Shown: positions 1 through 64,000 of the stretch, piece by piece | Layout of the letters: every line of letters begins with the position of its first letter | How positions within the stretch are numbered: the stretch's first letter is position 1 | Origin: Acidobacteriota bacterium | GTDB taxonomy: Bacteria; Acidobacteriota; CAIWXX01 | Direction: 5' to 3' | Assembly: GCA_016191015.1 (NCBI GenBank) | Contig: JACPPM010000301.1 | Span: 5,472 to 69,471 of the forward strand | Length of the DNA: 64,000 bases | The notes under the pieces: generated by a model | Seen by the model: the letters and a program-made list of their open reading frames with translations, nothing else | Database searches by the model: none | What the model was told of the DNA's origin: nothing | Position numbers and translations under genes: made by a program

Positions 1-239
1 AAAGCAAAAGTGAGCCGAAACGGCCCTCTCTGAAACAGAGGACCGAGGTGCTCGTGCGTGAGATGCTCGAGCGCGGCATCTACCTGGAGGAGGCAAAGAA
101 GGAGTTCGAGAAATCCTTCCTGTCGCTCGCCCTTGGCATGGCCTCGCAGAACCAGTGCAAGGCGGCCAAGATCCTGGGCCTCCACCGGAACACGCTTCGT
201 TCCAAACTTCGCCTCTTCGGGCTCGACCACAAGAAGTAG
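1..239 (+). CDS. C-terminal fragment of a sigma-54-dependent Fis-family transcriptional regulator (HTH_8 domain); 5' end lies outside the window
   Basis: Open frame from position 3 to TAG at 237-239. AAKILGLHRNTLRSKL is the Fis-type HTH typical of NtrC-family activators. Confidence 0.6.
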   Translation, partial: SKSEPKRPSLKQRTEVLVREMLERGIYLEEAKKEFEKSFLSLALGMASQNQCKAAKILGLHRNTLRSKLRLFGLDHKK

Positions 240-375
240 CCATTAGTCTTTAGCCCTTAGCCATTAGCTGAGGAACGGGATTCAGGTCATCGGCCGCGGC
301 AGACGGACCACGCCCGAGTGCTATTCGCGCCGGTGGGCCGTTCGGAGCTAGTAGCTAACGGCTAAGGGCTAGCAA
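239..375. repeat. Extragenic palindrome, TTAGCC-heptamer type (copy A). Left arm 239-271 overlaps the TAG stop; right arm 345-375; spacer about 73 bp
   Basis: Left arm agccattagtctttagcccttagccattagctg. The reverse complement of right arm gagctagtagctaacggctaagggctagcaa matches it with 1-2 mismatches. Period-7 NNNTTAG units. Confidence 0.8.
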
Positions 376-459
376 TCTGAATCGCCCCGCTACACTGAGG
401 CATATCTTCAGTGCTCAAGTTTCTCTTGCCAAAACGGTGTCGCTCAAGTAAAAACGGAG

Positions 460-1950
460 TTGGAGACAGTCCGACCGATGTCCGTGCATATAGTTGAAAT
501 CCCTCACCGCGATCTGTTCGTGCGCCTCTTCGGCCCCAATGCGTATGTTGTCGGAGGCCATGTCCGCGACCTGCTGATGGGAAGGGTCAGCAAGGATTTC
601 GACATCCTGATCGCCGGCTTGCCGCTGGAAGAGATCGCCGAGCGGCTGAGGCTGCACGGGCGCCTCGACCTGGTCGGCAGGAGCTTCGGCGTGGTGAAGT
701 TCACGACCAGCGAAGGTGTCGAGTCGCCGATCACATACGATGTGGCGCTGCCCCGGACTGACTACGTCTCCGACTCGAAGACGCGTGACCACCGAGGTTT
801 CGTGGTCCGGGCCGACCCATCGCTTCCGGTGACTGCCGATCTCGAGCGGCGGGACTTCACGATCAACAGCATGGCCATGAGGATATCGGACGGCGAGCTG
901 ATTGACCCGCTCGGCGGGGCGCAAGACATCCAACGGCGGTTGATCCGCATCACGAACCCGGCCACCTTCACGGATGATCCCCTGCGCGTTGTGCGGCTCG
1001 CCCGTTTCGCATCGACTCTGAGCTTCGCTGTCGACCCGGGCCTTTATGAAATGTGCAAGGAGGTGGATCTGATCGGGCTGAGCGTCGAGCGGATTGCCGA
1101 CGAGATGACGAAGATGATCCTGCGTTCGCCCCGCCCCGGTGTCGGCTTCCAGCAGCTGCTGAAGGTGGGGGCACTGAAACAGCTCTTCCCCGAGCTCTAT
1201 GCAATGGCACTGTGCATCCAGGACGCCGTCTTCCATCCGGAAGCGGATGAATATGGGCATCACACGGTTTTTCATCACACGCTTCTGGTGATGGACCAGG
1301 CGCAGCGGCTTTCGGATCTGTTCGATCTGGACGCGCCGCGCCGGATGGTGATGGGGCTCTCAGCGCTCCTTCACGATGTCGCCAAGCCTCAGACGACGGC
1401 CTGGGAGTACAAGCACGGCAGGCTCTGCCTCACCTCGGCCAAGCATGACGTCCTGGGGGCGCAGATGGCCGAGCAGTTTTTAAAGCGGTTCAGAGTCTTC
1501 TCATATGAAGGGATCGATGTGCAGCAACTGGTGTGCTCAATCGTGAGAGCGCACTTGCGACCCCTTGAGTTATGGGCAAATCGGGACTCGGTCACAAAGA
1601 AGGCCTTCGCACGGCTCGCTACCGACGTGGATGGCGAGACCGATTTGCTGGTGCTCTTCGACCAGGCGGATCGGGCCGGGCGGCGTGAGGAGCTCATAGA
1701 AAAGCTCGACGACATCGCCGCGTGGCTCATGGCGACTTTTCGCGAATACAAGATCAGCCGCGAGACGCTGCGGCCGGTCGTCCATGGACGCGATCTGCTC
1801 GAGATCGGCTTCCTCCCGGGTCCCGAGATGGGACGGGTCCTGAAAGAGCTGCACGGCATGCAGATCGACGGAGTGTTCGAGACGCGTGAACAGGGCGTGG
1901 AATTGGCCCGAGGGGTCTCCTTGAGGCTTTTCGGCAGGGAAGTGTGTTGA
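460..1950 (+). CDS. cca: CCA-adding tRNA nucleotidyltransferase (poly(A) polymerase head domain plus HD domain)
   Basis: GGHVRDLLMG...DFDI nucleotidyltransferase motif, RRDFTINSMA, and an HD motif (HHTLLV...LLHDVAKP). Confidence 0.85.
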   Translation: METVRPMSVHIVEIPHRDLFVRLFGPNAYVVGGHVRDLLMGRVSKDFDILIAGLPLEEIAERLRLHGRLDLVGRSFGVVKFTTSEGVESPITYDVALPRTDYVSDSKTRDHRGFVVRADPSLPVTADLERRDFTINSMAMRISDGELIDPLGGAQDIQRRLIRITNPATFTDDPLRVVRLARFASTLSFAVDPGLYEMCKEVDLIGLSVERIADEMTKMILRSPRPGVGFQQLLKVGALKQLFPELYAMALCIQDAVFHPEADEYGHHTVFHHTLLVMDQAQRLSDLFDLDAPRRMVMGLSALLHDVAKPQTTAWEYKHGRLCLTSAKHDVLGAQMAEQFLKRFRVFSYEGIDVQQLVCSIVRAHLRPLELWANRDSVTKKAFARLATDVDGETDLLVLFDQADRAGRREELIEKLDDIAAWLMATFREYKISRETLRPVVHGRDLLEIGFLPGPEMGRVLKELHGMQIDGVFETREQGVELARGVSLRLFGREVC

Positions 1951-2651
1951 ACGAGACGCTCTCGGCCGGCTCGGTGGGGGACGCTCTCCTTGCCCGTCGG
2001 TTCATGATCCTCTGCGGAGTGCTCCTCGCCGCCTCCTTCTACTATCTGCTCCGGTCGATCGTGCTCGCGGTCCGATCAGCGTATCGTCGGCTCAGCCGGC
2101 AGCCCGGATGGGCGGTCGAACGAGTCGGGGCGCATTTTGCGATGATCGCGGCATGGGCATTCGTGCTTGCCATCGCTGGTATCCTCCTGGCATTCGCCGT
2201 GAATCTCGGCTCGTCGTACCAGCCGATCCAGGGGGCACGAGCGGCCGGGAGCGTCGTATTTTCGAAGGGGAGCGTGGTTTTCAGTCCGGGTCCCGGCTAT
2301 CCGGGCAGACCTGCGAAAATACCTCTTGCGAAAAGGCAGTATGCCGTCGAAGGCAATATTCTACTGTTCCACCGCGTTTTGGAGATTGCGGGCCTGCCCT
2401 CTTCACACCGCATCGTCGCGATCGTGGGCCGGGATGGTCCGGCGATACCTGACCGAGCCTCCCGCCAGGGCGCCGTCGGGAATCACGACCCGTTCTTCGG
2501 GGCCATTCAGAAGATCGACCCGTACATTCCGTTCATCCAGGCCCGGGTCGTGAGATCTCCCTTCATGAATCGATCAGACGGGAAGCTCACCCTCTACGCT
2601 TTCGAAGGCGGCTACTCTTTCCTATCACCGGGAAAACCGGAGGATCTGTAG
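1944..2651 (+). CDS. Hypothetical membrane protein
   Basis: Long ORF overlapping the cca stop by 7 bp; two predicted TM helices; no recognisable domain. Confidence 0.35.
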   Translation: MLNETLSAGSVGDALLARRFMILCGVLLAASFYYLLRSIVLAVRSAYRRLSRQPGWAVERVGAHFAMIAAWAFVLAIAGILLAFAVNLGSSYQPIQGARAAGSVVFSKGSVVFSPGPGYPGRPAKIPLAKRQYAVEGNILLFHRVLEIAGLPSSHRIVAIVGRDGPAIPDRASRQGAVGNHDPFFGAIQKIDPYIPFIQARVVRSPFMNRSDGKLTLYAFEGGYSFLSPGKPEDL

Positions 2652-2652
2652 G

Positions 2653-3186
2653 GTGTTGGAGCCGGCCAGAGAGGAGCTGTTCGAAAAGGTCTTCAGGGAG
2701 CAGGCGACAAAAATCTTCAGGTGGGTGTACAAGAGATGCGGGAGCCGCGAGGTAAGCCAGGACGTGACATCGGAATGCTTCATCCGGACCTTCGAGCGGT
2801 ACTCGGGGAGCGAGACCGACATTACCCGGATTCTGTTCCGGGTTGCGGATAACCTACTGAAGGATCACTTCCGCGAACGATTGCGAAAGGACCGCTTGGC
2901 GGATCGGCTGCGCACAGAGAGGGACGAACAGATCAATCCGAGCCCCGAGACAGATGCGGTCGAGGCCGAGGACGAGTGTGAGACGGTGAGCGCGGCCGGC
3001 AGGATCAGGAGTATTCTCGAGGGCTCCGAGCGTCTGAACGAAAACCACAAGCGCTATCTGTTCATGCGCCTCTTTCAGAACAAGATGCCCAAGGAGATTG
3101 CCAGCGAACTGTCCACGGATTACGTACAAGTGAAGAACTATCTCCAGTACGGCCTCAAGATACTCAAAGAGGAGCTGAAACGGTGA
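2653..3186 (+). CDS. ECF-family RNA polymerase sigma-70 factor
   Basis: Sigma-70 region 2 and region 4 like layout; GTG start; followed by a cognate anti-sigma gene. Noticeably lower GC than neighbouring genes. Confidence 0.75.
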   Translation: MLEPAREELFEKVFREQATKIFRWVYKRCGSREVSQDVTSECFIRTFERYSGSETDITRILFRVADNLLKDHFRERLRKDRLADRLRTERDEQINPSPETDAVEAEDECETVSAAGRIRSILEGSERLNENHKRYLFMRLFQNKMPKEIASELSTDYVQVKNYLQYGLKILKEELKR

Positions 3187-3345
3187 TCGGCGTGGGTCAG
3201 ACTGGGAGCGGCGCGACCTTCTACTTCCAAAACTTTTTTCATGCTCCCCGGGACCGATGGCGTTATAGTATTGGATGGAAGTGATGTGCAAGAGGTTGAG
3301 CGAAGAGGTGAGTGGGAGCTAAGTGGTTGAAATAGCGGAGGCAAT

Positions 3346-4080
3346 ATGGCAGATCGACTGAGCGAAATGGAATGCGAGATCATCAAACAGTACAGCGCTG
3401 ACTTCTCGGAGGGTACTGTCGATCGACGCCTCGGCTGCGCCGGAGAGGTTGAGCTCCGTGCATACCAATTCGGTTACATGCCGCTTGTTGAAAGAATTCG
3501 TACGTATTTCCACGTGCGCGGATGCGTCCACTGTTATGCCCGGACAACCGCTCTCGAAGCCGATGACTCTTGTCCGGACGTTCCGATGAGCCTGATCCGA
3601 GCGCGAGCACTTACGAAGCTCTCGGAAGGTACTGTGACGACGAGGTCGTGGTGGAAGGCACCCTCCTTCGCGGGCGCGGCGGCGACACTGGCGATCGTGG
3701 CGCTTTCGGCCGGCATCTTCATGCGCGGGACAGCCGAGCATTCGCCGGTCTACCGCGGGACTGAGTACCTCATCACAGCCCAGGTCGATCGTGCACCGGG
3801 GAAGGCAGTGGTCATCCGGTGGAAGAGCATTGCGAACGCCGCCTACTACAATCTGGATATTTACCGAGCGGACCTCGAGGGCGTGGTTTTCAAGACACGG
3901 CTGACTACGACGAAATACGGGCTGAGCGATGAAGAGATGGGCCAGCTGGAAACGGGAAAGTCATACTACTGCCGGATCGAGGCGATGAACGACCTGAACG
4001 AACGGCTCGCCGCGTCGCGCAGCATGTCGTTCTCGGTCGGACCCGGGACCTCGGGCATCCTTGCGACATCGGCCGAATAA
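3346..4080 (+). CDS. Anti-sigma factor, zf-HC2 type, with one TM helix and a periplasmic domain
   Basis: HVRGCVHCY zinc-finger (HxxxCxxC) motif and the TM helix APSFAGAAATLAIVALSAGIF. Sits directly downstream of the ECF sigma gene. Confidence 0.7.
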   Translation: MADRLSEMECEIIKQYSADFSEGTVDRRLGCAGEVELRAYQFGYMPLVERIRTYFHVRGCVHCYARTTALEADDSCPDVPMSLIRARALTKLSEGTVTTRSWWKAPSFAGAAATLAIVALSAGIFMRGTAEHSPVYRGTEYLITAQVDRAPGKAVVIRWKSIANAAYYNLDIYRADLEGVVFKTRLTTTKYGLSDEEMGQLETGKSYYCRIEAMNDLNERLAASRSMSFSVGPGTSGILATSAE

Positions 4081-4387
4081 GTTGACCGTCGCGCGTGAGG
4101 GCGGTAGGCGCCGACCCAGGCAGCTGTGTCGATCCGTCTGGTCCTGCTTTCCTGAAAGGCGCCCGTAGGGCTCTAGGCTCGTCGCAGGATTGCGCCTGCG
4201 ACGAGAGGCCGCGTTGTGGCGCCGGGAGACCGGAAGGGAAAACTGCAGATTGCGCGGATTCCGCAGAGTTCCCGGAGCACGCATCTCGCTTCCGTTTGCG
4301 CTCAGCGGTCGGATCTCTGTAACGCCTCAGTGGAGTGGGGCGACTGTCCATCCTTGAACCAGACGTGGGCAAGTCCCCTTCCGGTCC

Positions 4388-4454
4388 AACGCAAAGACGC
4401 AAAGCCACCAAGATCGGTCCAGAGCTTCTTTGCGGCTTTGCGCCTTTGCGTTTG
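4388..4454. repeat. Palindrome with CGCAAAG(N) octamer-repeat arms (copy K)
   Basis: caacgcaaagacgcaaagcc ... ctttgcggctttgcgcctttgcgtttg; arms are reverse complements; 20 bp spacer. Confidence 0.7.
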
Positions 4455-4651
4455 AAAGGGTCTCGATACAATGCCGCTATCCCGACCTCGTCACAACCCA
4501 TGCGATCACCCCCACACCACTGAGGCACTACGGATCACTGAAATCTGCGGTTGTCCGGCTTCGGTCTCCTGATATAAGATCCCCTGCGGACTGATGGCAT
4601 TCCCGGTGATCTGCAAGCACTCTGAAAGGAGCATCCGAGGTGGGTAGGACG

Positions 4652-5689
4652 ATGAAGGCAATCGTCAAGGAGACGGCGGGCCCAGGGCTGCGGTTGGTCG
4701 ACCGACCCGTGCCCGACTACGGGCCCGGGGAGGTACTGATCAAGGTTGATTCCGCATCGATCTGCGGCACGGACGTCCACATCTACGACTGGGACCGGTG
4801 GAGCTCAGAGAGGCTGCACCCACCTCTGATCGTCGGACATGAATTCTGTGGAACGATCGATTCATCTGGGCTCGGTGTGAAAGGATTGGCGGCCGGGGAC
4901 CGGGTCACCGCCGAGATGCACATCAGTTGCGGGGTTTGCTATCAATGCAAGACCGGGCAGGCCCACATCTGCAAAGACGTCGTGATCAAAGGTGTCGACG
5001 GAGACGGCTGCTTTGCAGAGTACGTGGTGATGCCGTTCGCGAATGTCTGGAAGCTCCATGCGTCGATCCCCGATGAGATCGGTTCGATCCACGATCCCCT
5101 GGGGAATGCGGTGCACACCGTCTTTTCGGCGGAAGTCACGGGATGCTCAGTCGGTGTCCTCGGCTGTGGCCCGATCGGTTGCGCCGCCGTCGCGATTGCC
5201 CGGGCGTGCGGCGCAACTCAGGTGCTCGCCGTGGACATCAACCCGTATCGCCTCGACATCGCTCGTCGGATGGGTGCGGACCGGCTGATAGACTCCCGGG
5301 AGGCATCAGCCCTGCAGTCGGCCGTGGCTGAGACGACGGGTGGAAAAGGGCTGGATGTCATACTAGAGATGTCCGGGAACCCGGACGCCATCCGTGCGGG
5401 GCTCGCGTCTCTGCGCGGGGGCGGCCGCATCGCGCTGCTTGGGCTCCCAAGCAAGCCCGTGGAGATCAACCTTTCGAAGGATGTCATTTTTAAGGGCGCG
5501 ACCGTGCTCGGCATCAATGGCCGCAAGATGTTCGAGACGTGGTACCGGATGGAGGCGCTCATCGCGAGCAAGCGCGTCGATTTCTCGCCCCTGGTCACGC
5601 ACCGGCTTCCGATGAGCGGGTTTGAGCGCGGGATGGAGCTGATGAAATCCGGGAACAGCGGCAAAGTCATCCTCGATCCGCGGAGCTGA
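4652..5689 (+). CDS. tdh: L-threonine 3-dehydrogenase (zinc-dependent MDR family)
   Basis: MKAIVKE...ICGTDVHIY...VGHEFCG; strong global resemblance to Tdh. Alternative GTG start at 4640. Confidence 0.9.
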   Translation: MKAIVKETAGPGLRLVDRPVPDYGPGEVLIKVDSASICGTDVHIYDWDRWSSERLHPPLIVGHEFCGTIDSSGLGVKGLAAGDRVTAEMHISCGVCYQCKTGQAHICKDVVIKGVDGDGCFAEYVVMPFANVWKLHASIPDEIGSIHDPLGNAVHTVFSAEVTGCSVGVLGCGPIGCAAVAIARACGATQVLAVDINPYRLDIARRMGADRLIDSREASALQSAVAETTGGKGLDVILEMSGNPDAIRAGLASLRGGGRIALLGLPSKPVEINLSKDVIFKGATVLGINGRKMFETWYRMEALIASKRVDFSPLVTHRLPMSGFERGMELMKSGNSGKVILDPRS

Positions 5690-5724
5690 AGTCGGCGCCG
5701 GGGATTGTGGTTTTCGGAGGAGAA

Positions 5725-5895
5725 ATGGCGATCGATGCAGAGCTGCTCGAGATTCTGGCGTGCCCCGTGTGCAAGACCGGTCTGGAATTGAAACCCGACC
5801 AGTCCGGCCTGAAATGCAATCAATGCAAGCGGGTCTACCCGATCAAGGACGACATACCGGTCATGCTGGTCGACGAAGCTACGATCGAGGAGTAG
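5725..5895 (+). CDS. Trm112/YcaR-family small zinc-ribbon protein
   Basis: LLEILACPVCK...LKCNQCKRVYPIKDDIPVML is the UPF0434/Trm112 signature. SD sequence ggagga upstream of ATG 5725. Confidence 0.7.
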   Translation: MAIDAELLEILACPVCKTGLELKPDQSGLKCNQCKRVYPIKDDIPVMLVDEATIEE

Positions 5896-5931
5896 CGCGC
5901 AGGAACAAGGGTCCCGCCCCCCGGCGATCAG

Positions 5932-7047
5932 ATGACGCGTGCCTTCTCGGACCCGTCGGCGAGAATCCTCGCACTTCGATTTCGGCTTCTCGGCGACATC
6001 ATTCTGACGACTCCGGCGCTTCGACTCCTGCGTGATCGGTTTCCGAATGCGACGATCGATTACGTGGCGGAGCCGGAATTTGATGAGGTTCTCCGCGGGT
6101 TGCCGTCGATCGACGAGGTCGTGCGCTACGATCGAGCGCGCATCAAGAATTCGGTGATGGGTGCCGCCGGCATCGCGTTTGCTCGCTCACTCCGCGGACG
6201 TTCCTATGATGTGGCGATCGACCTGCACGGCGGACCGCGCAGCGCGCTCCAGACCCTCGCCAGCGGCGCCCCGTTGAGGATCGGGTACTCGGGCCCTCAC
6301 GGGGTATTTTGCTACAACAGTAGAATTCCAAGACGACCTCCCGGGGGTCGCATCCACAGCGTTCTCCAGCAGCTACGGCTCCTCGCCCCGCTCGGCATCC
6401 ATCCCGGCCAGCGGATTCCGTGCGTGGAGATGGCCGAGCCTGGCGGGGAGGCGCACGAGAGGGCGGAGAGACTGGTCGCGCGGGCCAGGGAGTCCGGCTG
6501 CGAAGGTATCGCGGCGATCCACGTTCCGTCGGCCAATCCATTTCGCAACTGGGGCGTGGAGAGGATCGCCGGTGTCGCTCGCGGGGTCGCCGCGCTCGGC
6601 CTGCGGCCTGTTTTCGTCGGAGGGGCGGATGGGGAGAGCGTGTATCGGCAGATGGTGAGCAGGATTGGGGTGCAGGCTGTGTCGCTCCTGGCCCAGACGA
6701 CGCCGCTCGAGCTTCGAGCCGTGGTTGCGAGGAGCCGAGTCTTCATCGGCGTGGACAGCGGGCCGATGCATGTGGCCGCCACGACGCCGACGCCGATCGT
6801 TGCCGTGTTCGGTCCGAATGTGCCGGAGACGAGTGGACCGTGGACCGACAGGGCGACGATCGTGCAGGAAGCGGTCGACTGTCGTCCCTGCGACCAGAGT
6901 CGCTGTGTCTACGGTGACTATCGGTGCTTCGGCAGATTGGACTCGGACCGGATTGTGGGAGCGGTCGAGCGCTGGGTAAAGGCTGACTTGTCGCCGCGCC
7001 CGCGGGATCTCCCGGCCAGCCTGTACGGGAACGCGGTCTCGGGATAG
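5932..7047 (+). CDS. Glycosyltransferase family 9 (ADP-heptose:LPS heptosyltransferase-like)
   Basis: RFRLLGDIILTTPALRLLRDRFP N-terminus and a C-terminal GVDSGPMHVAA motif typical of RfaF/RfaC-type GT9 enzymes. Confidence 0.8.
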   Translation: MTRAFSDPSARILALRFRLLGDIILTTPALRLLRDRFPNATIDYVAEPEFDEVLRGLPSIDEVVRYDRARIKNSVMGAAGIAFARSLRGRSYDVAIDLHGGPRSALQTLASGAPLRIGYSGPHGVFCYNSRIPRRPPGGRIHSVLQQLRLLAPLGIHPGQRIPCVEMAEPGGEAHERAERLVARARESGCEGIAAIHVPSANPFRNWGVERIAGVARGVAALGLRPVFVGGADGESVYRQMVSRIGVQAVSLLAQTTPLELRAVVARSRVFIGVDSGPMHVAATTPTPIVAVFGPNVPETSGPWTDRATIVQEAVDCRPCDQSRCVYGDYRCFGRLDSDRIVGAVERWVKADLSPRPRDLPASLYGNAVSG

Positions 7048-7082
7048 AATGCTCGGGATGTTGTGGATGACTGGTTCTTGGC

Positions 7083-8237
7083 ATGAGCTGGCGTGATCAT
7101 CCGATCCTGCTGAAGGGGCTTCCGGCCTGCTTCATCCTTCTCTTTGTTCTCTCCCTCCCCGTGTCGATCGCGGCAGCGGAGATCTGCCTCGCGGTTCTCT
7201 TCGCTCTTCTCGTCGTGACCTTCCGCGGCCGACGTCTCTCGGATGCCGGGACGATCACGGTTCCGCTCATCCTGTACTCAGGCTTCTCGATGATATCGGC
7301 CGTATTTTCGCTCAACCTCGAACACAGCCTGCCGGACATCAGGAGCCTGCTGCTGTTCGCGACCCCGTTCATCATCGCCTATTTCAAGGCGTCGATCCCG
7401 CGCCTGCGCGATCAGGTGATGGTGCTCTACGTCGGTGCCGGTGCCAGTTCGGCTTACGGTCTCTACCAGTACTGGACGAGCGATGGAGAGCGTGCGACCG
7501 GGTTCATGAGTCACTACATGACATTCGCTGAGCAGATGATGATGGTCGGCGGGGTCGCCTTCGCCGCCGTTTTGTACGAGAAGGGGAAATGGCGCTGGGT
7601 CTCAGGGTTCGTTCTGGTCCTGCTCGTGGCCGGCTGCGCCGCGTCTCTGACGCGATCCGCCTGGATCGCAATCGTCGCCGGTGTCGTCGCACTCGTCGCG
7701 GTCAAGAAACCGCTGTTGACCCTGGCGATCCCACCCGCGGCGGCTCTGATCCTGCTGGTGGCGCCTCCCGAGGTACGGCAGCGTGCGTCTACGATTTTCG
7801 ATCCGACCATGACGACCAACCGCGATCGGATTCTCATGGTCAAGAGTGGTCTGGCGATGGTGCGAGACCACCCGTTGTTGGGCGTGGGGCCTGACGTCGT
7901 CGGGCTCGCCTATCCAGAGTACAAGGCCCCGGAGGCAACACCCGGGGCGGTCCACCTGCACAACAACATCATCCAGATCGCGGCCGAGCGCGGTCTGCCC
8001 GCGCTGGCCGCCTGGTTGTACCTCATGGCCGCGGCAGGAATCGCCAGCTACCGGCTCATCCGCAGCAGGCCTGCCGCAGCGCCCTACGCCGCGTCCGCCC
8101 TCTTCGCCGTCGTCGGGATGTTTGTGTCGGGTCTGTTCGAGTTCAATTTCGAGGATTCGGAAATCAAGCTGCTCTTCCTCTTTCTCCTCACCCTCATGTT
8201 TCTCGCGCGCGAGGGCCATGGAACTGAAGCGCGCTAG
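7083..8237 (+). CDS. O-antigen ligase-like (Wzy_C / WaaL family) polytopic membrane protein
   Basis: About 10 TM helices; LTRSAWIAIVAGVV motif region; flanked by the GT9 and heptose kinase genes. Confidence 0.65.
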   Translation: MSWRDHPILLKGLPACFILLFVLSLPVSIAAAEICLAVLFALLVVTFRGRRLSDAGTITVPLILYSGFSMISAVFSLNLEHSLPDIRSLLLFATPFIIAYFKASIPRLRDQVMVLYVGAGASSAYGLYQYWTSDGERATGFMSHYMTFAEQMMMVGGVAFAAVLYEKGKWRWVSGFVLVLLVAGCAASLTRSAWIAIVAGVVALVAVKKPLLTLAIPPAAALILLVAPPEVRQRASTIFDPTMTTNRDRILMVKSGLAMVRDHPLLGVGPDVVGLAYPEYKAPEATPGAVHLHNNIIQIAAERGLPALAAWLYLMAAAGIASYRLIRSRPAAAPYAASALFAVVGMFVSGLFEFNFEDSEIKLLFLFLLTLMFLAREGHGTEAR

Positions 8238-9189
8238 GCGGATCGTCTCGGCATTCAGAGGGGCGAGAATCTGCGTCCTCGGTGACGTGATGCTCGACCT
8301 CTTCGTGCGCGGCACGGTGAGCAGGATTTCGCCTGAGGCGCCTGTCCCGGTCGTCGAAATCGTCTCGGAGGATTTCTGTCTTGGCGGCGCCGGCAATGTC
8401 GCTCACAACATCGCCTCCCTGGGCGGCGACCCGTTCCTGGTCTCCGTGACCGGGAGCGATCACAATGGAGAACGACTCCGCGCGGTGATGGGCCAGTGCG
8501 GGCTGCGTACCGATGGTATCTTGAGCGATCCCAGGCGCCCGACTGTCGTCAAAAGCCGCATCATCGCTCACAACCAGCAGATGATCCGCGTGGACCGCGA
8601 ATGTCAGTCGCCGGTCGCCGCGGGTGTCGTACGCCGACTGGTCGCGATCCTTGAAGAGAACATCAGAGGCTCACGAGCGGTGCTGGTGTCCGACTACGCC
8701 AAGGGGACCGTCACACGCGCCACCATTGCGCCGGCTCGCCGCGCCGGCGGAATCCCGGTCCTCGTGGACCCCAAAGTTGCAAGCGCCAACCTCTACAAGG
8801 GCGCGACGATCGTGACCCCGAACCTCAAGGAGGCGGAGAGGATGGGTTTGGGGGAGATCGTGGATGACGCCAGCCTGAAGAGGGTGGCCCGGCGAATCAT
8901 GAGCCGATTGCAGTGCCCGCACTTGCTGATCACGAGAGGCGAGGACGGTATGACGCTCTGCGATCGCGCGTCCGGGGAAGTCACCCACATTCCCGCCCAA
9001 GCGCGCGAGGTCTATGACGTGACGGGTGCCGGTGACACCGTGATAGCGACACTTGCCCTGGCCCGCGCGGCGGGAGCCACCTGGCTGGAGGGCGCAACGC
9101 TCGCAAACCATGCTGCCGGTATCGTAGTCGGCAGGCTTGGCACCGCGACGGTCACATCGGAGGAGCTGCTGGCGAGTGTCGGCGCGTGA
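8218..9189 (+). CDS. hldA: D-glycero-beta-D-manno-heptose-7-phosphate kinase (RfaE domain I only; monofunctional HldA-type)
   Basis: PfkB/ribokinase-family carbohydrate kinase with GAGNVA and DVTGAGD motifs. The ATG at 8218 overlaps the upstream gene end by 20 bp. The ORF-track start at 7846 is an N-terminal over-extension. Confidence 0.8.
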   Translation: MELKRARRIVSAFRGARICVLGDVMLDLFVRGTVSRISPEAPVPVVEIVSEDFCLGGAGNVAHNIASLGGDPFLVSVTGSDHNGERLRAVMGQCGLRTDGILSDPRRPTVVKSRIIAHNQQMIRVDRECQSPVAAGVVRRLVAILEENIRGSRAVLVSDYAKGTVTRATIAPARRAGGIPVLVDPKVASANLYKGATIVTPNLKEAERMGLGEIVDDASLKRVARRIMSRLQCPHLLITRGEDGMTLCDRASGEVTHIPAQAREVYDVTGAGDTVIATLALARAAGATWLEGATLANHAAGIVVGRLGTATVTSEELLASVGA

Positions 9190-9388
9190 CACGGGGCCGT
9201 GCAGAGCGTGGAGGCGGAGCCCTGAGCGAAGCGAAGGGGTGAGAGCGTTCTTCCGAGCCACTCTGGTAGGTTCGAGGCGACTGCTCCGTTCCTGCATTCC
9301 TCTCCTCCTGCTTTCCTTAGAGGGATCGGGAGGATTCAGCATTGTCAAGAATCTTGCGATTTCGTGTCAACACGCAACCTGTAAGACA

Positions 9389-10306
9389 CTACATCTTCGA
9401 GAGTGCGTCGAGCATCAGCTTCGCTTGAGGCACATTCGGGTCGTTCGCTGGCGCGATCTGCAAGAATTTCTCGAATGTGGCTTTCGCCTCCGGTATCTTA
9501 CCCAGGTTCACGTACGCGGTTCCGAGCCAGTAGTGAGCGGAGGCGTGGTCAGGCTTGAGCTGGATTGCCTTTTCCCAGGCGGTGACGGCTTCCGGGATCC
9601 TGGAGTTGTTGAAATTCGCCGACCCCAGGTTGAAGAAGGTCTCGGGTTCGCCGGGGTCCACCTTCGCCGCCTGTTCGAAGGCATCGATGGCTGCCGGATA
9701 CTTCTTGAGATCCATGCTGACGTGTCCGAGATTGAACCACCCGGCAAAGCTCGACGGATCCGCCTGAGTGGCTCTCGCAAATGCGGCCTCGGCCTCGGCG
9801 AGTTTGTTCAGCTTCTCGAGGGCGAGGCCGAGACGGGTGAGGTAGGCGGGGTTGTCCGGCTCGGCCTCGAGCGCTCGGGCGAACGCCGCGACCGCCTCCT
9901 CGTGCTTCCCCTCTTCGAAGAGGGTTGTTCCCTGCATGGCGTCCTTTGTTCCGGGACTCTCTTTGACTGCAGCCATTTTCGGCATCTCGATGAGCTCGAG
10001 ATCGAGGACGGTCGCTTCGCCCAGCCCAACCTTCCACTCAGCGGACTGCGGAAGATAGCCCTCCATGCTGGCTTCGACAACGTACGTACCCACGGCCAGG
10101 CCAATTTGCGAGTAGAGCCCTTTCTTGTCGGTCTTCACATTGAAGGTGATCTTCGACGAGCCCTTGGCCGATATTTTGACGTTCGCCCCGGTCAGCGGCC
10201 CGATTCCCTTGGCTGTGACGGTACCCGTGAGCCGGCCGGTGGTGTCCGCGAAAGCGATGAATGCAAACAGGCACATCAGAGCCGTGACAAGAGTCTTCCT
10301 CATCAT
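9389..10306 (-). CDS. Secreted TPR-repeat protein with an N-terminal carboxypeptidase-regulatory-like (CarboxypepD_reg) beta-sandwich domain
   Basis: Signal peptide MMRKTLVTALMCLFAFIAFA preceded by a GGAGG SD. About 6 TPR repeats (AWxxLGxxY pattern). Start trimmed from 10438 to 10306 to avoid overlap with glyA. Confidence 0.75.
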   Translation of the reverse strand: MMRKTLVTALMCLFAFIAFADTTGRLTGTVTAKGIGPLTGANVKISAKGSSKITFNVKTDKKGLYSQIGLAVGTYVVEASMEGYLPQSAEWKVGLGEATVLDLELIEMPKMAAVKESPGTKDAMQGTTLFEEGKHEEAVAAFARALEAEPDNPAYLTRLGLALEKLNKLAEAEAAFARATQADPSSFAGWFNLGHVSMDLKKYPAAIDAFEQAAKVDPGEPETFFNLGSANFNNSRIPEAVTAWEKAIQLKPDHASAHYWLGTAYVNLGKIPEAKATFEKFLQIAPANDPNVPQAKLMLDALSKM

Positions 10307-10319
10307 TGCCTCCCTCAAG

Positions 10320-11585
10320 CTAGAGTCTGTGCGCGTAAATGGGGAAACCCCGCACCAGCTCGCGCACCTTTTCTCCGACCATCTTCTGAATCGATTCATC
10401 GTCGACCTTGTCGAGCACGTCGGCGATGAGAGTACCAATCGTCTCCATCTCGGGTTCCTTCATGCCACGCGTGGTCAACGCTGGTGTGCCGATGCGCAGG
10501 CCGCTCGCCACCATCGGCGGGTTCTTGTCGAACGGGATCGTGTTCTTGTTCACGGTAATCCCGGCGCGGTCCAGGGCTGCCTCGGCCTGTTTCCCCGTCA
10601 GCCCTTTCGAGAAGACATCGACGAGGAAAAGGTGATTGTCGGTTCCTCCGGAGACGATTCGATACCCTCTCTCGGCAATGACCCTGGCCATCGTGGCGGC
10701 GTTAGCGCAGACCTGCTTCTGGTACTCCACGAATCCAAGCTCCATGGCCTCCTTGAGGCAGACGGCCTTCGCCGCGATGACGTGCTCAAGCGGGCCCCCC
10801 TGGCCGCCCGGGAAGACCTGCCTGTCCAGCTCCTTGGCGAACCGCTCGCGGCAGAGGATCAGTCCACCCCGCGGTCCGCGCAAGGTCTTGTGCGTGGTGG
10901 TTGTTACGAGGTCAGCGTGAGGCACAGGCGACGGATGGACCCCAGCTGCGACCAGCCCCGCGATGTGCGCCATGTCGACGATCATGATGGCGCCGGCTCG
11001 GCTGCATGTCTCCTGGATCCGCGCGAAATCGATCACACGCGGATAGGCGCTCGCCCCGACCATGATCACCTTCGGTCGGTGCTGGTCGGCCAAGGAATCC
11101 AGCTCATCGTAGTCCAGGAGCTCGGTCTCCTGCCGGACACCGTACGGGACGACCTTATACATCTGGCCGGAGAAGTTCAGGGGATGACCATGGGTCAGGT
11201 GACCTCCGTGAGAGAGGTTCATTCCCATGAGCGTATCGCCGTGCCGCATGGTGGCCATGTAGGCCGCGATATTCGCCTGGGTTCCGCTGTGTGGCTGCAC
11301 GTTGGCATGTTCGGCCGCGAAGAGCTTCTTGGCGCGGTCTCTCGCGAGGCTCTCGGCGACGTCGACGAATTCGCAGCCGCCGTAATAGCGGCGCCCGGGA
11401 TACCCTTCAGCGTACTTGTTGGTGAAGATCGATCCCAGGGCCTCCAGGACTGCCTCGGAAACGAAATTCTCGGATGCGATCAGCTCGAGCTGGGTCTCGA
11501 GGCGACGGGTCTCGGCGAGAAGTGCCGCATGGATTTCGGGGTCGGCGGCGGCCAGATTTCGTCTGATGTGTTCATGTGCGTTCAC
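10320..11585 (-). CDS. glyA: Serine hydroxymethyltransferase
   Basis: Full-length collinear similarity to GlyA, including the [11 protein letters not shown] pyridoxal-phosphate lysine region. GTG start with a GGAGAG SD. Confidence 0.95.
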
Positions 11586-12025
11586 GTTTGCTCTCCGTCT
11601 ATTTTGTTAATGCGGCGCAGATGCCTGCCGCCCTCGAATCCGGTCGCCATCCATTTCTCGACGATGCGGCGTGCTTGTTCGGCGGTTGTCAACCGAGCTC
11701 CCAGCACCAGAATATTGCTGTCATTGTGCTGGCGCGAAAGGCGAGCCATGTCTTCGTCACAGCAGAGCGCCGCGCGGACACCGGGGAACCGATTCGCCGC
11801 GATCGACATCCCGATTCCGCTCCCGCAGATCAGGATCCCCTGTTCGTATCGGCCGGCCGAAACGCCCCCGGCGAGCTCGCGGGCCACATCAGGGTAGTCG
11901 TTCGGATTCTCGTCGGGACACCCGAGGTCGAGCACCTCGATCGACTGCGCCTCCAGGAACCGCTTCAGCTCGCTCTTGAGTTTGAACCCGGCGTGATCCG
12001 AGCCGATCGCTACCATCATGCGCAA
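11582..12025 (-). CDS. rpiB: Ribose-5-phosphate isomerase B
   Basis: [17 protein letters not shown]...[14 protein letters not shown] is the RpiB/LacAB signature. Overlaps the glyA start by 4 bp. Confidence 0.9.
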
Positions 12026-12100
12026 TATAGCCCACTGCTCGCCGCTGAATCAAACGAGTTGCGCATGGTGGTGTTTGAACGTAGAATTTGTCCCAAGCAG

Positions 12101-12856
12101 ATGGCACAGTTGAAGGTCCTGGTCGTCGAGGACAGCCCGACGCAACAACTCAAGACTCGTCTTCCCTTACTCAATGCGGGCTACGAAGTGGTCGTCGCGG
12201 CAAACGGCGAGGAGGGGTACCAGGCCGCGCTGGCAAACAAGCCGTCCGTGATCCTGCTCGACATGGTCATGCCCGTTTGTGACGGACCCGGCATGCTGGC
12301 CAAGATCAAGGACGCTCCCGAGCTCCGCGACATTCCCGTGATCATGCTGACGGCCACCTCCGAATCAGAATCCATCATGAATGCGATTTCGATGGGGGCG
12401 AAGGACTATATAGTCAAGCCATTCTCGATCGAGGTGTTTGAACAGAAGCTGACCAAGTTCTTCCGCCATCTCAACCCCAATCTGAGCCAGACCGAACGGA
12501 TCGCGGCCGAGATCGACCGGAAGATCATCCGATACGACGAGTACGAGGGGGCGCACTTGTTCGAGGTCAAACCGGACAATATGAAGCTCGGCCTCAAGTT
12601 GGTCTTCTCCTATATCCGGCGCTTCCTGGCCATCGGCGAGCGTAATTTCGTGATCGACTTCTCTTCGTACCCGTCGCTTCCGGATGAGGCGATGACTACG
12701 CTCGTGGCCTGCATGTCCTCGCTGCAGAAGGGATCTGAGATCGTTCGCTTCATCGTGACGAATCCCAAGGTCCAAGGGCAGCTCCAAAGCGCGCCGGACA
12801 CGGCCTACGTCGGGATTCTGCGAAGTCGGAAAGAAGTCGTGCGGCACGGCTTCTGA
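12101..12856 (+). CDS. Response-regulator receiver domain fused to a STAS (anti-sigma-antagonist-like) domain
   Basis: KVLVVEDS...ILLDMVMP...DYIVKPF is a REC domain. The C-terminal FVIDFSSYPSLPDEAMTTLV region is STAS-like. Alternative start at 12065. Confidence 0.7.
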   Translation: MAQLKVLVVEDSPTQQLKTRLPLLNAGYEVVVAANGEEGYQAALANKPSVILLDMVMPVCDGPGMLAKIKDAPELRDIPVIMLTATSESESIMNAISMGAKDYIVKPFSIEVFEQKLTKFFRHLNPNLSQTERIAAEIDRKIIRYDEYEGAHLFEVKPDNMKLGLKLVFSYIRRFLAIGERNFVIDFSSYPSLPDEAMTTLVACMSSLQKGSEIVRFIVTNPKVQGQLQSAPDTAYVGILRSRKEVVRHGF

Positions 12857-13027
12857 GTTCAAAGTTCAAAGTTCAATGCTCCACCCCGGAACGGCGGGCG
12901 CCGGTGTGGGCCTGAGCGCCGTCGGTCCCGTCGCATGAACATATTGCGGTCTGGGCACTCTCGCTTCACCCGAATCACCCGGGGCGCCTCCGGGTACTTT
13001 GAACTTTGAACTTTGAACTTTGAACTT
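12855..13027. repeat. Extragenic palindrome, GTTCAAA-heptamer type (copy B), filling the whole intergenic space
   Basis: Left arm gagttcaaagttcaaagttcaatg overlaps the TGA stop at 12854-12856. Right arm ctttgaactttgaactttgaacttc runs into the start of the next ORF. Spacer about 118 bp. Confidence 0.85.
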
Positions 13028-14801
13028 CTTGCACTATGTTATCGCGGTGACAGAGCACCAGATTCGGAGTGATGCGGAATTCATCCTGAGGGCGAGCAAG
13101 GTCCTCAACTCGACACTGGATTTCGATGAGCTGCTGACGCGGATTGTTGAGCTCACGGCCGAGGCGGTCGGTGCCGAGACCGGTTCGCTCCTTCTCTACG
13201 ACGAACGGCGCGGCGGACTGATCTTCGAGGTCGCGTTGGGTGAGAAGGGGGATCTGATCAAGGAGTTCGTCGTCGGGCCGGGCCAAGGAGTGACGGGAAG
13301 GGTGTTCGAGACCGGAGAGCCTGCGGTCGTCAACGACACTCAGTCGTACGCCGCGTTCTCGGGGACGATCGACAAGAAGGTGGGGTTCGAGACCCGTTCG
13401 ATCCTTTGCGTTCCTCTCCTGCTGCGCGGAAGGACGATCGGCGTGGTCGAAGCGATCAACAAATCGCGGGCCCGGCTTTTCGACGATCAGGATCTGCGGA
13501 TGATGCGATCTCTCGCGGACCTCATCGCCATCGCGATCGACAACAGCCGACTGTACTTGCAGGCCAGGTTGGAGAGGCTCGAGAACCAGTCGCTTCTGGA
13601 AGTGGCCAAGCGGGTCAACTCGGCCCTGAAGCTCGACCAGGTCCTCCAGATGATCGCCGACTCGATGCATCAGGTCATCCACTTCGACGCGCTGGCCATC
13701 TACCTGGTCAGACCAGGCACACGGGACATAGACCGCCTCATCCTGAACGGCTTCGACGAGCACCAGCACGATTCTGTGAGGCTGAAGGTGGGAGAAGGGA
13801 TCGTGGGGTGGTGCATCAGCAATGGCGAGTCCACTCTCGTGGCCGATGTTTCCCGCGACCCACGATACGTGAAGGCGCGCGACGAGACGCGTTCAGAGAT
13901 TGTCGCGGCTCTGTTTGTCGGGGGCCGCTGCATCGGTGCGATCAACCTCGAGAGCAACCGCATGTCCGCCTGGGATCAGCACCAGCTCGAGCTGCTCCGC
14001 GCATTTGCCGGACAGGTGTCTATCGCGATCGAGAAGGCGATGCTGCACCAGGAGCTCCTCGAGAAGAAGGAGCTCGAGCAGGAGCTCAACGTGGCCCACC
14101 GCATCCAGCGCACGTTCCTGCCGCGTCACCAGCCCGTCATCCCTGGCTACGATGTCGCCGGCCTGAACATCCCATCCGAGAAAGTCGGCGGTGACTACTA
14201 CGATTTCATCCGGATCATCGACACACAGCTCGGAATCGTGATCTCCGACGTCTCCGGAAAGGGGATCCCGGCCGCGCTGATCATGGCGAGCTTCAGGGCG
14301 AGCCTGTTGGCCGAAATCCGGAACAACTTCGCCATCCGCACGATCATGGCCAAGGTCGGGAAGCTTCTGCGGGAGTCCATTGAGCCACACCACTTCGTGA
14401 CGGCTCTGTACGGAGTCCTCGACATCCCCAACCGTGTTTTCACTTACGCAAACGCGGGGCACAACCCGGCAATCCTCATCCGCGCAGATGCGAGTGTCAA
14501 GTTCCTCAAAGACGGCGGCCTGCCCCTCTGCGTCCTCGAACAAGCCACCTACGCTGAAAAGCGCTTGCAACTGCGGGTCGGAGACCTCCTCGTGTTCTAC
14601 ACCGACGGAGTGACCGAGGCGTTCAACGAGCAGGAGGAGGAGTTCGGGCTCGAACGCCTCATCGCGGCTCTCCTGGCCGTCTACCCTCTGAGCGCTCGAG
14701 ACATCGTGGGGAGTGTCGCACAGGTCATCAGGGAATTCAACGGTACCGCTAGCCCCTCCGATGACCTCACTCTCGTAGCCCTCAAGTGCGTCCCCATTTG
14801 A
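13020..14801 (+). CDS. GAF-GAF-PP2C (SpoIIE/RsbU-like) serine phosphatase
   Basis: Two GAF domains (LLYDERRGGLIF...; ...IGAINLES...) followed by a PP2C domain (GGDYYDF...ISDVSGKG...YTDG). Start is uncertain: TTG 13020 lies inside the repeat, and GTG 13050 is possible. Confidence 0.85.
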   Translation: MNFLHYVIAVTEHQIRSDAEFILRASKVLNSTLDFDELLTRIVELTAEAVGAETGSLLLYDERRGGLIFEVALGEKGDLIKEFVVGPGQGVTGRVFETGEPAVVNDTQSYAAFSGTIDKKVGFETRSILCVPLLLRGRTIGVVEAINKSRARLFDDQDLRMMRSLADLIAIAIDNSRLYLQARLERLENQSLLEVAKRVNSALKLDQVLQMIADSMHQVIHFDALAIYLVRPGTRDIDRLILNGFDEHQHDSVRLKVGEGIVGWCISNGESTLVADVSRDPRYVKARDETRSEIVAALFVGGRCIGAINLESNRMSAWDQHQLELLRAFAGQVSIAIEKAMLHQELLEKKELEQELNVAHRIQRTFLPRHQPVIPGYDVAGLNIPSEKVGGDYYDFIRIIDTQLGIVISDVSGKGIPAALIMASFRASLLAEIRNNFAIRTIMAKVGKLLRESIEPHHFVTALYGVLDIPNRVFTYANAGHNPAILIRADASVKFLKDGGLPLCVLEQATYAEKRLQLRVGDLLVFYTDGVTEAFNEQEEEFGLERLIAALLAVYPLSARDIVGSVAQVIREFNGTASPSDDLTLVALKCVPI

Positions 14802-14999
14802 GGGACTAGGGGCTAGGGACTAGGGTCCGGACCGATCTTGGCGCGGATCGGACACCACGTGGGTGCGACGCTTGCCTGACCCCCGGTGGGGTGGCTTCTT
14901 GATGGTCCGGAGATCGGTTCAATCCTTCACGGTGCTGACAATCTCTTGTCAAGGTCTCGGCGCTGTGGGCGTAGTCCCCAGCCCCTAGCCCCTAGCGCC
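14802..14999. repeat. Extragenic palindrome, CTAGCCC-heptamer type (copy C)
   Basis: Left arm gggactaggggctagggactagggtcc begins 1 bp after the TGA stop. Right arm gtagtccccagcccctagcccctagcgcc. About 142 bp spacer that holds a perfect TGACAA-N4-TTGTCA palindrome. Confidence 0.85.
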
Positions 15000-15280
15000 T
15001 ACTTTTCATTCTGGCAGCCGGCACGGGCGTTATAGGAATGTATGCCTGTGCGGACGGGTCTGGAGAATTGACGAACCCCTCGTTGCCACGCATCGTGAAG
15101 GCCAGGACTTTTGGCTCTCTGGCGGGAGCTGGGTCTTCAGCCGCGGGCTCGGCGTGCCCCACAGAGATTCCGAAGCGCATACAGAGCACCACAGAAGACG
15201 CGCTCCCTCAGAGAGATCATGAGAGGGGCGATTCCGGTATTCCAATCAACTTATCCCATGGGGAGAGGAGACCAGGCGAG

Positions 15281-15994
15281 ATGAAGAAGTGGTTTGGGGC
15301 CACGTTCCTGGCCGTGATGGTCGGGGGGACGGCGTCGGCCGCGGTCCGGTTCGTGCCGATGGAGGAGATCGCGGCCGAGGCGGACACGGGAGTCGTCGGG
15401 CGGGTTGTTGACAAGTATTGTGCGTGGGACAACGAGCACAAGATGATCTGGACTCACTACATCGTGGACCAGATGCAGCACGTATTCGGCAAAGACGTTG
15501 AGGCCCGGTTCGAGCTCAACTTCGCCGGCGGCACGGTTGACGGCAAGACGATGATTGTCACCGAGACGCCGGAGCCCGAGATCGGTCAGGAGTACGTTTT
15601 CTTCGTGTACGACGCCACGAAGAAGTTCTCGGCGGCGACAGTCGGGCACTTCCAGGGCCTTTTCAAGATTGTCCGGAACCCGCAGACCGGCTTCACGCAG
15701 CTCGTCAACGGCGAAAACCGGCTCGTGGGTGGAGACGAAGATGGCCGGATCATTGCCGGCCCCGGCGTGACCGTGGATGCAGACAACCACATTCATCTCG
15801 CCCCGCTCAGCAGGGAGGAAGCCGGCACGCCTGAAGCCGAGCCGGTCATCCGCGACTATCGCGGCCAGATCGTCCCGGAGGGCGCGCGCGCCATCGCCGA
15901 TGCGCCAGGAGAGAAGCCCCTGGCCCCGATCGACGCCGACGCGTTCATTGACTATATGCGCGATCTGCGCGCACGCATCCGCGGTGAGAAGTAG
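15281..15994 (+). CDS. Secreted hypothetical protein, co-transcribed partner of the downstream metzincin
   Basis: Signal peptide MKKWFGATFLAVMVGGTASAA with a GGAGA SD. Stop lies 9 bp before the metalloprotease start. Confidence 0.6.
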   Translation: MKKWFGATFLAVMVGGTASAAVRFVPMEEIAAEADTGVVGRVVDKYCAWDNEHKMIWTHYIVDQMQHVFGKDVEARFELNFAGGTVDGKTMIVTETPEPEIGQEYVFFVYDATKKFSAATVGHFQGLFKIVRNPQTGFTQLVNGENRLVGGDEDGRIIAGPGVTVDADNHIHLAPLSREEAGTPEAEPVIRDYRGQIVPEGARAIADAPGEKPLAPIDADAFIDYMRDLRARIRGEK

Positions 15995-16003
15995 GAGGGC
16001 GCG

Positions 16004-17491
16004 ATGAAGAAAACACTCGTTTCCCTGGTTCTCCTTCTCATCGCGGTTTCCCCAGCTCTGGCCCAGAACAGCGCCGACTGGCACGGGTGCTGGTGCGGCG
16101 GCTATTCGACCTCGCCCAAGACAGTGTACTGCTACGAGGGCTCCGGGTTCTCCGGCGGCTGCACGTCGCAGATCAACTACTGGAACACCCACGCGGGGGT
16201 GTTCAGCCTGGGAGCCAACCTGAGCGCGATCGGTGCCCCGGGCAACGGCAAGAGTGAAGTCAACTGCCCGATCACGACATCGCAGGCAAGCAGCGTATAC
16301 GGATACTCGATGCAGTCGTCTCTGTACGGTGTCGCCTTGATGGAGCCTTCCTCAGCCTTCGGGAACTTCAACGAGTGCGAGTCGATCGGTTCACCGAACG
16401 GCCAGCCCTCCGGCCAAGGATGCACCACCTGGACGCAGGCTGACGTGCTCATCAACGCCAGCTTCTCGTCGGGCTGGACTACCTCGTACACCGCCTATGA
16501 CGGCAAGGCCGTCGTCGCCACGACCGTGCTCCACGAAGTGGGTCACACCCTCGGCTTCCATCACGTCTTCCAGCACTTCTCGACAATGAACTACATGGAA
16601 GACGACAGCGGATGGTTCGTGACGCGGATCGACGCCAATTCCGTGCGCGACCATTATCCGACGGTCGCCAAGAGCGTGACCGACGCGGCCGTGTATCCGT
16701 TCAAGTACGGGTCGAGCCAGTACGCCGAGACCTACGCCACCTTTTCGCCGACCTCCGTCGCGGCGGGCGGCACCGTGTCGGTATCGAACCTGCGAGTGGA
16801 GAACGTCGGCAACGCGTCGAGCCTTTCGAACGTTGTGGTGACCTTCTACCTCTCCACCGACAGCAGCATCACCACCTCGGACACGGCGATCGGGACCATG
16901 AGCTGGTCCTCGTTCTCGACCTGGTGGGAGTCATCCTCGGCCATCAATCTGACGGTTCCGACTGGCACAACGGCGGGCACGTACTACATCGGTGGAATCG
17001 TGACCGTGAACGGGTCACAGGATTCCGTAAGCCTCAACAATTCCTTCGTGGTCCGCACCCGTAGCGGCTCGTCGGGAACCCCCCGCGCGCTCACGGTTTC
17101 CACGGGCGGCGGCGGCGGCGGCGGCACGACGATGAACGAAACCGAGTCGAATAACTCGCGGACATACGCCAACGTCGTTTCGACCTCCGGCACACAGGTC
17201 ACCGGCTATATCAGCAGCTCGAGCGACGTCGACTACTTCAAGGTGACGATTCCGGGGAAGAAAACGCTCTCGGTGGCTGTCACGGTCCCGGCGACGACCT
17301 CGATCGACTACGACGTCCGCCTCTACAACAGCAGCGGCTCTTACCTGACGGGCTCGGAGCAGGATGCCGGCATCAACGAGGCCTTCACCTACTACAACTC
17401 ATCCAGCTCCTCACGGGTGTACTACATCAAGGTCTATCGCTACACGGGGTACTCGACGACCCTGCCCTATGTGATGACCGTGAGCTGGTAG
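16004..17491 (+). CDS. Secreted zinc metalloprotease (metzincin, HExxHxxGxxH) with a C-terminal PPC/pre-peptidase-like domain
   Basis: Signal peptide; HEVGHTLGFHH motif; Ser/Thr-rich linker; a poly-Gly stretch encoded by (GGC)7; C-terminal beta-domain. Confidence 0.85.
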   Translation: MKKTLVSLVLLLIAVSPALAQNSADWHGCWCGGYSTSPKTVYCYEGSGFSGGCTSQINYWNTHAGVFSLGANLSAIGAPGNGKSEVNCPITTSQASSVYGYSMQSSLYGVALMEPSSAFGNFNECESIGSPNGQPSGQGCTTWTQADVLINASFSSGWTTSYTAYDGKAVVATTVLHEVGHTLGFHHVFQHFSTMNYMEDDSGWFVTRIDANSVRDHYPTVAKSVTDAAVYPFKYGSSQYAETYATFSPTSVAAGGTVSVSNLRVENVGNASSLSNVVVTFYLSTDSSITTSDTAIGTMSWSSFSTWWESSSAINLTVPTGTTAGTYYIGGIVTVNGSQDSVSLNNSFVVRTRSGSSGTPRALTVSTGGGGGGGTTMNETESNNSRTYANVVSTSGTQVTGYISSSSDVDYFKVTIPGKKTLSVAVTVPATTSIDYDVRLYNSSGSYLTGSEQDAGINEAFTYYNSSSSSRVYYIKVYRYTGYSTTLPYVMTVSW

Positions 17492-17511
17492 CTCAGAGTC
17501 TCGCACCGACG

Positions 17512-17546
17512 AGGGGAGCCTGGTTCCCGCCAAGCTCCCCTTTTTC
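17512..17546 (+). terminator. Rho-independent terminator downstream of the metalloprotease
   Basis: gaggggagcctggttcccgccaagctcccc followed by ttttt. Confidence 0.6.
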
Positions 17547-17658
17547 GTCTTCGGACGGACGCGCCGCAGCGATCGTACCCCCAGACATGCATGGACACGG
17601 GCAATGATGCCGGGTACTATCTTCTCGAAGCCGGCGATTTGGGCAAGGGAGCGATCTG

Positions 17659-20600
17659 GTGCTACTGCGCGCTGCGAAAGTCTTCTGTCTCCTCTTCTTG
17701 GTCTTCATCGGCACGCCCTGCTGGGGGCTCGATCCGTCGAAGGCCTTGACACAGTACCGGCATGATGTCTGGCAGACCCGCGACGGGCTGCCCCAGAGCA
17801 GCGTCGAGTCGATGGTGCAGACCCGGACCGGGTATCTGTGGCTCGGCACGCAGGAGGGGCTCGCTCGTTTCGATGGCGTTCGATTCGCGGTGTATGACAA
17901 GAGCAACACCAAGGCCATTCGGCACAATCGCATCCTCGCTCTCCTCGAGGACCGCCGAGGGTCACTCTGGATTGGAACGGAAGGCGGAGGCCTTGTCGAG
18001 CTCAGCGACGGGCTTTTCCGCAACTTCTCCAAGAGTGAGGGGTTGCCCGACGAGCGCGTATTAGCGCTGGCGGAGGATCATGATGGCAGGCTCTGGGTGG
18101 GCACCGGCAGCGGGCTTGCGTGCTACCGGGACGGTACGGTCGACGCGGGAAGGAGCGTGCCGGAGCTCATCGGCACGCCCATCGAGTCGCTGGCGGTCGC
18201 CGCAAATGGGAAGCTCTGGATCGGCACGGCAGGACGTGGGCTCTTTCGTTACGATCATGCGCAGGTCGAGCGGGTGGGGCCCGATGGAGAGGCTCAGAGC
18301 ACGGTCGCCAAGGTCTTCTGCGACGCGGACGGGAGCGTCTGGTTCGCCTCGAATGCGCGTCTCTATCGCCTCCAAGAGGGACCGAGCGCGCGGGTTGATG
18401 AGCAGTCGTGGGCCCGCTGGGGGAGCATCGGCGAAATCTACCGGGACCGCCAAGGCTCTCTCTGGGTTGGAACCGACGCCGGCGTTGTGAGGTTTCGGGA
18501 TGGTCGTGTGGAGTCCTACTCGGTCAAGGACGGTCTCTCCAACGACGTCATCCACTGCATTCTCGAAGACCACGAAGGCAGCCTCTGGATCGGTACGATG
18601 GACGGCGGCTTGAACAGATTCGCAGACGGTGCCTTCACGACGTACTCGACGGCTGAAGGGCTCTCCCACGACATCGTCAGTCCGATCTATCAGGATCGGG
18701 AAGGGCGCATCTGGATCGGGACGCGCGGAGGCGGCGTCAACTGCTATGCACGCGAGGGATTCACGACCTACACAGCGAGGGACGGGCTGGCCGACGACTT
18801 CGTCCAAGCCATCGTCCAGGATCGCGAGGGGACACTGTGGTTCGGCACGAAACGCGGCGGCCTTTGCAGCCTCCGCGAAGGCAGGTTCAAAACCTACACC
18901 GATCGCGACGGTCTTCCGATCGCATCCGTGCGCGCGCTCTTCGAGGATCGGCGCGGCGATCTTTGGGTTGGGACTCTGAACCACGGCCTCGCCCGATTTC
19001 GGGACGGCGGATTCCAGTTGTTCACGACGAAGGACGGCCTGACCAACAACACCGTCTTTTTCATCCTCGAAGACCATGAGGGTACCGTCTGGTTCGCCAC
19101 CAACGGCGGCGGTCTCAACTACTACCGCGACGGCCGATTCGGCGCGATCACGACGAAAGAGGGTCTCTCGATCGACATCGTCAACACACTCCATGAAGAC
19201 GCCGCCGGCACACTGTGGATCGGAACATATGGCGGCGGGCTCAACCGGCTGACGCACGGGCGCCTGTCCTCCTACACGACCCGCGAGGGTCTTTTCGATG
19301 ATGCCGTCTTCCGAATCCTCGAGGACGGCAGCGGCAATCTCTGGATCTCGTGCAACAAAGGAATCTACCGCATCGCGAAGCATCAGTTCGATGAGCTGGA
19401 TCGGGGCGGGAGGCGTTTGCTCGAACCCGCCGCGTTTGGCGTCGTTGACGGGATGAAAAACCGTGAATGCAACGGTGCCGATCAGCCGACCGGCTGGAAG
19501 ATGCGCGACGGGACGCTCTGGTTCCCGACCATCCAAGGTGCCGTGATGGTCGACCCCGCGCATCTGCCCACGAACACGCTTCCCCCGGCGGTTGTCATCG
19601 AGGAGCTGCGCGTGGACGACCGCGTTGCCGGCATCGCCGCAACCCCGGAAATCCCTCCCGGGGCTCAGAGGGTCGACATCCAGTACGCGGGGCTGAGCTT
19701 CCGGGTGCCGGCGAGGGTTCGTTTCCGCTACAAACTCGAAGGGTTCGACGGCGACTGGGTCGATGCGGGCGCACGGCGGACTGCCTACTACACGCGCCTG
19801 CCACCGGGCTCATACCGGTTTCGCGTTCAGGCCTGCAACGATAGTGGTGTCTGGAACACGGTCGGTGCCACGCTCGGCCTCGTGATCATTCCCCACATCT
19901 ATCAGAGGCCGTTATTCTACTTCGCGCTCATGGCGGTCGCTGCCATCCTCGTGATTTCTATCCATCGCCTACGGGTACAGCGGCTGAAGAGACGCGAACG
20001 AGAGCTCGTCGAGATCGTTGAACAGCGAACGCAGAGTCTGCGGCTGGAGATGGAGAGGACCGCCCGGGCGCTCCGCGAGGCGGAGGAGCAGCGGGAAATC
20101 GCACATGCGGCCAAGACCGAGGCCGAAGCGGCCAACCGGATCAAGAGCTGGTTTGTGGCGAACACGAGCCATGAGCTGCGCACGCCGATCAACTCGGTCC
20201 TCGGCTATAGCGAGATGCTGATAGAGGAGGCCGAGGAGAGCGGGAATCTCGTCGCCATCCCTGACCTGAGAAAGATCCACGCCGCCGGGCGACATCTTCT
20301 CGGGTTGATCAACGACATCCTGGACCTTTCGAAGATCGAGGCCGGCAAGCTGGACCTGCAACTCGACACTTTTGACCTGGGCGCGTTGGTCGAAGAGGTC
20401 GCTGCGAGTGTGCGGCCGCTCATCGAGAAAAACGGCAACGCGCTTGCCGCCGATGGAACTGATGTGGCCGGATCGATCTGCGCCGACCCCGCTCGCGCCC
20501 GCCAGATCCTGTTGAACCTCTTGAGCAACGCGGCGAAGTTCACGCGTGACGGGGAGGTGCGTCTCGAGGTGAGGCGCGAGACGGATCGCGTGTTGATGCG

Positions 20601-20871
20601 TGTCATCGATACGGGCATTGGAATGACGTCCGATCAAATCGCGCGGCTCTTCCAGGCGTACACTCAAGCTGGCGCAGATACGAGCCGCAAGTACGGCGGC
20701 ACCGGCCTCGGGCTCGTCATCAGCAGGCGTCTCGCCCAAATGATGGGCGGCGAGATCTCGGTGGAAAGCGCGCCGGGCAAAGGCTCCACGTTCACCCTGA
20801 CGCTCCCGGCGCGAACACCGGCGGGCGAAAAGGAGGATCGCGGTGGCTCGAGGATGGCCGCTGCACAGTAG
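17659..20871 (+). CDS. Hybrid sensor histidine kinase with periplasmic two-component-regulator propeller repeats and a Y_Y_Y domain, one TM segment, HisKA and HATPase_c
   Basis: About 14 Reg_prop repeats (GxLWIGTxxGGL); a TM helix near aa 750; H-box [10 protein letters not shown]; a G-box ATPase domain. Confidence 0.85.
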
Positions 20872-21065
20872 TCCACACTAGTCCGGAGGCGCACCGCCGC
20901 GCACGCAGGTCCCATCCTCACTACCACCAAGTCACCATGGCACCAAGAAACTACCAAGGGGTTTCTCTCCCTCATTCGTGCCCCTTGATGTCTTCGTGGT
21001 CCGGACGTCAGCTCCGGCATCCAGACGGTTGAGATGACCTGGGCCAGGAATGAGCGAGAAGGCAC

Positions 21066-22328
21066 CTATTGGCCGGGCCTGAGCACCTGGCGTATCGCGT
21101 CCAGCCGGGTCGTCCCTTCAGAGTGAGTGGGCACGATCCAACCCCCTTCCGAGAGCTCGTTCCACGCATACATGATGATCGTGCTGGCCTCAGCGGATGC
21201 AGGATTGCCCCTGATCCACTGTACGCCTTCGCCCAGGTGCGTCGCTATCTGCTCGGCGGTCGCGTACTCCACAACAGGGCCTGAGGTATACCCGCCATAT
21301 CCCCAGACATCATCCCGATGCGGTCTCGGATCCCAGCCGGCGCTCACGGTAGGGATCGCTTTGAGTCCCGCATCTCGAAAGCTATTCCACAGTGCGCTGT
21401 CTGCCTGCGCCAAGGCATCATAGGGGAACCAAGTATAGTTGTCCGGGTCCTCGTAGCCCCCGGGAATCGGGCTCGTATAGGACGTCACCGCATTCACACC
21501 GAGCTCCGCGACAGCCCGTTCCCCCTCATCGGCTGACCAGACCAACGCGGCGATGTACGGGTTCTTCATCCCGGCGCGTCGCGCCTTCTTGCGAAAATCG
21601 TCCAACATCTGCCGCAGCTTCCGCCAACTGCCCAAGATCTTTTCCGGATCTTCTCCCGCCAGCCAGAAGAACACGAGTGGCCTGCGTCTCATGACCCTCT
21701 GGTAGGACGGTTCCTGCATCTGGCCTATTGCCTCCTGCACTTCGAAGTCCCAGTTGTGCTGGCCGAAGTAGTAGTCACCGGACCCCGGCATCCCCATCAT
21801 CAGCGAAAACTTCACCTTGGACTTGAGCTGGCTGGAGAGGTAGTACTTCCGACTGCGGTTCATGTCCTCTGCCTTCCACCCGTTTGTGGGGTCGACCAGC
21901 GGATTGCCTTGTGGGTCCCGAAGGACGTACATGTTGAAGATCCAGAAATCGATGCCACCCGCGGCCGCATACGCGATCTCCTGATCCATGACCTCCTGAG
22001 AATCGGAGAAGGCCTCGAGCTGTCCGTCCGCGAGCGTCCTGGCATAGAAGGGATGGCGGTAGCGCCACTCATCGGGTGCCAGGACTGAAACGTACGGAGA
22101 GCCGCGGTACCAACCGTCCCAGCGGATCGCCCCCACAAGAGCGTTTCCCTTCTTCACCGGTACACCTGCGTGGCGGGGGGCGGCGGTCTCGAGATGTGGA
22201 CAGCGGTCACCCGACCCGCTGCGATCCCGGGCCACGCTAGCCGATGCATGCCCGCTCGCGAAGACGGGCTCGATGGGCGGCGCGAAGGCGATCGCGATTG
22301 AGAGCGAGAGTGGGGCGCAGGGTTTCAT
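21066..22328 (-). CDS. Secreted glycoside-hydrolase-like protein (family not assignable by eye)
   Basis: Signal peptide MKPCAPLSLSIAIAFA with a GGAGG SD. Trp/Tyr-rich TIM-barrel-like composition. Start trimmed from 22937 to 22328. A paralogous C-terminal remnant lies at 27230-27484. Confidence 0.65.
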   Translation of the reverse strand: MKPCAPLSLSIAIAFAPPIEPVFASGHASASVARDRSGSGDRCPHLETAAPRHAGVPVKKGNALVGAIRWDGWYRGSPYVSVLAPDEWRYRHPFYARTLADGQLEAFSDSQEVMDQEIAYAAAGGIDFWIFNMYVLRDPQGNPLVDPTNGWKAEDMNRSRKYYLSSQLKSKVKFSLMMGMPGSGDYYFGQHNWDFEVQEAIGQMQEPSYQRVMRRRPLVFFWLAGEDPEKILGSWRKLRQMLDDFRKKARRAGMKNPYIAALVWSADEGERAVAELGVNAVTSYTSPIPGGYEDPDNYTWFPYDALAQADSALWNSFRDAGLKAIPTVSAGWDPRPHRDDVWGYGGYTSGPVVEYATAEQIATHLGEGVQWIRGNPASAEASTIIMYAWNELSEGGWIVPTHSEGTTRLDAIRQVLRPGQ

Positions 22329-22617
22329 CCTATCCTCCTTGGTGGTACGTCGTACTGAGTCATATCTGCCATTCCCGAATACAGAGGGTGCACAACCCAT
22401 GCCAGCGGCCGAATCGACCCCATCTGCATGCCAACTCTCGCGGTTCCGGCGATGCGACGGGAGTCCGAATTCGAATTTCAGAGAGTCGAGATCGAAAGCC
22501 GTATGGTGTCGCAGAATTTCCTCACTCGCGCTGGCGTCTCTACCATCCGGCACGTTCATGCCCGCTTTGCCAGCATGAGCCCGCTTTGCTAGTATTGCGC
22601 CCTTCGGTGGAGGGAGG

Positions 22618-23490
22618 ATGGAGGAGTCGCGGGCGATCGGAGCAGCGCGTGAGGTGCCGCGTGCAATTGATGTTGCCAACTTCGTGCGCCTGGAACACAC
22701 GCTTTTCTCTCTGCCCCTGTTGTTTGCGGGGGCGCTGCTGGCTGAACAGGCCTGGCCATCGGTGCGGACTTCACTCCTGATCGTCGCCGCAGGGACCGGC
22801 GCTCGCACCGCCGCCCTCGCCCTGAACCGCATCATCGACCGCCGGATCGACGCGGCCAATCCGCGGACTCGCGTGCGCGAGCTGCCGGCCGGGAAACTGA
22901 AGATCGGGCAGGCGTGGGGCGTCTGCGTCGCGGGCATCGCTCTCTACCTCGCCTCCGCGGGCTTGCTCGGGCGCCTGACCCTCCTCCTCTCCCCAATCCC
23001 CCTCATCGTCTTCACCTGCTACCCGTATCTGAAGCGATTCACGACCCTCGCTCACTTCGGCGTCGGTCTCGGCCTGGCCCTGGCTCCTCTCGGCGCCTGG
23101 GTTGCAGTGACGCAGCGGATCCTGCCAGACCTGCCTATCGGGTTGCTCACGCTGTTTACACTCCTGTGGGTCGCAGGATTTGACATCATCTATGCCACGC
23201 TCGACATCGAGTTCGACCGCAGCCATGGGCTTCACTCGATACCCGCGCGCATCGGATCAAAAGCCTTGTTGATCGCGGCCTTTCTGCACCTGCTCGCCCT
23301 GCTGTGCCTGCTCGCTCTCGCGATGACCTCTCTGGACGGCTTCTATCGCTACTACGCGCTGGGCGCCGTTGGTGTGCTTTTCGCCGTCGAGCACTTCTTC
23401 TCCCGTAAGGTCAACTTCGCATTCTTCCACGTCAATTCGGTATTAGGATTCTTCGTTCTCCTGTTCATTGTCGCGGGGGTGCAACGGTGA
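22618..23490 (+). CDS. UbiA-family polyprenyltransferase (MqnP-like, late futalosine pathway)
   Basis: About 8 TM helices; NRIIDRRIDAANPRT and a second Asp-rich motif; sits immediately upstream of the UbiX- and UbiD-like genes. Confidence 0.75.
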   Translation: MEESRAIGAAREVPRAIDVANFVRLEHTLFSLPLLFAGALLAEQAWPSVRTSLLIVAAGTGARTAALALNRIIDRRIDAANPRTRVRELPAGKLKIGQAWGVCVAGIALYLASAGLLGRLTLLLSPIPLIVFTCYPYLKRFTTLAHFGVGLGLALAPLGAWVAVTQRILPDLPIGLLTLFTLLWVAGFDIIYATLDIEFDRSHGLHSIPARIGSKALLIAAFLHLLALLCLLALAMTSLDGFYRYYALGAVGVLFAVEHFFSRKVNFAFFHVNSVLGFFVLLFIVAGVQR

Positions 23491-24038
23491 GGGTCCTCGT
23501 CGGTGTGACAGGGGCGTCGGGGGCACCGTATGCTCTGGAATTCCTGAAGCGCTGCCACGAGGAGAAATACGTCGTCTTCAGCCGCTGGGGGCGGGAGGTG
23601 TTCTTCGAGGAGACCGAGATCAAGCCATCCGATTTGGACCCGCTCGTTTCCAAGATCTTCAGAGACGAGGATCTGCGCGCGCCGTTTTCGTCGGGCAGCA
23701 ACTTTTTCGATGCCTACGTCATCATCCCTTGCTCGACCTCTACGTTAGGCAAGATCGCGGCCGGTTTCGGCGACACGCTGATCACGCGGTGCGCGCAGGT
23801 GGCCATGAAGGAACGGCGCAGGATGGTCCTCTGTGTTCGCGAAACCCCGATGTCCAGCCTGCAGCTCGAGAACGCGCTCGAGCTCTCCCGGAACGGAGTC
23901 ATCATCATGCCTGCCTCTCCGCCCTTCTATTCGAAGCCCAAGGACAAGGATGAGCTGATTGGCGGGTACGTCGAGCGCGTCTGTCAGGTCCTGGGGCTCC
24001 CTTCGAACTACCACTATCGCGAGGAAGAGCTCGATTGA
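23487..24038 (+). CDS. UbiX-family flavin prenyltransferase (MqnL-like)
   Basis: MRVLVGVTGASGAPYALEFL N-terminus; 4-bp overlap with both flanking genes. Confidence 0.85.
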   Translation: MRVLVGVTGASGAPYALEFLKRCHEEKYVVFSRWGREVFFEETEIKPSDLDPLVSKIFRDEDLRAPFSSGSNFFDAYVIIPCSTSTLGKIAAGFGDTLITRCAQVAMKERRRMVLCVRETPMSSLQLENALELSRNGVIIMPASPPFYSKPKDKDELIGGYVERVCQVLGLPSNYHYREEELD

Positions 24039-25804
24039 GCACGCAGCCCCCTTACGAAAGCTTGAGAGAATTCGTCGCGACGCTCAAGCGGGAGGGTGAG
24101 CTCGTCGAAGTCAGCACTCCCGTCGATCCGGCTCTCGAGGCCGGTGAGATTTCGATGCGGGTGGTCAGAGAGGGCGGACCGGCACTGCTTTTCAGGAACC
24201 CTTCCGGAGCGGCGTGTCCACTGCTCACGAACCTGTTCGGAACGAGTCGGAGGATCGAGCTGGCGCTCGGTGAGGCACCGGCGGCATTGGGCGCCAGGCT
24301 CCTCGAGTTCCTCGAGGCTCTGCAGCCGCCGACGATCAAGGCGCTGATCGCGCGCCGCAAGCTCGGGATGCGCCTCCTAGCCGCGAGAACCCGGGTCGCC
24401 TCCGAGAATCAGGACTTCGTCTACGAAGACCCCGATCTCGCACGACTCCCGATCCTCACGTGCTGGCCCGAAGATGGCGGCCGCTTCGTTACGTTCCCGC
24501 TCGTTCTGACACATCATCCCCACACGGGCCGGCGCAATCTCGGCATCTACCGGATGCACGTCTTCGACCGCGCCACCACCGGTATGCACTGGCAGATCGA
24601 GAAGGGGGGCGGATTTCACTACGCGGCAGCGGAGCGTGATGGGCGGAGCCTGCCCGTGGCGGTTGTCATCGGGGCCGATCCCGCGGTCATGCTCTCCGGC
24701 GTCTTTCCTCTGCCTGAAAACGTCGACGAGCTCGCTTTCGCCGCCTTCCTCAGAGGCAAGCCGCTCAGGCTGGCGAAATCACCATCCTTCCCGCATCCGT
24801 ATCCGCTCGAGGCCGAGCTCGTGCTCGAGGGCGAGGTGGCTCCGCGAGAGCGCCGGATGGAGGGGCCGTTCGGTGACCATTTCGGGCACTACTCGGGCGC
24901 GGCTGAATTCCCGGTCTTCCGCGTGAATCGTGTGCGGAGGCGCAGGGATGCAGTCTTCGTTGCGACGATCGTCGGGAAGCCGCCGCAGGAGGACAAATAC
25001 CTGGGGATGGCAGTGAACGAAATGATGGCCCCGCTTGTGCGGCTTGTTCACCCTGAGGTCAGCGATCTGTGGGCGTATCCGGGCGCTGGCTTCCACAATC
25101 TGGCCGCGGTGGCGGTGGGCGAGCGGTACCACAAGGAAGCCATCAAGACGGCGCTGGGGTTGATGGGGCAGGGACAGATGAGTCTGACCAAGTGCATGGT
25201 GCTGGTCGGGGAGGGCGTGAATGTCAGATCCTTTCCCGCGCTGCTCAGGGAGATGCGGCACTATTTCGATCCCGCGCGGGATTTCATTCTTCTCAAGACG
25301 ACGCCATACGACACGCTGGACTTCTCCAGCTTCGAGATGAACCTGGGAAGCAAGATGATTGTCGACGCGACGCCGGGACCGAAGGTTTCGGTGAACGGCG
25401 CGGGGCCGGCCGCGTTTCCGGGGGCGATCGAAGAGCGGTTCATTGAAGACATGCTATTCGTTGTGAAAGTGCGCGACAGGGATGCGGCAGTGGCAGCCCT
25501 GCCGGGCTACCTCAAAAGTGGTCGCGGAACTGCTAGAATCGTTGCCTTGGTTGGAACGGACACGGATCTGGCTGATGAGGAAAACCTGCTCTGGGGCATC
25601 TTCACCAGGTTCGAGCCGGCCAGGGACGTGTACTTCGAGGAGATCGAGATGAGAGGGGTAGCGCCGGTTTACCGAGGCGGGATGGGAATTGACGCGACCT
25701 GGAAGCCAGGCTATCCGAAGCCGTTGTCGATGGACGAGGAGATCGTCCGGAAGGTGGACCGGAGATGGAACGAATACGCAATCGAGTCACGGACCCGGCG
25801 CTGA
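24035..25804 (+). CDS. UbiD-family prFMN-dependent decarboxylase (MqnM-like)
   Basis: Full-length UbiD-like protein, about 590 aa. Confidence 0.85.
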   Translation: MSTQPPYESLREFVATLKREGELVEVSTPVDPALEAGEISMRVVREGGPALLFRNPSGAACPLLTNLFGTSRRIELALGEAPAALGARLLEFLEALQPPTIKALIARRKLGMRLLAARTRVASENQDFVYEDPDLARLPILTCWPEDGGRFVTFPLVLTHHPHTGRRNLGIYRMHVFDRATTGMHWQIEKGGGFHYAAAERDGRSLPVAVVIGADPAVMLSGVFPLPENVDELAFAAFLRGKPLRLAKSPSFPHPYPLEAELVLEGEVAPRERRMEGPFGDHFGHYSGAAEFPVFRVNRVRRRRDAVFVATIVGKPPQEDKYLGMAVNEMMAPLVRLVHPEVSDLWAYPGAGFHNLAAVAVGERYHKEAIKTALGLMGQGQMSLTKCMVLVGEGVNVRSFPALLREMRHYFDPARDFILLKTTPYDTLDFSSFEMNLGSKMIVDATPGPKVSVNGAGPAAFPGAIEERFIEDMLFVVKVRDRDAAVAALPGYLKSGRGTARIVALVGTDTDLADEENLLWGIFTRFEPARDVYFEEIEMRGVAPVYRGGMGIDATWKPGYPKPLSMDEEIVRKVDRRWNEYAIESRTRR

Positions 25805-26865
25805 AAGGGATCCTGCAAAAGTTGCAGGATGGGCGGCGACTGGACTTCGAAGACGGCATGGCTCTGTTCGCGACGCCGGACTTTCTGGGCCTGGGCGCGA
25901 TGGCGAACGATGTCAAGGAGCAGAAGACTGGGGAGGATGCGTACTTCGTCGTCAATCGCCAGATCAACCCGTCGAATATTTGCGTCCTGAGCTGCAAGTT
26001 CTGCGAGTTCGCGGCGAAGAAGGGCGACTCGAAGGCATACGAGATGAGCCTCGACGAGATCCTCGCGCGGTGCGGCGACGATGTCGCCGAAGTCCATATC
26101 GTCGGCGGGCTGCACCCGGACTGGCCTTTCGACGTGTATCTCGACATCGTCCGCACGATCAGGAAGAATTTTCCGAGGATTCAGATCAAGGCGTACACTG
26201 CTGTCGAAGTGGATTTCTTCTCCCGAATCGCAAAGTTGTCGGTGGAGAAGGTGCTGGAGAGGCTCCGGGAGGCCGGCATGGACACGATGCCGGGCGGAGG
26301 TGCCGAGGTGTTTTCCGAACGCGTGAAGAAGGATCTGTTTCCGCAGAAGATCGGCGCCGAGCCATGGCTGCGGATCCACCGCCTCGCGCACAGGATGGGC
26401 ATCCGGAGCAACGCGACGCTCCTCTATGGTCATATCGAGACCCGCGAAGAACGGGTCCGCCATATGCTCCTCCTGAGAGATCTCCAGGATGAAACCCACG
26501 GCTTCCTCTCATTCATACCGCTCTCCTTCCAGGTTGGCACCACACAGATCGTAGACCGCCCGGCCTCCGCCATGGAGGACCTGCGGACGATCGCAGTCGC
26601 GCGACTCCTGCTCGACAACTTCGTCCACATTAAGGCCTACTGGGTCATGCTCGGCCTGGACGTCACCGCCATGGCCCTCAACTTCGGCGCCGACGATCTG
26701 GACGGCACAATCGGCAAGGAAACGATCGCGCACATGGCCGGGGCCGATTCGCCGGCGGGCCTCACACGCAACTTCCTCGTCGGCATGATCCGCGAAGCGG
26801 GTCGTGTGCCCGTTGTCCGGGATGGGCTCTATAACAAACTTGAAGTTATCGGTTCCGTTGCGTGA
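25765..26865 (+). CDS. Radical-SAM menaquinone biosynthesis enzyme, MqnC/MqnE family (paralog 1)
   Basis: CVLSCKFCEF is a CxxxCxxC cluster. Collinear with the second paralog at 30749-31849. Confidence 0.85.
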   Translation: MERIRNRVTDPALKGILQKLQDGRRLDFEDGMALFATPDFLGLGAMANDVKEQKTGEDAYFVVNRQINPSNICVLSCKFCEFAAKKGDSKAYEMSLDEILARCGDDVAEVHIVGGLHPDWPFDVYLDIVRTIRKNFPRIQIKAYTAVEVDFFSRIAKLSVEKVLERLREAGMDTMPGGGAEVFSERVKKDLFPQKIGAEPWLRIHRLAHRMGIRSNATLLYGHIETREERVRHMLLLRDLQDETHGFLSFIPLSFQVGTTQIVDRPASAMEDLRTIAVARLLLDNFVHIKAYWVMLGLDVTAMALNFGADDLDGTIGKETIAHMAGADSPAGLTRNFLVGMIREAGRVPVVRDGLYNKLEVIGSVA

Positions 26866-26872
26866 TCCTTTT

Positions 26873-26901
26873 CAACGCAAAGGCGCAAAGACGCAAAGAA
26901 G
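26873..26901. repeat. Single-arm CGCAAAG(N) octamer repeat array, 7 bp after the radical-SAM gene stop
   Basis: caacgcaaaggcgcaaagacgcaaagaag; no inverted partner found nearby. Confidence 0.6.
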
Positions 26902-27229
26902 AAAAGCGGATTCCTGCGAGATGGCGGGCGGCAGAGGCCGTGTTCGTCGTCCGCTTGTGGGGGCGTGACGTTTTTTGCACCGTGCGGCCGACCGGCTTGC
27001 TTCCCGATTGAGAGTCGCAGCTCACCGCAGAGCGGTGGGAGTCGACGGGGCGATCGACGCGACGCTCAACGGGACCGAGGCAGACAGGGACATACCGGCA
27101 CGGTTACTCCGTCCAGCATGGCAAAGTCACCGCGCGGCCGCGCCGCGATCGACGCCGACGACACGACCGACACCTTCGCCGAGGGACGCGCCGCCGGCCA
27201 TCAGCTCCAGGCGCTCGTGGCATGTCCGA

Positions 27230-27484
27230 GACACCACAGACTGGGGCTACATGATCCAGAACGCGGGAAACCGGCTGCGATACATAGCCGAGCGTCACAA
27301 GATCGATTCGCGTTGTCGTGAGACAGTACACACGAATTCGAACTACACCTCAATCATTTGGGTGTACGCTTACAACGAATGGGGAGAGGGTGCAGGGATC
27401 GAACAGCTTACGCAGGGAACGCCCAAATTCCCTTACCGTTTCGGCCTCGATATGCTTGATACCCTCAAGAACACACGGCCATGA
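27230..27484 (+). pseudogene. C-terminal remnant of a paralog of the 21066-22328 secreted hydrolase
   Basis: ...TSIIWVYAYNEWGEGAGIE... aligns with STIIMYAWNELSEGGWI near the C-terminus of the full-length gene. No N-terminal catalytic part is present. Confidence 0.4.
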
Positions 27485-28104
27485 GACCACGAGCACTTGG
27501 CCGGTCGGGATCGTACGTTGTGTTGGCGATGACCCTCTGGCTGGCTGGGTGTGAGGACTCACCAACGACTCCGGATCCGCTGCCGACTGGCCTGCCCAAT
27601 GCGAAGATCTTCGACAACCTGCAGCTTGCTCGTCAGTTGGAAGCAAAGCAAAGGACGGACACTATATTCACCGAGATGAGCGGCGACTTCGACTTGGACG
27701 GAACGTGCAGCGAAGGCGGCGGGATCACGTACGAGTTCACTCGCGTTCAGACGTTGGAGAGGTTCGATTGGGCTGTCTACTGCGATGGCCAGATCGAATT
27801 GTATGGACCACTATCACCTGTCGGTTCGATTACTATCATTGACGTCGGTTCGATGATGAAGATCAATAGCGATGAGGCCATCCGGCTGGCAAGGAAGTAC
27901 GGTGGCGAGGCATTCGTAAAGCTCTATCCCGATGCGATCGCTGTCCTTCGCTACTCGATCATGAATGACTACCCGGTCTGCAAGGTCCAGTTCTTCAAGA
28001 TCGGCGTGCGGTGCGAGCCAGAATACTGGCTGCACGCCGGTACCGGGGAGCTCCTACAGAAAGCCGAGGATTGCATCTCGGCCGAGATGGACCAACGCCC
28101 CTGA
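27481..28104 (+). CDS. Hypothetical lipoprotein
   Basis: Lipobox LAGC after an N-terminal signal; lower GC than surroundings. Confidence 0.6.
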   Translation: MRPRALGRSGSYVVLAMTLWLAGCEDSPTTPDPLPTGLPNAKIFDNLQLARQLEAKQRTDTIFTEMSGDFDLDGTCSEGGGITYEFTRVQTLERFDWAVYCDGQIELYGPLSPVGSITIIDVGSMMKINSDEAIRLARKYGGEAFVKLYPDAIAVLRYSIMNDYPVCKVQFFKIGVRCEPEYWLHAGTGELLQKAEDCISAEMDQRP

Positions 28105-28237
28105 TCAGGATGGAGGCGCCGGGGTTCCGCGATAGCACGGAGCCCCGGTGCTCCTGCCCTGTCGGCTCGCCGCTGACGCACGGGGCAGCGCGCCGCAGAG
28201 GACCTTACGCCCGATCACGAGAGAACCCGCGACCGTA

Positions 28238-29512
28238 ATGAGACGGCATTTGATGGATGCGCTAGGCCGAGTAGCCAGTCAGTGGGAGCTCCTTGGGAGT
28301 CAAGATCCCCTGTGGGCAGTTTTGACACACTCGGGGAAGCAAGGTGGTCGTTGGTCGTTGGAGGAGCTCATGGCGACCGGTGTGGAAGAGGTGGACAACA
28401 TCCTTCGAGAGACGGCAGAACTGCGAATCGCCGTGCCGCCCCGGAGAGCCTTGGACTTCGGATGTGGCGTCGGGCGTCTCACACAGGCGCTTTGCCGTCA
28501 CTTCGATCATTGCGACGGGGTCGATGTCGCCACATCCATGATCGCGGCCGCAAGGCGGATCGACGCGTATCCGGACCGCTGCTCCTATCACCTGAACAGG
28601 TCTCCAGACCTGCGGCTCTTCTCTGAGGGAAGCTTCTCTTTCATCTACTCGTCCCTGGTGCTCCAACACATGCATCCCGATCTCGCCTGCCGCTACATAC
28701 GCGAGCTCATCCGGGTTCTCGCCGGCGACGGCGTACTCGTCTTCCAGATCCCGACCGCGGGTCATTCATCGGCCTCGGACGCTCAGACAAGCTCATGCTA
28801 CCCGCACCCGTTACCGGAGTCCGCGCTTCGAGCGACGATAGCAGTATCGATGGCAGCATCGCGCGCATCGGCCGGAGAGCAGGTCTTGATCACCGCAACC
28901 GTGGAGAATTCTGGGACCTGCACATGGCCCTCATCACCATCCTGTAACGCCCGATACCGCATACAGATGGCGAACCGTTGGCTGACCCCACAGGGATGTG
29001 TCTACCAACAGGACGACGGGAGATGCCCTTTGCCGCGGGACCTTGCTCCTAGTGATCGAATCGAGCTGACTCTGCTCGCCACCGCGCCTGGCGCCCAAAT
29101 CTTGGAACTGGACATGGTGCCGGAGGATGTGTGCTGGTTTCAGGCAGTCGGCTCCACGCCTGCTCGTCTGTGGTTCGATGTCCTGACGCCTGGGTCCGTG
29201 AGTACCCCGATCATCCACCCGACACACACGCCGCCTGTGCCCCGTCCGATAATGCGGCGGCCGTTTCGGTACCGCTGGCCACGTACGACGGATCTTCTCG
29301 AAAGGCTGCGGCTATGGGGCTGCCTCCGGTCAGTCAGGGGCTGGTTTCGTAGGGATGTCCGAGCCGGCGTGTCAGTTTCGATGGACATGTGCGAGGTCCC
29401 AAGGTGTACGTCCGAAAACCTGATCAGAGATTGCCATGCCGAACTGCGGGCAGCGCGGACGGAAATCTGGGATGCTGGCATCCACAGCACCCGTTACTGG
29501 GTGACGAAATAA
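28238..29512 (+). CDS. Class I SAM-dependent methyltransferase with a long Cys/Trp-rich C-terminal extension
   Basis: Motif I LDFGCGVGRL and post-I DVATSM. Start chosen at MRRHLMDAL. Confidence 0.65.
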   Translation: MRRHLMDALGRVASQWELLGSQDPLWAVLTHSGKQGGRWSLEELMATGVEEVDNILRETAELRIAVPPRRALDFGCGVGRLTQALCRHFDHCDGVDVATSMIAAARRIDAYPDRCSYHLNRSPDLRLFSEGSFSFIYSSLVLQHMHPDLACRYIRELIRVLAGDGVLVFQIPTAGHSSASDAQTSSCYPHPLPESALRATIAVSMAASRASAGEQVLITATVENSGTCTWPSSPSCNARYRIQMANRWLTPQGCVYQQDDGRCPLPRDLAPSDRIELTLLATAPGAQILELDMVPEDVCWFQAVGSTPARLWFDVLTPGSVSTPIIHPTHTPPVPRPIMRRPFRYRWPRTTDLLERLRLWGCLRSVRGWFRRDVRAGVSVSMDMCEVPRCTSENLIRDCHAELRAARTEIWDAGIHSTRYWVTK

Positions 29513-29554
29513 TCCTGAGTAGGATCACAACCATCGACGGCAGGAACCACTCTG

Positions 29555-29659
29555 ATGGAACGAATACGGGATCGAATCGCAGACCCGGCGCTGATGGCGA
29601 TCTTGGGGAAGCTGCAGGATGAGCAGCGACTGGACTTCGTGAAGAAGAGTGCGCGGTGA
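29555..29659 (+). pseudogene. 5' remnant (34 codons, then stop) duplicated from the radical-SAM MqnC/E gene at 25765
   Basis: MERIRDRIADPALMAILGKLQDEQRLDF versus MERIRNRVTDPALKGILQKLQDGRRLDF; about 80% nucleotide identity over about 85 bp. Confidence 0.65.
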
Positions 29660-30012
29660 TGAAGATGCCGAACCACTGTGGCAGATTATTTCGGAGTGCG
29701 GGAGCGCAGCTCCCGCTTTCTCGGGACCGAGTACCTGTGTGAACCCGAAAGCGGCAGCTTCGCTGCCGCACTCCAAAGGCCGTCCCGCCGGTCGGCTGCG
29801 AGCAGCGGGCGCAGCGGAGATGGGGCTTTCTTGGCACGAGGCCGCGTTGGGGGCGGCTGCTGTACCCATCATTCCAGCATTCCACTATTCCTCTCGCTCC
29901 GTCCACAGGTTCGCCGCGAGCCATTGATTCTCAATTGGCTATAGAGTTTCCGAGACGAGATCGCCTTTGCGCGCCCGGCGCCTTTGCGCTAGAGTTCCGC
30001 TGGGTTGTGACA

Positions 30013-30774
30013 ATGACTGACGCGCGCATATTGCGGATCGGGCGAATGCCTTACCTCAATGTCGCACCCTTCTACTTCGATCTCGAAGCCCTCCGGCCTT
30101 ACGAGATCATCATGGGCAGTCCGCTGGAACTGGGCGAGATGGCCCGCCGCGACGAGATTGACATGGGTCCGCTATCTCTGCTCGACACTCTCTCGCTTCC
30201 GGAGATGGAGCCGATCGACGACCTCGCTGTGGCGTGTGAGGGGCCGGTGGGCAGCGTTCTGCTGTTCAGCGATCGTCCTTTCGCTGATCTTGGAGCCGCG
30301 AGAATAACGGCGACGACGGAGAGCGTGACGTCCATTCGTCTCCTGGAGGTTCTCCTGCGGCGCGCAGGCATCAACGGTTTCCACCTTCAAAGGAGTGGCG
30401 AGGCCGCGGACGCCCTCCTGCTCATCGGCGATTCCGCGCTGGCCGAGGTGCGGCGCGGGGTCTGGAGTTTCGTTACTGACCTGTGCGAAGAGTGGACGCG
30501 GCTCGAGCATCTCCCGTTCGTTTTCGCTCGGTGGGTCGTTCGGATCGGGACGCCCCGCATCGATCTCATCGCGCGGACATTACAAGAATCTCTCGACAAA
30601 GGACTCTCCGACCTGCCGGCCGTCCTGAAGGCCTTCCCGTCGCCCGTCAGCAGCGATGAAGCGCGTGCCTACCTGAACGGGTTCCTGTACAGGCCGGGCA
30701 GTCGAGGGGATCAGGCCATTGCGCGATTCCAAACTCTCCTGGGGGAATATGGAAATCAGCGGGCTCCTCGATAA
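30013..30774 (+). CDS. mqnA: Chorismate dehydratase MqnA (futalosine pathway)
   Basis: ILRIGRMPYLNVAPFYF N-terminus and periplasmic-binding-protein-like MqnA/MqnD fold. ORF-track start at 29935 is probably over-extended. Confidence 0.75.
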   Translation: MTDARILRIGRMPYLNVAPFYFDLEALRPYEIIMGSPLELGEMARRDEIDMGPLSLLDTLSLPEMEPIDDLAVACEGPVGSVLLFSDRPFADLGAARITATTESVTSIRLLEVLLRRAGINGFHLQRSGEAADALLLIGDSALAEVRRGVWSFVTDLCEEWTRLEHLPFVFARWVVRIGTPRIDLIARTLQESLDKGLSDLPAVLKAFPSPVSSDEARAYLNGFLYRPGSRGDQAIARFQTLLGEYGNQRAPR

Positions 30775-31849
30775 AGCGGCGTCGGGAGAACGACTGACGG
30801 CTGGGGAAGCGTTGCAAACGTTCCGTTCAGCACCCCTCCTGGATCTCGCCCACGCCGCGCACGGCATCCGCAACCGGAGGGCACCCCAGGGTCAGGTGAC
30901 ATTCGTCATCGACACAAACCCCAACTACACCAACATCTGCGACACTGACTGCACGTTTTGTGCGTTCTACCGGAAGCCGGGCGACAACGAGGAAGGGTAC
31001 ACACTCACGGTCGACCAGATAGCAGCCAAGATCCAACCTGCCGTGGATGCGGGAGCATCGACGCTTCTCATGCAGGGAGGTCACAATCCGGCTCTTCCGC
31101 TCTCGTACTATATCGACCTGATCCGAGGTCTCCGCGAGCGTTTCCCGCGGCTCCATCTGCACCTGTTTTCGGCGCCCGAGGTCAGGGCCATCGCGAAGTT
31201 CTGCGCTCTCACTGTGAGGGAGGTGCTCGCCGCGTTCTGGGACGCGGGGCAGCGGACCCTGCCTGGGGGAGGAGCCGAGATCCTGACGCAACGCGTCCGC
31301 CGGAAGATCAGCCCGAAGAAGGGCGCGCCCGAGGAATGGCTCGACGTGATGCGGATCGCGCACCAGATCGGATACCGGTCGACGGCGACGATGATGTTCG
31401 GCCACGTCGAAGCCGACGAGGACATCATCGAGCATCTGGATGCCCTCCGGCGGCTGCAGGATGAGACGGGTGGTTTCATGAGCTTCATTCCCTGGAGCTT
31501 CAAGAAAGGCGACACACCTCTGTCGAGGATCGTTAAGACCGAGGTGGCGCCGGCGCGCTATCTGAGGATCCTTGCCGTCGCGAGGCTCTTTCTGGACAAC
31601 TTCGCGCACATACAGTCATCCTGGTTTTCCGAAGGGCGCAAGGCCGGGCAGCTCGGGTTGTGGTTTGGCGCGGATGATTTCGGAGGAACGATTCTCGAAG
31701 AAAATGTGCTCCGATCCGCGAAGTTCGTGAATACTACTTCTGTAGAGGAAGTGAAGATGCTGATCCGGGAAGCCGGCTTCACGCCGGCTCGGCGCAACTC
31801 ATTTTTCGAGGTCCAGGAAACGTTGAGTGTCCAAGAAGTTGGGTATTGA
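30749..31849 (+). CDS. Radical-SAM menaquinone biosynthesis enzyme, MqnC/MqnE family (paralog 2)
   Basis: CDTDCTFCAF cluster; start at MEISGLL; 26-bp overlap with mqnA. Confidence 0.85.
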   Translation: MEISGLLDKAASGERLTAGEALQTFRSAPLLDLAHAAHGIRNRRAPQGQVTFVIDTNPNYTNICDTDCTFCAFYRKPGDNEEGYTLTVDQIAAKIQPAVDAGASTLLMQGGHNPALPLSYYIDLIRGLRERFPRLHLHLFSAPEVRAIAKFCALTVREVLAAFWDAGQRTLPGGGAEILTQRVRRKISPKKGAPEEWLDVMRIAHQIGYRSTATMMFGHVEADEDIIEHLDALRRLQDETGGFMSFIPWSFKKGDTPLSRIVKTEVAPARYLRILAVARLFLDNFAHIQSSWFSEGRKAGQLGLWFGADDFGGTILEENVLRSAKFVNTTSVEEVKMLIREAGFTPARRNSFFEVQETLSVQEVGY

Positions 31850-32086
31850 CATGAAATGGCAAGAACCTCGCCGGGGCGAGATCTTCCGGACTCCTCTCAG
31901 GAAAGCAGGAAGTGAGGAAGGCAGGAAAGGACCCGTCATATCGGACGCTCAGGGTGGCACGGACCGCTCTCACGCTCTCACGCTCCAGGCGCGCGAAGCG
32001 CGCCGGACGCTCTCACGCGCGGCCGGTGTTACGACGGCGGTGGTGGCCGGGGCGAGGCGCTGACAGTGAACGAATCGAAGGTGGTG

Positions 32087-32908
32087 ATGCAGGCCGGATG
32101 CAGTCCCGATCCTGACGATGTTTTTATGTTCTACGGATTCGAGAAGGGCCTTGTCGAAACGCCTTTCAGGATCGAGCCGCGATACGAGGATATCCAGACG
32201 CTGAACCGCAAGGCACTTGACGGTGTGTACGAGATCTCAGCCATATCAGCCTACATGTATCCGTTTGTCTGCCACCGCTACGCCTTGCTCGCCGCCGGGG
32301 CCAGCGTCGGGAGGGGCTACGGACCGGTTATCGTGGCGAACCGCCGCTATGATGCCGACGATTTGAGGAAGCTGAGCGTGGCGATCCCGGGCAGGTTCAC
32401 AACATCGTATCTGCTCTGCCGCATGTATCTGCCGGCCTTCAAAGAGATCGAGATGCCATTCGAGGATGTCGTGCCGGCGCTGATGGACCGGGACGTGGAT
32501 TGCGCCCTTCTCATCCACGAAGCTCAGATCACCTACAGAGAGCTCGGTTTCTACAAAGTAGTCTCTCTCTACGACCTCTGGCATGGTTCCACGGGTCTCC
32601 CGCTGCCACTCGGACTCGAGGCGGTCCGATTGGCGGAGGCCGATCGCTGGGGCCGCGCGATCAACGATGCTCTCGTCCTCAGCATCGAGCTGGCGAAGCG
32701 GGACTTCGAACCCGCCATGGAGCATGCGATCTCTCATCGGCAGACCGGTCTCGCTCCCGCCCAGGGGCGGAGGTACCTGGAGATGTACGTGAACGACGAC
32801 ACCTTGGGGATGCCGGCGGACGTTCGCAAGGCCCTTGAAATGATGTACACGACGGCACACGAGCTGGGGCTGATTCCGGAAGTGCCTCCGCTCAGGATCG
32901 TGGAATGA
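32087..32908 (+). CDS. mqnD: 1,4-dihydroxy-6-naphthoate synthase MqnD
   Basis: MQAGCSPDPDDVFMFYGF matches the MqnD SPCPNDTF N-terminal signature. Confidence 0.75.
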   Translation: MQAGCSPDPDDVFMFYGFEKGLVETPFRIEPRYEDIQTLNRKALDGVYEISAISAYMYPFVCHRYALLAAGASVGRGYGPVIVANRRYDADDLRKLSVAIPGRFTTSYLLCRMYLPAFKEIEMPFEDVVPALMDRDVDCALLIHEAQITYRELGFYKVVSLYDLWHGSTGLPLPLGLEAVRLAEADRWGRAINDALVLSIELAKRDFEPAMEHAISHRQTGLAPAQGRRYLEMYVNDDTLGMPADVRKALEMMYTTAHELGLIPEVPPLRIVE

Positions 32909-32917
32909 CGATGAATC

Positions 32918-33019
32918 AGAGTTCAAAGTTCAAAGTTCCAAGTTCAAGCCCGCGTCGATCCTGTGGGCGTGGACCTGCGGGTCCCGTTGAGCTCTGAACT
33001 TTGAACTTTGAACTCATGC
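32918..33019. repeat. Extragenic palindrome, GTTCAAA-heptamer type (copy D)
   Basis: agagttcaaagttcaaagttccaagttcaag ... ctgaactttgaactttgaactcatgc; begins 10 bp after the mqnD stop and ends 31 bp before the pyk start. Confidence 0.85.
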
Positions 33020-33050
33020 TGCGACACGCAGAAAGGGTTGCGTCCCGGAC

Positions 33051-34472
33051 ATGACTCGGAAGACGAAGATCGTGGCCACGATCGGCCCTGCCTCGGGGTC
33101 GCTCGAGATGCTCCTGCGCCTGATCGAGACGGGGCTTGACGTTGCGCGGCTGAACTTCTCGCACGGGACGCACGATGACCACTCACGAGTGATCGAGAAC
33201 ATCATGGAAGCGCGCCGGAGGACGGGTCGTGCGATTCCGATCTTGCAGGATCTTCAGGGTCCGAGGGTTCGGATCGGGTCCCTGGCTTCGCCTGTGGACC
33301 TGGTCCCTGGGGCGGATGTTACGATTTCGAGCAGGGATGATGCGGCCGCGCGGGGGATGATTCCGACCGACTACGACGCGCTGGGACAGGACCTCGCCGG
33401 CGGCAATCGGATTCTGATCGACGATGGCTCGATGGAGCTCAATGTGCAGTCGACTGACGGTAGGGACGTGCGATGCACGGTTGTGCGCGGCGGGCTGCTG
33501 AAGAGTCACAAGGGGATGAACTTCCCGGGGGTGCGGGTGAGCGCGCCCGCGTTGACGGCGAAGGACCTCGACGATCTCGCCTTCGGTCTCTCTCGGGGCG
33601 TCGACGCCGTGGCTCTCAGTTTCGTGGGTGTTCCTGACGACGTGACAAACCTGCAGGAGGAGATCGCGCGGCGCGGGGGCGACGCATGGGTGATAGCGAA
33701 GATCGAACGGAAGGAGGCGGTGGACTCGATCGAGGAGATCATCGAAGCTGCCGACGGGGTCATGGTGGCGCGTGGCGATCTCGGAGTCGAGCTTCCGGGG
33801 GAGACCGTGCCGTTTCTTCAGAAGATGATCATTGCCCGGTGCAACCACAACAGCACGCCTGTGATCACGGCGACGCAGATGCTGGAGTCGATGATCGGAT
33901 CGCAGCGCCCGACGCGCGCCGAGCTGACTGACGTGGCCAATGCGGTTCTCGACGGTACCGATCTCGTGATGCTCTCGGCTGAGACCTCGACAGGGAAATA
34001 CCCGGTCGAGACTGTGGCGATGATGGACCGGATCATTCGCGAGGCGGAATCGCACGGCGCCCGATCGAATCCGCCTGTGCTTCCACCGCCGGGGATGGGC
34101 GAAGACGTGTTCATGGCCGTCGCCCACGCAGCCTGTGTCCTGGCGAAGCAGGTCGGTGCCAAAGCCATCGTGCCGTTCACGCATTCCGGCAAGACTGCGC
34201 AAGCCATCTGCGCCTATCGACCGGCGGCGAGCATCGTCGCGGCCACGAGCAGCCCGCGGACACTACCGAAACTCAATCTGTTGTGGGGAACGACGGGGTT
34301 GTTGGTCGAGCCGGCGCAGGACAGCGACACGACGATGAACATGTTGGAGCAGGAGATCCTCCGGCGCGGACTGCTTTTGCCCGGAGACATCGTGGTCTTG
34401 ACGGCCGGGATACCGCTGTTCGTCAAGGCGAGGACGAACACGGTGAGAGCTCACAGAATCGGGGAGGGGTAG
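33051..34472 (+). CDS. pyk: Pyruvate kinase
   Basis: MTRKTKIVATIGPAS...NFSHG...MVARGDLGVE are canonical PK motifs. Confidence 0.95.
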   Translation: MTRKTKIVATIGPASGSLEMLLRLIETGLDVARLNFSHGTHDDHSRVIENIMEARRRTGRAIPILQDLQGPRVRIGSLASPVDLVPGADVTISSRDDAAARGMIPTDYDALGQDLAGGNRILIDDGSMELNVQSTDGRDVRCTVVRGGLLKSHKGMNFPGVRVSAPALTAKDLDDLAFGLSRGVDAVALSFVGVPDDVTNLQEEIARRGGDAWVIAKIERKEAVDSIEEIIEAADGVMVARGDLGVELPGETVPFLQKMIIARCNHNSTPVITATQMLESMIGSQRPTRAELTDVANAVLDGTDLVMLSAETSTGKYPVETVAMMDRIIREAESHGARSNPPVLPPPGMGEDVFMAVAHAACVLAKQVGAKAIVPFTHSGKTAQAICAYRPAASIVAATSSPRTLPKLNLLWGTTGLLVEPAQDSDTTMNMLEQEILRRGLLLPGDIVVLTAGIPLFVKARTNTVRAHRIGEG

Positions 34473-34477
34473 GGCCG

Positions 34478-35122
34478 GTGATCGTCGATTCGATTCCAGT
34501 AGGGATGTTTCAGTGCAACTGCTATCTGATCGGGGATGAGAAGCGGCGGACGGGTGTGCTCATCGATCCCGGCGCTGAGGGCGACGAGATCCTCGCCATG
34601 GTTGCGAGGCATGGTGTCGAGATCACAGACATCATTGTGACCCACGCACATCTGGACCACGTCTGCGCGCTGGATCCCGTGCGCGCCGCAACGAATGCGC
34701 GCGTGCACATGAACCCGCGCGACCTGCCGCTGTTTCGTGAGGTTTCAGCGCAAGGCAAGCTCTTTGGGCTCCGCGTGGAGAAGCCTGCGGATCCCGAGAA
34801 TTCTCTGGCCCACGAGCAGAGGATCGCATGCGGCGATCTCACCCTTCGGATCATCGAGACCCCGGGCCACTCCCCGGGCAGCGTCAGCGTGCTCGTTGAG
34901 GATCAGGCCGGGATCGTGTTCACGGGAGATACGCTGTTTGCGGGGAGCATCGGGCGGACTGACCTCTGGGGCGGCTCATATGAAGAGATTATCGAGTCGA
35001 TCAAAGCGCGACTCCTGCCGCTCGGCAGAGACGTGACCGTTTATCCGGGTCACGGTTGCGCGACGACCGTGGGGGAAGAGAAGGAGAGCAATCCGTTCCT
35101 CGTACCGGGACTTGCGATCTGA
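34478..35122 (+). CDS. MBL-fold metallo-hydrolase (glyoxalase-II-like)
   Basis: THAHLDH motif and ...TPGHSPGS; GTG start with a GGGGAGGGG SD. Confidence 0.8.
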   Translation: MIVDSIPVGMFQCNCYLIGDEKRRTGVLIDPGAEGDEILAMVARHGVEITDIIVTHAHLDHVCALDPVRAATNARVHMNPRDLPLFREVSAQGKLFGLRVEKPADPENSLAHEQRIACGDLTLRIIETPGHSPGSVSVLVEDQAGIVFTGDTLFAGSIGRTDLWGGSYEEIIESIKARLLPLGRDVTVYPGHGCATTVGEEKESNPFLVPGLAI

Positions 35123-35306
35123 TCCTTGACCACCGTCCTGTGCTACCCGTCACATGTCGTGTCGGCCACTATTGACGGAGGAGGGATTGCGGGTATCATA
35201 TGGATCTTGTGCACCTTGTTTTCGGTTCTGCCTGCGGAGCTCCGCGGGGTGATTGTGTTTTGGGCCGGTTGAAGGGAACTATTTAACGCTCATAGGAGGA
35301 TTCGAG

Positions 35307-36437
35307 ATGATGTCGAGGGTACGACGATCGATGGTGTTTGCGATGCCCGTCGTGGCGTGGCTTGGTGCCGGGGCTGTCAATGCGCTTGCGGGCTCGAAGC
35401 CCGCCTACGCACCACCGCCGGGGTGGAATGCGTACTTCAAGGACGACAAAGGTGAAACGAAGCCTCTCCAGCAACCTGCCGAGAAGAACAAAGACAAGGA
35501 CTGGATGTTCCTCCAGTTCACCGACTACACCGGCGTCAAGAACACGCTGGCCGTCATGCGAGTCGAAAACAAGACGGCGAACGTCGAGCAGGCAGAGAAC
35601 ACAAAGAATACGACGCTCTGGACCGGTCGCATCGCGGAGGTGCCGGTCGCGGCTATCGAGGAGCTGATGACGACGTCGCTCTTCAATACTCACCGCTATA
35701 TCCTCGTCGAGCGCAAGCAGCTCGAATCGATACTGGCGGAGCAGGACTTCGCCGCGAGCGACCGGGCTGCGAAATCCCAATCCGCTCAGACAGGCAAGAT
35801 GCCACCTGCCCAGTTCCTGATCATGGTGGCGGTGAATGAGTACACGCCTGAGAAGGGCAAGACCGGCGTGGGTGGCGGCGGGATCGGCGGCGGATTCCTC
35901 GGAGGCTTGGGCGTCAGCAAGAGTGATGCTGAAGTGTCGATGTCCTTCCGGATCGTGGATTCGAGCTCGGGCCAGGTGATCGACTCGATCACGGCCAAGG
36001 CGACGGCTGGGAGCTGGGGGCTCGGTGTCGGTGCAGGCGGCTACGGTGGCGGTGGTGCGGGCGGTGGAGCGCTGGGTATCGAGCGCAACTCGCCGATTGG
36101 GTATGCCGTGCAGTCGTGCATCAACAAGGCCGTCTACCAGATCGCGATGAAGTTGAGAGACAAGCCGTGGGCCGGCTCGGTGGTGAAAGTTTCCTCACCG
36201 GAGAAGGTCTATCTGAATTGGGGATCGAATGCCGGTCTCGCGGCCGGGATGAGCCTTCGGGCCTTGTCGAAGGGCGAAGAGTTGGTCGATCCGGAGACGG
36301 GAATGAGCCTCGGCAGCGAGACAACCGAGATCGGATCGTTGCAGATTGTCTCGGTGCAGGACAAGGTCTCAGTCGCGCGGATCACAGTCGGTTGCAAGGG
36401 CCTCAAAGCCGGCGACCGCGTTGAGCTGTCCCAGTAG
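35307..36437 (+). CDS. CsgG/HfaB-family secreted protein with two Gly-rich low-complexity inserts
   Basis: Signal peptide with an AGGAGG SD; ILVERKQLESILAEQ matches the CsgG-family core; GGGGIGGGFLGG and GGYGGGGAGGG tracts. Confidence 0.55.
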   Translation: MMSRVRRSMVFAMPVVAWLGAGAVNALAGSKPAYAPPPGWNAYFKDDKGETKPLQQPAEKNKDKDWMFLQFTDYTGVKNTLAVMRVENKTANVEQAENTKNTTLWTGRIAEVPVAAIEELMTTSLFNTHRYILVERKQLESILAEQDFAASDRAAKSQSAQTGKMPPAQFLIMVAVNEYTPEKGKTGVGGGGIGGGFLGGLGVSKSDAEVSMSFRIVDSSSGQVIDSITAKATAGSWGLGVGAGGYGGGGAGGGALGIERNSPIGYAVQSCINKAVYQIAMKLRDKPWAGSVVKVSSPEKVYLNWGSNAGLAAGMSLRALSKGEELVDPETGMSLGSETTEIGSLQIVSVQDKVSVARITVGCKGLKAGDRVELSQ

Positions 36438-36458
36438 TTCGTTGTCGTTCGAGGCGAA

Positions 36459-36483
36459 GGCCGGGGCGCTGGTCGCCCCGGCC
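36459..36483. terminator. GC-rich hairpin between convergent genes (possible bidirectional terminator)
   Basis: ggccggggcg ctggt cgccccggcc is a 10-bp perfect stem. Confidence 0.4.
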
Positions 36484-36491
36484 TGCCCCAC

Positions 36492-37265
36492 TCACCTCAG
36501 CACGGCTCTGGGATCTGCGCGGATCTGCTCGTAGAGGCGCGCGATAGAATCGACCGACAGGGCTTCGACCCGCAGGTCGCGATCGAGCCATCCGTAGTCG
36601 GCGGGGAGTGCTTCCTCGAAAAGACGCTTCAGGCTGTTCGAGAGCTTCTTGCGGCGCTGCGAGAAGAGCGCTTTGAGGAAGGCGGCGTAGTCGGCGGGCG
36701 CCTCGACGAGTGGCCGTTCGCGCATGCGCAGGACGATCACCGTACTGTCGACCTGCGGCTGCGGGCGGAAATGCCTGCGGTGGACATCGAACGCGCGGGC
36801 GGCGTGGGCGAACGTGGAGACCATCACGGACAGGGCCGAGTAGTTGCGGGTGCGGGGTCGCCCACAGATCCGGTCAGCGACCTCCCGCTGCACCATCAGC
36901 ACCATCCCGCTCCATCTGTGCCATTCCAGGAGGAGCCTCTCGATCAGGGGCGACGTGATCTGGTAGGGAATATTCCCGACCACGAACGATCTTGCCTCGC
37001 CAAGCTTGTCGAAATCGAAATCGAGGATGTCGCTGCGATGAAGCCTGAGGCGGGGCTCGGACGTAGACGTAGACAGGTCTTCACAAAGGCGTGGGTCGAT
37101 CTCGACGGCGTGAACCGCCGCCACTCCTCGCGTGAGCAGCTCACGAGTAAGGATGCCGCGCCCGGGCCCGATCTCCAGGACCGTTCCTGATAGATCCGCC
37201 TCATCGACGATTCGCCGGGCATACTGGGTCGAAACCAGGAAGTTCTGCCCCCATTTCCTACCCAC
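36492..37265 (-). CDS. rsmA: 16S rRNA (adenine1518/1519-N6)-dimethyltransferase
   Basis: QNFLV...VLEIGPGRGILT...VEIDP are KsgA motifs. Confidence 0.9.
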   Translation of the reverse strand: MGRKWGQNFLVSTQYARRIVDEADLSGTVLEIGPGRGILTRELLTRGVAAVHAVEIDPRLCEDLSTSTSEPRLRLHRSDILDFDFDKLGEARSFVVGNIPYQITSPLIERLLLEWHRWSGMVLMVQREVADRICGRPRTRNYSALSVMVSTFAHAARAFDVHRRHFRPQPQVDSTVIVLRMRERPLVEAPADYAAFLKALFSQRRKKLSNSLKRLFEEALPADYGWLDRDLRVEALSVDSIARLYEQIRADPRAVLR

Positions 37266-37485
37266 GTGACCTCACCGTCGACGCGGAAGGCGTGGAGCCG
37301 AAGCCCTGCGCGGAGCGAAGGGGCCCACAGTAACCCCGGGTACGATCAGAAAGTGAAAGGGTGAAAGACCGGAAGCGTGGAGCGATTCGGACCTGTCTCA
37401 CCCGCCCTGCGTCGGCCACGCCAGCTTCCATGGCGTGCCTACGCGCCCGATGCAAGCAGATCCTCGCAGAATCCCACGATCGCCT

Positions 37486-37517
37486 CCGGCCCTAGCCCCT
37501 AGCCCCCAGCCCCTCTC
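37486..37517. repeat. Single-arm CTAGCCC heptamer array abutting the dapF stop (copy E)
   Basis: ccggccctagcccctagcccccagcccctctc lies immediately 3' of the dapF TGA on the minus strand. Confidence 0.7.
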
Positions 37518-38372
37518 TCAAGAGGGATCGGGCCATGCGCCGTCGAACACGATCTCGGCCGGGCCTGTGACGAAGAGTGGCTCGCCCTGGTGCCACTCGA
37601 CCAGCATGTCCCCGCCCGCCGCGTGGATCGTCACGCTCTCCCCCACAAGTCCCTGGACCATCGCGGCCGTGGCGGCAGCGGATGCTCCTGTCCCGGATGA
37701 GAGCGTCTCCCCCGCGCCGCGCTCCCAAAAGACCACGATCATCTCCTCCTTGTTCAGCACCTGGACGAACTCCACATTCGTTTTGTTCGGGAACAAGGGA
37801 TGGTTTTCGACGACGGGTCCCAGGTCGCGAACTGGGATTCCCTCGAGGGATTCGAAAAACAGAACGCAGTGTGGGTTGCCCATCGAAACGGCCGTGATGG
37901 GGAGGCTGGAATTCCCGATTGGCAGAGGGAAATTCACGACCCGATCAGTCCCATCGGGGGACTTGAAGGGGATCGAATCCGGTGCGAGGACCGGATTTCC
38001 CATGTCGGCGATGAACGAGTACCGATGGGCGTGATGGCTGAGAAGCTCCAGCTGGCACCAGCCGCTCTGCGTAGTGATCTCCACCTTCGGTGTCTTGACG
38101 AGACCGCGGTGGAAAAGGAAGGCGGCGCAGCAGCGAAGTCCATTGCCTGAGGTCTCGGCTTCCGTGCCGTCACTGTTGAAGATCCTCAGGAAGTAGGCTC
38201 CGCGCTTCGTCACATGCGGGAAGATCAAGAGCATCCCGTCAGCACCGACGCCGTAGTGCCGGTTGCAGATCTTCAGGGACATATCGGAGAAGGAATCGGT
38301 CTGAGCGGGGACGTCCTTCTCTTCGACGATGATGAAATCGTTCCCGAGTCCCTGGGCCTTGGTGAACTTCAT
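37518..38372 (-). CDS. dapF: Diaminopimelate epimerase
   Basis: MKFTKAQGLGNDFIIVE N-terminus and a second active-site Cys region. Confidence 0.9.
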   Translation of the reverse strand: MKFTKAQGLGNDFIIVEEKDVPAQTDSFSDMSLKICNRHYGVGADGMLLIFPHVTKRGAYFLRIFNSDGTEAETSGNGLRCCAAFLFHRGLVKTPKVEITTQSGWCQLELLSHHAHRYSFIADMGNPVLAPDSIPFKSPDGTDRVVNFPLPIGNSSLPITAVSMGNPHCVLFFESLEGIPVRDLGPVVENHPLFPNKTNVEFVQVLNKEEMIVVFWERGAGETLSSGTGASAAATAAMVQGLVGESVTIHAAGGDMLVEWHQGEPLFVTGPAEIVFDGAWPDPS

Positions 38373-38540
38373 GAGGTCGACATTATAGCGCAGCCGGGTG
38401 CCGGCACGGAAATTTTGTGCATCGTGGTGTCCAGGCGGGATGGTCGGCCACTTCTATCTGTCATCGGCGTCCGAGCTGTTCGCCGGAATTCGGCGCTCCA
38501 GCGCCACACGTGACCACAGCCCCTTCGCCTGCGCCCTCCT

Positions 38541-39923
38541 TCATTGCATGGCCAGCACGAGATCGAGCATGCGCTTGACCCCCCCGACAAAACTGCTCAC
38601 GGCGATCCGCTCGTTATGGGCGTGTCCCAGCTCCTGGTCCTCGGTCAGCTTGAACGGCTCGAACCCGTAGCAGGTGATTCCCAACTTGCGGAAATACACG
38701 GAATCGGTGCTACTCGCCAGGAGCGGAGTGGTGACGAGGGCGCCCTTGTCGTACTGACCGGCGACCCTCGCGATGGCCTTGAAGAGGTCGGTGTTGATGG
38801 GCGAAGAGCTGCTCTCGCCGATCGAGATGGGGCGGATCTCGACCCCTGTGCCTTCGAGCAGTCCCTGGAGCTTGGCCACGAAATCCGTCGGGTTTGCGCC
38901 CGGCAACAATCTGCAATCGAGAGTGGCCGTGGCCTCAGAAGGGATGACGTTCACCTTCGCAATCGGAGTGCTGACGGATGTGAGCGCGATGGTGTTGTGC
39001 AGGATTGACGCGTAGGAGGGCTGTTTCATGATCTCCTGTGCGAAGGTCGGGTCTTTGAGGCTCTCTCGGATGTTTGCGAACTTCATCTTCATAGTCGGTG
39101 TCTGTTGCTTCGCAATATCCGCGAAGAACTTCTCGACAGCCGGCACGACTTCGGTTTGGGGATGGTACTCCGTGATCCTGTTGATTCCGACTACAAGCTT
39201 CTGCAGGGCCGTGGGCTCGAACGGAGGGAACGCTCCGTGCCCCGCCGGACCGCTCGCCTTCAGCTCCAGCCAGCACACCGCCTTCTCCGCAGGGCTCACG
39301 CCGTAATACGAGACACGTCCATCGGGCAAGGTGCGGATGACGCTTCCCTCGTTGATCAGAAACTCGGCCTTTTGGACAAGCTCCGGATGCGCTTTCGTGA
39401 TCCATTCGGCGCCGACGCCAGTCCCGGCCTCCTCGTCCGCGACGGCCAGAAAGATGACGGTCCGGTTGAGCTTCATTCTCGAGCGCTTGAGGATGAGCAT
39501 CGTCATGAGCTGCGCGATTGCCAGGTTCTTTGTGTCGGTCGCCCCCCGTCCCCAGATCTCGCCCTCTTTCAACACGCCGGAAAACGGGTCCTCCTTCCAG
39601 AACTTCTTCTCCGCCGGGACCACATCGATGTGATTCAGCAGGATGAGCGGGCGCTTCTTTCCGCCGGTGTCGATGTACGCGTACAGGTTGCCTCTGCCCG
39701 GCTTGGCCTCGAAGATCGCGCAGCGGATCGCCTCCTTCTCGAGCAGAGACTGCAGATACTTCGCGCCCGCCGTCTCGTTCCCCGGCGGGTTCGTCGTGTC
39801 GATCCTGAGGTACTGTTGGAGATACTCCACGGCCTCTTTCTCGGCGGCCTTCCAGTCCACCTTCGGCGCCGCCCATGCAATGTGCGAGCTCAGAATGATG
39901 AGAATCGTTGCCAGCCTGATCAT
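38541..39923 (-). CDS. Secreted M20-family metallopeptidase (ArgE/DapE/CPG2-like)
   Basis: Signal peptide MIRLATILIILSSHIAWA; HIDVVP and ADEEAG motifs; start trimmed from 40244. Confidence 0.8.
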   Translation of the reverse strand: MIRLATILIILSSHIAWAAPKVDWKAAEKEAVEYLQQYLRIDTTNPPGNETAGAKYLQSLLEKEAIRCAIFEAKPGRGNLYAYIDTGGKKRPLILLNHIDVVPAEKKFWKEDPFSGVLKEGEIWGRGATDTKNLAIAQLMTMLILKRSRMKLNRTVIFLAVADEEAGTGVGAEWITKAHPELVQKAEFLINEGSVIRTLPDGRVSYYGVSPAEKAVCWLELKASGPAGHGAFPPFEPTALQKLVVGINRITEYHPQTEVVPAVEKFFADIAKQQTPTMKMKFANIRESLKDPTFAQEIMKQPSYASILHNTIALTSVSTPIAKVNVIPSEATATLDCRLLPGANPTDFVAKLQGLLEGTGVEIRPISIGESSSSPINTDLFKAIARVAGQYDKGALVTTPLLASSTDSVYFRKLGITCYGFEPFKLTEDQELGHAHNERIAVSSFVGGVKRMLDLVLAMQ

Positions 39924-40396
39924 GTGATTTCTCCAGGGAATGTGCTTCGCCTCTCTGCGCTGACCATCGGGCCCCGAGGCTCGTCGACCCACGGAACCCC
40001 CCGACCTCTCCCGAAAACGCTTAGCTGCTGGTCCTGACCCGGTTCGTGCCTGTCCGGCGGCTCCAACGGTGTCCAGATTATAGCTGTCGCTACTTCCCAA
40101 GGGAAGTGACGACCGAGCGACCCTCGCGATGGGGGGCCGAGGCGGGAAGCGGGGTCCGGCGAGTTTCTTCCGATCCCCCGCCGCAGATTGCGCCGACCGG
40201 CCAGCCCTTTCAGCGACCAGGAACCGAGCTCGCCCTGGCATCAACTCCGTTCAATCGGGAAACCTGCGAGTCGATCTGTGATATCTTCGGTTTGCGGGAA
40301 GATGGGCGGTGCGCTGCCGATTCTTTTCTGTTGACAGTCCCCCCTGCCTGTATTATCCTTCGATTTTGCGCTCTGGCTTTGGAGAGAACAGGAGTT

Positions 40397-40837
40397 ATGA
40401 AGACATATTTCCCGAAAGATGGGGACGTGAAGCTCGGCTGGAAACTACTGAACGCCGAAAACGTTGTGCTCGGAAGGCTCGCCACAGTTGCAGCGCGCAT
40501 CCTGTTGGGGAAAGACAAGCCGCAGTACACGCCCTTTCTCGCTGTGGGCGACGGGGTGATCATCGTCAATGCCGACAAGATCAAAGTGACCGGCAAGAAG
40601 TTGACGGACAAGAAGTACTATCACTACAGTGGTTACCCGGGGGGCATGAAAGAGACGAGCCTGGAGGCTCTCTTCGCCCAATCGCCGGCCAAGGTCGTGG
40701 AAGAGGCGATTTACGGAATGTTGCCGAAGAACAAGCTTGGCAAGCAGCTCCGGACTCGCATCAAAGTCTACACCGGCTCGGATCATCCCCACGCAGCCCA
40801 GACACCGGAGCCGGTTGCGCTCCCGACCCGATACTAG
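40397..40837 (+). CDS. rplM: 50S ribosomal protein L13
   Basis: MKTYFPKDGDVKLGWKLLNAENVVLGRLAT. Confidence 0.95.
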   Translation: MKTYFPKDGDVKLGWKLLNAENVVLGRLATVAARILLGKDKPQYTPFLAVGDGVIIVNADKIKVTGKKLTDKKYYHYSGYPGGMKETSLEALFAQSPAKVVEEAIYGMLPKNKLGKQLRTRIKVYTGSDHPHAAQTPEPVALPTRY

Positions 40838-40849
40838 GAGGAGATCAGT

Positions 40850-41242
40850 TTGGCTAGGATAGAATACAACGGTATTGGACGGCGAAAGTCCTCGACTGCC
40901 AGGATATGGCTGCGGCCCGGTAAGGGAGTTTTCACGGTCAACAATCGCCCGTTCGACGAGTACTTCGTGACGCCGAGTCAGAAGATGTCCGTGAAGCAGC
41001 CTTTGCTGCTCACCGAGACCGTCGACAAGTTTGACATTCTCGCGCTCTGCGACGGCGGCGGTGTAACGGGGCAGGCCGGTGCAATGCGCCTTGGGATTGC
41101 CAACGCGCTGGTCTCGTTCAACACCGAGCTGCGCAAGAAATTGAAGAAAGCCGGGTTCCTCACCAGGGACAGCCGGTCGAAGGAACGGAAGAAATACGGG
41201 CAGAAGGGTGCCCGGAAGCGCTTCCAGTTCTCCAAGCGGTAA
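40850..41242 (+). CDS. rpsI: 30S ribosomal protein S9
   Basis: [19 protein letters not shown]...KRFQFSKR. Confidence 0.95.
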
Positions 41243-41253
41243 TCAAAGGAGGT

Positions 41254-42084
41254 TTGTCCTTGTCGTCTGTCACGATGAAAGAGCTGCTGGAAGCCGGAGT
41301 CCACTTCGGTCATCAGACCAAGAAGTGGAATCCCAAGATGAAGGAATATATTTTCGGCGAGCGCAACGGGATCTACATCATCGACTTGAAGAAAACCCTG
41401 GCGCTCTTCAAGACCGCATGCAACTTCACCTTGGATCTGGCCTCGCACGGTGGGCGGCTCCTCTTTATCGGTACGAAGCGGCAGGCCAAGGACATCATCG
41501 CGGAAGAGGCGTCGCGAGCCGCGGCGTTCTACGTCAATCAGCGATGGTTGGGCGGTCTGCTGACTAACTTCTCCACGATTCAGCGTTCGATCGAGCGCCT
41601 CAAGGAGCTCGAGGAGATGAAGAGGGACGGGCGCTGGGAAGAGGTGTTCACGAAGAAGGAACAGACCCGGATGGAGAAGGAGAAGAAGAAACTCGAGAAG
41701 AACCTCGCGGGGATCCGCGATTTGACCGCCCGGCCCGACGCGATCTTCGTGATCGACTCCAAGAAGGAGACGATCGCGATCAGCGAGGCGAGACGGCTCG
41801 GCATCCCCGTCATCGCCGTGGTCGACACCAATTGCGACCCCGAAGACGTCGATTACCCGATCCCGGGCAACGACGACGCGATCCGTGCCATCAAACTCTT
41901 CGTCTCCAAGATCGCCGATTCGATTATCGAAGGCAGGGGCGTCCTCCAGGGGGCGAAGGCCGTCGAGGAGAAGATCGCAGCAGATGAGGAAGCCGGCGGG
42001 ACAAATGTGCCGTCGGATCTGGCCGGTGTCGGGGCGATGTCGCCTGCGGGCTCAGCAGCTCACACTGCGCACGCCCGCGTCTAG
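41254..42084 (+). CDS. rpsB: 30S ribosomal protein S2
   Basis: [22 protein letters not shown]; start is either TTG 41254 or ATG 41275. Confidence 0.95.
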
Positions 42085-42189
42085 CCGTCACGAGAGGAGG
42101 TGCCGGTTCGCGGCATCGCCTGCGTGAGCACAAGAGCTTTGTTCGGTGTTCAACGGGAACACCGCTGATTTGCAGGAAGAGGTAGGAAC

Positions 42190-42789
42190 ATGGAGATTAC
42201 GTCTGGAATGGTCAAGGACCTCCGTGAACGCACCGGGCTCGGAATCATGGAGTGCAAGATGGCCCTCGGTGAGACCAAGGGCGACATGGAAGAAGCGATT
42301 GTGTACCTGAGGAAACGCGGGCTGAAGATCGCGGAAAAGAAGTCCGGCCGGACGACCTCTGAGGGAGTCATCGGAGCCTACATTCATGCTGGCGGCAAGA
42401 TCGGGGTCATGGTGGAGGTGAACTGCGAGAGCGATTTCGTGGCGAAGAACACGGATTTCGCATCGCTGGTCAAGGACATAGCGATGCACATTGCGGCTTC
42501 CGATCCGCGGTTCATCGCCAAGGAGGATGTCACCGAGCAGGTTCTGGCACGCGAGCGGGAGATCATCGCCGAGCAGCTGAAGAGCTCCGGCAAACCCCCC
42601 GACATGATCCCCAAGATCGTTGAGGGGAAGCTGCAGAGCTATTACTCCGAAGTGTGTCTGCTCGAGCAGCCGTTCGTGAAGGACCAGGCCCTCAAGGTGA
42701 GGGACGTGCTGGCGGCCTTTATCGCGAAGAGCGGTGAGAATGTCACCATTCGGCGCTTCACGCGTTATCGGATGGGTGAGGACGTCTAA
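42190..42789 (+). CDS. tsf: Elongation factor Ts (short form)
   Basis: [19 protein letters not shown]. Confidence 0.95.
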
Positions 42790-42824
42790 TTGGTCTGGAC
42801 TCCGTCGGAGCGGGACAGCCGATA

Positions 42825-43547
42825 ATGGCCGAGAGCGCGACCGCCGTCTACAAACGGATCCTCCTAAAACTGTCCGGCGAGGCGCTGATCGGGGAGAGAG
42901 GCTACGGCATCGATTCTGCGATGACACAGTCGATCGCGGGAGAGATCCGCGAGGTCAGGGAGCTCGGCACCGAGGTTGCGATCGTCATCGGCGGAGGCAA
43001 CATTTTTCGTGGCGTAGCCGCCACTGCGGCCGGCATGGAGCGCGTCGCGGGGGATCACATGGGCATGTTGGCGACGGTCATCAACGGTATCGCCCTCCAG
43101 GATGCGCTCGAGAAACAGAATGTCTTCACGCGCCTCATGACCGCCATCGAGATGCGCGAGGTCGCGGAACCCTACATCAGAAGACGCGCGGTGAGACACC
43201 TCGAAAAGGGCCGTGTGGTCATTCTCGCGGGCGGCACGGGCAATCCGTATTTCACGACCGATACTGCCGCGGCGCTGCGCGCGATGGAGATCAAGGCTGA
43301 AGCGATCCTGAAGGCGACCCGAGTTGATGGCGTCTACACGGCCGATCCGAAGCTCGACAAGACTGCAATGAAGATCGACCAGATCAGCCATCTCGATGTC
43401 CTCAAGCGAGGGCTAAAGGTCATGGATGCCACCGCCATCTCGCTTTGTATGGACAACCAACTCCCCATTCGTGTCTTCGATCTGCGGGTTCGAGGGAACA
43501 TTCTCAGAATCGTGCGCGGCGAGCCGATCGGCTCGTCAGTGTCTTGA
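42825..43547 (+). CDS. pyrH: UMP kinase
   Basis: [12 protein letters not shown]...GGGNIFRG. Confidence 0.95.
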
Positions 43548-43548
43548 T

Positions 43549-43668
43549 CAGCCATTAGCCCTTAGCTCCGGACCGGACTTGCGCGTGAGCACGAAATAGA
43601 TGGCGGGCGAACACATGTTGCGCCTCTGCGCTAAAGGATAACGGCTACGGGCTAATCGCTGACGGCTG
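43549..43668. repeat. Extragenic palindrome, TTAGCC type (copy F), 2 bp after the pyrH stop
   Basis: cagccattagcccttagctccgg ... taacggctacgggctaatcgctgacggctg. Confidence 0.8.
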
Positions 43669-43748
43669 CTTCGCCGCCGTCCGCGGTTTTGTCCGCACGC
43701 GCGCCCCTGTGATAGAATCTCATTTCTTCTGCAGACGAGGAGGCGGAA

Positions 43749-44303
43749 ATGAAGGACGTCATCACCAGGAACAAGGCCAGGATGGAGCAGTCCATTGACG
43801 TGTTCAAACGTGAGCTGGCCGGGGTGCGGAGCGGCCGGGCGACAATCAGCATTCTCGACGGGATTCACGTCGAATACTACGGGACAATGACGCCGCTGAA
43901 TCAGGTGGCGACTCTGCAGGCTCCCGATGCCAATCTCCTGACCGCCCAGCCCTGGGACCTCAGCCTTCTCGCCGCGATCGAAAAGGCGATCCGCAAGAGC
44001 GATCTGGACCTGAATCCGGCCAACGATGGAAAGGTCATCAAAATCCCCATCCCGCCGCTCAACGAAGAACGCCGGCAGAAGCTGATCAAGCACATCCACA
44101 AGCTCGCAGAGGACTCGCGCAACGGTCTCCGTATGATCCGCCGGGATGCAAACGAGGAGATCAAGAAACTCGAAAAAGAGAAGAAGATCAGCCAGGATGA
44201 CGAGCGTCGCGGTCTCGAGCAGATCCAGAAACTCACCGACGACCACACCACCAGGATCGAAGAGCTGCTCAAGAAGAAGGAACAGGATCTCAAGACTGTT
44301 TAG
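43749..44303 (+). CDS. frr: Ribosome recycling factor
   Basis: Full-length Frr similarity. Confidence 0.95.
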   Translation: MKDVITRNKARMEQSIDVFKRELAGVRSGRATISILDGIHVEYYGTMTPLNQVATLQAPDANLLTAQPWDLSLLAAIEKAIRKSDLDLNPANDGKVIKIPIPPLNEERRQKLIKHIHKLAEDSRNGLRMIRRDANEEIKKLEKEKKISQDDERRGLEQIQKLTDDHTTRIEELLKKKEQDLKTV

Positions 44304-44305
44304 AG

Positions 44306-44455
44306 CTGGCAGCCGTTAGCCCGAAGCGTCTGGTTCGGAGACTCTGGGCGAACGGATACGGGCTCTGCTGGCATTCCCGCTGCAGCGAGAGGGCCGCCGT
44401 TACAGGTCCGGTCCGGAGCTAATAGCTAACGGCTGATAGCTAATGGCTAACCAGC
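44306..44455. repeat. Extragenic palindrome, TTAGCC type (copy G), 3 bp after the frr stop
   Basis: ctggcagccgttagcccgaagc ... ggagctaatagctaacggctgatagctaatggctaaccagc. The right arm overlaps the 3' end of the convergent gene. Confidence 0.8.
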
Positions 44456-45403
44456 TACCGGTTTCGGAGCGAACCACGGCTGGCCCGTACCGAACTTGGT
44501 CGCGAGGGTCGCGCCCATGCCGATGATTCCGAGGATCGTCCAGATCAACCAGCCGATGACAGGCAGGAACTGGACGAGGCCGAGTAGGGAGAGGCCTGCC
44601 AGCACGGCCAGCACGTCGGAATTCGCATCCCAGCGCAGGGCGTTGAGGATCCTCGTACCACAAAAGTAGTAAATAGAGACATTCCCGAAAACTTTGATGA
44701 GGACGGCGAAGACGCTCAGGAGCAGGAGCAGAGGGATTCCGACGAGGACGAGACAGAGGAGGGCGAGCAGAACGACCATGACGATCAGGGCCATGAACCA
44801 GAGGAAGCCGACGAGGGCAAATCGCCCGAAATGCGCCGGGATCTCCGAGGCCGTGTGGCGGATCTGAACCGGAAACGCCAGGACGACAGCGGCGGCGATC
44901 AGGAACCAGGTGAAGAGCATGATGATTCGAATGCCGACCACGAGCGGCGTCCAGCTCTGTTTCAGCGGATCGAAGGAGACCGCCTTGATGACCCAGTCGC
45001 CGAGCTCTTCAGAGGTCTTGATGTAGACGAATTCCCCCAGGACCCGCGACCCTTCCGCTCTCTGCGGCCTGGGACCGATGCAGACCAGATCACCGCGGAC
45101 GATCGCATGGGGCCCGAGCTTCACATCGGCTCCAACGCCAACGACGTCTCCGTCGGCGGTCCCGTTCAGCTCGAGGCTTCCTCCGATCGCGGCGACAGTC
45201 TTCCGTGCAGTGCCGTCGACGCTGATGTGACCGCCGATGGCCACCAGGTCCTCTTTGGCCTCTTCGCCCGATGCGATGTGGATCTCGCGCTGCAGCGGCT
45301 GCAGCGGCTCGGGACCGACCCTGGCGCGAGCCATCCCCGCCGCCGCCAACACCAGCAGGGCGGCGGCCGGGAGCGTCGGCGCGGGGAAGTGGAAAGCCTT
45401 CAT
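44447..45403 (-). CDS. Membrane protein with an N-terminal beta-helical (bactofilin/DUF4097-like) repeat region and a multi-TM C-terminus
   Basis: Signal peptide, then GxxVxGDxV repeats, then 4-5 TM helices. 4-bp overlap with the upstream anti-sigma gene. Confidence 0.6.
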   Translation of the reverse strand: MKAFHFPAPTLPAAALLVLAAAGMARARVGPEPLQPLQREIHIASGEEAKEDLVAIGGHISVDGTARKTVAAIGGSLELNGTADGDVVGVGADVKLGPHAIVRGDLVCIGPRPQRAEGSRVLGEFVYIKTSEELGDWVIKAVSFDPLKQSWTPLVVGIRIIMLFTWFLIAAAVVLAFPVQIRHTASEIPAHFGRFALVGFLWFMALIVMVVLLALLCLVLVGIPLLLLLSVFAVLIKVFGNVSIYYFCGTRILNALRWDANSDVLAVLAGLSLLGLVQFLPVIGWLIWTILGIIGMGATLATKFGTGQPWFAPKPVAG

Positions 45404-45963
45404 GCGGCTCGGCCTCGCTGATACGTGCTGATGCTACGCTGGAGGAGAAAGGTGAGACTGGCGGCGAGGAGGACGAGCGCCACGAGGAGCACGGATCCGA
45501 CCCGTGAGAGAATGAGAGCCACCGTGCCCGTCAGGACCACTGCGATATTCGCTCCGATGCGCATGACGATGATCGCCGTGCGGATCACCGAAAGCATCGA
45601 CTCGAGGGATGCCGTGACGGCCGAGGCTGCGCGTGCCCCGATGTCAGCGTCGGTGAGGATGCCCCACGCGATGAGCCCCGTTCCGCTGGCCAGCGTGAGA
45701 AGCGCGAAGACAGCCGATGCGGCCAGCGTGACGCGCCGCGCCACAGGACGATAGGGGTTCAGGTGCGCAAGGACGCGCGACGCGAAATCATGGGGCGGCT
45801 GGACCTGAGGCAGCTCCTCCACTGCCGCAGCGATCTTCTGAAACGTCGCCGTCTGCGCCCGGCAGGGCTCACACACCCGCAGATGTTCAGCGATCTCGTC
45901 CGATCCTGCCAGCTCGCCGTCCACGTAAGCCGAAATCTCAGCCGGGGCCGGATGATGTGTCAC
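45400..45963 (-). CDS. Anti-sigma factor (zf-HC2) with a TM helix
   Basis: HLRVCEPCRA zinc finger; the GTG start overlaps the sigma gene stop (GTGA); start trimmed from 46248. Confidence 0.7.
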   Translation of the reverse strand: MTHHPAPAEISAYVDGELAGSDEIAEHLRVCEPCRAQTATFQKIAAAVEELPQVQPPHDFASRVLAHLNPYRPVARRVTLAASAVFALLTLASGTGLIAWGILTDADIGARAASAVTASLESMLSVIRTAIIVMRIGANIAVVLTGTVALILSRVGSVLLVALVLLAASLTFLLQRSISTYQRGRAA

Positions 45964-46538
45964 AGTATCCCCTCCAGACTGGCTCGCAGCATCTCCCTCG
46001 CCCTGAACAGGCGATTCTTGACGGTCCCGAGCGGGATTGAGCAGATCCGCGCCATCTCCTCGTAGCTGCAGTCGTTCACATGCCTGAGCACAATGAGCCT
46101 TCGATAGGTGGGAGGCAACCTCATGATGGCCTCCTCGATCCTCTCCTGCTTGTCCGCGAACACCGCATCCCGCTCGCCCATCGCGCTCGGATCCCGGATC
46201 TCGATCGGACGGTTTCCCTCTTCCAGCGACTGCTCGATCGATACCCATCGCGGCTCTTTCTTCCGCAAGTGGTCAATCAGATGGTTTGAGGCAATCTTGT
46301 AGAGCCATGTGCTGAGCTTGTAGCGTGGATCGTACGAACGCAGCGAGTTGTAAGCCTTGATGAAGACCTCCTGCGCCAGGTCGGTCGACACCTCGTAGTT
46401 CCTCACCATCCGGTAGCAGTAGTTCACAATCGGTCGTTGATAGCGCTGCATGATTCCACCGAATGCCTCCTTGTCGCCCCTCAGCACTCGTTTGACCAGA
46501 TCGTGGTCGCTTTCCCCCCTGTTCGCACTCTCTTTCAC
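45960..46538 (-). CDS. ECF-family RNA polymerase sigma factor
   Basis: Sigma-70 region 2 (YRMVRNYEVSTDLAQEVFIKAY) and region 4 (YEEMARICSIPLGTVKNRL). Confidence 0.85.
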   Translation of the reverse strand: MKESANRGESDHDLVKRVLRGDKEAFGGIMQRYQRPIVNYCYRMVRNYEVSTDLAQEVFIKAYNSLRSYDPRYKLSTWLYKIASNHLIDHLRKKEPRWVSIEQSLEEGNRPIEIRDPSAMGERDAVFADKQERIEEAIMRLPPTYRRLIVLRHVNDCSYEEMARICSIPLGTVKNRLFRAREMLRASLEGIL

Positions 46539-46568
46539 GACGTACTACGGCTGTCGCCGCCCGATGTT

Positions 46569-47201
46569 TCAGCGGCGCTCAATGATTTCGGCCCCGGGAG
46601 CGAGGTCGATCACACCCGCACCGGCGGGGAGTCGCGAGGACCGCTTCTGACCCGAGAGGCGGATCTCGACGCGGTTGCGAAGATCATCGTAGAACAGGAC
46701 CCGGTTGACCGACCCGCTGCTGTCAGCCTCTACATAGAAATCTCCGGGCGCATCCCCGGCTGCGATCATTTGCAGGTGAAGCAGCTCGCTCGGCGCCTTC
46801 TCCGCACGCTCATGATCCGGTGGCAGGATCAGACACTCCGACAGCCGCCGCTGGCCCAGAAGGAATAGGTAGGGCAGAACCCGACTGTCATCGTCGATGG
46901 TGTAGCGCATGAGCTGCCGGTCGGCGGGGATGTAGAATTCCACGGACCCGCCCCTGTACAGGAAGACCTTCTTCTCAGGCTGGAGGTAGTCGAACCTGAG
47001 AATCCCTTCCTTGCGACCAACCGTGAGTTGCCCTTTTTCGATCTTCGCAACGCGGGTGGCCATCGATTCCGTGCGCTGCTCGAAAGCAGCCTGCATGACA
47101 TCCATCTTTGCATAGTACGCGTCAATCCGTGCGACCGCTGCGACGGCGTGGGGATCAGCTGCCAAAAGGAGAGAGATGAAAGCCGCAATCATCCGCATCA
47201 T
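46569..47201 (-). CDS. LolA-like outer-membrane lipoprotein carrier / DUF4367-like periplasmic protein
   Basis: Signal peptide and LolA-like beta-barrel sequence pattern; sits upstream of the ECF sigma gene. Confidence 0.55.
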   Translation of the reverse strand: MMRMIAAFISLLLAADPHAVAAVARIDAYYAKMDVMQAAFEQRTESMATRVAKIEKGQLTVGRKEGILRFDYLQPEKKVFLYRGGSVEFYIPADRQLMRYTIDDDSRVLPYLFLLGQRRLSECLILPPDHERAEKAPSELLHLQMIAAGDAPGDFYVEADSSGSVNRVLFYDDLRNRVEIRLSGQKRSSRLPAGAGVIDLAPGAEIIERR

Positions 47202-47508
47202 TGTATCACGCGCTCACAAGTCGACTCCAACCCTTCGGCGCGTCTACGACGATGATGCTGGTCGTGCTGCGATAGCTGCCCGGCAACAGTCGGCCTCGAC
47301 AGAACCAGATACACCGCCACCGAAGCGATCTTCTACGCCGAGTCTGCTTCGAGTATGGGACCGAACCTCTACGACGCTGTCTGATTTCCTACGTTTCGAC
47401 CTGCAGGCGCCTATCCACTGTAAGTGTAAATTTTTCAATACTTTGCCTAATCAGAGCCCGAATAGGCTTGCGCACAAAGCTTGAGCCTTAACCACTAAGA
47501 TTTTATGC

Positions 47509-47538
47509 TTGACAAGTGCTCATTGGAGGTCTATATTT
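47509..47538 (+). promoter_or_regulatory. Putative sigma-70 promoter for groES-groEL
   Basis: TTGACA-18nt-TATATT sits 33 bp upstream of a perfect AAGGAGG SD. No CIRCE inverted repeat was seen. Confidence 0.5.
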
Positions 47539-47570
47539 CGTCTGGCTATTTTTTGTAAGGAGGTAATGAG

Positions 47571-49515
<1,945 letters not shown>

Positions 49516-49546
49516 TCCGGCCCCCGGTTTTCGGTTCGATCGAGCA

Positions 49547-49580
49547 GGCGGGAGGGCCACGCGGCTCTCCCGCCGTTTTT
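49547..49580 (+). terminator. Rho-independent terminator after groEL
   Basis: ggcgggagggccacgcggctctcccgcc followed by gttttt. Confidence 0.6.
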
Positions 49581-49627
49581 CCTTCAGCGATCTGCGGGGA
49601 ATCCGGTATCGGACCCAACGAGGACTC

Positions 49628-49996
49628 GTGAATCGCAAAGCATTCGAACGAATGGTTGCGGACGCAATCTCGGAAATACCCGACGAGCTACGCGACCGGC
49701 TCGAGAACGTCGAGATCGTGATCGAAGACGAGCCTGATCCAGCACTTCTCGAGGATATGGGGCTCGATCCTGATGAGGATACGCTCCTGGGCCTCTATCA
49801 GGGCGTGCCCCTCACACAACGAACATCACAATACGGCCTGGTCCTCCCCGACAAGATCAGCATTTACCAGTTCCCCATAGAGGACAGCTGCGAGACGCTC
49901 GCCCAGATGAAGCTCGAGGTTCAGCGGACCGTCGTCCACGAGATCGCACACCACTTCGGAATCAGCGACGAGAGGCTCGAAGAGCTCGGATTCTGA
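49628..49996 (+). CDS. Metallopeptidase-family protein (DUF1025, HExxH)
   Basis: TVVHEIAHHFG motif and typical acidic N-terminal half. Confidence 0.7.
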   Translation: MNRKAFERMVADAISEIPDELRDRLENVEIVIEDEPDPALLEDMGLDPDEDTLLGLYQGVPLTQRTSQYGLVLPDKISIYQFPIEDSCETLAQMKLEVQRTVVHEIAHHFGISDERLEELGF

Positions 49997-50203
49997 GGCC
50001 AGAATAGCGCCTCGCAAGGGGGCGGGGCTCAGCCGCGAGGGTTTTGGAGCCGCGGGAGTGCGGAATCGGGAATCCGTTCCAGCATCGGCTTGACGCCGAT
50101 CATCGCCGAGGCCCCCAGCGCGGTCTGGACAGGAAAAAGGGGAGGCCAGAATGCCTCCCCTCGTAGTCGCGGCGGCCAGCGGCCCTACCGCACAACTTGG
50201 GTC

Positions 50204-51571
50204 CTACTGCACGGCCCTTTGCGCGTTGACGAAGCCGCGGCCGTAGAAGGGATCGTTACCCTTCTTACCCTCGTCATCGGCGCTCTGAGCGAGCTTCGTT
50301 TTGAGGGCGCCGAGCGAGATGCCCGGGTTGGCCTGCTTGATGAGCGCGGCAACGGCCGCCGCCGCCGGCGCGGCCATGCTGGTGCCCGCTGCCCAGGCGT
50401 AGCTCGCCACGCTCGCCCCGCTGCCACGGGCCGTGCTCAGGACCATATCGAACACCCAGCACGGACGCGTCACGGGCCCCCCGGTGGAAGTCAGCTTCGT
50501 GCAAAGCGCGCTGCCGGGAAGCGTGAAGTCGCCGCCGGGAGCCGCCACATAGATGGCGGAGTTGCCGTAGTTGGTGTAGGACGACATACGGCGGAAGTTC
50601 GTCGCGCCCAGACCGAAGCCCTCCGGGCCGGTCGCCGAGATCGCGATGCCGCTGCCCGACTGGGCCGGTACGGCGATCAGGCTTCCCGTGTGGTCGAGGT
50701 CGTTGGCGCTGTTGCCCGCCGCGGAAACGACGAGCACACCGAACCGGTCGGCATAGTTCACGGCCTTGTTCAGCGCCGCGATCAGCGGGCCCGCGCCGGT
50801 GTTGCCGCCCCCGCGTGGGAACTCGGAACCGAGGCTCATGTTGATGATGTCGGCGCCGCCGCCGCCCTCGGCGAGGGACGTCGCGGCGTAGAGGATCCCC
50901 GAGATCACGGCGCCGAAAGAGCCGCTGCCCGCGTGGAGCACCTTGACGCCGACGATGGTAGCCTCCGGCGCGATCCCGACCGTTCCGATGGTGTTGTCGG
51001 CGGCGGCCACGATGCCGGCGACGTGCGTCCCGTGCCAGAACGTGCCCGTGTCTTGGTTGAAGGCGAAACCGGGGACGAAGGAGCGGGACGCCGCGACGTC
51101 GAGGTTGGGGGCGATGTCGACGTGGGCCGAGTGGATGCCGCCATCGAGGACCGCCACGCGGACGCCAAGGCCGGTATACCCGGCCGCCCAAGCCGCGGGC
51201 GCGTTGACCGCTTGCGGGGCCCACTGGACGTTGGTGTAGAACGTGTCGTCGTTGGGGTTGACGGCGGCGTCCACCAGCAGGACCTCGTTGACGGGCTGCT
51301 GCCACTGGACGACCTGATCTTCATCGATGCTGATGAAAGCGCCGCTCGCCCGAAGGCGGTCGGCGAAGTCCGGAGCGTCCGACGTGACCATGCCGAGACC
51401 GGCGCCGTCATGGCTGTACGTCACCGAGCCGCCGGCGTTCCGCACGGCGGCCTCCTGGTCCTGGCCCCAGCGGGCCGCGCTGAGCACGTATGTCTTTTCT
51501 CCTGCGAAGGCGGGCACGGCGATGGCGAGTGCGAGGGCCGCCACAGCCATGGCCCGAACAGTCGTTTTCAA
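50204..51571 (-). CDS. Secreted S8-family subtilisin-like serine peptidase
   Basis: Catalytic triad motifs VAVLDGG, HGTHVAG and GTSMAAP; signal peptide. Confidence 0.9.
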   Translation of the reverse strand: MKTTVRAMAVAALALAIAVPAFAGEKTYVLSAARWGQDQEAAVRNAGGSVTYSHDGAGLGMVTSDAPDFADRLRASGAFISIDEDQVVQWQQPVNEVLLVDAAVNPNDDTFYTNVQWAPQAVNAPAAWAAGYTGLGVRVAVLDGGIHSAHVDIAPNLDVAASRSFVPGFAFNQDTGTFWHGTHVAGIVAAADNTIGTVGIAPEATIVGVKVLHAGSGSFGAVISGILYAATSLAEGGGGADIINMSLGSEFPRGGGNTGAGPLIAALNKAVNYADRFGVLVVSAAGNSANDLDHTGSLIAVPAQSGSGIAISATGPEGFGLGATNFRRMSSYTNYGNSAIYVAAPGGDFTLPGSALCTKLTSTGGPVTRPCWVFDMVLSTARGSGASVASYAWAAGTSMAAPAAAAVAALIKQANPGISLGALKTKLAQSADDEGKKGNDPFYGRGFVNAQRAVQ

Positions 51572-51981
51572 GGGTCGACCTCCTTGGTTCTCTCCTCCCG
51601 GCGGTCGGCCGAGAGGATGGCGGATTAGTAACTACTCAGGTAGGCATCACCATGATGCCACCAACAGCGCAGTACTCTACTCCCCCTCTCCCCCACGCGC
51701 AAGACAAGCGAGAAGGATAATTGTTTTTGCTGGACCCGGACGTCAGGGATACGGAATCGGATGAACCATGACAGATGGCTAGATCGCTGCTTGACCGCGG
51801 AAGGATGAAAAATGGATTGCGCTGCAAAACCCCGCCTTCCAGATCGTGATTGGCGACTGAATGGAAGCAATCCCACCCTGAGGGTGAATGGCCTCATTTC
51901 CGAGGCCCGCAGGCCGGCCAGTTAATGGTGACTGGGGGCGGAACAATTGGCCCGCCTGTTTACGTCCAGATCGCTGTGGGC

Positions 51982-52314
51982 TCACAGCCGAGGAGCGGTC
52001 GGGACATGCCTGATGAGTGTGCATCGCAGGGCAAAGGCGGCCCAGCCAATCAAGGCGGTGGCCAGCAAGAAGATCGCCACAAGCGGTGTCGCCCGCCCCA
52101 TTGGATCGGAGAGCAGCGCGATCCCAAGCCACTCCTCAAGACATACGGTGGTGAAGAAGATGGCCGCGACGAGAAGCAGGGGCGCGCAGGCCCAGCAACC
52201 GTAGCGAGCGACAGCCTGAAGCTTGGTCAGGTTCCCGAAGCTCACTCGCCCGACCAAGCGCTTCCATGTCCAGATCTGTAGTGCAACGGTCCCGACCAGC
52301 ACCACGATGAGCAT
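51982..52314 (-). CDS. Hypothetical small membrane protein
   Basis: Three predicted TM helices; lies between the PKD-lipase and S8 genes; weak call. Confidence 0.3.
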   Translation of the reverse strand: MLIVVLVGTVALQIWTWKRLVGRVSFGNLTKLQAVARYGCWACAPLLLVAAIFFTTVCLEEWLGIALLSDPMGRATPLVAIFLLATALIGWAAFALRCTLIRHVPTAPRL

Positions 52315-52368
52315 CCCGCCTGCGCCTCACTCTGCCTGCAGTCTCGACCGCAGCATCTCCCCTGGTCC

Positions 52369-54333
52369 CTAGAAATCGTCCAGCCCGTTACAGTTCGAGT
52401 CCTTGTTGTCTCCCGGCGACTCGAACGCCCCGGGGTGGACCGTGGCGTCGGCGTCATTGCAGTCGCTACCGCGCACGTCCCCCTGGTACCGGTTTGCATA
52501 TTGGTCTCCATCGACGTCGTAGAGCTTGAGTGTGTTGCTGGTGCTGGTCGCGCCGCTATTGTCAGTGGCTGTTCCAACGATCGAGAAGATGCCCGACCCG
52601 GCGTAGATGTGGTAGTAGGAGAGGCCCGGGGTGATTGTCACCACACCGCCCTCACCGAAGTCGATCGTCGCGGACGTCACAGTTCCGTCGCTGTCTGACG
52701 CCGTGAGCATGACCACCACCTTCAGCGGGTTCTCAGTCCCGCCCTGCTGTGCCGTCAGTATGGCCGAAGGCGGCTGGTTGGGCGCGCTGACCCTCACCTG
52801 AGCCGTCTCGGTGTCGCTGGATCCCTTGTTGTCCTTGACCGTGAGGATCACGCTATACGTCCCGTTGGTCGCGTATTTGTGTGTCGTCGTCGCCCCCGAG
52901 CCCTTGGTCGAATTGTCCCCGTAATCCCAGGAATAGCTGGCGATCTGTCCATCAGGATCAGACGAGGACGTCCCGTTGAATGCGAAGGTCGTGTTCGTGT
53001 CTCCCTGGGTCGGTGAAACCGTGAAGCCGGCAACCGGCGGCTTGTTGGGACCCGTGACGTTGATGGTGGCCGCATCGGTCCCTGTGAGGTCGTCGTCGTC
53101 GGTCACGGTGAGAGTGGTGGTGTAGATGCCCTCCGCGACGTATGTGTGCTGGACGTTCGAGCCGCTGCCCTGTGTATTGTCCCCGAAGGTCCAGCTCCAT
53201 TCAGTGACATCGCCATCATCGTCGTGACTGCTCGTGCCGTCGAACGACACCGCCAGGGGCACAGGTCCGGAGGACGGTGTCGATCGGATGATGGCCGTGG
53301 GCGGCTGCATTCCGGGGAGCGGCGCCTGCGTCTCGATGAGCTGGGCCGGCCCCACTGCGATCTCGCCACCATCCTTGTCGTCGACAAAAATATGGTAGCG
53401 GCTCGGCTCGAGCCCCTCGACATAGCAACGCTTGGTCGTCTCGTTCTTCTTCAGCTCGACAAGTTGGGTCTTCCCGTTTTGCTTCAGGTAGGCTTCCGTG
53501 CCCTTCAGCTCCACCACGACTTCCCCACGATCCTTCCCATTGACGTTGCGCCCAATCGTCTGCCACAGGGGGTTGTCCTCGAGAAAGAGGCGCGAGAGCT
53601 TGAAAACGGGGTCATCGGAGTTCTTGATATCGAGGATCGGCCGCTTGCCCGTCACGAATCTGCCGTGTCGCAATCCGAGCCGCACCTTGAAGCCGGAGAC
53701 GAACGGCAAAATCGTCGCGTTCGACGCGCTGACCGGAATCATCCCGTCGTCCTTGGATGTGATGATGAGCAGCTTCGGGTATTTGGTCAGCAGATCAGGA
53801 TCGTTCGCGATCTTTGTCGCCGTGTTCCTGATCTGCGTGTAATAACTGTCGAAATAGTTCGATCCCTTCGAAACGGCCGGTGTCAGGTTCTTGGACATGC
53901 CGGTGAAGGTGAGAATCGCGTCGATATCCTGTGCCTGGGAATCGACACCGTCGATCAGAGGACTGATCAGCACAACCCGATCCACCATCTGTTCACGGAT
54001 CGCCTTGTCTTTGAGAACGGCTTCCAGGACAGACGTCGCGGCGATCGAGTGCGCCACGATTCCGATCTTCTCGCGTCCCGATTTCTGAAACGCCTCGCGA
54101 ATCTCCGCTTTCACCGAGCTGGAATAGGCGGCGATCGAGGCTGATTTCAGATTCGGCTTTCCAACCAGGGCCGACGATCCCATTGCGGCGACCCACTTCT
54201 CCCACGCCACATCCGGATCAGGCTCGCCCAGCCCGCTCAGCAACAGCACCTTCTTCTGCAACGCAGATTCAACGGCCGGCCCGCCGCTCAGGAAGACCAT
54301 CCCCAGCATCATCACAAACACCTTCTTCATCAC
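52369..54333 (-). CDS. Secreted alpha/beta-hydrolase (lipase/esterase-like) with three PKD domains
   Basis: Signal peptide; GIVAHSIAA nucleophile-elbow-like motif; three repeats of about 90 aa with the PKD pattern WxFGDxxxxxGxxxxHxY; lower GC than the flanks. Confidence 0.75.
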   Translation of the reverse strand: MMKKVFVMMLGMVFLSGGPAVESALQKKVLLLSGLGEPDPDVAWEKWVAAMGSSALVGKPNLKSASIAAYSSSVKAEIREAFQKSGREKIGIVAHSIAATSVLEAVLKDKAIREQMVDRVVLISPLIDGVDSQAQDIDAILTFTGMSKNLTPAVSKGSNYFDSYYTQIRNTATKIANDPDLLTKYPKLLIITSKDDGMIPVSASNATILPFVSGFKVRLGLRHGRFVTGKRPILDIKNSDDPVFKLSRLFLEDNPLWQTIGRNVNGKDRGEVVVELKGTEAYLKQNGKTQLVELKKNETTKRCYVEGLEPSRYHIFVDDKDGGEIAVGPAQLIETQAPLPGMQPPTAIIRSTPSSGPVPLAVSFDGTSSHDDDGDVTEWSWTFGDNTQGSGSNVQHTYVAEGIYTTTLTVTDDDDLTGTDAATINVTGPNKPPVAGFTVSPTQGDTNTTFAFNGTSSSDPDGQIASYSWDYGDNSTKGSGATTTHKYATNGTYSVILTVKDNKGSSDTETAQVRVSAPNQPPSAILTAQQGGTENPLKVVVMLTASDSDGTVTSATIDFGEGGVVTITPGLSYYHIYAGSGIFSIVGTATDNSGATSTSNTLKLYDVDGDQYANRYQGDVRGSDCNDADATVHPGAFESPGDNKDSNCNGLDDF

Positions 54334-54408
54334 GCTGCCTCCTGCAAGTCGCTGGCAACAATACTACATGCCGAAGCAACGCGGGGCAAATTGTTGAGCA
54401 GGAGCAAG

Positions 54409-54575
54409 GTGGAGCGTAGAGCGTGGAGCGTGGAGCGTGGAGCATGCAGGTAGTGGCGAAGCAGGGTCGTGCACGATGACGGATGCCTACAGGGATCAGG
54501 AACCCGAATCGTCTGGTCCGGCCTAGCCCCTAGCCCCTAGTCCCTGGTCCCTAGTCCCAAGTCCCTAGCCCCTGG
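54409..54575. repeat. Composite array: (GGAGCGT)x5 at 54409-54448, then (CTAGYCC)x7 at 54522-54575 abutting the stop of the upstream minus-strand gene (copy H)
   Basis: ggtggagcgtagagcgtggagcgtggagcgtggagc ... tccggcctagcccctagcccctagtccctggtccctagtcccaagtccctagcccctgg. Confidence 0.8.
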
Positions 54576-54579
54576 ATCG

Positions 54580-56190
54580 TCACGCGAATCGTTTGTTCGT
54601 CACGAAATCGGACATCAACGATGCGAGCTGGACGGGTCTGTCGGTCTTGACGGGAAACCCGATCTTGACCTCCTCCGCCTCCAAAACCACACTCATACGT
54701 GGCCTCGCCATCTCCCCCTGTTTCTCGCCGATCGTGATCGACAGATTTCGGATCTGGGGGTAGGTCATCTTCCGGTTCACCGAACCATTCGAGAAGACGA
54801 GGGATTTCTCGGTGACAAAGAAGGACCCGGCGACCTTGCTGTCCCGCAGTTCGAGCTCGGCCCGTTCCCCCCACCACAGCCGGGGCGCAACAGATCCCAT
54901 GTAGACCGTGCCTTCCCCTCGCAGCAACGGGAAGCGGCGGGTGACCTTCTCCGGCACGCGGGTGATTCCCAGCTTGCGCAACCCCTCCTCGAACTCGCGA
55001 TCCACGATCACCTGCCTGCCAGGCAGGGGATATCCACAGTGGAAGCACCCCGAGCTTTCGGCGGGATTGCGGCGCTGACATCGAGGGCATGATTGGAAGA
55101 CGAGGAATCCGCAGAAGGCGCATCGCGCGCTGGGGCTGCCGACATGCTGGCAGGAGGGGCACTGAACCTGTTCCTGCTCGATCTGCTTCTCGGTCTTGTT
55201 GCCGAGCGATTGTCCGCACTGGGGGCAGCTCTCATCGGTCGCCTTCACCCGCTTGCCGCAGCCGGAGCACTGATACGTTCGGCGCTTGTGGCCCTTCGAT
55301 TCCATGAAATTGAAATAGTGAAAAAGCTCGCCGCTCCTCGTCATGTCGTTCGTCGCTTGCGACACCTCACCGAAATCGATCTTCTGACTCCGCAAGCTAT
55401 GACCGACAAGCAGTGAGAGGTCGGCGATCGAGCAGATCACGCGCGGGACCCCCTGGCTGAACCGGTGAATGCCTTCGATCGCCGTGGCTGTGAAGACCTC
55501 CCGATCGAGCTGCCCTGCTGCACGGACGCGGTACTTGATGAGGTCGCCGGTGTCACGCAGATCGAGGTTCTTGAGGAAGAACCGGACGGGTAGCCGCTGC
55601 CAGAATTCAGGCATCTTCTTGACCGCGCCTTCCAGCGGCTTCTGTCCAGAAAAGACGAAGGAGAGCAGGAAGGTATCGGAGACACAGAAGTTGAGGAGGA
55701 TCCGGAGCTCCTGCAGGATGTCGGGTTTGTGGACCAGCATCTGGCCTTCATCGACGATGACCAGCGCTTTCGTGCCGGCGTGATGCAGCTCTTCGAGCTT
55801 CACCCTGAGAGCATTCAGGTTGTCGATCTTCTCTTTGCGGACGCGAGCGACCCCGAGCTGTCTGGCGATCTCCGCGATCATCTGATTGACGGTGAGGGTC
55901 GGGTGATCGATGAAGGCGATCTTGATGTTCCCTTCGTACTCCTCGGTCAACTCCTCTACAAGTCTGCGCAGGATCGATGTCTTCCCATCCCCGGCGTTTT
56001 CCGAGATCAGAAGTACTCCACCCTTGTTCGACACCACGCCATACTTGAGGCGCATCAGCGCCTCCTGGTGCTGAGCGCTGAGGAACAGCATGTCCGGGTC
56101 CGGGGAGAGCGAAAAGGGGTGCCGGGCAAACCCCCAGTAAGAGAGGTACTCTGGGACCATTATCCGTTCCAAAAAAGCAAGCCACGGCAT
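54580..56190 (-). CDS. ExeA/GspA-like AAA ATPase fused to three zinc-ribbon modules and a C-terminal PH-like domain
   Basis: YWGFARHPFSLSPDPDMLFLSAQHQEALMRL plus the Walker A GDGKTS is the ExeA signature. Three CxxC...CxxC ribbons. The C-terminal domain of about 150 aa is unassigned. Confidence 0.7.
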   Translation of the reverse strand: MPWLAFLERIMVPEYLSYWGFARHPFSLSPDPDMLFLSAQHQEALMRLKYGVVSNKGGVLLISENAGDGKTSILRRLVEELTEEYEGNIKIAFIDHPTLTVNQMIAEIARQLGVARVRKEKIDNLNALRVKLEELHHAGTKALVIVDEGQMLVHKPDILQELRILLNFCVSDTFLLSFVFSGQKPLEGAVKKMPEFWQRLPVRFFLKNLDLRDTGDLIKYRVRAAGQLDREVFTATAIEGIHRFSQGVPRVICSIADLSLLVGHSLRSQKIDFGEVSQATNDMTRSGELFHYFNFMESKGHKRRTYQCSGCGKRVKATDESCPQCGQSLGNKTEKQIEQEQVQCPSCQHVGSPSARCAFCGFLVFQSCPRCQRRNPAESSGCFHCGYPLPGRQVIVDREFEEGLRKLGITRVPEKVTRRFPLLRGEGTVYMGSVAPRLWWGERAELELRDSKVAGSFFVTEKSLVFSNGSVNRKMTYPQIRNLSITIGEKQGEMARPRMSVVLEAEEVKIGFPVKTDRPVQLASLMSDFVTNKRFA

Positions 56191-56245
56191 ACTACCACAA
56201 AACCTCCCCGCCGGGGCGAATCAGATTTGCCGACTCGCGTCGGCG

Positions 56246-57448
56246 CTATTTCTGCGCGGGCTGGCTTTGGGCCGCGGGCTGCGACTGCGCGGCGGGTTGC
56301 GATTGTGCCGCCGCCGGTTGGCTCTGCGGAGCCGGGGGCGGCGGCGGAGGTTGCATCACGTACGCCGTCAGAATTCCCTCGCCGCTCTCCGCATCGTACG
56401 TGGCGGCGTAGAGCACACGGTTGGCCAGCAGTGGAGTCGTCCGAGACTCGGCCCCCAAGTCAACGACCCCGCTCGGGATTGCGGCCCCCGTGATCGGGTC
56501 GACGGCGGTAAGCCGGTTGGAAAATGAAGCGACGACAATCATGTGATCGAAGACGAGCAGCTGGTCGTACATCCGGGCCGGGATGGGTGTCCGGAATACC
56601 CAGGCTCCGTTGTCCTTCAAGCAGTAGAGAAAATTATCGTACCCGGCGACAAAGACCCGCTCCCTGCCATCGATCATAGCTACCACGGGAGGTGCGACAA
56701 CGTCCGCCTCGGTCCTGACTCGCCACTTCACCGTGCCCTTCTCCTTGTCCACTCCGTAGATGAAATTGTCGGTCGAGCCTGCGACGATGACCTCTCGGAG
56801 AACCGCAGGCCGGCTCCGCATCTCTCCTCCTCCCGCGCATGTCCAGACGGTGGTGCCGTCACCCGCGCGGAGGCAATGGATCTCGCCGGCGAGCGTCGCG
56901 ACGTAGAGCCGGTCTCCCTCGATCGCCGGTGGGCTCACGATCTTGCCGCCCGGTGAGGCCTTCCAAACAAACCGATGCTCCTTGATCGAGTAACAGCGGA
57001 GCTGTGACTCGCCGGCTATGAAGTAGAGCGATTCACCGGCAAGCACTCCGGGCGTCGAGGGGGCACCGAACTTGAGCTGCTTGTAGACCACCTCACCGGT
57101 CGAGGCGCTCAGCTCAAAGTACTCGTCATCCCGGCTGAACAGGAGGATGCGATCCCCCGACAGGACGGGCTGAGTCGGGATCTCATGCATCGCCTTGAAC
57201 ATCCACCGCGCTTGGCCGGTCGATGGGTCAAGCGCGTAACCGTACCCCTTGGACGTCGTCACGTAGACGCGATCCGCGTCGGCCACAGGTGGACCGACGA
57301 TCAGCCCGGGCCCGCGCCATTGCCACTTGAGGATCAGGGGAAAATCGATCGGGTAGGGGGACGGAAGCGGGGTCGAAGGCTGCTCGGGTTTGCTGAGAAT
57401 CCCGCATCCGGCGAGCAGGACCAGTGGGAGTATGACGGCGTAGCGCAT
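56246..57448 (-). CDS. BamB-like PQQ beta-propeller lipoprotein with a C-terminal Pro/Gln-rich repeat tail
   Basis: Lipobox LLAGCG; repeated GxxVWxx...LY(V/A)(A/G) PQQ blades; tail PPPPPPAPQSQPAAAQSQPAAQSQPAAQSQPAQK. Confidence 0.7.
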   Translation of the reverse strand: MRYAVILPLVLLAGCGILSKPEQPSTPLPSPYPIDFPLILKWQWRGPGLIVGPPVADADRVYVTTSKGYGYALDPSTGQARWMFKAMHEIPTQPVLSGDRILLFSRDDEYFELSASTGEVVYKQLKFGAPSTPGVLAGESLYFIAGESQLRCYSIKEHRFVWKASPGGKIVSPPAIEGDRLYVATLAGEIHCLRAGDGTTVWTCAGGGEMRSRPAVLREVIVAGSTDNFIYGVDKEKGTVKWRVRTEADVVAPPVVAMIDGRERVFVAGYDNFLYCLKDNGAWVFRTPIPARMYDQLLVFDHMIVVASFSNRLTAVDPITGAAIPSGVVDLGAESRTTPLLANRVLYAATYDAESGEGILTAYVMQPPPPPPAPQSQPAAAQSQPAAQSQPAAQSQPAQK

Positions 57449-57517
57449 GCAAAAACCGGGACATACTATCCCCCGGCGCAGAGGGGAGTCAATCGCACTT
57501 GGAGCGGCTTCGACGCG

Positions 57518-57922
57518 CTAGGGCTCCGCGGGAGGAGCACTGTGGGGGCGCAGTGACTTGGCGATGAGCCCGAGTCCGGCTGCGAGGAGGCCGAGCATGA
57601 TGAGCGTATTGAACAAACTTGTCGGCTGGAAATAGATGTGCATGTTCATCATCACGCCGGCGATGATGATTCCGAAGCCCAGGAGGGTGAGGACCCAACC
57701 GGAGGCCGACCGGCCGTTGAAAAACAGAATGCCGATCCCGACAAGCATCGGCAGGAGGCTCAGCCCGAAGGCGTTCATCCCGTAAAACCGCCAGTATCCC
57801 GTCGTGACCTCTACCTGATTCATGAAAAGGTAGGCCCCGATACCGGACATCATCAACCCGGCAAAAAACTCCAACACGCCACCGGGCGTGCCCCCGGCCC
57901 CTCGTTGCTGGTCATTGCTCAT
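57518..57922 (-). CDS. Hypothetical 4-TM small membrane protein
   Basis: Hydrophobic segments; sits upstream of the BamB-like gene in the same orientation. Confidence 0.5.
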   Translation of the reverse strand: MSNDQQRGAGGTPGGVLEFFAGLMMSGIGAYLFMNQVEVTTGYWRFYGMNAFGLSLLPMLVGIGILFFNGRSASGWVLTLLGFGIIIAGVMMNMHIYFQPTSLFNTLIMLGLLAAGLGLIAKSLRPHSAPPAEP

Positions 57923-58086
57923 GCTCTCATCCTCCGGCGCTGCGCACGCGCTCCGACGATCAACGTGCAGCAGTGATTTTGATGACGATGATATTCACGG
58001 GCAGCGAGCCTGTCAAACCGGAGGCGCCTTGTCTTCCCCCCTCCCCTCCGCTAGAATTCGCGCGGTTCACACTTAGCGAGGAGAAC

Positions 58087-59088
58087 ATGCCTGAGCTCCG
58101 AAAAGATCCTGTGATCGGACGATGGGTCATCATCTCGAGCGAACGCGGGAAGCGCCCGACTGACTACAAGTCCGAGGCGGCGCCGCGCCGCAACGGTGGA
58201 TTCTGCCCGTTCTGTCCGGGCCACGAGGACAAGACGCCCCCCGAGGTTCTCTCGTATCGCAAGGATGGGAGTGCGCCCAACACCGCCGGTTGGGACCTGC
58301 GGGTCGTTCCCAACAAGTTCCCGGCGCTGCAGATCGAAGGTGGCCTGAACCGTCAGGGTGAGGGGATCTTCGATAGGATGAACGGCATCGGCGCACACGA
58401 GGTGATTATCGAGACCCCCCTCCACGATGCCACGCTCGCGAGTCTCGGCGAAAAAGATGTGGAGAACGTGCTGTGGAGCTTCCACGACAGGGTGCTGGAT
58501 TTGAAGAAGGATCGCCGATTCAAGTACATCCTCCTGTTCAAGAACCACGGTGAGGCGGCCGGCGCCTCGCTCGAGCACACTCACTCGCAGCTGATCGCCC
58601 TCCCGATCCTGCCCAAGCGTGTGCGCGAAGAGATCGACGGATGCAAGACCTACTTCAGCTTCAAGGAGCGATGTATCTACTGCGACATCATCAAACAGGA
58701 GACCGACGCGGGTGTGCGCGTCATCGCCGAGAATTGGGATTTCATCGCGATCTCGCCCTACGCTCCCCGGTTTCCGTTCGAAATGTGGGTTCTGCCCAAG
58801 AACCATGGAGCCTCGTTCGAGTCTGCCCAGAAGCACGAATACGAAAACCTCGCCAAGATCCTGAAGGATCTCCTCGTCCGCATGGACCGGGTTCTCGACT
58901 CGCCCCCTTACAATCTGATCGTGCAGACATCTCCTTTCCACGAGCTGGTGGCCGACTTCTACCACTGGCGGATCGAGATCATGCCGAAGCTCACCAAGGT
59001 TGCCGGCTTCGAGTGGGGCACCGGATTCTACATAAATCCGACGCTGCCGGAAGAGGCCGCAACGTTCATGCGCGAGGTGGTTCTCTAG
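58087..59088 (+). CDS. galT: Galactose-1-phosphate uridylyltransferase-like HIT-family enzyme
   Basis: CPFCPGHE zinc motif and HTHSQL (HxHxQ) active site. Start chosen at MPELRKDPVIGRW. Confidence 0.75.
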   Translation: MPELRKDPVIGRWVIISSERGKRPTDYKSEAAPRRNGGFCPFCPGHEDKTPPEVLSYRKDGSAPNTAGWDLRVVPNKFPALQIEGGLNRQGEGIFDRMNGIGAHEVIIETPLHDATLASLGEKDVENVLWSFHDRVLDLKKDRRFKYILLFKNHGEAAGASLEHTHSQLIALPILPKRVREEIDGCKTYFSFKERCIYCDIIKQETDAGVRVIAENWDFIAISPYAPRFPFEMWVLPKNHGASFESAQKHEYENLAKILKDLLVRMDRVLDSPPYNLIVQTSPFHELVADFYHWRIEIMPKLTKVAGFEWGTGFYINPTLPEEAATFMREVVL

Positions 59089-59173
59089 GAACCCGCCGGA
59101 TGGCGCGGATTCAGGGCAGCCTATTGTGCCCGGCATTGCATCCCTGTATACTCCGCGTTCGAACGAACGTTCG

Positions 59174-59863
59174 ATGGATATGAAGACGAATTCGCCGAGG
59201 TCCTCTGGACGGCGCGCCGGGAGGGTGTCGATTCGGGCAGAGCTGTCTGCGCCCCGGCCGTCGGAAAAGCTGCGGGAGATCAAGCGCCACGCCGCCGACG
59301 TGTTCGCGGACCGGGGGTTCCACCGGGCCGGGATGCGAGATATTTCGAGTGCGACGGGGATGTCGCTGGCGGGCCTGTATTACTACTTCAGTAGTAAAGA
59401 TGAGTTGCTCTACCTGATTTCCGAAAGCGCCTTTTCGACTCTACTGAGCAACCTGGAGGGCCCTTTCGCGACGACACAGCGGCCCGATGAGCGGCTGAGG
59501 ATCTTCGTCTTCCAGCACCTGGACTATTTCCTTGCGAACAAGAACGAGATGAAGGTCATCTCGCACGAGGCTCAGTCGTTGACTCAGGAGTATGCCGATC
59601 AGGTGGCCGATAAGAAACAGCGCTATTTCAAAGTCCTTGCGACTCTGATAGCGAGTCTGCTGAGGGAGTCGGCTGGAGCGGAACCGGGCCGGCGGGTGGT
59701 CCGGGTGGTCACCTTGTCCCTCTTCGGGATGATGAACTGGATCTACAACTGGCACGACCCGGCCAAGGACGGCGACGCCCGCTACCTGGCCGATTGTATG
59801 ACTGGCATCTTCCTGAACGGCCTCACGAGCCTGGCCGCCGCCCGAAAAGCAAACCATGATTGA
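59174..59863 (+). CDS. TetR/AcrR-family transcriptional regulator
   Basis: N-terminal HTH (FADRGFHRAGMRDISSATGMSLAGLYYYF). Confidence 0.8.
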   Translation: MDMKTNSPRSSGRRAGRVSIRAELSAPRPSEKLREIKRHAADVFADRGFHRAGMRDISSATGMSLAGLYYYFSSKDELLYLISESAFSTLLSNLEGPFATTQRPDERLRIFVFQHLDYFLANKNEMKVISHEAQSLTQEYADQVADKKQRYFKVLATLIASLLRESAGAEPGRRVVRVVTLSLFGMMNWIYNWHDPAKDGDARYLADCMTGIFLNGLTSLAAARKANHD

Positions 59864-59867
59864 CTTT

Positions 59868-59920
59868 TGGAACTTTGAACTTTGAACTTTGAACTTTGAA
59901 CTTTGAACTTTGAACTCATC
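59868..59920. repeat. (TTTGAAC)x7 single-arm array between the TetR and ADH genes (copy I)
   Basis: ttggaactttgaac... x7, ending in aactcatcatgc; shares its tail with copy D. Confidence 0.85.
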
Positions 59921-59940
59921 ATGCGATCGTGGAGGCACTC

Positions 59941-60963
59941 ATGAAAGCCGCCGTCTACTATTCCGGCGAGAAGAACCTGAAAATCGAGGACTGGCCGCGC
60001 CCTGAGCCACGGGCCGGTGAGGTGCTCGTCAAGATCACCGCCTGCGGTGTCTGCCACACCGATCTCCATTACCTGGAGCACGGGGTGCCGACGTTTAAGA
60101 AGCCCCCACTTGTCCTCGGTCACGAAGGAGCGGGTGTGGTGACCGAGGTCGGGCAGGGCGTCGAGGGGATCAAGGTCGGGCAGCGTGTGCTGATTCCAGC
60201 CGTGATTTCGTGCGGGCGGTGCGAATACTGCCGGCGCGGCCGGGAGAACATCTGCGTTTCGATGGAGATGTTCGGCAATAATCGAGACGGCTGCTATGCG
60301 GAATACGTGACCGCGCCGGCGAAGGACGTTTTTGCAATGCCGGACGGCATCCCGCTGGAAGAGGGCTGCGTCATCGCTGACGCGCTGTCGACGCCTTACC
60401 ATGCTGTGAGGAATCGCGGGCAGGTACAGGCCGGTGAAGTCGTGGTCGTGCTCGGGTGCGGCGGGGTCGGGATCAATGTGGTCCAGGTGGCCGCCGCCTC
60501 GGGCGCAATCGTCTTCGCCGTCGATGTGTCAGACCGAAAGCTCCAGTGGGCCAAGGATTTCGGCGCTGCCCATGTCTACAACACCTCGGGCCGCGAGGCG
60601 CTGAAGGAGCTCCGCAAGCTCACCGGCGGCGGCGGGCCCGACATCGTGTTCGAAGCGATCGGGAAGACTGCCACGATCCAGCTCGCCTACGATCTCGTCC
60701 GCCCCGGAGGACGTGTCTGCGTGATCGGCTATACGGCCGAGACGATGCCGTTCAGCCCAGCCAAGCTGATGTACCGCGAGGTCTCCATCTTCGGATCGCT
60801 CGGATGTCGTGGCGTCGATTACCCGCCGCTGATCCGGCTGGTGGAACGCGGGAAGCTGGACTGCAAGCGGCTCGTCACGCACCGGTTCCCGCTCGATCGG
60901 ATCGCCGAAGCGTTTGAGCTGATGAAGGCGGGAGAGTCTTTGAGGAGTGTCGTGCTTCCATGA
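59941..60963 (+). CDS. Zinc-dependent alcohol dehydrogenase (MDR family)
   Basis: CGVCHTDLH and GHEGAG motifs; GGAGG SD 5 nt upstream of ATG 59941. Confidence 0.85.
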   Translation: MKAAVYYSGEKNLKIEDWPRPEPRAGEVLVKITACGVCHTDLHYLEHGVPTFKKPPLVLGHEGAGVVTEVGQGVEGIKVGQRVLIPAVISCGRCEYCRRGRENICVSMEMFGNNRDGCYAEYVTAPAKDVFAMPDGIPLEEGCVIADALSTPYHAVRNRGQVQAGEVVVVLGCGGVGINVVQVAAASGAIVFAVDVSDRKLQWAKDFGAAHVYNTSGREALKELRKLTGGGGPDIVFEAIGKTATIQLAYDLVRPGGRVCVIGYTAETMPFSPAKLMYREVSIFGSLGCRGVDYPPLIRLVERGKLDCKRLVTHRFPLDRIAEAFELMKAGESLRSVVLP

Positions 60964-60994
60964 GAGAGGCAGCTGGCCCGAGAAGGAGGTTTTT

Positions 60995-61957
60995 ATGACA
61001 TATTTCGAACCCAAATCCCCCGGAGAATTCGGATTCAAGGACATCATCTATGAGAAGAAGGACGGTGTGGCGCGCGTCACGATCAACCGTCCCAAGTTTT
61101 ACAACGCCTATTCCTCGCTGGCGCTCGAGGAGATGACGAAGGCCTTCACGGACGCGTCATGGGACGACTCGATTGCGGTCGTTGTGTTGACGGGCGCAGG
61201 GGACAAGGCCTTCTGCACCGGTGGCGACGTGAAGGAGTACGCGACCAGCTACACGCGCCGGCCGCACGACTACTGGAAATGGATGGGACTGTTCAATGGG
61301 GCACACGATGTGCTGCGCAACATCGGCAAGCCGACGATTGCCCGGTTGAATGGAATGGTGGTTGGAGGCGGCAACGAATTCAACATGGCCTGCGATCTGG
61401 CAGTGGCGGCCGAGCACGTCGTGATTCGGCAGGTGGGTCCGCGGGTGGGCTCGGTCCCGGCCGGGGGTGCCACCCAGTGGCTCCCGATCATGGTCGGCGA
61501 TCGGCGCGCGCGTTGGATGCTCTACATGTGCGAAGAGCTCGATGCAACGACCGCGCTCGACTGGGGTCTCGTCAACTTCGTCGTTCCTCTGGACAAGCTG
61601 GATGAGAAGGTCAACGAGATCTGCGAAAAGCTGAAGGACAAGTTTCCCGAGTGCCTTCGCTATACCAAGCAGCAGACGAACTTCTGGAAGGATCTTTCCT
61701 GGCACACAACGATTGGTCACGCACGCGATTGGCTGTCGCTGCACTATCTCTCGGCCGAGGTGCACGAGGGGATGAACTCATTCGTCGAGAAGCGCCAACC
61801 GGACTATCGCGGGATGCGGCAGAAGGCCGCTGAAGGGAAGAGTAGCGAGTACGTCTGGGGGCCATACGCGAAGGTTTGCGGGAAATGCGGGGCGAAATAC
61901 ATTCCGGAGGACTTCAAGTTCTGCGGAGCGTGTGGGGAGGCGTTGGGGAGCAGTTAG
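60995..61957 (+). CDS. MenB/BadI-family crotonase (1,4-dihydroxy-2-naphthoyl-CoA-synthase-like) with a C-terminal CxxC...CxxC zinc ribbon
   Basis: DIIYEKKDGVARVTINRP, LTGAGDKAFCTGGD and EGMNSFVEKRQPDY track MenB closely. Extra tail CGKCGAKYIPEDFKFCGACG. Confidence 0.75.
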   Translation: MTYFEPKSPGEFGFKDIIYEKKDGVARVTINRPKFYNAYSSLALEEMTKAFTDASWDDSIAVVVLTGAGDKAFCTGGDVKEYATSYTRRPHDYWKWMGLFNGAHDVLRNIGKPTIARLNGMVVGGGNEFNMACDLAVAAEHVVIRQVGPRVGSVPAGGATQWLPIMVGDRRARWMLYMCEELDATTALDWGLVNFVVPLDKLDEKVNEICEKLKDKFPECLRYTKQQTNFWKDLSWHTTIGHARDWLSLHYLSAEVHEGMNSFVEKRQPDYRGMRQKAAEGKSSEYVWGPYAKVCGKCGAKYIPEDFKFCGACGEALGSS

Positions 61958-62115
61958 CAATTAGCCCTTTGCCGTTAGCTATTAGCTTCGAGCGGTCGTC
62001 CCCGTCTGAATGCCGGTCGCCGGCCGCTGGGAGCGTCGGCGCCGGGATGGTGCTCATCACACCCATGACCCGGGGACAACCGCACGGAGCTAATGGCTGA
62101 ACGCGAACGGCTACT
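61951..62115. repeat. Extragenic palindrome, TTAGCC type (copy J), between convergent genes
   Basis: cagttagcaattagccctttgccgttagctattagcttc ... ggagctaatggctgaacgcgaacggctac. The left arm contains the crotonase TAG stop and the right arm contains the acs stop. Confidence 0.8.
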
Positions 62116-64000
62116 CCTCCAACGTCGTCAGATCCTTCGGATCCTGACCGAGCGCCCGGGCGCGCAGGACCCGACGCATGATTTTTCCGCTGCGCGTCTT
62201 GGGGAGAGAGTCTACGATCTCGATGTGTTCGGGTTTGGCAATCGGGCCCATCTCATGGGCGACGTGATTGCGCAGCTCTTCAATCAGTCCGTCGTGGCGC
62301 TCGGCACCGGCCTTGAGGATGACGTAAGTATGGATCGCGTTTCCTTTAACCTCATGCGGCAGCCCGATAGCCGCGGCTTCGGCGACTGCGTGATGGCTGA
62401 CGAGGGCGCTTTCGATCTCCGCTGTGCCCAGTCTGTAGCCTGAGACCTTGATGACATCGTCGACCCGTCCGATCACCCAATAGTAGCCGTCTTCGTCGCG
62501 CCGAGCGGAGTCGCCCGTCAGATACACGCCAGGGAATCTAGTCCAGTACTGCTGCACATAGCGGCTGGGATCCTTGTAGATAGTCCGGAGCATGGCGGGC
62601 CACGGCGTCTTGACGACAAGGAGGCCTTCCTCGTTGGGAGCGACCGGCTCACCGTCTTCATTGTAGATATCCATCTGGAGCCCCGGGAACGGACGGGTGC
62701 CCGATCCAGGTTTCAACGGAACGCAGGGCATAGGCGTGATCATGAACATGCCGGTCTCCGTCTGCCACCAGGTATCCATGATCGGGCATTTCCCCTTGCC
62801 GATGACCCGGTGGTACCACTTCCACGCCTCCGGGTTGATCGGCTCGCCGACCGTCCCGAGCAGTCTCAACGACGAGAGGTCGTGGCGGTTCGGCCATGTC
62901 TCACCGAAGCGCATCAGTCCGCGGATCGCGGTCGGGGCTGTGTAGAGGATGTTGATGCCGTATTTCTCGATCATCTGCCACCAGCGATTCGGAAACGGGT
63001 GAGTGGGGGCGCCCTCGTACATGAACGACGTGGCGCCGGCCAGCAGGGGCCCGTAGACGATATAGCTGTGGCCCGTCACCCAGCCGGGGTCGGCAGCGCA
63101 CCAAAACCGGTCTTCATCGTGGAGGTCAAAGACGTACTTCAGGGTGGTGTAGACTCCGACCATGTAGCCGCCATGGGTATGCAGCACGGCCTTGGGCTTG
63201 CCGGTGGTGCCGGAGGTATAGAGGAGATAGAGGGGATCTTCCGCATCCATGACCTCGCATTGGCACGCATTCCCCGCGATCGGGAGGGCCATCAGGTCGT
63301 GGTACCACATGTCCCGTCCCGGTTCCATGTTCACATCGGCGCCAGTCCGCTTCACCACGAGCACGCTTTCGACCGACGCCGCCCGCTGAAGCGCTTCGTC
63401 GGCGATCTGCTTGAGCGGCACGATCTTGCCGCGCTGGTAGGAGCCGTCGGCGACGATGAGCACCTTCGAATGGCTGTCCTCGAGCCGCTCATGCAGGGCC
63501 TCGACCGTGAACCCGCCGTAGACCACCGAGTGGACGGCCCCGACTCGCGCGCAGGCCAGCATACCAATGGCAAGCTCCGGAATCCGACCCATGTACAACG
63601 TGACCCTGTCGCCTTTGCGCACCCCCAGGCTCCGCAGGACGTTCGCGAACCGGCATGTCTCGCGTCGCAAGGCATAGTACGAGTACGAACGGAACTCCCC
63701 GTTCTCGCCCTCCCACAGCAGTGCCAGCTTGTTGCGACGCGCCGTCCCGGCGTGACGGTCGAGGCAGTTGTAAGCGATATTGGTCTTCCCATCGACAAAC
63801 CATTTAAAGAAGGGTTTGCTCGAATCGTCCAATACCTTCGTCCAGGGTGCGAACCAGTGGAGCTCGGACGCTTCCTTCGCCCAGAACCCCTCGAGGTCCG
63901 CGGCGGCGAACGCCGCCATCTCGTCCCAGTCCTTGACGTGCGCTCGTGCCAGCACCTCCTCCGAAGGATAGAAGATCTCACCTCTGAGCTTCTTGTCATT
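62111..64000 (-). CDS. acs: Acetyl-CoA synthetase (AMP-forming); N-terminus continues beyond the window
   Basis: [15 protein letters not shown]-binding motif. The frame stays open upstream of M at 63955 (…[12 protein letters not shown]). Confidence 0.9.

Follow-up and report, generated by a model that had tools for sequence, protein, structure and literature searches.

Tandem repeats with a heptameric unit are known from the intergenic regions of several bacterial groups. In Xanthomonas, GGGAATC repeats are present about 186 times per genome, form 70-75 convergent pairs and are 89-93% intergenic, lying on average 28 nt from the upstream ORF vs 160 nt from the downstream ORF (PMC4692102). No function was found for these heptamers or for those of Nostoc (Rehm et al. 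2015, PMC4692102). The cyanobacterial STRR repeats, with 7-bp units, form hairpins between hupS and hupL, for which roles in transcript stability and translational coupling have been proposed but not demonstrated (PMC2670836). A further heptamer, TAACTGA, occurs as direct repeats in Beggiatoaceae, cyanobacteria and Bacteroidetes (MacGregor 2015, PMC4679880).

Here, we analyze a window of 64,000 nucleotides from an uncultured Acidobacteriota lineage, in which a first-pass annotation had listed twelve repeat sites abutting stop codons and had regarded their architecture as matching no described class. This last view does not stand, since the paired GGGAATC repeats of Xanthomonas and the STRR hairpins of cyanobacteria share the design (PMC4692102, PMC2670836). 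Tandem units of 7 nt, occasionally 8 nt, occur in the window far above chance, in non-coding DNA and nearer to the end of the upstream ORF; they fall into a few families of heterogeneous units with a conserved core, and convergent pairs able to form stem-loops are frequent. The elements thus very probably constitute an STRR-like heptad-repeat system.

Results

Heptad arrays and their unit families

A strict scan of the window returned ten period-7 arrays and one period-8 array, while 20 Markov-1 shuffles gave an expectation of 0.0 for period 7, which dominates among periods 4 to 12. The arrays were detected independently by TRF. All twelve listed sites (12/12) were recovered at their positions, and similar arrays beyond that list lie at 31898-32016 and 20864-20947 (Table 1). 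Every site is non-coding, being placed between Pfam-supported genes. Base composition departed from the earlier estimates of about 65% GC for the genome and 43% for the arms: the window has 61.4% GC, the arms average 50.6% (range 28-76%), and the spacers between them 66.6%.

Table 1. Repeat elements of the window, with their parts, their relation to stop codons and their folding
Site	Coordinates	Strand	Unit family	Parts	Stop codon and setting	Folding
A	237..375	+	T[TC]AGC[CT]N	left arm 237-269; GC-rich spacer; CGGAGCT junction 343-349; right arm 346-373	TAG stop 237-239 serves as first unit, in phase	dG -64.6, z -4.2
K	4385..4455	+	CGCAAAGN octamer	arms 4385-4413 and 4427-4455, 13-23 nt apart	nearest credible stop ~305 nt away; nested in second inverted repeat, 4316-4340 / 4510-4534	
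B	12851..13027	+	GTTCAAA	left arm 12851-12876; 119-nt spacer (71% GC); right arm 12994-13027, extending into start region of next gene	TGA stop 12854-56 in first, degenerate unit TTCTGAG	z -5.2
C	14799..15001	+	GGGRCTA/TAGYCCC	G-rich arm 14801-14825; TCCGGACC junction 14826-14833; C-rich arm 14972-15001	TGA stop 14799-801	
26873 site	26873..26901	+	CGCAAAGN	single array	10 nt past TGA stop 26863-65	no hairpin
31896 site	31896..32016	+	two different octamers	CAGGAAAG x4 at 31898-31929; CGCTCTCA at 31965-31985 plus 32006-32016; CCGGA immediately 5' of first array	between two menaquinone genes	no hairpin
D	32916..33017	+	GTTCAAA	arms 32919-32947 and 32987-33015; 39-nt spacer (77% GC)	8-11 nt past TGA stop 32906-08	z -7.2
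E	37476..37520	-	GGGGCTA (minus-strand sense)	single array, then CCGGA (37476-80)	4 nt past dapF TGA stop 37518-20	no hairpin
F	43545..43669	+	T[TC]AGC[CT]N	left arm 43548-43566; TCCGGACCGGAC 43567-43578; right arm 43640-43669	TGA stop 43545-47; between pyrH and predicted frr promoter	
G	44301..44455	.	T[TC]AGC[CT]N	junction TCCGGTCCGGAGC at 44407-44419	entire spacer between convergent frr and DUF8173 gene; arms contain both TAG stops, 44301-03 and minus-strand 44447-49	
H	54409..54582	-	GGGRCTA (minus-strand sense); GGAGCGT	GGGRCTA array 54512-54575, then CCGGA (54507-11); GGAGCGT array 54409-54443, unrelated and non-complementary to the first	6 nt past TGA stop 54580-82	no hairpin; z +3.6 (plus strand), +0.8 (minus strand)
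I	59864..59919	+	GAACTTT	perfect single array, (GAACTTT)x6.7	between TetR TGA stop 59861-63 and ADH start ~59941	no hairpin
J	61953..62113	.	T[TC]AGC[CT]N		between convergent genes; both TAG stops (61955-57, minus-strand 62111-13) in phase with arm units	dG -90, z -7

At least five unrelated unit families occur together in the window, and many more in other loci. Units of the T[TC]AGC-YN, GGG-R-CTA, GTTCAAA and CGCAAAG-N families each present a conserved core of 5-7 nt with one or two free positions. Over 34 units of the T[TC]AGC family, information content amounts to 1.4-1.7 bits at positions 3-5 and to 0.08 bits at position 7; the GGGRCTA and CGCAAAGN units follow the same pattern. Neighboring units differ almost at random at the free position or positions, to which the variation is confined. 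Read directly, the GGGRCTA family appears to be G4-capable (four or more G3+ tracts separated by loops of 1-7 nt), with four tracts in the left arm of C, four in E and seven in H; in these three elements the G-rich strand is the coding strand, downstream of the ORF. Rfam covariance models gave no match at the gathering score, and the sole match at E<=1 was weak, unrelated and located at 40393-40496.

The copies had been described as homologous elements rather than chance tracts, and this is borne out: they fall into homologous families, with the same order of variant units in their arms and with common junction motifs. The arms of A, J and G are 92-100% identical over 17-26 nt, F and G share 91% identity over 32 nt with the junction included, and the 26873 array matches the reverse complement of the right arm of K at 96% over 28 nt. 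The TCCGG/CCGGA junction is likewise real, bordering 9 of 23 arms on their inner side vs 4.7% of random 18-nt windows, and B, D and I have defined outer ends (...TTTGAACTC[A/T]). Beyond arms and this short junction the copies have nothing in common, their spacers being unrelated among genomic copies, as the first reading had noticed.

Position relative to stop codons

Every copy had been placed on or within about 10 bp of a stop codon. This holds for 11 of the 12 sites, where the stop lies inside the array or 0-11 nt before it, and fails for K; the placement of the stop within the first repeat unit was confirmed for A and B, and both stops of J are in phase with its arm units. Enrichment at gene 3' ends, which had been proposed as a check, was found in related loci: in 854 kb of Acidobacteriota sequence, 17 of 34 arrays in co-directional spacers lie at most 14 nt from the stop, with about 10% expected. 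Phylum-wide, an array lies at a median distance of 17.5 nt from the stop and 63.5 nt from the next start. Across loci, the stop codon is often the first unit of the array, and when all loci with the T[TC]AGC family are taken together, it is in phase with the TAG of the unit in 61 of 93 cases vs 14% expected. The first unit resembles the last heptamer of the gene itself in several loci (e.g., CGAGTGA in L058 and CGTAAAT in L014), and 16-nt tandem duplications span the pyrH stop in L055 and L035.

Arm pairing and folding

The inverted second array annotated at eight sites is present, as found for A, K, B, C, D and G by inverted-pair search and for F and J by hand alignment, with loops of 13-150 nt; E, I and the 26873 site are single arrays. 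The inverted array of the same family usually lies at the opposite end of the spacer, so that one long hairpin can form from the intergenic region. Folding of each arm-spacer-arm, a further check proposed at the outset, gave hairpins at all eight paired sites, with z from -3.0 to -8.7 over both strands for A, B, C, D, J and K and weaker values for F and G (-1.2 to -3.5), but not at H, the 31896 site or the single arrays.

Both strands fold about equally well, and many arm pairs are exact inverted copies, even in variant units. On the sense strand, G·U mismatches between arms are no more frequent than A·C mismatches (9 vs 13 in genomes, 5 vs 7 in phage). Selection or action at the RNA level thus has no positive sequence evidence, and, since the two strands also fold alike, nothing singles out the coding-strand RNA.

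Occurrence in relatives and phages

The architecture recurs in many other Acidobacteriota loci, which carry 7.4 arrays per 100 kb vs about 2 in other phyla. The T[TC]AGC[CT]N family is present in Terriglobales, and its T[TC]AGC core spans Acidobacteriota classes and phages. In L058, as at G and J, an element fills the spacer between convergent genes, while L214 carries a long array of about 25 units. The only other contigs of the same organism (L001, L162 and L163) are 100% identical to the window, and a metagenome scan returned no relative above 48%. Arrays are patchily distributed and almost lacking in L002 and L003, the closest relatives. Elements are gained or lost with flanking genes kept, as had been anticipated: F and G are absent from L002, the closest syntenic relative, and are therefore dispensable at their sites. 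The pyrH-frr spacer of L007, L014, L010, L011 and L012 contains an orthologous hairpin, built from different units in different species groups. Its two arms have changed together (10 of 18 pairs compensatory), so that position and arm pairing are kept across five species despite unit turnover.

The T[TC]AGC[CT]N family is also packed into IMG/VR phage contigs, reaching about 20 copies in one compact 36-kb contig. In an HK97-like phage structural operon, the element occupies eight of nine spacers and TAG is the stop codon in seven of nine, the layout being stop-array-GC hairpin-array-SD-ATG. A 30-nt core is conserved in more than 30 copies, its asymmetric center is found in both orientations relative to transcription, and no target-site duplication was seen in the phage family, although the core is conserved. 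In the phage, mismatched positions between arms mostly coincide with the free position of the unit, which indicates that the core is kept rather than full pairing. Simple unmasking of a ribosome-binding site is unsupported, as the phage Shine-Dalgarno sequence lies outside the stem.

Discussion

Comparison with described systems

The Xanthomonas GGGAATC and Nostoc GGGGA(C/T)T repeats resemble the window's elements in having 7-nt units with a core and free positions, written (GGGANTN)n, in being about 90% intergenic and near the end of the upstream ORF, and in forming convergent pairs able to fold into stem-loops. In both, repeats are rare between divergent genes, tied to housekeeping genes and variable between close species. 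Those heptamers are G4-capable, as the window's GGGRCTA units are likewise predicted to be. In contrast to Xanthomonas and Nostoc, the window's genome has several unrelated families, most of them not G-rich; its elements often start with the stop codon as first unit, have the TCCGG junction in common and include one family that is also found in phages. STRR repeats are similar in their 7-bp units, their several families per genome, their intergenic position and their hairpins between adjacent cistrons, but belong to a different phylum with different unit sequences, and neither stop-codon phasing nor a junction motif is described for them in the accessible sources. TAACTGA is also a heptamer with stop triplets, abundant between genes, common to distant lineages and proposed to bind a post-transcriptional regulator, whereas most of its repeats are found immediately before start codons and inverted pairs are almost absent (169 direct sets vs one indirect; PMC4679880).

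The REP, BIME and REPIN elements of enterobacteria and pseudomonads share with these elements an extragenic, dispersed, hairpin-forming nature and a 3' untranslated or intercistronic location. Liang, Rudd and Deutscher reportedly found in 2015 that terminating ribosomes stall at REPs located no more than about 15 nt from a stop codon. A REP is an imperfect palindrome, fixed in length and sequence, with a conserved 5' tetranucleotide, mobilized by RAYT, whereas an arm in the window is a direct tandem repeat of variable length and unit number with no internal palindrome. The elements also differ from MITEs, as their spacers are unrelated and the flanks of A, B, D and F have no consistent target-site duplication. 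CRISPR arrays have at least three successive repeats of 24-48 nt, interspersed with unique spacers of comparable length; here, the units are contiguous and 7-8 nt long, with at most two arrays per site, inverted rather than direct. The HutP site of the Bacillus hut operon, in which UAG triplets stand 4 nt apart within the 5' part of an intercistronic hairpin, has the same 7-nt period of UAG directly after the stop codon of the upstream gene. Unlike the window's elements, it is one Firmicutes locus rather than a dispersed family, with two sets of three UAG triplets, a known protein and no inverted array.

A possible hairpin at gene boundaries, and its alternatives

As the most likely mode of action we tentatively propose, from sequence features, a cis-acting gene-boundary structure on the transcript. 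We infer that the active form is an RNA hairpin rather than DNA or a bound factor, and that its effect would be on termination, coupling or stability; roles at mRNA 3' ends, as the first-pass annotation suggested, appear plausible. The base of this hairpin would have the stop codon on its 5' side and, on its 3' side, either the stop of a convergent gene or the sequence immediately preceding the next gene, with the GC-rich, locus-specific middle at the tip. A terminating ribosome, covering about 12-15 nt past the stop, would have to open the stem base, while the closed stem would draw stop and next start together, shield the untranslated spacer and possibly leave a protective 3' hairpin. The arrays may be made and resized by replication slippage, and the families may spread between loci through copying of arms. 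In favor of this reading count the enrichment of the arrays, their position at or in stop codons, the core and free positions of their units, the folding of the paired sites, the compensatory changes in the orthologous pyrH-frr hairpin, the layout of the phage operon and the like placement of the STRR and Xanthomonas repeats. Against action as a transcript hairpin count the lack of G·U bias, the similar folding of both strands, the phage Shine-Dalgarno sequence outside the stem, both orientations of the asymmetric center in phages, the single and mixed arrays that form no hairpin, the distance of K from a stop and the absence of F and G from L002.

A neutral or selfish by-product of mutation, without function, is a rather unlikely source of these arrays. 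It would invoke heptamer slippage (Mrazek's polymerase-footprint idea), fold-back template switching that copies an array across a hairpin already present, and survival just after stops as the only harmless place, and would account for the long or perfect arrays of L214 and I, the exact inverted arm pairs with their variant units, the lack of G·U bias, the near absence from L002 and L003, the first units that echo a gene's last heptamer in L058 and L014, and the duplications over the pyrH stop in L055 and L035; heptamers are, moreover, the commonest long simple repeats in many bacteria, according to the part of PMC4679880 that cites Mrazek 2007. Yet slippage should give identical neighbors and decay should hit all positions, while the variation is limited to one or two, and uniform mutational input leaves unexplained the half of the arrays that lie within 14 nt of a stop. 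The same T[TC]AGC core across Acidobacteriota classes and phages, the load of copies in a compact phage contig and the position and pairing kept over five species also speak against it. Dispersal as non-autonomous mobile elements (REPIN-, BIME- or MITE-like) with heptad-array arms that insert at stop codons is quite improbable. The dispersed arms with the same variant order (A/J/G, F/G and K/26873), the defined outer ends of B, D and I, the common TCCGG junction, whole-element presence or absence relative to L002 and the phage core in both orientations would fit such movement, but the unrelated genomic spacers, the flanks without consistent target-site duplication and the direct-repeat arm do not, the genes of the window include neither a transposase nor a RAYT-like gene, and a load of one element in almost all spacers of a phage late operon has no parallel among known MITEs. 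Transcription terminators, intrinsic or bidirectional, are a highly improbable explanation, even though the elements are placed just past stop codons, where terminators sit, occupy convergent-gene spacers (G, J and L058) and, in F, precede a predicted frr promoter. The frr 3' flank, which has a canonical terminator in other Acidobacteriota, has a heptad hairpin in L025, L041, L044 and the window, and a T5 run follows the right arm in the Terriglobales L025 and L041 (only a T-rich cttcttcttc in L044). Most right arms, however, have no following U-tract, loops of 40-150 nt greatly exceed those of intrinsic terminators, and many elements lie inside likely operons, the phage structural operon included. 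A terminator scan flagged none of the elements, yet found canonical terminators at 49547-49574 and 50162-50137, and the combination of GC-rich stem, short loop and U-tract that defines an intrinsic terminator is not seen in them.

Control of termination, read-through or coupling at gene ends could also be exerted by a factor that reads the heptads, with one unit per subunit at 7-nt spacing, although we regard this as unlikely. HutP, whose binding site within an intercistronic terminator consists of UAG-N4 triplets, and TRAP offer RNA models, and the omega protein of pSM19035, a ribbon-helix-helix protein on contiguous 7-bp heptads, direct or inverted, offers a DNA model. Units with a conserved core and free positions, phage mismatches that spare the core at the expense of full pairing, and UAG every 7 nt from the stop codon onward would suit such a reader, as would the absence of G·U bias, which fits DNA or single-strand binding. 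At least five unrelated families in one window would in turn call for numerous factors or for one of relaxed specificity, the window's genes yielded no candidate protein, and HutP-type proteins are, to our knowledge, a Firmicutes family. The T[TC]AGC[CT]N family is common to distant Acidobacteriota and to phages, which would be expected to exploit a host factor. By analogy with the known heptad binders, its heptads might serve as the array recognized by an RNA- or DNA-binding reader, ring-shaped or filament-forming, at gene boundaries throughout Acidobacteriota, adopted by phages for nearly every cistron junction of the structural operon, a proposal that we consider decidedly unlikely. If true, the heptad reader would add a level of gene-boundary control across the whole phylum, tied to translation termination.

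Repeat arrays at gene ends

The window is ordinary chromosomal DNA. Its genes include those for a sigma-54 regulator, a heptosyltransferase, a response regulator, a GAF-SpoIIE phosphatase and acetyl-CoA synthetase, together with cca, glyA, menaquinone (futalosine) genes, ubiX/ubiD, pyk, dapF, ksgA, rplM, rpsB-tsf-pyrH-frr and groES-groEL, and none encodes a transposase, RAYT or HutP-like protein. By RRF comparison, the nearest genomes, at 80-83% amino-acid identity, are two MAGs of uncultured Acidobacteriota. Portions of the window are matched at 100% identity by three Logan contigs, from runs SRR12113390 and SRR12113401; two further exact look-ups gave no match, and the best relative in a dapF query of metagenomes reached at most 48% identity.

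All of the repeat sites listed in the first-pass annotation, elements A-K and the array at 26873, are present, and the arrays are also recovered by TRF and by a strict self-match scan, which detected ten period-7 arrays and one period-8 array in the window and none in Markov-1 shuffles. The eight sites said to carry an inverted partner array were found as well, A, K, B, C, D and G by search and F and J by alignment, with arm pairs of 17-39 nt. Placement at stop codons, claimed for every copy, stands for 11 of 12 sites, which begin 0-11 nt from a stop, and fails for K, whose nearest credible stop lies ~305 nt away. The stop falls inside the arm in A, B and J, as claimed, and also in G; in G and J, the two arms take in the ends of both convergent genes. 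The GC contents first given were wrong, the arms averaging 50.6% (range 28-76%), the spacers between them 66.6% and the window 61.4%.

For A, B, C, D, J and K, folding places a GC-rich and partly palindromic middle in a long hairpin closed by the arms. The z-scores of these elements run from -3.0 to -8.7 across both strands, which fold about equally well. Folding of F and G is weaker (z -1.2 to -3.5), and H and the 31896 site showed no fold on the same test. A G·U versus A·C asymmetry of arm mismatches, sought in the genomic arms to identify the functional strand, showed no bias. Inspection of the flanks of A, B, D and F showed no consistent target-site duplication, and Rfam returned no family for the elements at the gathering score or at E<=1. 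Separately, a sub-threshold c-di-GMP-I-GGC riboswitch match upstream of rplM (40393-40496; 22 bits vs a gathering score of 59, E 0.85) is most likely due to chance.

Unit grammar and additional repeats

An all-vs-all comparison of array-bearing spacers confined similarity to the arms and a few junction bases, in agreement with the proposal that the elements are homologous; the sequences between the arms are unrelated. A-right, J-left and G-right have a common order of variant units (92-100% over 17-26 nt), F-left matches G-right at 91% over 32 nt, TCCGGACCGGAC included, and K-right matches the 26873 array at 96% over 28 nt. The recurring TCCGG/CCGGA junction was likewise borne out, with 9 of 23 arms carrying it at their inner edge compared with 4.7% of random windows. 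Variation within families is restricted to particular unit positions. In T[TC]AGC[CT]N, positions 3-5 are near-invariant and position 7 is random (0.08 bits, 34 units); GGGRCTA varies chiefly at position 4, with a few changes at positions 3, 6 and 7; and CGCAAAGN varies at position 8 only.

Further repeats, and two canonical terminators, are listed in the table below. The second-family pattern has two exact matches in the window against 0.04 expected, and its inverted pair flanks K, which therefore sits inside a larger inverted repeat with 25-nt arms. Both K and this outer repeat fall in a 560-nt stretch (4081-4640) that has no credible ORF, lies upstream of a gene for a Zn-dependent dehydrogenase and could be a non-coding RNA or leader. 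The CGCTCYC units of the extra arrays resemble the reverse complement of the GGAGCGT array of H, and the inverted repeat at 29690 is not built of heptamers. The Logan contig L162 (SRR12113401) ends at window position 54515, just beyond the last unit of the H array on its inner side, within the CCGGACC junction. Arrays may be break points for short-read assemblies and could therefore be under-represented in MAGs.

Additional repeats and intrinsic terminators in the window
Feature	Position	Strand	Description
Second repeat family, GCCTCAGTG[G/T]AG[T/C]GGGGCGA	382-401	-	Directly after element A
Second repeat family, GCCTCAGTG[G/T]AG[T/C]GGGGCGA	4324-4343	+	Inverted partner at 4510-4534; brackets K
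Short arrays with TCCGGAGG junction	20860-20960		Between convergent genes; absent from first-pass annotation
Inverted repeat	29690-29777		31-nt arms, 87% complementary, 26-nt loop; spacer before menaquinone-biosynthesis gene
8-nt arrays, CAGGAAAG x4 and CGCTCTCA x2.6	31896-32016		Between two menaquinone genes; absent from first-pass annotation
Intrinsic terminator	49547-49574	+	10-12-bp GC stem then T-run; after groEL
Intrinsic terminator	50162-50137	-	10-12-bp GC stem then T-run; facing strand

Distribution and turnover in Acidobacteriota

The same architecture recurs in 20-kb loci fetched around frr from Acidobacteriota MAGs (Pyrinomonadaceae-like, Terriglobales, Holophagae and others) and from one Thermomicrobiales MAG. 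Period-7 array density is 7.4 per 100 kb in Acidobacteriota loci versus ~2 in other phyla, and T[TC]AGC-type runs were found in 9/47 Acidobacteriota loci versus 1/114 others. Of 34 arrays in co-directional spacers, 17 are no more than 14 nt from the stop (~10% expected). In at least 10 cases, the stop codon is part of the first unit. Within the window, five of the six stops adjoining T[TC]AGC arms are TAG, which makes up 42% of 48 stops in a rough gene list, a preference too marginal (p 0.02-0.05) to be accepted from the window alone. The phasing of this family on TAG is strong only across all loci collected: in 61 of 93 cases, an adjoining ORF ends with a stop that is in phase with the unit TAG (14% expected). 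A barrier of stops in all three frames was also considered as a common denominator; 33% of gene ends with an array have such stops within 33 nt, versus 2% of controls, and because only a third of these ends show them, we regard them as a by-product of units that contain stops.

Heptamer arrays are nearly absent from L002 and L003, the two closest relatives. In the syntenic L002 locus, the pyrH-frr spacer lacks F and keeps the frr promoter box, and a ferredoxin gene takes the place of G at the frr 3' flank. The elements therefore turn over while genes persist. The gene in question, a small 2x[4Fe-4S] ferredoxin, lies between frr and the DUF8173 gene in both relatives (L002 10650-10855, L003 10765-10970), where the window has only G. 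In five Pyrinomonadaceae-like MAGs, a pyrH-frr hairpin is kept, running from within the pyrH stop to shortly before the frr start, with units that differ between two species groups (CGTAAAT/AGTGAAT vs AGTGACA). Its arms have changed together, with compensatory changes in 10 of 18 predicted pairs. This is equivalent to one or a few concerted events, and complementarity has been kept, for whatever reason. Two other loci carry 16-nt tandem duplications spanning the pyrH stop (GCGCGCTTCATAGT x2 and TGAATAGCTGANCATN x2; L055 ~9900-9950 and L035 ~2900-2940), and tandem duplication across a stop codon is therefore not restricted to period 7.

A related element in phage operons

An exact scan of IMG/VR for four consecutive units (TTAGCYN x4) returned 75 stretches and two contigs of 57-60% GC packed with such arrays, IMGVR_UViG_3300021255_003533 (L264, L219, L267 and L247; ~20 exact matches) and IMGVR_UViG_3300028833_000521 (L241, L259, L269 and L273; ~14 exact matches), the latter encoding an integrase. 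One packed contig encodes an HK97-type major head protein, head protease, portal protein, large terminase and endolysin-like protein, and an element occupies eight of the nine spacers of its structural operon, in the order stop, (TTAGCTN)2-6, hairpin, (AGCTAAN)3-5, Shine-Dalgarno, ATG. The centre is a conserved GCGCGC-N4-GCGCGC hairpin with a AAGTNACTT motif, the core TTGGCGCGC-N4-GCGCGCCAAGTAACTT being conserved from copy to copy, and this asymmetric centre is found both with and against the direction of transcription. Seven of the nine upstream genes end in TAG, their reads all starting TAGCT, and in most the array continues directly from the stop. The arms differ chiefly at the free seventh position, and their mismatches show no G·U bias.

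Three other viral contigs (L203, L214 and L268) hold 10-15 paired heptamer arrays per 10-14 kb, in several unit families (GGAAATT, TTAAGAG, GGTGTCR, GCATCCY and GAGAGTG), one array reaching ~25 units. In viral contigs, the GTTCAAA unit forms mostly single arrays that bear no consistent relation to the elements of the window. A blastn search of GenBank phages, run with the low-complexity filter, gave no match to the phage element, and arrays are absent from MT836202, the nearest TerL relative in GenBank.

Discussion

To our knowledge, heptamer repeats have been noted as the commonest bacterial long simple repeat since 1990-2007, and a function has never been shown. In Xanthomonas, GGGAATC repeats number ~186 per genome, are 89-93% intergenic, have mean distances of 28 nt to the upstream ORF and 160 nt to the downstream one, and include 70-75 convergent, stem-loop-capable pairs with heterogeneous (GGGANTN)n units, for which that study found no function (PMC4692102). 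In cyanobacteria, the hupS-hupL spacer holds hairpins of STRR heptamers, with a suggested role in transcript stability or translational coupling (PMC2670836). The elements of the window resemble the former in their proximity to the upstream ORF, convergent pairs and heterogeneous units, and the latter in placing heptamer hairpins between adjacent genes. Their design is thus not new in kind, contrary to the initial claim that no class with such an architecture had been described, and they very probably belong to an STRR-like heptad-repeat system. Within the literature library searched, we found nothing relevant on Acidobacteria heptamer repeats, nor on T[TC]AGC or the other literal unit strings.

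As to mode of action, we tentatively favor, at somewhat less than even chances, a hairpin that would act in cis at the gene boundary and hold the stop codon in its base, with arms built from dispersed heptad families and arrays resized by slippage. In many genomes, heptamers outnumber all other long simple repeats, and polymerase slippage is their proposed cause, according to the summary of Mrazek 2007 in PMC4679880. Several features speak against mere slippage debris: the arrays are placed at stop codons and phased on them, their units combine a fixed core with free positions, position and arm complementarity are kept as units turn over, and a compact phage operon carries a high load of elements. 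An origin at the DNA level, a bound factor or a mobile family is still in play, given the lack of a strand-specific G·U signal, the many genomic arm pairs that are exact inverted copies, the patchy distribution, the perfect long arrays and the single arrays unable to pair. REP, MITE and CRISPR array identities were rejected on the defining features tested. Canonical terminators were likewise rejected, since most of the elements have no U-tract, and they form large loops and are missed by a terminator scan that detects true terminators at 49547 and 50162; the organism therefore does use ordinary terminators.

Even if the arrays were only mutational debris, they would matter for Acidobacteriota assembly and gene calling, because a Logan contig breaks at array H and long ORF calls extend into arms. 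Three traits, stop-codon phasing, a fixed core with free positions, and sharing between phylum and phage, make heptamer-repeat function testable. One family is common to a phylum of abundant soil bacteria and to phages, and in a phage it marks almost every structural-operon boundary. Questions of termination, coupling, RNA stability or a bound factor could be put in a compact system, either a phage operon with ~20 copies or a Terriglobales strain in culture.

Follow-up and report, generated by a model that had tools for sequence, protein, structure and literature searches.

Results

GTTCAAA arrays occupy three same-strand gene junctions

In the stretch of Acidobacteriota DNA analysed here (64,000 nucleotides; the window), a response regulator gene is separated from a downstream phosphatase gene by two inverted arrays of the heptamer GTTCAAA. 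TRF and a pattern search found GTTCAAA-type arrays (3–6.7 copies, 100% matches) at exactly three loci of the window, B, D and I, with 16–17 matches against 0.03 expected by chance, and Pfam placed all three between same-strand genes. The arrays and their neighbours are as follows.

12101–12856, plus strand: B, upstream gene, response regulator, 251 aa (Pfam Response_reg; NCBI MBI2841152.1)
12857–12877, unstranded: B, left arm, three GTTCAAA units, the last reading GTTCAAT
12878–12997, unstranded: B, unique GC-rich spacer with internal hairpins
12998–13025, unstranded: B, right arm, four TTTGAAC units
13047–14801, plus strand: B, downstream gene, GAF-GAF-PP2C (SpoIIE-type) phosphatase, 584 aa (Pfam; NCBI MBI2841153.1)
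32066–32908, plus strand: D, upstream gene, menaquinone biosynthesis protein, VitK2_biosynth, mqnD-like (Pfam)
32921–32948, unstranded: D, left arm, four units of which two are variant (GTTCAAA, GTTCAAA, GTTCCAA, GTTCAAG)
32949–32986, unstranded: D, GC-rich spacer with two small hairpins
32987–33013, unstranded: D, right arm (TTGAGCT, CTGAAC, TTTGAAC, TTTGAAC)
33051–34472, plus strand: D, downstream gene, pyruvate kinase (pyk), start ATG 33051 (Pfam; 100% match to NCBI MBI2841167.1)
59126–59863, plus strand: I, upstream gene, TetR-family regulator (Pfam)
59860–59915, plus strand: I, one-armed array, TTGAC and TTTTGGAAC followed by six TTTGAAC units
59941–60963, plus strand: I, downstream gene, Zn-dependent dehydrogenase (adh), 340 aa (Pfam; exact match to NCBI MBI2841194.1)

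These assignments agree with the initial annotation for GAF-PP2C, mqnD/pyk and tetR/adh, but the gene upstream of B, described there as REC-STAS, encodes only a response regulator, with no STAS domain detected by Pfam. Its close homologues are all 251 aa long. A 426-aa open reading frame from 11576 was rejected as the upstream gene, being over-extended relative to the homologues and the NCBI model, which give 251 aa.

Left arms had been proposed to begin at or just after the upstream stop, and those of B and D do so, 1 nt past TGA 12854–12856 and 12 nt past the mqnD-like stop codon (32906–32908), respectively. Copy I has no complementary left arm and so cannot form the proposed hairpin; the TetR TGA stop (59861–59863) falls inside its first degenerate repeat unit. 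The view that such elements fill whole co-directional gaps accordingly holds, nearly, for B and D, but I is a single run.

At the other end of the gaps the picture differs from that first described. The phosphatase has three in-frame start candidates, TTG 13020 (as already noted), TTG 13029 (not listed before) and a GTG at 13047 rather than 13050; the last of these is favoured by the N-termini of homologues and by the NCBI model. Arrays of this kind break short-read assemblies and mislead start calling, here towards TTG 13020 or 13029. Measured to the starts, the right arms end 21 nt (B), 37 nt (D) and 25 nt (I, ATG 59941) upstream, not 0–31 bp, and the SD-like GAAAGGG at ~33030 and the GGAGG at 59931–59935 lie outside the arrays. 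Occlusion of ribosome-binding sites by the arms is thus unsupported at B, D and I, and appears unlikely: true starts lie 21–37 nt past the right arms, and each of the three downstream genes has its ribosome-binding region outside them.

Pairing of the two arms in mRNA, also suggested at the outset, is predicted for B and D, where complementary arms span the gap, but not for I, which is unpaired. The arms of B form a perfect stem of 21–22 bp (−86.6 kcal/mol, z −3.5), while the stem of D covers 29 positions with 3 mismatches, including one G·U (−70.4 kcal/mol, z −5.4); folding z-scores across B and D ranged from −3.5 to −6.1. For the run at I, shuffling gave more structure than the real sequence (z about +2.8; −1.15 with flanks).

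Outside the arms we found little that the elements share. The B spacer has no second copy in the window and no homology to other spacers beyond 9–13-mers. Homology beyond the simple repeat had been argued from a tail, GAACTCAT..GC, which does occur literally in both D and I; we do not read it as homology, because the D orthologue in relative L208 reads GAACTCAAGC and the tails of about 14 other GTTCAAA pairs are unrelated. A consensus scan of the plus strand from 12000 to 15200 returned no sigma-70 promoter or intrinsic terminator near B, and Rfam 15 covariance models gave no match over the whole window at the gathering threshold or over 12800–15100 at E ≤ 1.

Together, these features are best read as two non-coding hairpin elements (B and D), each consisting of (GTTCAAA)n, a unique GC-rich spacer and (TTTGAAC)n, and a one-armed relative (I).

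Heptamer and octamer arrays are frequent in the window

Coding sequence makes up about 84% of the window, yet its 19 short-period arrays are all intergenic. At least six heptamer or octamer families besides GTTCAAA have comparable layouts in other intergenic regions, for example:

237–375, unstranded: TAGCCNT, 4.6 copies, spacer, ANGGCTA, three copies; the first TAG is the stop of the upstream open reading frame
4385–4455, unstranded: octamer ACGCAAAG, two copies, 13-nt loop, CTTTGCG, three copies; stem of 29 positions
14801–15001, unstranded: GGGRCTA, 3.6 copies, spacer, TAGYCCC, four copies; begins at the phosphatase stop codon

Many arrays open 0–11 nt past a stop codon, also after minus-strand genes; overall, placement ran from −1 to 11 nt relative to stops and 19–37 nt from starts. 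The paired-arm architecture also occurs in a convergent gap (44300–44450). One-armed arrays are present at I, 26875, 37490 and 54522, so arm pairing is not obligatory. Among co-directional gaps of 40 nt or longer, 11 of 24 carry a heptamer or octamer array; with roughly half of such gaps so occupied, B, D and I are no special device of three gene pairs.

Period-7 arrays occurred at 10.9 per 100 kb, against 0–1.6 per 100 kb for other periods and none in shuffles, and heptamers were the over-represented long simple-repeat period even in unrelated loci.

TCCGG or CCGGA adjoined arrays at 9 of 40 flanks (6% background), a post hoc count that would fail correction over all 5-mers.

The paired layout recurs in other genomes

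(GTTCAAA)3 was found at more than 119 genome loci. GTTCAAA...TTTGAAC pairs were present at 14 loci, mostly in Acidobacteriota/Pyrinomonadaceae MAGs, and the reverse polarity at none. A pair in L025 was left out as a likely fold-back assembly artefact, since it lies at the end of a contig and its palindrome reaches 27 nt into the flanking sequence. For one-armed arrays among the 119 loci, TTTGAAC lay on the sense strand in 32 cases and on the other in 8, as judged from crude gene calls. In some other MAGs the right arm stops 6–10 nt before an ATG, with no room for an SD sequence (for example L118, GAACTGACCATG, and L044).

Unrelated metagenome loci had the same paired layout with other units, among them an ATTTTCC family (L129) whose A/U polarity is opposite to that of GTTCAAA. 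On viral contigs, GTTCAAA arrays outnumbered those of three composition-matched heptamers by a factor of 3 to more than 10, and in one such contig the paired architecture flanks a whole small gene. A metagenome scan with the phosphatase alignment gave homologues of at most 49% identity, which contributed no extra orthologous gaps and served as a background set.

Elements turn over rapidly while arms stay complementary

The lineages compared include the window MAG, GCA_040960765.1, and the 92% and 87–90% identical populations in SRR22388139 and SRR22388342. Repeat number differed between the window and its relatives at each locus: the B left arm has three units against seven in a close relative, the D right arm three against five, and I has six TTTGAAC units against three in a 92% identical relative (L209). 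In an 87–90% identical lineage the arms read GTTTCAA/TTTAAAC at B and GTTTAAA/TTTAAAC at D. A variant unit, GTCTAAA, was mirrored by TTTAGAC in the opposite arm, and four pairs of the D stem were altered on both sides among relatives with complementarity kept; some arrays in L042 and L118 contain uncompensated variant units. The D spacer can still be recognised as homologous in L208, though diverged, and in L207 it hardly aligns. These comparisons show, at the level of sequence, that arrays appear at junctions of co-directional genes of operon type, gain and lose units, switch unit in all copies at once and keep their arms complementary.

More distant relatives (about 73–75% identical) differed further. 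In a 73% identical relative the orthologous B gap carries GTRGAGC repeats instead, such that a hairpin-forming heptamer element stays at this junction in three lineages although its sequence is wholly replaced. At the D junction in one of these relatives (L206), mqnD and pyk overlap by 4 nt (ATGA) and there is no element; in the window, ATGAC stands at both ends of the D gap, compared with a single ATGA in the empty site. Elsewhere, a 190-nt array-bearing segment (31825–32016) is missing from 93% and 87% identical relatives. Its octamer unit resembles its own flank, which suggests a local origin. A new stop codon arose where an insertion entered the 3′ end of a coding sequence. Such gain, loss and rewriting of elements between close relatives speaks against a conserved regulatory role tied to particular genes.

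Mismatches within arms were also counted on the sense strand. The window had six A·C and one G·U, other loci leaned the opposite way, and pooling the window with these loci left no RNA-type (G·U versus A·C) mismatch signal, so that the complementarity of the arms may be a matter of DNA, with no function in RNA.

Comparison with known repeats

Cyanobacterial STRRs, described from Calothrix and Anabaena, comprise several families of tandem heptamers that are intergenic and also found within operons. The arrays described here resemble them as dispersed tandem heptamer families, but unit sequences and taxon differ.

The heptamers of Xanthomonas (GGGAATC) and Nostoc (GGGGAYT) are about 90% intergenic and mostly between aligned ORFs, and Xanthomonas genomes contain 70–75 convergent inverted pairs each (Rehm et al. 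2015, PMC4692102). In these pairs one array lies 0–50 nt after, or overlapping, a stop on the coding strand, with its partner on the opposite strand before the following ORF. Close relatives differ in repeat number, though as a rule single arrays stay single and paired ones paired, and in Nostoc inverted pairing is rare (PMC4692102). B, D and I likewise are head-to-tail heptamers in intergenic DNA, mainly between aligned ORFs, with the same placement relative to stops and starts and the same change in copy number from relative to relative, and B and D, but not I, form convergent opposite-strand pairs. GTTCAAA is A/T-rich, however, with no G run and no potential for a G-quadruplex, the feature given prominence for the Xanthomonas repeats and one for which the GGGRCTA family of the window would qualify. 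The present arrays differ further in belonging to Acidobacteriota, with many unit families per genome, mirrored variants and compensated arm changes.

TAACTGA direct repeats are found in marine Beggiatoaceae, cyanobacteria and Bacteroidetes (MacGregor 2015, PMC4679880). They provide stops in all frames, stand in sense orientation shortly before starts, often without a canonical SD sequence, and are almost never inverted, with 1 indirect set in 170 (PMC4679880). Copy I and the sense-biased one-armed TTTGAAC arrays resemble them, but the paired hairpin form is prominent here, and I, though sense-oriented, lies 25 nt from an ATG that has a GGAGG SD sequence. In Haemophilus influenzae hmw1A, a 5′-UTR hairpin containing (ATCTTTC)n is cut by RNase III and repeat number tunes expression (Rapun-Araiz et al. 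2025, PMC12721329); the partner arm there is a non-repeat G-rich segment, the locus encodes a phase-variable adhesin and arrays have at least 11 units (PMC12721329). The stems predicted for B and D, by comparison, measure 21–29 bp, have repeats in both arms and lie among housekeeping genes.

REP/BIME sequences are extragenic hairpin repeats at gene 3′ ends and inside operons that stabilise upstream mRNA. REPs are imperfect palindromes of 20–40 nt that share a family consensus and come with a RAYT transposase, and REPINs are inverted doublets forming long hairpins. The arms of the present elements are instead simple tandem heptamers with unique spacers, and no RAYT was seen within the 64 kb. 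MITEs are a poor match, since the spacers of B, D and other pairs are unrelated, B has no duplication and only D has a possible one, of ATGA(C).

Discussion

Our preferred reading, to which we assign a probability of roughly 0.6, is that B and D are slippage-driven heptamer hairpins in operon junctions, members of a genome-wide and lineage-wide Acidobacteriota class, that alter mRNA processing or coupling. The arrays would originate and be maintained by replication slippage together with copying between arms of the quasi-palindrome (template switching), selection for pairing, or both. The gene pairs are plausibly co-transcribed, given that mqnD and pyk overlap by 4 nt in a relative, so each element would be carried within a polycistronic mRNA; from sequence, we infer both this co-transcription and the folding of the RNA in vivo. 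The folded form would be an A/U-rich stem of 21–30 bp closing a GC-rich core, situated between the upstream stop and a point ~20–40 nt before the next start. By its length, such an intercistronic double-stranded stem would be a typical substrate for a double-strand RNase (RNase III) and a barrier to 3′ exonucleases, and it probably affects mRNA processing or coupling. The most likely outcome would be changed processing or stability of both cistrons, with coupling of downstream translation set by repeat number; direct masking of ribosome-binding sites would be unlikely, and the unit sequence is probably read by no gene-specific factor.

A doubtful but serious alternative is that the elements are neutral by-products of heptamer slippage and palindrome correction, tolerated at gene 3′ ends and operon junctions with no effect on expression. 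Gain and loss among close relatives and the housekeeping neighbours would be equally compatible with such a functionless by-product. Heptamers are over-represented even in unrelated loci and, as cited in one study of heptamer repeats (PMC4692102), in bacteria generally; turnover is extreme, unit families are many and there is no sense-strand excess of G·U among arm mismatches. The insertion into a coding 3′ end that made a new stop would moreover explain stop-codon adjacency without function. On the other side, a perfect stem of 21–50 bp in a transcribed operon junction would very probably have consequences for RNases and ribosomes, one-armed TTTGAAC arrays favour the sense strand (32 versus 8, on crude gene calls), and the B junction has retained a hairpin heptamer element in three lineages through full sequence replacement.

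We regard it as unlikely that the hairpin is a dedicated device for translational coupling or ribosome-binding-site control, in which a terminating ribosome melts the base of the stem and frees the right arm, the start being otherwise sequestered. Left arms abutting stops and right arms just upstream of starts would suit such a switch, as would the arms 6–10 nt from ATG in L118 and L044, and the unpaired (UUUGAAC)n, unusually unstructured and A/U-rich, is like a ribosome standby or enhancer leader; the element-free relative couples the same genes by an ATGA overlap. But at B, D and I the arms keep their distance from the starts (21, 37 and 25 nt) and SD-like sequences lie outside them, I has no partner arm, elements come and go or are rewritten in close relatives with the same genes, and the architecture is found equally in the convergent gap at 44300–44450 and round the small viral-contig gene.

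Insertion of MITE- or REPIN-like mobile elements at gene junctions, by a trans-acting enzyme that recognises the hairpin or the heptamer and keeps each family uniform across the genome, is rather improbable. Presence/absence differences (D missing in L206; 31825–32016 missing from the 93% and 87% relatives), the single polarity of every pair, the ATGAC at both D gap ends against one ATGA in the empty site and the excess of GTTCAAA over composition-matched heptamers in viral contigs all point that way. So does the change from GTTCAAA to GTTTAAA at both B and D in one diverged lineage, although this cross-locus switch concerns two loci only, on metagenome contigs with assumed linkage. Against it, members of one family have no conserved core or spacer in common, B is without clear target-site duplications, arm length varies and edges are degenerate, unit families per genome are many, no transposase was noticed beside any copy, and the 190-nt insertion has an octamer unit similar to its own flanking sequence, as if of local origin.

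We give similarly little weight to an active genome-wide process that keeps families uniform and arms complementary and places new copies at ATGA/GTGA junctions, duplicating that signal. Its dedicated mechanism would be either a hairpin-specific enzyme or repeat turnover coupled to transcription and RNase III; if real, it would turn coupled operon genes into pairs split by a hairpin whose strength is tuned by repeat number.

Bidirectional transcription terminators are very unlikely. Hairpins do follow stop codons directly, and for both GTTCAAA and ACGCAAAG each strand has an A-rich 5′ arm and a U-rich 3′ arm, but no GC stem leads directly into a U-tract as in an intrinsic terminator, and the consensus scan of the B region was empty. 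The same genome has a canonical terminator at 17511–17545, in an ordinary gap about 90% conserved in relatives; at the D junction the two genes of a relative overlap by 4 nt; and other families, such as ATTTTCC in L129, show the opposite A/U polarity.

Least probable of all, in our view, are arrays serving as sites for a sequence-specific DNA- or RNA-binding protein at one unit per 7 nt, for which the heptad operators of ribbon-helix-helix proteins are a precedent. The strict 7-nt period, the sense bias of one-armed arrays upstream of genes, the preference for GTTCAAA over composition-matched units and the analogous position of TAACTGA repeats, for which a factor has been proposed (PMC4679880), are set against at least seven unit families in 64 kb, each needing its own factor, replacement of the unit at orthologous sites and no candidate protein. 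On comparison by eye, integron attC sites (core sites in opposite order and not matching), LexA boxes (wrong GTTC spacing) and the tRNA T-loop that GTTCAAA resembles (no stem context) were also dismissed.

Among the long simple repeats of bacteria, tandem heptamers show the strongest over-representation, and they have been noted since the STRRs. The window and its relatives add a paired inverted-array layout that does not depend on G-quadruplex potential, occurs commonly in Acidobacteriota (a major soil phylum that has been little studied) and has arms that evolve in concert, with compensated changes, as all other parts of the element are replaced. Should the hairpins act on mRNA processing or coupling, operon tuning would gain a widespread layer that evolves rapidly; if they have no effect, they would be a clear natural case of slippage with quasi-palindrome correction.

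Contigs of four relatives break off inside arrays.

Two GTTCAAA elements are predicted to form long hairpins

In the window (61% G+C), tandem GTTCAAA/TTTGAAC units were confined to three loci, each lying between same-strand genes. A 13-mer search with one mismatch allowed returned 16 matches against 0.03 expected, and a 17-mer search with three mismatches allowed returned B, D and I again and no further locus.

Layout of the GTTCAAA elements
B, between a response regulator and a GAF-GAF-PP2C phosphatase gene: stop TGA 12854-12856; GTTCAAA x3, 12857-12877; 120-nt unique GC-rich spacer; TTTGAAC x4, 12998-13025
D, between mqnD (menaquinone biosynthesis) and pyk (pyruvate kinase): stop 32906-32908; four GTTCAAA-like units, 32921-32948; 38-nt spacer; four TTTGAAC-like units, 32987-33013
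I, between TetR regulator and Zn-dependent dehydrogenase genes: TetR stop codon 59861-59863, lying within degenerate units; then TTTGAAC x6, perfect, 59874-59915

B was predicted to fold as a long hairpin (-86.6 kcal/mol, z -3.5) with a stem of 21 perfect pairs, and D likewise (-70.4 kcal/mol, z -5.4), its stem spanning 29 positions with 3 mismatches. The pairing of arms proposed in the initial annotation therefore stands for B and D; I, described there as a third such copy with a homologous tail, has no complementary arm and no hairpin fold, the bare array showing less structure than its shuffled versions (z about +2.8), and the tail homology was not upheld.

The neighbouring genes were confirmed by Pfam, and the window proteins match NCBI entries MBI2841152.1, MBI2841153.1, MBI2841167.1 and MBI2841194.1 exactly or at 100% identity. 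The gene upstream of B, thought to encode a REC-STAS protein, is a 251-aa response regulator (12101-12856) in which Pfam detected no STAS domain; a 426-aa ORF was rejected in its favour. Among the in-frame start candidates for the phosphatase (TTG 13020, TTG 13029 and GTG 13047), GTG 13047 coincides with the N-terminus of orthologues (65-77% identity) and of the NCBI model, and the dehydrogenase starts at ATG 59941, with GGAGG 5 nt upstream. With the starts so placed, the right arms end 21 (B), 37 (D) and 25 nt (I) short of the start codon, rather than the 0-31 bp first given. The ribosome-binding regions fall outside the arms at all three loci, making their direct masking unlikely.

Each end of the D gap carries ATGAC (within GAATGAC at the stop, 32904-32910; within ACATGAC at the start, 33048-33055), and L206, a relative lacking the element, shows just one ATGA, which overlaps (L206 2498-2505); the corresponding signals are TGA/GTGA at B and TGA/ATGA at I. 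The repeated ATGAC could reflect duplication of a target where stop and start signals overlap; it could also be coincidence, TGA being a common stop and A a common base at position +4.

GTTCAAA elements belong to a larger class of intergenic arrays

Across the window, 19 arrays with a period of 7 or 8 were counted, in at least seven unit families (GTTCAAA, TAGCCNT, ACGCAAAG, GGGRCTA, GTGGAGC, CAGGAAAG and CGCTCTCA), and the GTTCAAA elements are one family of this larger class. Every one of them is intergenic in a window that is ~84% coding. Under crude GC3-based gene calls, 24 co-directional gaps measure 40 nt or more, and 11 of these contain an array. Enrichment is specific to period 7, with 10.9 arrays per 100 kb compared with 0-1.6 for periods 5, 6 and 8-11, and 0 in shuffles. 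Arrays typically begin 0-11 nt past a stop codon, including after minus-strand genes, and in some the first TAG or TGA itself serves as the stop. The layout of array, spacer and inverted array recurs in three further gaps (237-375, 4385-4455 and 14801-15001).

CTAG-containing arrays (GGGRCTA, GCTAAYR and CACTAGTC) carry CCGGA(C)/GGTCCGG on their stop-distal side (14826-14835, 20880-20888, 37484-37489, 44404-44416 and 54514-54521). Of 40 array ends, 9 had TCCGG/CCGGA, a motif picked post hoc, no more than 22 nt away, where the background rate is 6%.

Arrays turn over rapidly among relatives

At B, contig L123 (95% nt identity) has seven left units to the window's three, around a homologous spacer, and L125 (92%) has the right arm as in the window. 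Contigs L124 and L120, which come from a single sample and have flanks ~90% identical, were merged by a 30-nt overlap within the array, a presumed join. Their element reads GTTTCAA x3...TTTAAAC x4 around a spacer too diverged to align. At unit position 4, T:A has replaced C:G in every unit of the two arms; a further change, from A to C, lacks compensation, and a hairpin is still predicted (z -2.25). In L121 (73-77%), GTRGAGC x4 occupies the orthologous gap together with a GC hairpin and a single inverted unit.

At D, L208 (93%) has five right units versus three in the window. The element in L207 (87%) reads GTTTAAA GTCTAAA GTTTCAA GTTTAGA ... TTTAAAC TTTAGAC TTTAAAC TTCAGAC, the odd unit GTCTAAA having its mirror in TTTAGAC, and an alignment fold of three D orthologues gave four stem pairs changed on both sides, with few broken pairs. 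L206 (75-81%) lacks any element, its mqnD and pyk genes having a 4-nt overlap (GAATGAGC). At I, L209 (92%) has three units versus six, between identical flanks.

As a control, a canonical intrinsic terminator (17511-17545; GAGGGGAGCCTGG...CCAAGCTCCCC TTTTT) after ORF 16004-17491 is ~90% conserved in L120; gaps that bear arrays thus evolve far more rapidly than ordinary ones, and ordinary terminators coexist with repeat hairpins in the window.

Presence/absence differences were also found. A ~190-nt segment (31825-32016; CAGGAAAG x4, CGCTCTCA x2.6 and GC hairpin GGCGCGCGAAGCGCGCC) is absent from L208 and L207, where the radical-SAM gene continues until it abuts mqnD; the window copy of that ORF is cut short by the insertion, with a new stop at 31847-31849. 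Its octamer unit resembles the right-flank sequence. A 1.46-kb stretch (14810-16267), containing a GGGRCTA/TAGYCCC pair, ORF 15038-15994 and the 5' end of ORF 16004-17491, is missing in L120 and L125 directly past the first GGGGCTAG of the phosphatase-stop array, reflecting either a deletion or an array-bounded insertion. Compared with window 12101-35122, the 75% relative (L121/L206) has a compact REC-PP2C-UbiA-flavoprotein-UbiD-mqn genes-pyk-lactamase_B series in which neighbours overlap or lie 0-13 nt apart; in the window lineage, several additional genes are present (15038-22937) and these junctions contain gaps that bear arrays.

Origin and possible action of the elements

These comparisons mark the elements as simple-sequence repeats that expand and contract, probably by slippage, with variant units spreading within arrays and the two arms being kept complementary. 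Complementarity could be upheld by selection on an RNA or DNA hairpin, or mechanically by template switching within a quasi-palindrome, a known mutational route (PMC4060949); counts of sense-strand G.U versus A.C mismatches in the arms do not separate the two.

The gene pairs look like operon partners, so a read-through transcript would carry an A/U-rich stem of 21-30 bp that closes off a GC-rich core. Stems this long are typical targets of RNase III, which is specific for double strands, and they impede 3' exonucleases. A heptamer-repeat hairpin in the hmw 5'-UTR of Haemophilus influenzae is cut by RNase III, affecting expression and repeat dynamics (PMC12721329). Given this stem length and precedent, we infer that the hairpin most likely would alter processing and stability of both cistrons and couple downstream translation in a repeat-number-dependent manner. 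That the arrays are a neutral by-product is a serious, though less likely, rival: neither stop-codon adjacency nor the filling of whole gaps requires a function, since elements may arise in junctions that once overlapped or spanned a few nt and would then make up the gap alone, as the 31825-32016 segment supports. For the initial interpretation, support extends to arm pairing but not to ribosome-binding-site control or a gene-specific role. Any function is putative, but mirrored unit variants, compensated arm changes, a unit switch shared by B and D and insertion polymorphisms where operon genes meet make the old puzzle of heptamer repeats more tractable.

Related repeats in other genomes and viral contigs

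The elements fall in an already known class of repeats; membership tests, with the terminator scan covering the + strand of 12000-15200, rejected a MITE, intrinsic terminator or Rfam family as their identity, and REPs are an unlikely match, the arms being simple repeats that lack a REP consensus. The closest description is that of the Xanthomonas GGGAATC heptamers, which are ~90% intergenic, mainly between aligned ORFs. On the coding strand they lie near a stop or overlap it; on the opposite strand they precede an ORF. They form 70-75 convergent inverted pairs per genome, differ in repeat length between species and have no assigned function (PMC4692102). The GTTCAAA family, unlike these, has no capacity for G-quadruplexes, so the paired layout is apparently not defined by G4 formation. 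Literature searches of incomplete coverage found no description of such repeats in Acidobacteria.

Scanning one genome per species, we found (GTTCAAA)3 at more than 119 loci in many phyla, with Acidobacteriota/Pyrinomonadaceae prominent. A partner array lay within 400 nt at 14 loci, in the order GTTCAAA...TTTGAAC in 14/14; the reverse was never seen among these, the window's two pairs and one viral contig. Pairs in these MAGs extend from one gene's stop to just before the next gene's start. One-armed arrays in co-directional gaps carried sense-strand TTTGAAC in 32 cases and GTTCAAA in 8 (our tally, crude gene calls), and this bias, with copy I, resembles the TAACTGA repeats of Beggiatoaceae (PMC4679880). 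Unrelated metagenome loci, retrieved via distant phosphatase homologues, showed the paired layout with other units (ATTTTCC, GATTTMA, GGGTGAAG and AGTRATC). Viral contigs held (GTTCAAA)3 at 43 loci, compared with 15, 0 and 4 for three composition-matched heptamers.

L018 (2317-2779) carries a ~100-nt unit of unique sequence plus (GTTCAAA)3-4 four times in tandem, closed by one TTTGAAC arm. In viral contig L212 (5095-5410, 63% GC), (GTTCAAA)5 and (TTTGAAC)3 enclose not a spacer alone but an entire small gene on the minus strand, its product of ~83 aa being a predicted coiled coil. L197 (1750-1817) pairs AGTRATC x3 with ACTGATT x5 across a 4-nt loop, its unit TTACTGA being one base off the Beggiatoaceae repeat. 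Short-read contigs of the relatives start or end within heptamer arrays (L120 1-34, L121 1-30, L124 3874-3903 and L125 1-27), so these repeats fragment metagenome assemblies, and L025 (1-170) is an apparent fold-back assembly artefact around an array.

Follow-up and report, generated by a model that had tools for sequence, protein, structure and literature searches.

The window, by which we mean the whole 64-kb stretch of DNA that was analysed, belongs to an Acidobacteriota metagenome-assembled genome. The element under study, called here element C, lies on the 3′ side of a gene for a SpoIIE-type protein phosphatase and is followed by the genes for a 237-aa protein and a metalloprotease-like protein, with a canonical intrinsic terminator at their end (Table 1). 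The domains PF13185, PF01590, PF13492 and PF07228 are carried by homologues of the phosphatase, and its C-terminus, ...DDLTLVALKCVPI*, agrees with that of relatives. When this protein was compared with the genome contigs, only homologues of at most 34% identity from other phyla were obtained, which were uninformative for synteny.

Between element C and the 237-aa gene there is a promoter-like block, which does not match the sigma-70 consensus and is conserved in L010 and L032, relatives without arrays, on the 5′ side of the 237-aa gene orthologue. The right boundary of element C is located 1 nt before this block, and the block lies outside the element. From the phosphatase stop codon to this block, the whole gap is filled by element C.

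The initial annotation had described here two inverted arms, at 14802-14828 (gggactaggggctagggactagggtcc) and 14971-14999 (gtagtccccagcccctagcccctagcgcc), separated by a 142-bp spacer, and all these coordinates hold in the sequence. The best pairing register covers 22 nt with 91% complementarity, which is far beyond chance. Not recorded there was the tandem repetition of a 7-nt unit in each arm, which is GGGRCTA in the left one and the complement of GGGRCTA in the right one; TRF detected period 7 at 14801-14825 (3.6 copies) and at 14972-15001 (4.3 copies). The first base of the left array is the last base of the TGA stop, so that the gap is -1. The arms are not self-complementary; they are direct tandem arrays, unlike the palindromic REP units. 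Inside the spacer, the nested dyad GGACCGATC (14829-37) / GATCGGTTC (14912-20) reported previously was also found, and a second copy of the spacer was found neither in the window nor in the fetched loci.

Table 1: Features of the element C locus and the other arrays of the window.
Feature	Position	Strand	Remarks
A, TTAGCC-type inverted pair	237..375	+	Stop codon within first unit
B, ACGCAAAG octamer inverted pair, 23-nt loop	4389..4450	.	RNA fold z = -5.7
T1, (TCAAAGT)n / (ACTTTGA)n inverted pair	12856..13027	+	
GAF-GAF-SpoIIE (RsbU-like) protein phosphatase gene	13020..14801	+	ORF; TGA stop 14799-14801
C, left array (A)GGGACT AGGGGCT AGGGACT AGGG	14801..14827	+	TRF; sense strand G-rich
C, junction motif TCCGGACCGATCTTGG	14826..14841	+	Adjoins left array of C
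C, spacer, 142 bp	14829..14970	+	Single-copy sequence
C, perfect dyad TGACAA-TCTC-TTGTCA, TGACAATCTCTTGTCA	14936..14951	.	Inside C spacer
C, right array TAGTCCC CAGCCCC TAGCCCC TAGCGCC TA	14972..15001	+	TRF; inverted-repeat pairs I1-I3
Promoter-like block CTTTTCAT-N18-CGTTATAGGAATGTA	15002..15044	+	Alignment of window, L010 and L032
237-aa protein gene, without Pfam family	15281..15994	+	3′ of element C
495-aa metalloprotease-like protein gene	16004-17491		After 237-aa gene
Canonical intrinsic terminator	17512-17541		3′ of metalloprotease-like gene
O, single ACGCAAAG octamer array	26876..26906	+	10 nt after stop codon
T2, TCAAAGT-type inverted pair, perfect 20-bp stem	32916..33014	+	RNA fold z = -7.75
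E, GGGGCTA-type array	37488..37515	-	2 nt after stop of gene 37518..38372 (-)
F, TTAGCC-type inverted pair	43547..43668	+	pyrH stop to frr promoter
G, TTAGCC-type inverted pair	44310..44450	-	Convergent genes; RNA fold z = -2.5
H, (GGGRCTA)7 array	54409..54575	-	4 nt after stop of gene 54580..56190
T3, single (GAACTTT)6.7 array	59867..59916	+	Fills 65-nt intergenic gap
I, TTAGCC-type inverted pair	61955..62115	+	Convergent genes; stop inside first unit

RNA folding of the full element C gave -99.6 kcal/mol (z = -2.9). The spacer alone was not unusually structured (z = -0.9), and the arm-arm duplex adds about -30 kcal/mol to the fold. A scan of positions 14600-15400 found no intrinsic terminator. 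The loop of element C is 145 nt long, against the 3-8 nt expected of intrinsic terminators, and the sole T-run after the stem, CTTTTC, is part of the conserved downstream block. In the RNA, only CUUUUC follows the stem, an observation that speaks against the 3′-end role proposed below, as do the ordinary intrinsic terminators used elsewhere in the window, at 17512, 49546, 50137(-) and 57455(-). No Rfam family reached its gathering score in the whole window, the only match at 14600-15400 being RAGATH-31 in a coding region at chance level (E = 2.8), and neither tRNA nor tmRNA genes were found in the window.

Heptamer arrays across the window

Element C is one of at least 13 intergenic regions of the window that carry arrays of period 7 or 8, made of four or five unit families. 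Arrays of period 7 were 14 in the window against 1.5 in shuffles, and those of period 8 were 7 against 1.7. In 12 of the 13 regions the distance between an array and a stop codon is -4 to +10 nt, B being the sole array pair away from one. The flanking genes are co-directional in ten regions and convergent in three, with no divergent case, and all the 21 listed arrays lie outside ORFs or at their extreme edge. Clear inverted pairs were seen in 8 of the 13 regions, with spacers unrelated to each other. The complementary partner is missing in E, H, O and T3; about 70 nt downstream of the H array there is a (GCTCCAC)5 array, which is non-complementary.

The strand on which each unit family is read follows the direction of transcription on both DNA strands, as is seen comparing C with E and H, or F with G. 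The CTAGCCC-type arrays are C, E and H, and their G-rich strand is the sense strand, with gaps to the stop of -1 nt in C, 2 nt in E (relative to gene 37518..38372) and 4 nt in H. The TTAGCCC-type arrays have the C-rich strand on the sense side, that is, a polarity opposite to that of C, E and H. It is also observed that CTAG accumulates in the arrays, although no tetranucleotide is otherwise so strongly avoided here. Regarding the other pairs, T1 occupies the gap between the stop of a response-regulator gene and the start of the phosphatase gene, the genes flanking T2 overlap by 4 nt in the relative L009, 20 nt separate the end of F from the conserved frr promoter (TTGTCC-18-TAGAAT, 43689-43718), and the arms of G abut one each of the two convergent stop codons. 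The idea that the arrays serve as stops in all three frames is true for the CTAG and TTAG units but does not extend to the whole family, as it fails for TCAAAGT (sense), ACGCAAAG and GTGGAGC.

The junction motif that adjoins the left array of C is repeated at 15 of 16 positions in the hairpin B loop (4408-4423, minus strand), and looser versions of it occur at 43567 in F and at 44403 (minus strand) in G; allowing 3 mismatches at most, 7 matches were found against 1.4 expected. The TCCGGACCG..CTTG junction (TCCGGACCGNNCTTG) gave 12 matches against 3.4 expected, and the 15-mer CTAGCCCCTAGCCCC, at 3 mismatches or fewer, 17 against 1.4. As the initial annotation said, E and H carry TCCGGCC(C)TAGCCCCTAGCCCC, and TCCGGACCG comes after the left arm both in C (14826) and in F (43567). 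On this basis it had linked the CTAGCCC and TTAGCC types as variants of one element. The link gains from the architecture common to both types (a stop-flush array, then a unique spacer, then a complementary array), from the TCCGGACCG..CTTG junction and from an arm swap at the orthologous pyrH-frr site, where the left arm is TTAGCCC-type in the window and CTAGCCC-type in the 92%-identical relative L035, with the same TCCGGACCGGA core. This L035 arm, like the TTAGCCC-type arrays, has a polarity opposite to that of C, E and H. The idea of a single element does not stand, however, as they are not copies: in the all-against-all comparison the spacers had in common only array matches and the 13-16 nt junction motif. 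The two types are variants within a class of heptamer microsatellite arrays.

Considering the junction outside this genome, the unit of C was found in 20 metagenome contigs with a search pattern that included CCGGA, and for this reason those matches cannot test its generality. An unbiased scan found the unit in 41 viral-collection contigs, and in 0 of the 41 was the array followed by CCGGA, which led us to reject this junction as general to GGGNCTA arrays. The junction motif is significant only within this genome. Local slippage explains neither the recurrence of a few units at unlinked loci nor the TCCGGACCG junction motif.

The spacer dyad and the turnover of the arrays

The perfect TGACAA/TTGTCA palindrome pointed out in the initial annotation is present in the spacer. 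It had been read as the operator of a dimeric regulator or as a -35 box, carried by a repeated element, and indeed the 6+6 dyad is perfect and TTGTCA equals TTGACA at 5 of 6 positions. Nevertheless, such dyads appear at chance frequency: 24.7% of dinucleotide-shuffled spacers had one or more perfect 6+6 dyads whose loop measured 0-8 nt, and the window contains 262 perfect 6+6 dyads, about 0.6 per 146 nt. Further TGACAAN4TTGTCA sites, whose search had been proposed as a check, were not found elsewhere in the 64 kb, and even with 1 mismatch allowed there was 1 occurrence. Neither a sigma-70-like promoter on either strand of 14600-15400 nor a -10 partner placed 16-18 nt from the TTGTCA/TGACAA -35 reading, on either strand, was found. 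The conservation of the spacer, whose absence in relatives had been named as a refutation, gave the same answer as far as can be judged from sequence, the C spacer being absent or unalignable in every relative recovered; the dyad is not in L010 or L032 and is deleted in L008, and the conserved regulatory block is located outside the element. An operator or -35 function is therefore extremely improbable, and the dyad looks incidental, within a spacer that evolves neutrally.

At the C site, the sole close relative (L008) shows a deletion that leaves one unit, and no difference was seen between two samples of one population. No arrays were found at this site in L010 and L032, and relatives that are more distant lack them at C or at F. 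In the global alignment of the intergenic region of the window with that of L010, the spacer had no homology and only the promoter-like block and the RBS were aligned. At T1, every unit ACTTTGA is replaced by ACTTTAA in L008, and L009 has another unit family, GTAGAGC, at the same site. Unit or copy-number variation between close relatives was seen at the same site for T1, F and G. Some units recur elsewhere, such as GTGGAGC in L009 and ACGCAAAG beside GGGACTA in L050. The gene blocks between array pairs differ among relatives. Taking into account the array-wide unit changes, the gain and loss of copies and the deletions between close relatives, the arrays evolve as microsatellites. The possibility that the array hairpins were enlarged from ancestral 3′ hairpins found no support, the z values at the same sites in array-less relatives being -0.26, -0.40 and +1.15.

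This behaviour is compatible with arrays that are neutral or selfish microsatellites, that is, functionless by-products of slippage and ectopic conversion that are tolerated from the stop to the promoter and whose hairpin is incidental. Quick turnover, loss and unit replacement among relatives agree with it, and the loss or exchange of arrays in close relatives, with no evident effect, fits a weak function or none. The F spacer is 85% identical to that of L035 and the third codon positions of frr 81%, which indicates drift at about the neutral (synonymous) rate, and the array density of 3.3 per 10 kb in the window falls to 0-1.5 in more distant relatives. Moreover, the expansion of a 7-nt unit within genes produces frameshifts, and a non-coding bias follows from that alone. 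However, tolerance by itself would not lead one to expect that arrays are flush with the stop in 12 of 13 regions, that the strand chosen follows transcription on both DNA strands, that complementary arrays come in pairs, or that the same handful of units reappears at unlinked loci and on other contigs. We consider that a purely neutral origin is possible, although rather unlikely.

Inverted arms of 22-29 nt around spacers of 23-150 nt at many loci could also be the heptamer terminal inverted repeats of MITE-like elements, with the spacer as cargo and the transposase encoded elsewhere. Over 32 nt, F and G have arms with 90% identity, two non-orthologous loci, L012 and L027, have spacers that seem related by eye, and there are contig breaks within arrays. 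But no direct repeat indicating a target-site duplication was found at the flanks of C (...CCATTTGA / arm and arm / TACTTTTC) or at A, the spacers of the window copies are unrelated, F was inherited vertically with a homologous spacer in L035, arrays are located between core genes such as pyrH and frr, and single arms and non-complementary pairs occur. Among the 16 window proteins scanned against Pfam no transposase was found. A MITE-like nature is disfavoured and seems to us very improbable. A mobile F-frr-G cassette with 32-nt terminal inverted repeats was likewise rejected, its cargo being frr beside pyrH, which are core genes; the pyrH/frr synteny is conserved in L036 and L037.

Possible role of the array-armed hairpin

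Element C is a convergent pair of heptanucleotide microsatellite arrays, and we consider it fairly probable that it acts as a stem at an RNA 3′ end or between cistrons. The position, polarity and folding of the arrays suggest that this role, with a possible G-quadruplex, is likely. The phosphatase gene would be transcribed through its stop codon into element C, and the G-rich left array could first fold as an RNA G-quadruplex. When the C-rich right array is made, the arms would pair in an imperfect stem of ~22-25 bp around the whole spacer. This bulky 3′ structure might behave like a REP/BIME element, its stem being a barrier to 3′-5′ exonucleases and, instead of or besides this, a partial boundary of transcription or processing between cistrons. 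As the structure begins right at the stop, it may be opened by the ribosome that terminates there. A hairpin alone cannot explain all the family members, given that E, H, O and T3 have no complementary partner.

The left arm has four G-tracts, predicted from the sequence as a canonical G-quadruplex motif (G3N4G4N3G3N4G3), and the isolated arm gave -9.1 vs -7.3 kcal/mol with the G-quadruplex option of ViennaRNA. It could be postulated that the functional unit is the sense-strand G-rich array after the stop, for which GGGACTAGGGGCTAGGGACTAGGG is a candidate G4-forming sequence, folded as RNA or as non-template DNA; the G4 would modulate termination, ribosome release or mRNA decay, and the C-rich partner would tune it by competing. 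C, E and H have at least four sense-strand G-tracts situated 0-4 nt from the stop, and parallels are found in the heptamers of Rehm et al. 2015, namely four units, stop proximity on the coding strand and G4 detected by CD. Yet TCAAAGT, ACGCAAAG and GTGGAGC share the architecture without G4 potential, the TTAGCCC-type arrays put the C-rich strand on the sense side, and in the model of the full C transcript the duplex is ahead of the G4 by about 20 kcal/mol. The AT-rich TCAAAGT families are unable to form G-quadruplexes, and thus the G4 cannot be general; as the main function of the arrays we find it improbable.

The arrays could also be iterated sites for a protein that reads the 7-8-nt repeat in RNA or DNA, for instance a nucleoid protein or an RNA binder of the CsrA, Csp or S1 kind, which would define a genome-wide regulon of gene ends. 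The same small set of units is met at unlinked loci, in relatives at orthologous sites and on unrelated contigs, the polarity of the arrays tracks transcription, and a similar proposal exists for the TAACTGA repeats (MacGregor 2015; PMC4679880). On the other hand, four or five unrelated units would require several binders, the units vary freely (A/G/T at position 4; CTAG to TTAG), and the binder is purely hypothetical. We therefore regard this option as quite doubtful.

A more speculative possibility, to which we give little credit, is that the array-armed hairpins come from, and work in, a lineage-wide system of Acidobacteriota that has not been described before. Such a system would install a few 7-8-nt units and a TCCGGACCG-type core flush with stop codons, forming a switch coupled to translation termination, in which melting of the G4 or of the stem base by the terminating ribosome would set read-through, processing or decay of the downstream RNA. 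If true, it would account for the recurrence of the units, for the differing gene blocks and for the concentration of CTAG in the arrays.

Coming back to the 3′-end or intercistronic stem, the several unit families with one architecture point to position and pairing as the common denominator, and not to G-quadruplex chemistry alone. Elements C, F and T2 offer concrete constructs for testing. For annotation purposes, inverted heptamer arms should not be taken as transposon ends, nor dyads in fast-evolving array spacers as operators.

Comparison with known dispersed repeats

The search of the literature with the unit sequences gave nothing relevant. The nearest description is that of the G-rich heptamers of Xanthomonas (GGGAATC) and Nostoc (GGGGAYT) by Rehm et al. 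2015 (PMC4692102). These repeats have a strong non-coding bias in which aligned ORFs are favoured and divergent ones are rare, four units and therefore four G-tracts are favoured, and 70-75 convergent inverted pairs exist per Xanthomonas genome; the coding-strand G-rich repeats are found 0-50 bp from the stop, sometimes overlapping it, G4 formation was seen in vitro by CD spectroscopy, and length and sequence differ between close relatives with the pair type retained (PMC4692102). Element C has in common with them the tandem GGG(G) 7-nt units, the dispersion in the genome, the preference for co-directional genes, the proximity to stop codons with the G-rich strand on the coding strand, the number of about four units, the convergent stem-loop pairs and the variation between close relatives. 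The differences are that the unit here is GGGRCTA, with the one-base variant TTAGCCC, and the host an Acidobacteriota; that non-G-rich units (TCAAAGT, ACGCAAAG and GTGGAGC) share the architecture in the same genome; and that a TCCGGACCG-type junction comes after many arrays, with the TTAGCCC-type showing the opposite polarity.

In cyanobacteria, the STRR (short tandemly repeated repetitive) sequences form several heptamer families per genome, which are tandem in intergenic DNA and often adjoining. They were reportedly described by Mazel et al. in 1990. Their units, CCCCAGT, TTGGTCA and CAACAGT, and their phylum differ from those found here. To our knowledge, inverted pairs flush with stop codons are not the defining feature of STRR, and we know of no accepted function for dispersed heptamer repeats of the STRR or Xanthomonas type in spite of the decades for which they have been known.

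In functional terms, the REP/BIME/REPIN elements would be the best analogy for these arrays, both being intergenic, often located after stops and disposed in inverted pairs with long RNA stems. REP elements shield the upstream mRNA from 3′ exonucleases. The REP unit is imperfectly palindromic, keeps a GTAG at its 5′ end and is mobilised by RAYT transposases; each arm here, in contrast, is a non-palindromic tandem array. According to what is said to have been observed by Liang, Rudd and Deutscher in 2015, a REP within about 15 nt of the stop lowers the translation of the upstream gene.

The TAACTGA repeats of Beggiatoaceae, Cyanobacteria and Bacteroidetes have been proposed as post-transcriptional regulatory sites (MacGregor 2015; PMC4679880). 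They are, like the arrays of the window, abundant intergenic heptamers with a fixed position relative to genes, but they are placed just upstream of start codons and are nearly all direct, with one inverted set out of 170 (PMC4679880).

Considering the microsatellite-type evolution and the neutrally drifting spacer, element C belongs to the dispersed intergenic heptamer repeats, together with STRR and the G-rich GGGNATC / GGGGAYT repeats of Xanthomonas and Nostoc. The same phenomenon is now found in a third, unrelated phylum, and with an unusually clean layout, in which the arrays are flush with the stop and the complementary arms enclose everything up to the next promoter.

Element C as a convergent pair of heptamer arrays

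Element C, described in the initial annotation as two complementary arms around a spacer, was confirmed in the sequence at 14802-14999. The repeat finder gave the arms 91% complementarity across 22 nt or 84% across 25 nt. Each arm also repeats a 7-nt unit in tandem, a point absent from that annotation; TRF gave period 7 with 3.6 copies on the left (14801-14825) and 4.3 copies on the right (14972-15001). The last base of a TGA stop (14799-14801) is the first base of the left array, and the gene that it closes encodes a GAF-GAF-SpoIIE phosphatase of 593 aa. Element C consists of two convergent heptamer microsatellite arrays at the end of a gene. The 237-aa protein encoded downstream is identical to HYX75_22785 (NCBI MAG 'Acidobacteria bacterium'), and the DNA was found 100% identical in two Logan assemblies. 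It is also noted that 12104-14801 holds a response-regulator gene (receiver domain plus a C-terminal half without assignment) followed by the phosphatase gene, a partner-switching-like pair kept in the related locus L009, with only the hairpin T1 between them.

Coordinates of element C, of the array unit families by region, and of the intrinsic terminators in the window
Feature	Sequence or unit	Position
Left arm of C	GGGACTAGGGGCTAGGGACTAGGGTCC	14802-14828
Right arm of C	GTAGTCCCCAGCCCCTAGCCCCTAGCGCC	14971-14999
Spacer of C	142 bp	between both arms
Nested dyad in spacer of C	GGACCGATC / GATCGGTTC	
Perfect dyad in spacer of C	TGACAA-TCTC-TTGTCA	14936-14951
Arrays C, E, H	GGGRCTA / CTAGCCC	14801-15001; 37488-37515; 54409-54575
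Arrays A, F, G, I	TTAGCC(C)	237-375; 43547-43668; 44310-44450; 61955-62115
Arrays T1, T2, T3	TCAAAGT	12856-13027; 32916-33014; 59867-59916
Arrays B, O	octamer ACGCAAAG	4389-4450; 26876-26906
H right side; trace in E	GTGGAGC	
Canonical intrinsic terminators	GC-rich stem + T-run	17512-17541 (+); 49546-49575 (+); 50137-50162 (-); 57455-57477 (-)

Element C belongs to a genome-wide population of arrays. The window contains 14 period-7 arrays against 1.5 in shuffles and 7 period-8 arrays against 1.7, with clear inverted pairs in 8 regions (spacers of 23 to ~145 nt). In 12 of the 13 array-bearing intergenic regions the first base of an array falls at -4 to +10 nt relative to a stop codon, which the first unit often contains; G and I, two clear convergent pairs, have one arm adjoining each of both stops. 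Of the 13 regions, ten are flanked by co-directional genes and three by convergent ones; none separates divergent genes. The strand of each unit family tracks the gene and not the chromosome: the G-rich strand is the sense side in C (plus-strand gene) and in E and H (minus-strand genes), and TTAGCC is the sense side in both F and G. That these tandem units are iterated sites for a binding protein seems quite improbable. No relatedness was found among the spacers of different window loci, the junction motif excepted. This motif (TCCGGACCGATCTTGG), at the start of the C spacer, is identical to the loop of B in 15/16 positions and has looser copies 3' of the F, G and H arrays; occurrences number 7 (1.4 expected) and 12 (3.4 expected). 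A MITE, the mobile alternative, lacks one of its defining features in C and is very improbable.

Two further observations were made in the window. CTAG is its most under-represented tetranucleotide (37 copies, where a Markov model predicts 75 and base composition 225), and 14 of the 37 copies are in the heptamer arrays, which cover ~0.5% of the sequence. Between convergent histidine-kinase and 622-aa genes, a 166-bp segment (20896-21061) missing from the related locus L008 contains two GTCCGGA sites and an octamer array of the CACCAAG type, with imperfect GGC(G)CACC direct repeats on both sides.

Predicted stem, gene ends and the nested palindrome

As RNA, the whole of element C has a predicted fold in which the arms pair, at -99.6 kcal/mol (z = -2.9), their duplex being worth about -30 kcal/mol; the spacer by itself folds ordinarily (z = -0.9). 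The sister elements are far more stable than their shuffles, with z = -7.75 (T2), -5.7 (B), -2.5 (G) and -1.4 (F). The left arm carries four G-tracts, a canonical G-quadruplex motif, and when modelled in isolation the quadruplex is preferred (-9.1 vs -7.3 kcal/mol); with the right arm present the duplex beats it. An element centred on the G-quadruplex is one reading of the left arm, and we regard it as unlikely.

We tentatively propose that the arms of C would pair, in a read-through transcript, into a long imperfect stem, a G-quadruplex on the G-rich arm possibly forming before it, and that this stem would act in a REP/BIME-like manner as a 3' exonuclease barrier, a partial cistron boundary, or both. 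The base of the stem adjoins the stop codon and is therefore sited where a terminating ribosome would open it. The assignment of C to the heptamer-array repeat class is very probable, and class and mechanism taken jointly are fairly probable. As for membership in named classes, C fails a defining feature of REP elements and one of intrinsic terminators.

C and F each occupy the whole interval from the stop codon to the promoter block of the next gene. Hairpin F, between pyrH and frr, ends 20 nt upstream of the frr promoter (TTGTCC-18-TAGAAT, 43689-43718, extended TG), which is kept in three related loci (L035, L036 and L037). T2 has a perfect 20-bp stem; its neighbours, the pyruvate kinase gene and one of the VitK2_biosynth family, share a 4-nt overlap in L009 (9697-9700), so T2 lies inside an operon, a large structured insert within an elsewhere translationally coupled pair. 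Canonical intrinsic terminators occupy gene ends without heptamer arrays, and the array pairs are thus not just the form that a terminator takes in this organism.

The perfect dyad in the C spacer had been read as a regulator operator or a -35 hexamer. Among dinucleotide-shuffled C spacers, 24.7% contain a perfect 6+6 dyad whose loop is 0-8 nt, and the whole window has 262 of them; TGACAAN4TTGTCA is single in the window even at one mismatch, no sigma-70-like promoter was found on either strand of 14600-15400, and the dyad is absent from all relatives recovered. The reading is therefore unsupported and barely credible, the dyad failing a defining feature both of operators and of promoters. No Rfam family matched the window at gathering score, or 14600-15400 above chance. 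One base past the right arm, outside the element, begins a block CTTTTCAT-N18-CGTTATAGGAATGTA (15002-15044) common to the related loci L010 and L032, both without arrays, where it lies upstream of the orthologous 237-aa gene. It has no match to the sigma-70 consensus and is probably a promoter or regulatory site of that gene. A similar ACTTTTCAnnCTGGC stands 3' of a right arm in L020, a non-orthologous metagenome locus.

Array turnover among relatives

Orthologous loci were recovered with three markers (the phosphatase, the 237-aa protein and frr), and they reveal that element C evolves via slippage-like turnover. In L008/L035, at ~92% nucleotide identity to the window, positions 14810-16267 are deleted and one heptamer remains after the phosphatase stop. 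The right array of T1 (12996-13027) is (ACTTTGA)4.6 in the window vs (ACTTTAA)4.6 in L008 (1-32), a concerted G-to-A change in every unit. At pyrH-frr the window has a TTAGCCC-type left arm (43547-43568) and L035 a CTAGCCC-type one (24-37), both preceding the same TCCGGACCGGA core, so the two types interconvert by a one-base change spreading through the array. The proposed grouping of CTAGCCC and TTAGCC as variants of one element thus holds for a single class, whose types swap at this site. The spacer there has 85% identity between window and L035 with four indels, and the third codon positions of frr 81%; spacers drift at about the neutral rate.

In L009/L036 (~75% nucleotide identity) the T1 site has a GTAGAGC-type pair, the intergenic region after the phosphatase gene is zero, and no arrays were found at pyrH-frr of L036. 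No arrays were found either at the orthologous sites examined in L010/L037, L011 and L032 (marker proteins 58-80% identical in amino-acid sequence). Per 10 kb there are 3.3 arrays in the window and 0-1.5 in the more distant relatives. The comparison shows microsatellite behaviour at vertically inherited sites; that the arrays are microsatellites and nothing else, devoid of function, is a rather unlikely reading. Contigs of several relatives start within arrays of this kind, which are thus points of assembly breakage.

Some larger rearrangements were seen beside the arrays. Comparing L008 1814-2330 with window 14810-17400, a second deletion (16701-17400) appears; between them the two deletions removed the 237-aa gene and gutted a metalloprotease-like gene, and the left junction of the L008 deletion falls in the first left-arm heptamers or at CCGATC microhomology. 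From phosphatase to pyruvate kinase (window 14802-33050) gene content differs in every relative, with none in L011, two genes in L010, a ubiA-mqn block in L009 and ~18 kb in the window, where array pair C stands at the left edge of the variable block and T2 at its right edge. Such gene-block indels may be marked or promoted by the array pairs.

Wider occurrence and known heptamer repeats

The unit occurs widely. (CTAGGGN)2CTAGG followed by CCGGA was found in 20 metagenome contigs, 17 of them distinct; in ~12 a high-GC3 ORF ends at or in the array, and in 7 a C-rich partner lies 9-130 nt downstream. The search pattern had CCGGA built in, and therefore the junction motif has been shown to be non-random only within this genome. 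In a viral collection 41 contigs (GC content 28% to 73%) have the array without the CCGGA junction. In seven of the loci fetched (L050, L013, L016, L024, L025, L045 and L057) different heptamer or octamer arrays directly adjoin GGGRCTA arrays; in L050 (IMG/VR UViG 3300009873_000032, ~6990-7060) the neighbour is ACGCAAAG/GCGGCAAAG, the octamer family of B and O. The sequences point to a unit repertoire common to different organisms.

No mention of a GGGGCTA/GGGACTA unit was found in the literature searched. TAACTGA arrays have been described adjoining start codons on the upstream side (MacGregor 2015, PMC4679880). Element C offers a new phylum and a new unit for a known kind of repeat; taken alone the locus is of modest interest, and as a clean example of a genome-wide architecture somewhat more interesting. 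The closest description, by Rehm et al. (2015, PMC4692102), is of the heptamers GGGAATC (Xanthomonas) and GGGGAYT (Nostoc). Those heptamers are biased to non-coding DNA, prefer aligned ORFs and avoid divergent ones, with the G-rich strand on the coding strand 0-50 bp from the stop, overlaps included; four units are preferred, 70-75 convergent inverted pairs occur per genome, and length varies between species while the pair type is kept. They form G-quadruplexes in vitro, and their function is not known (PMC4692102). Every one of these features that is testable in the window arrays is found there.
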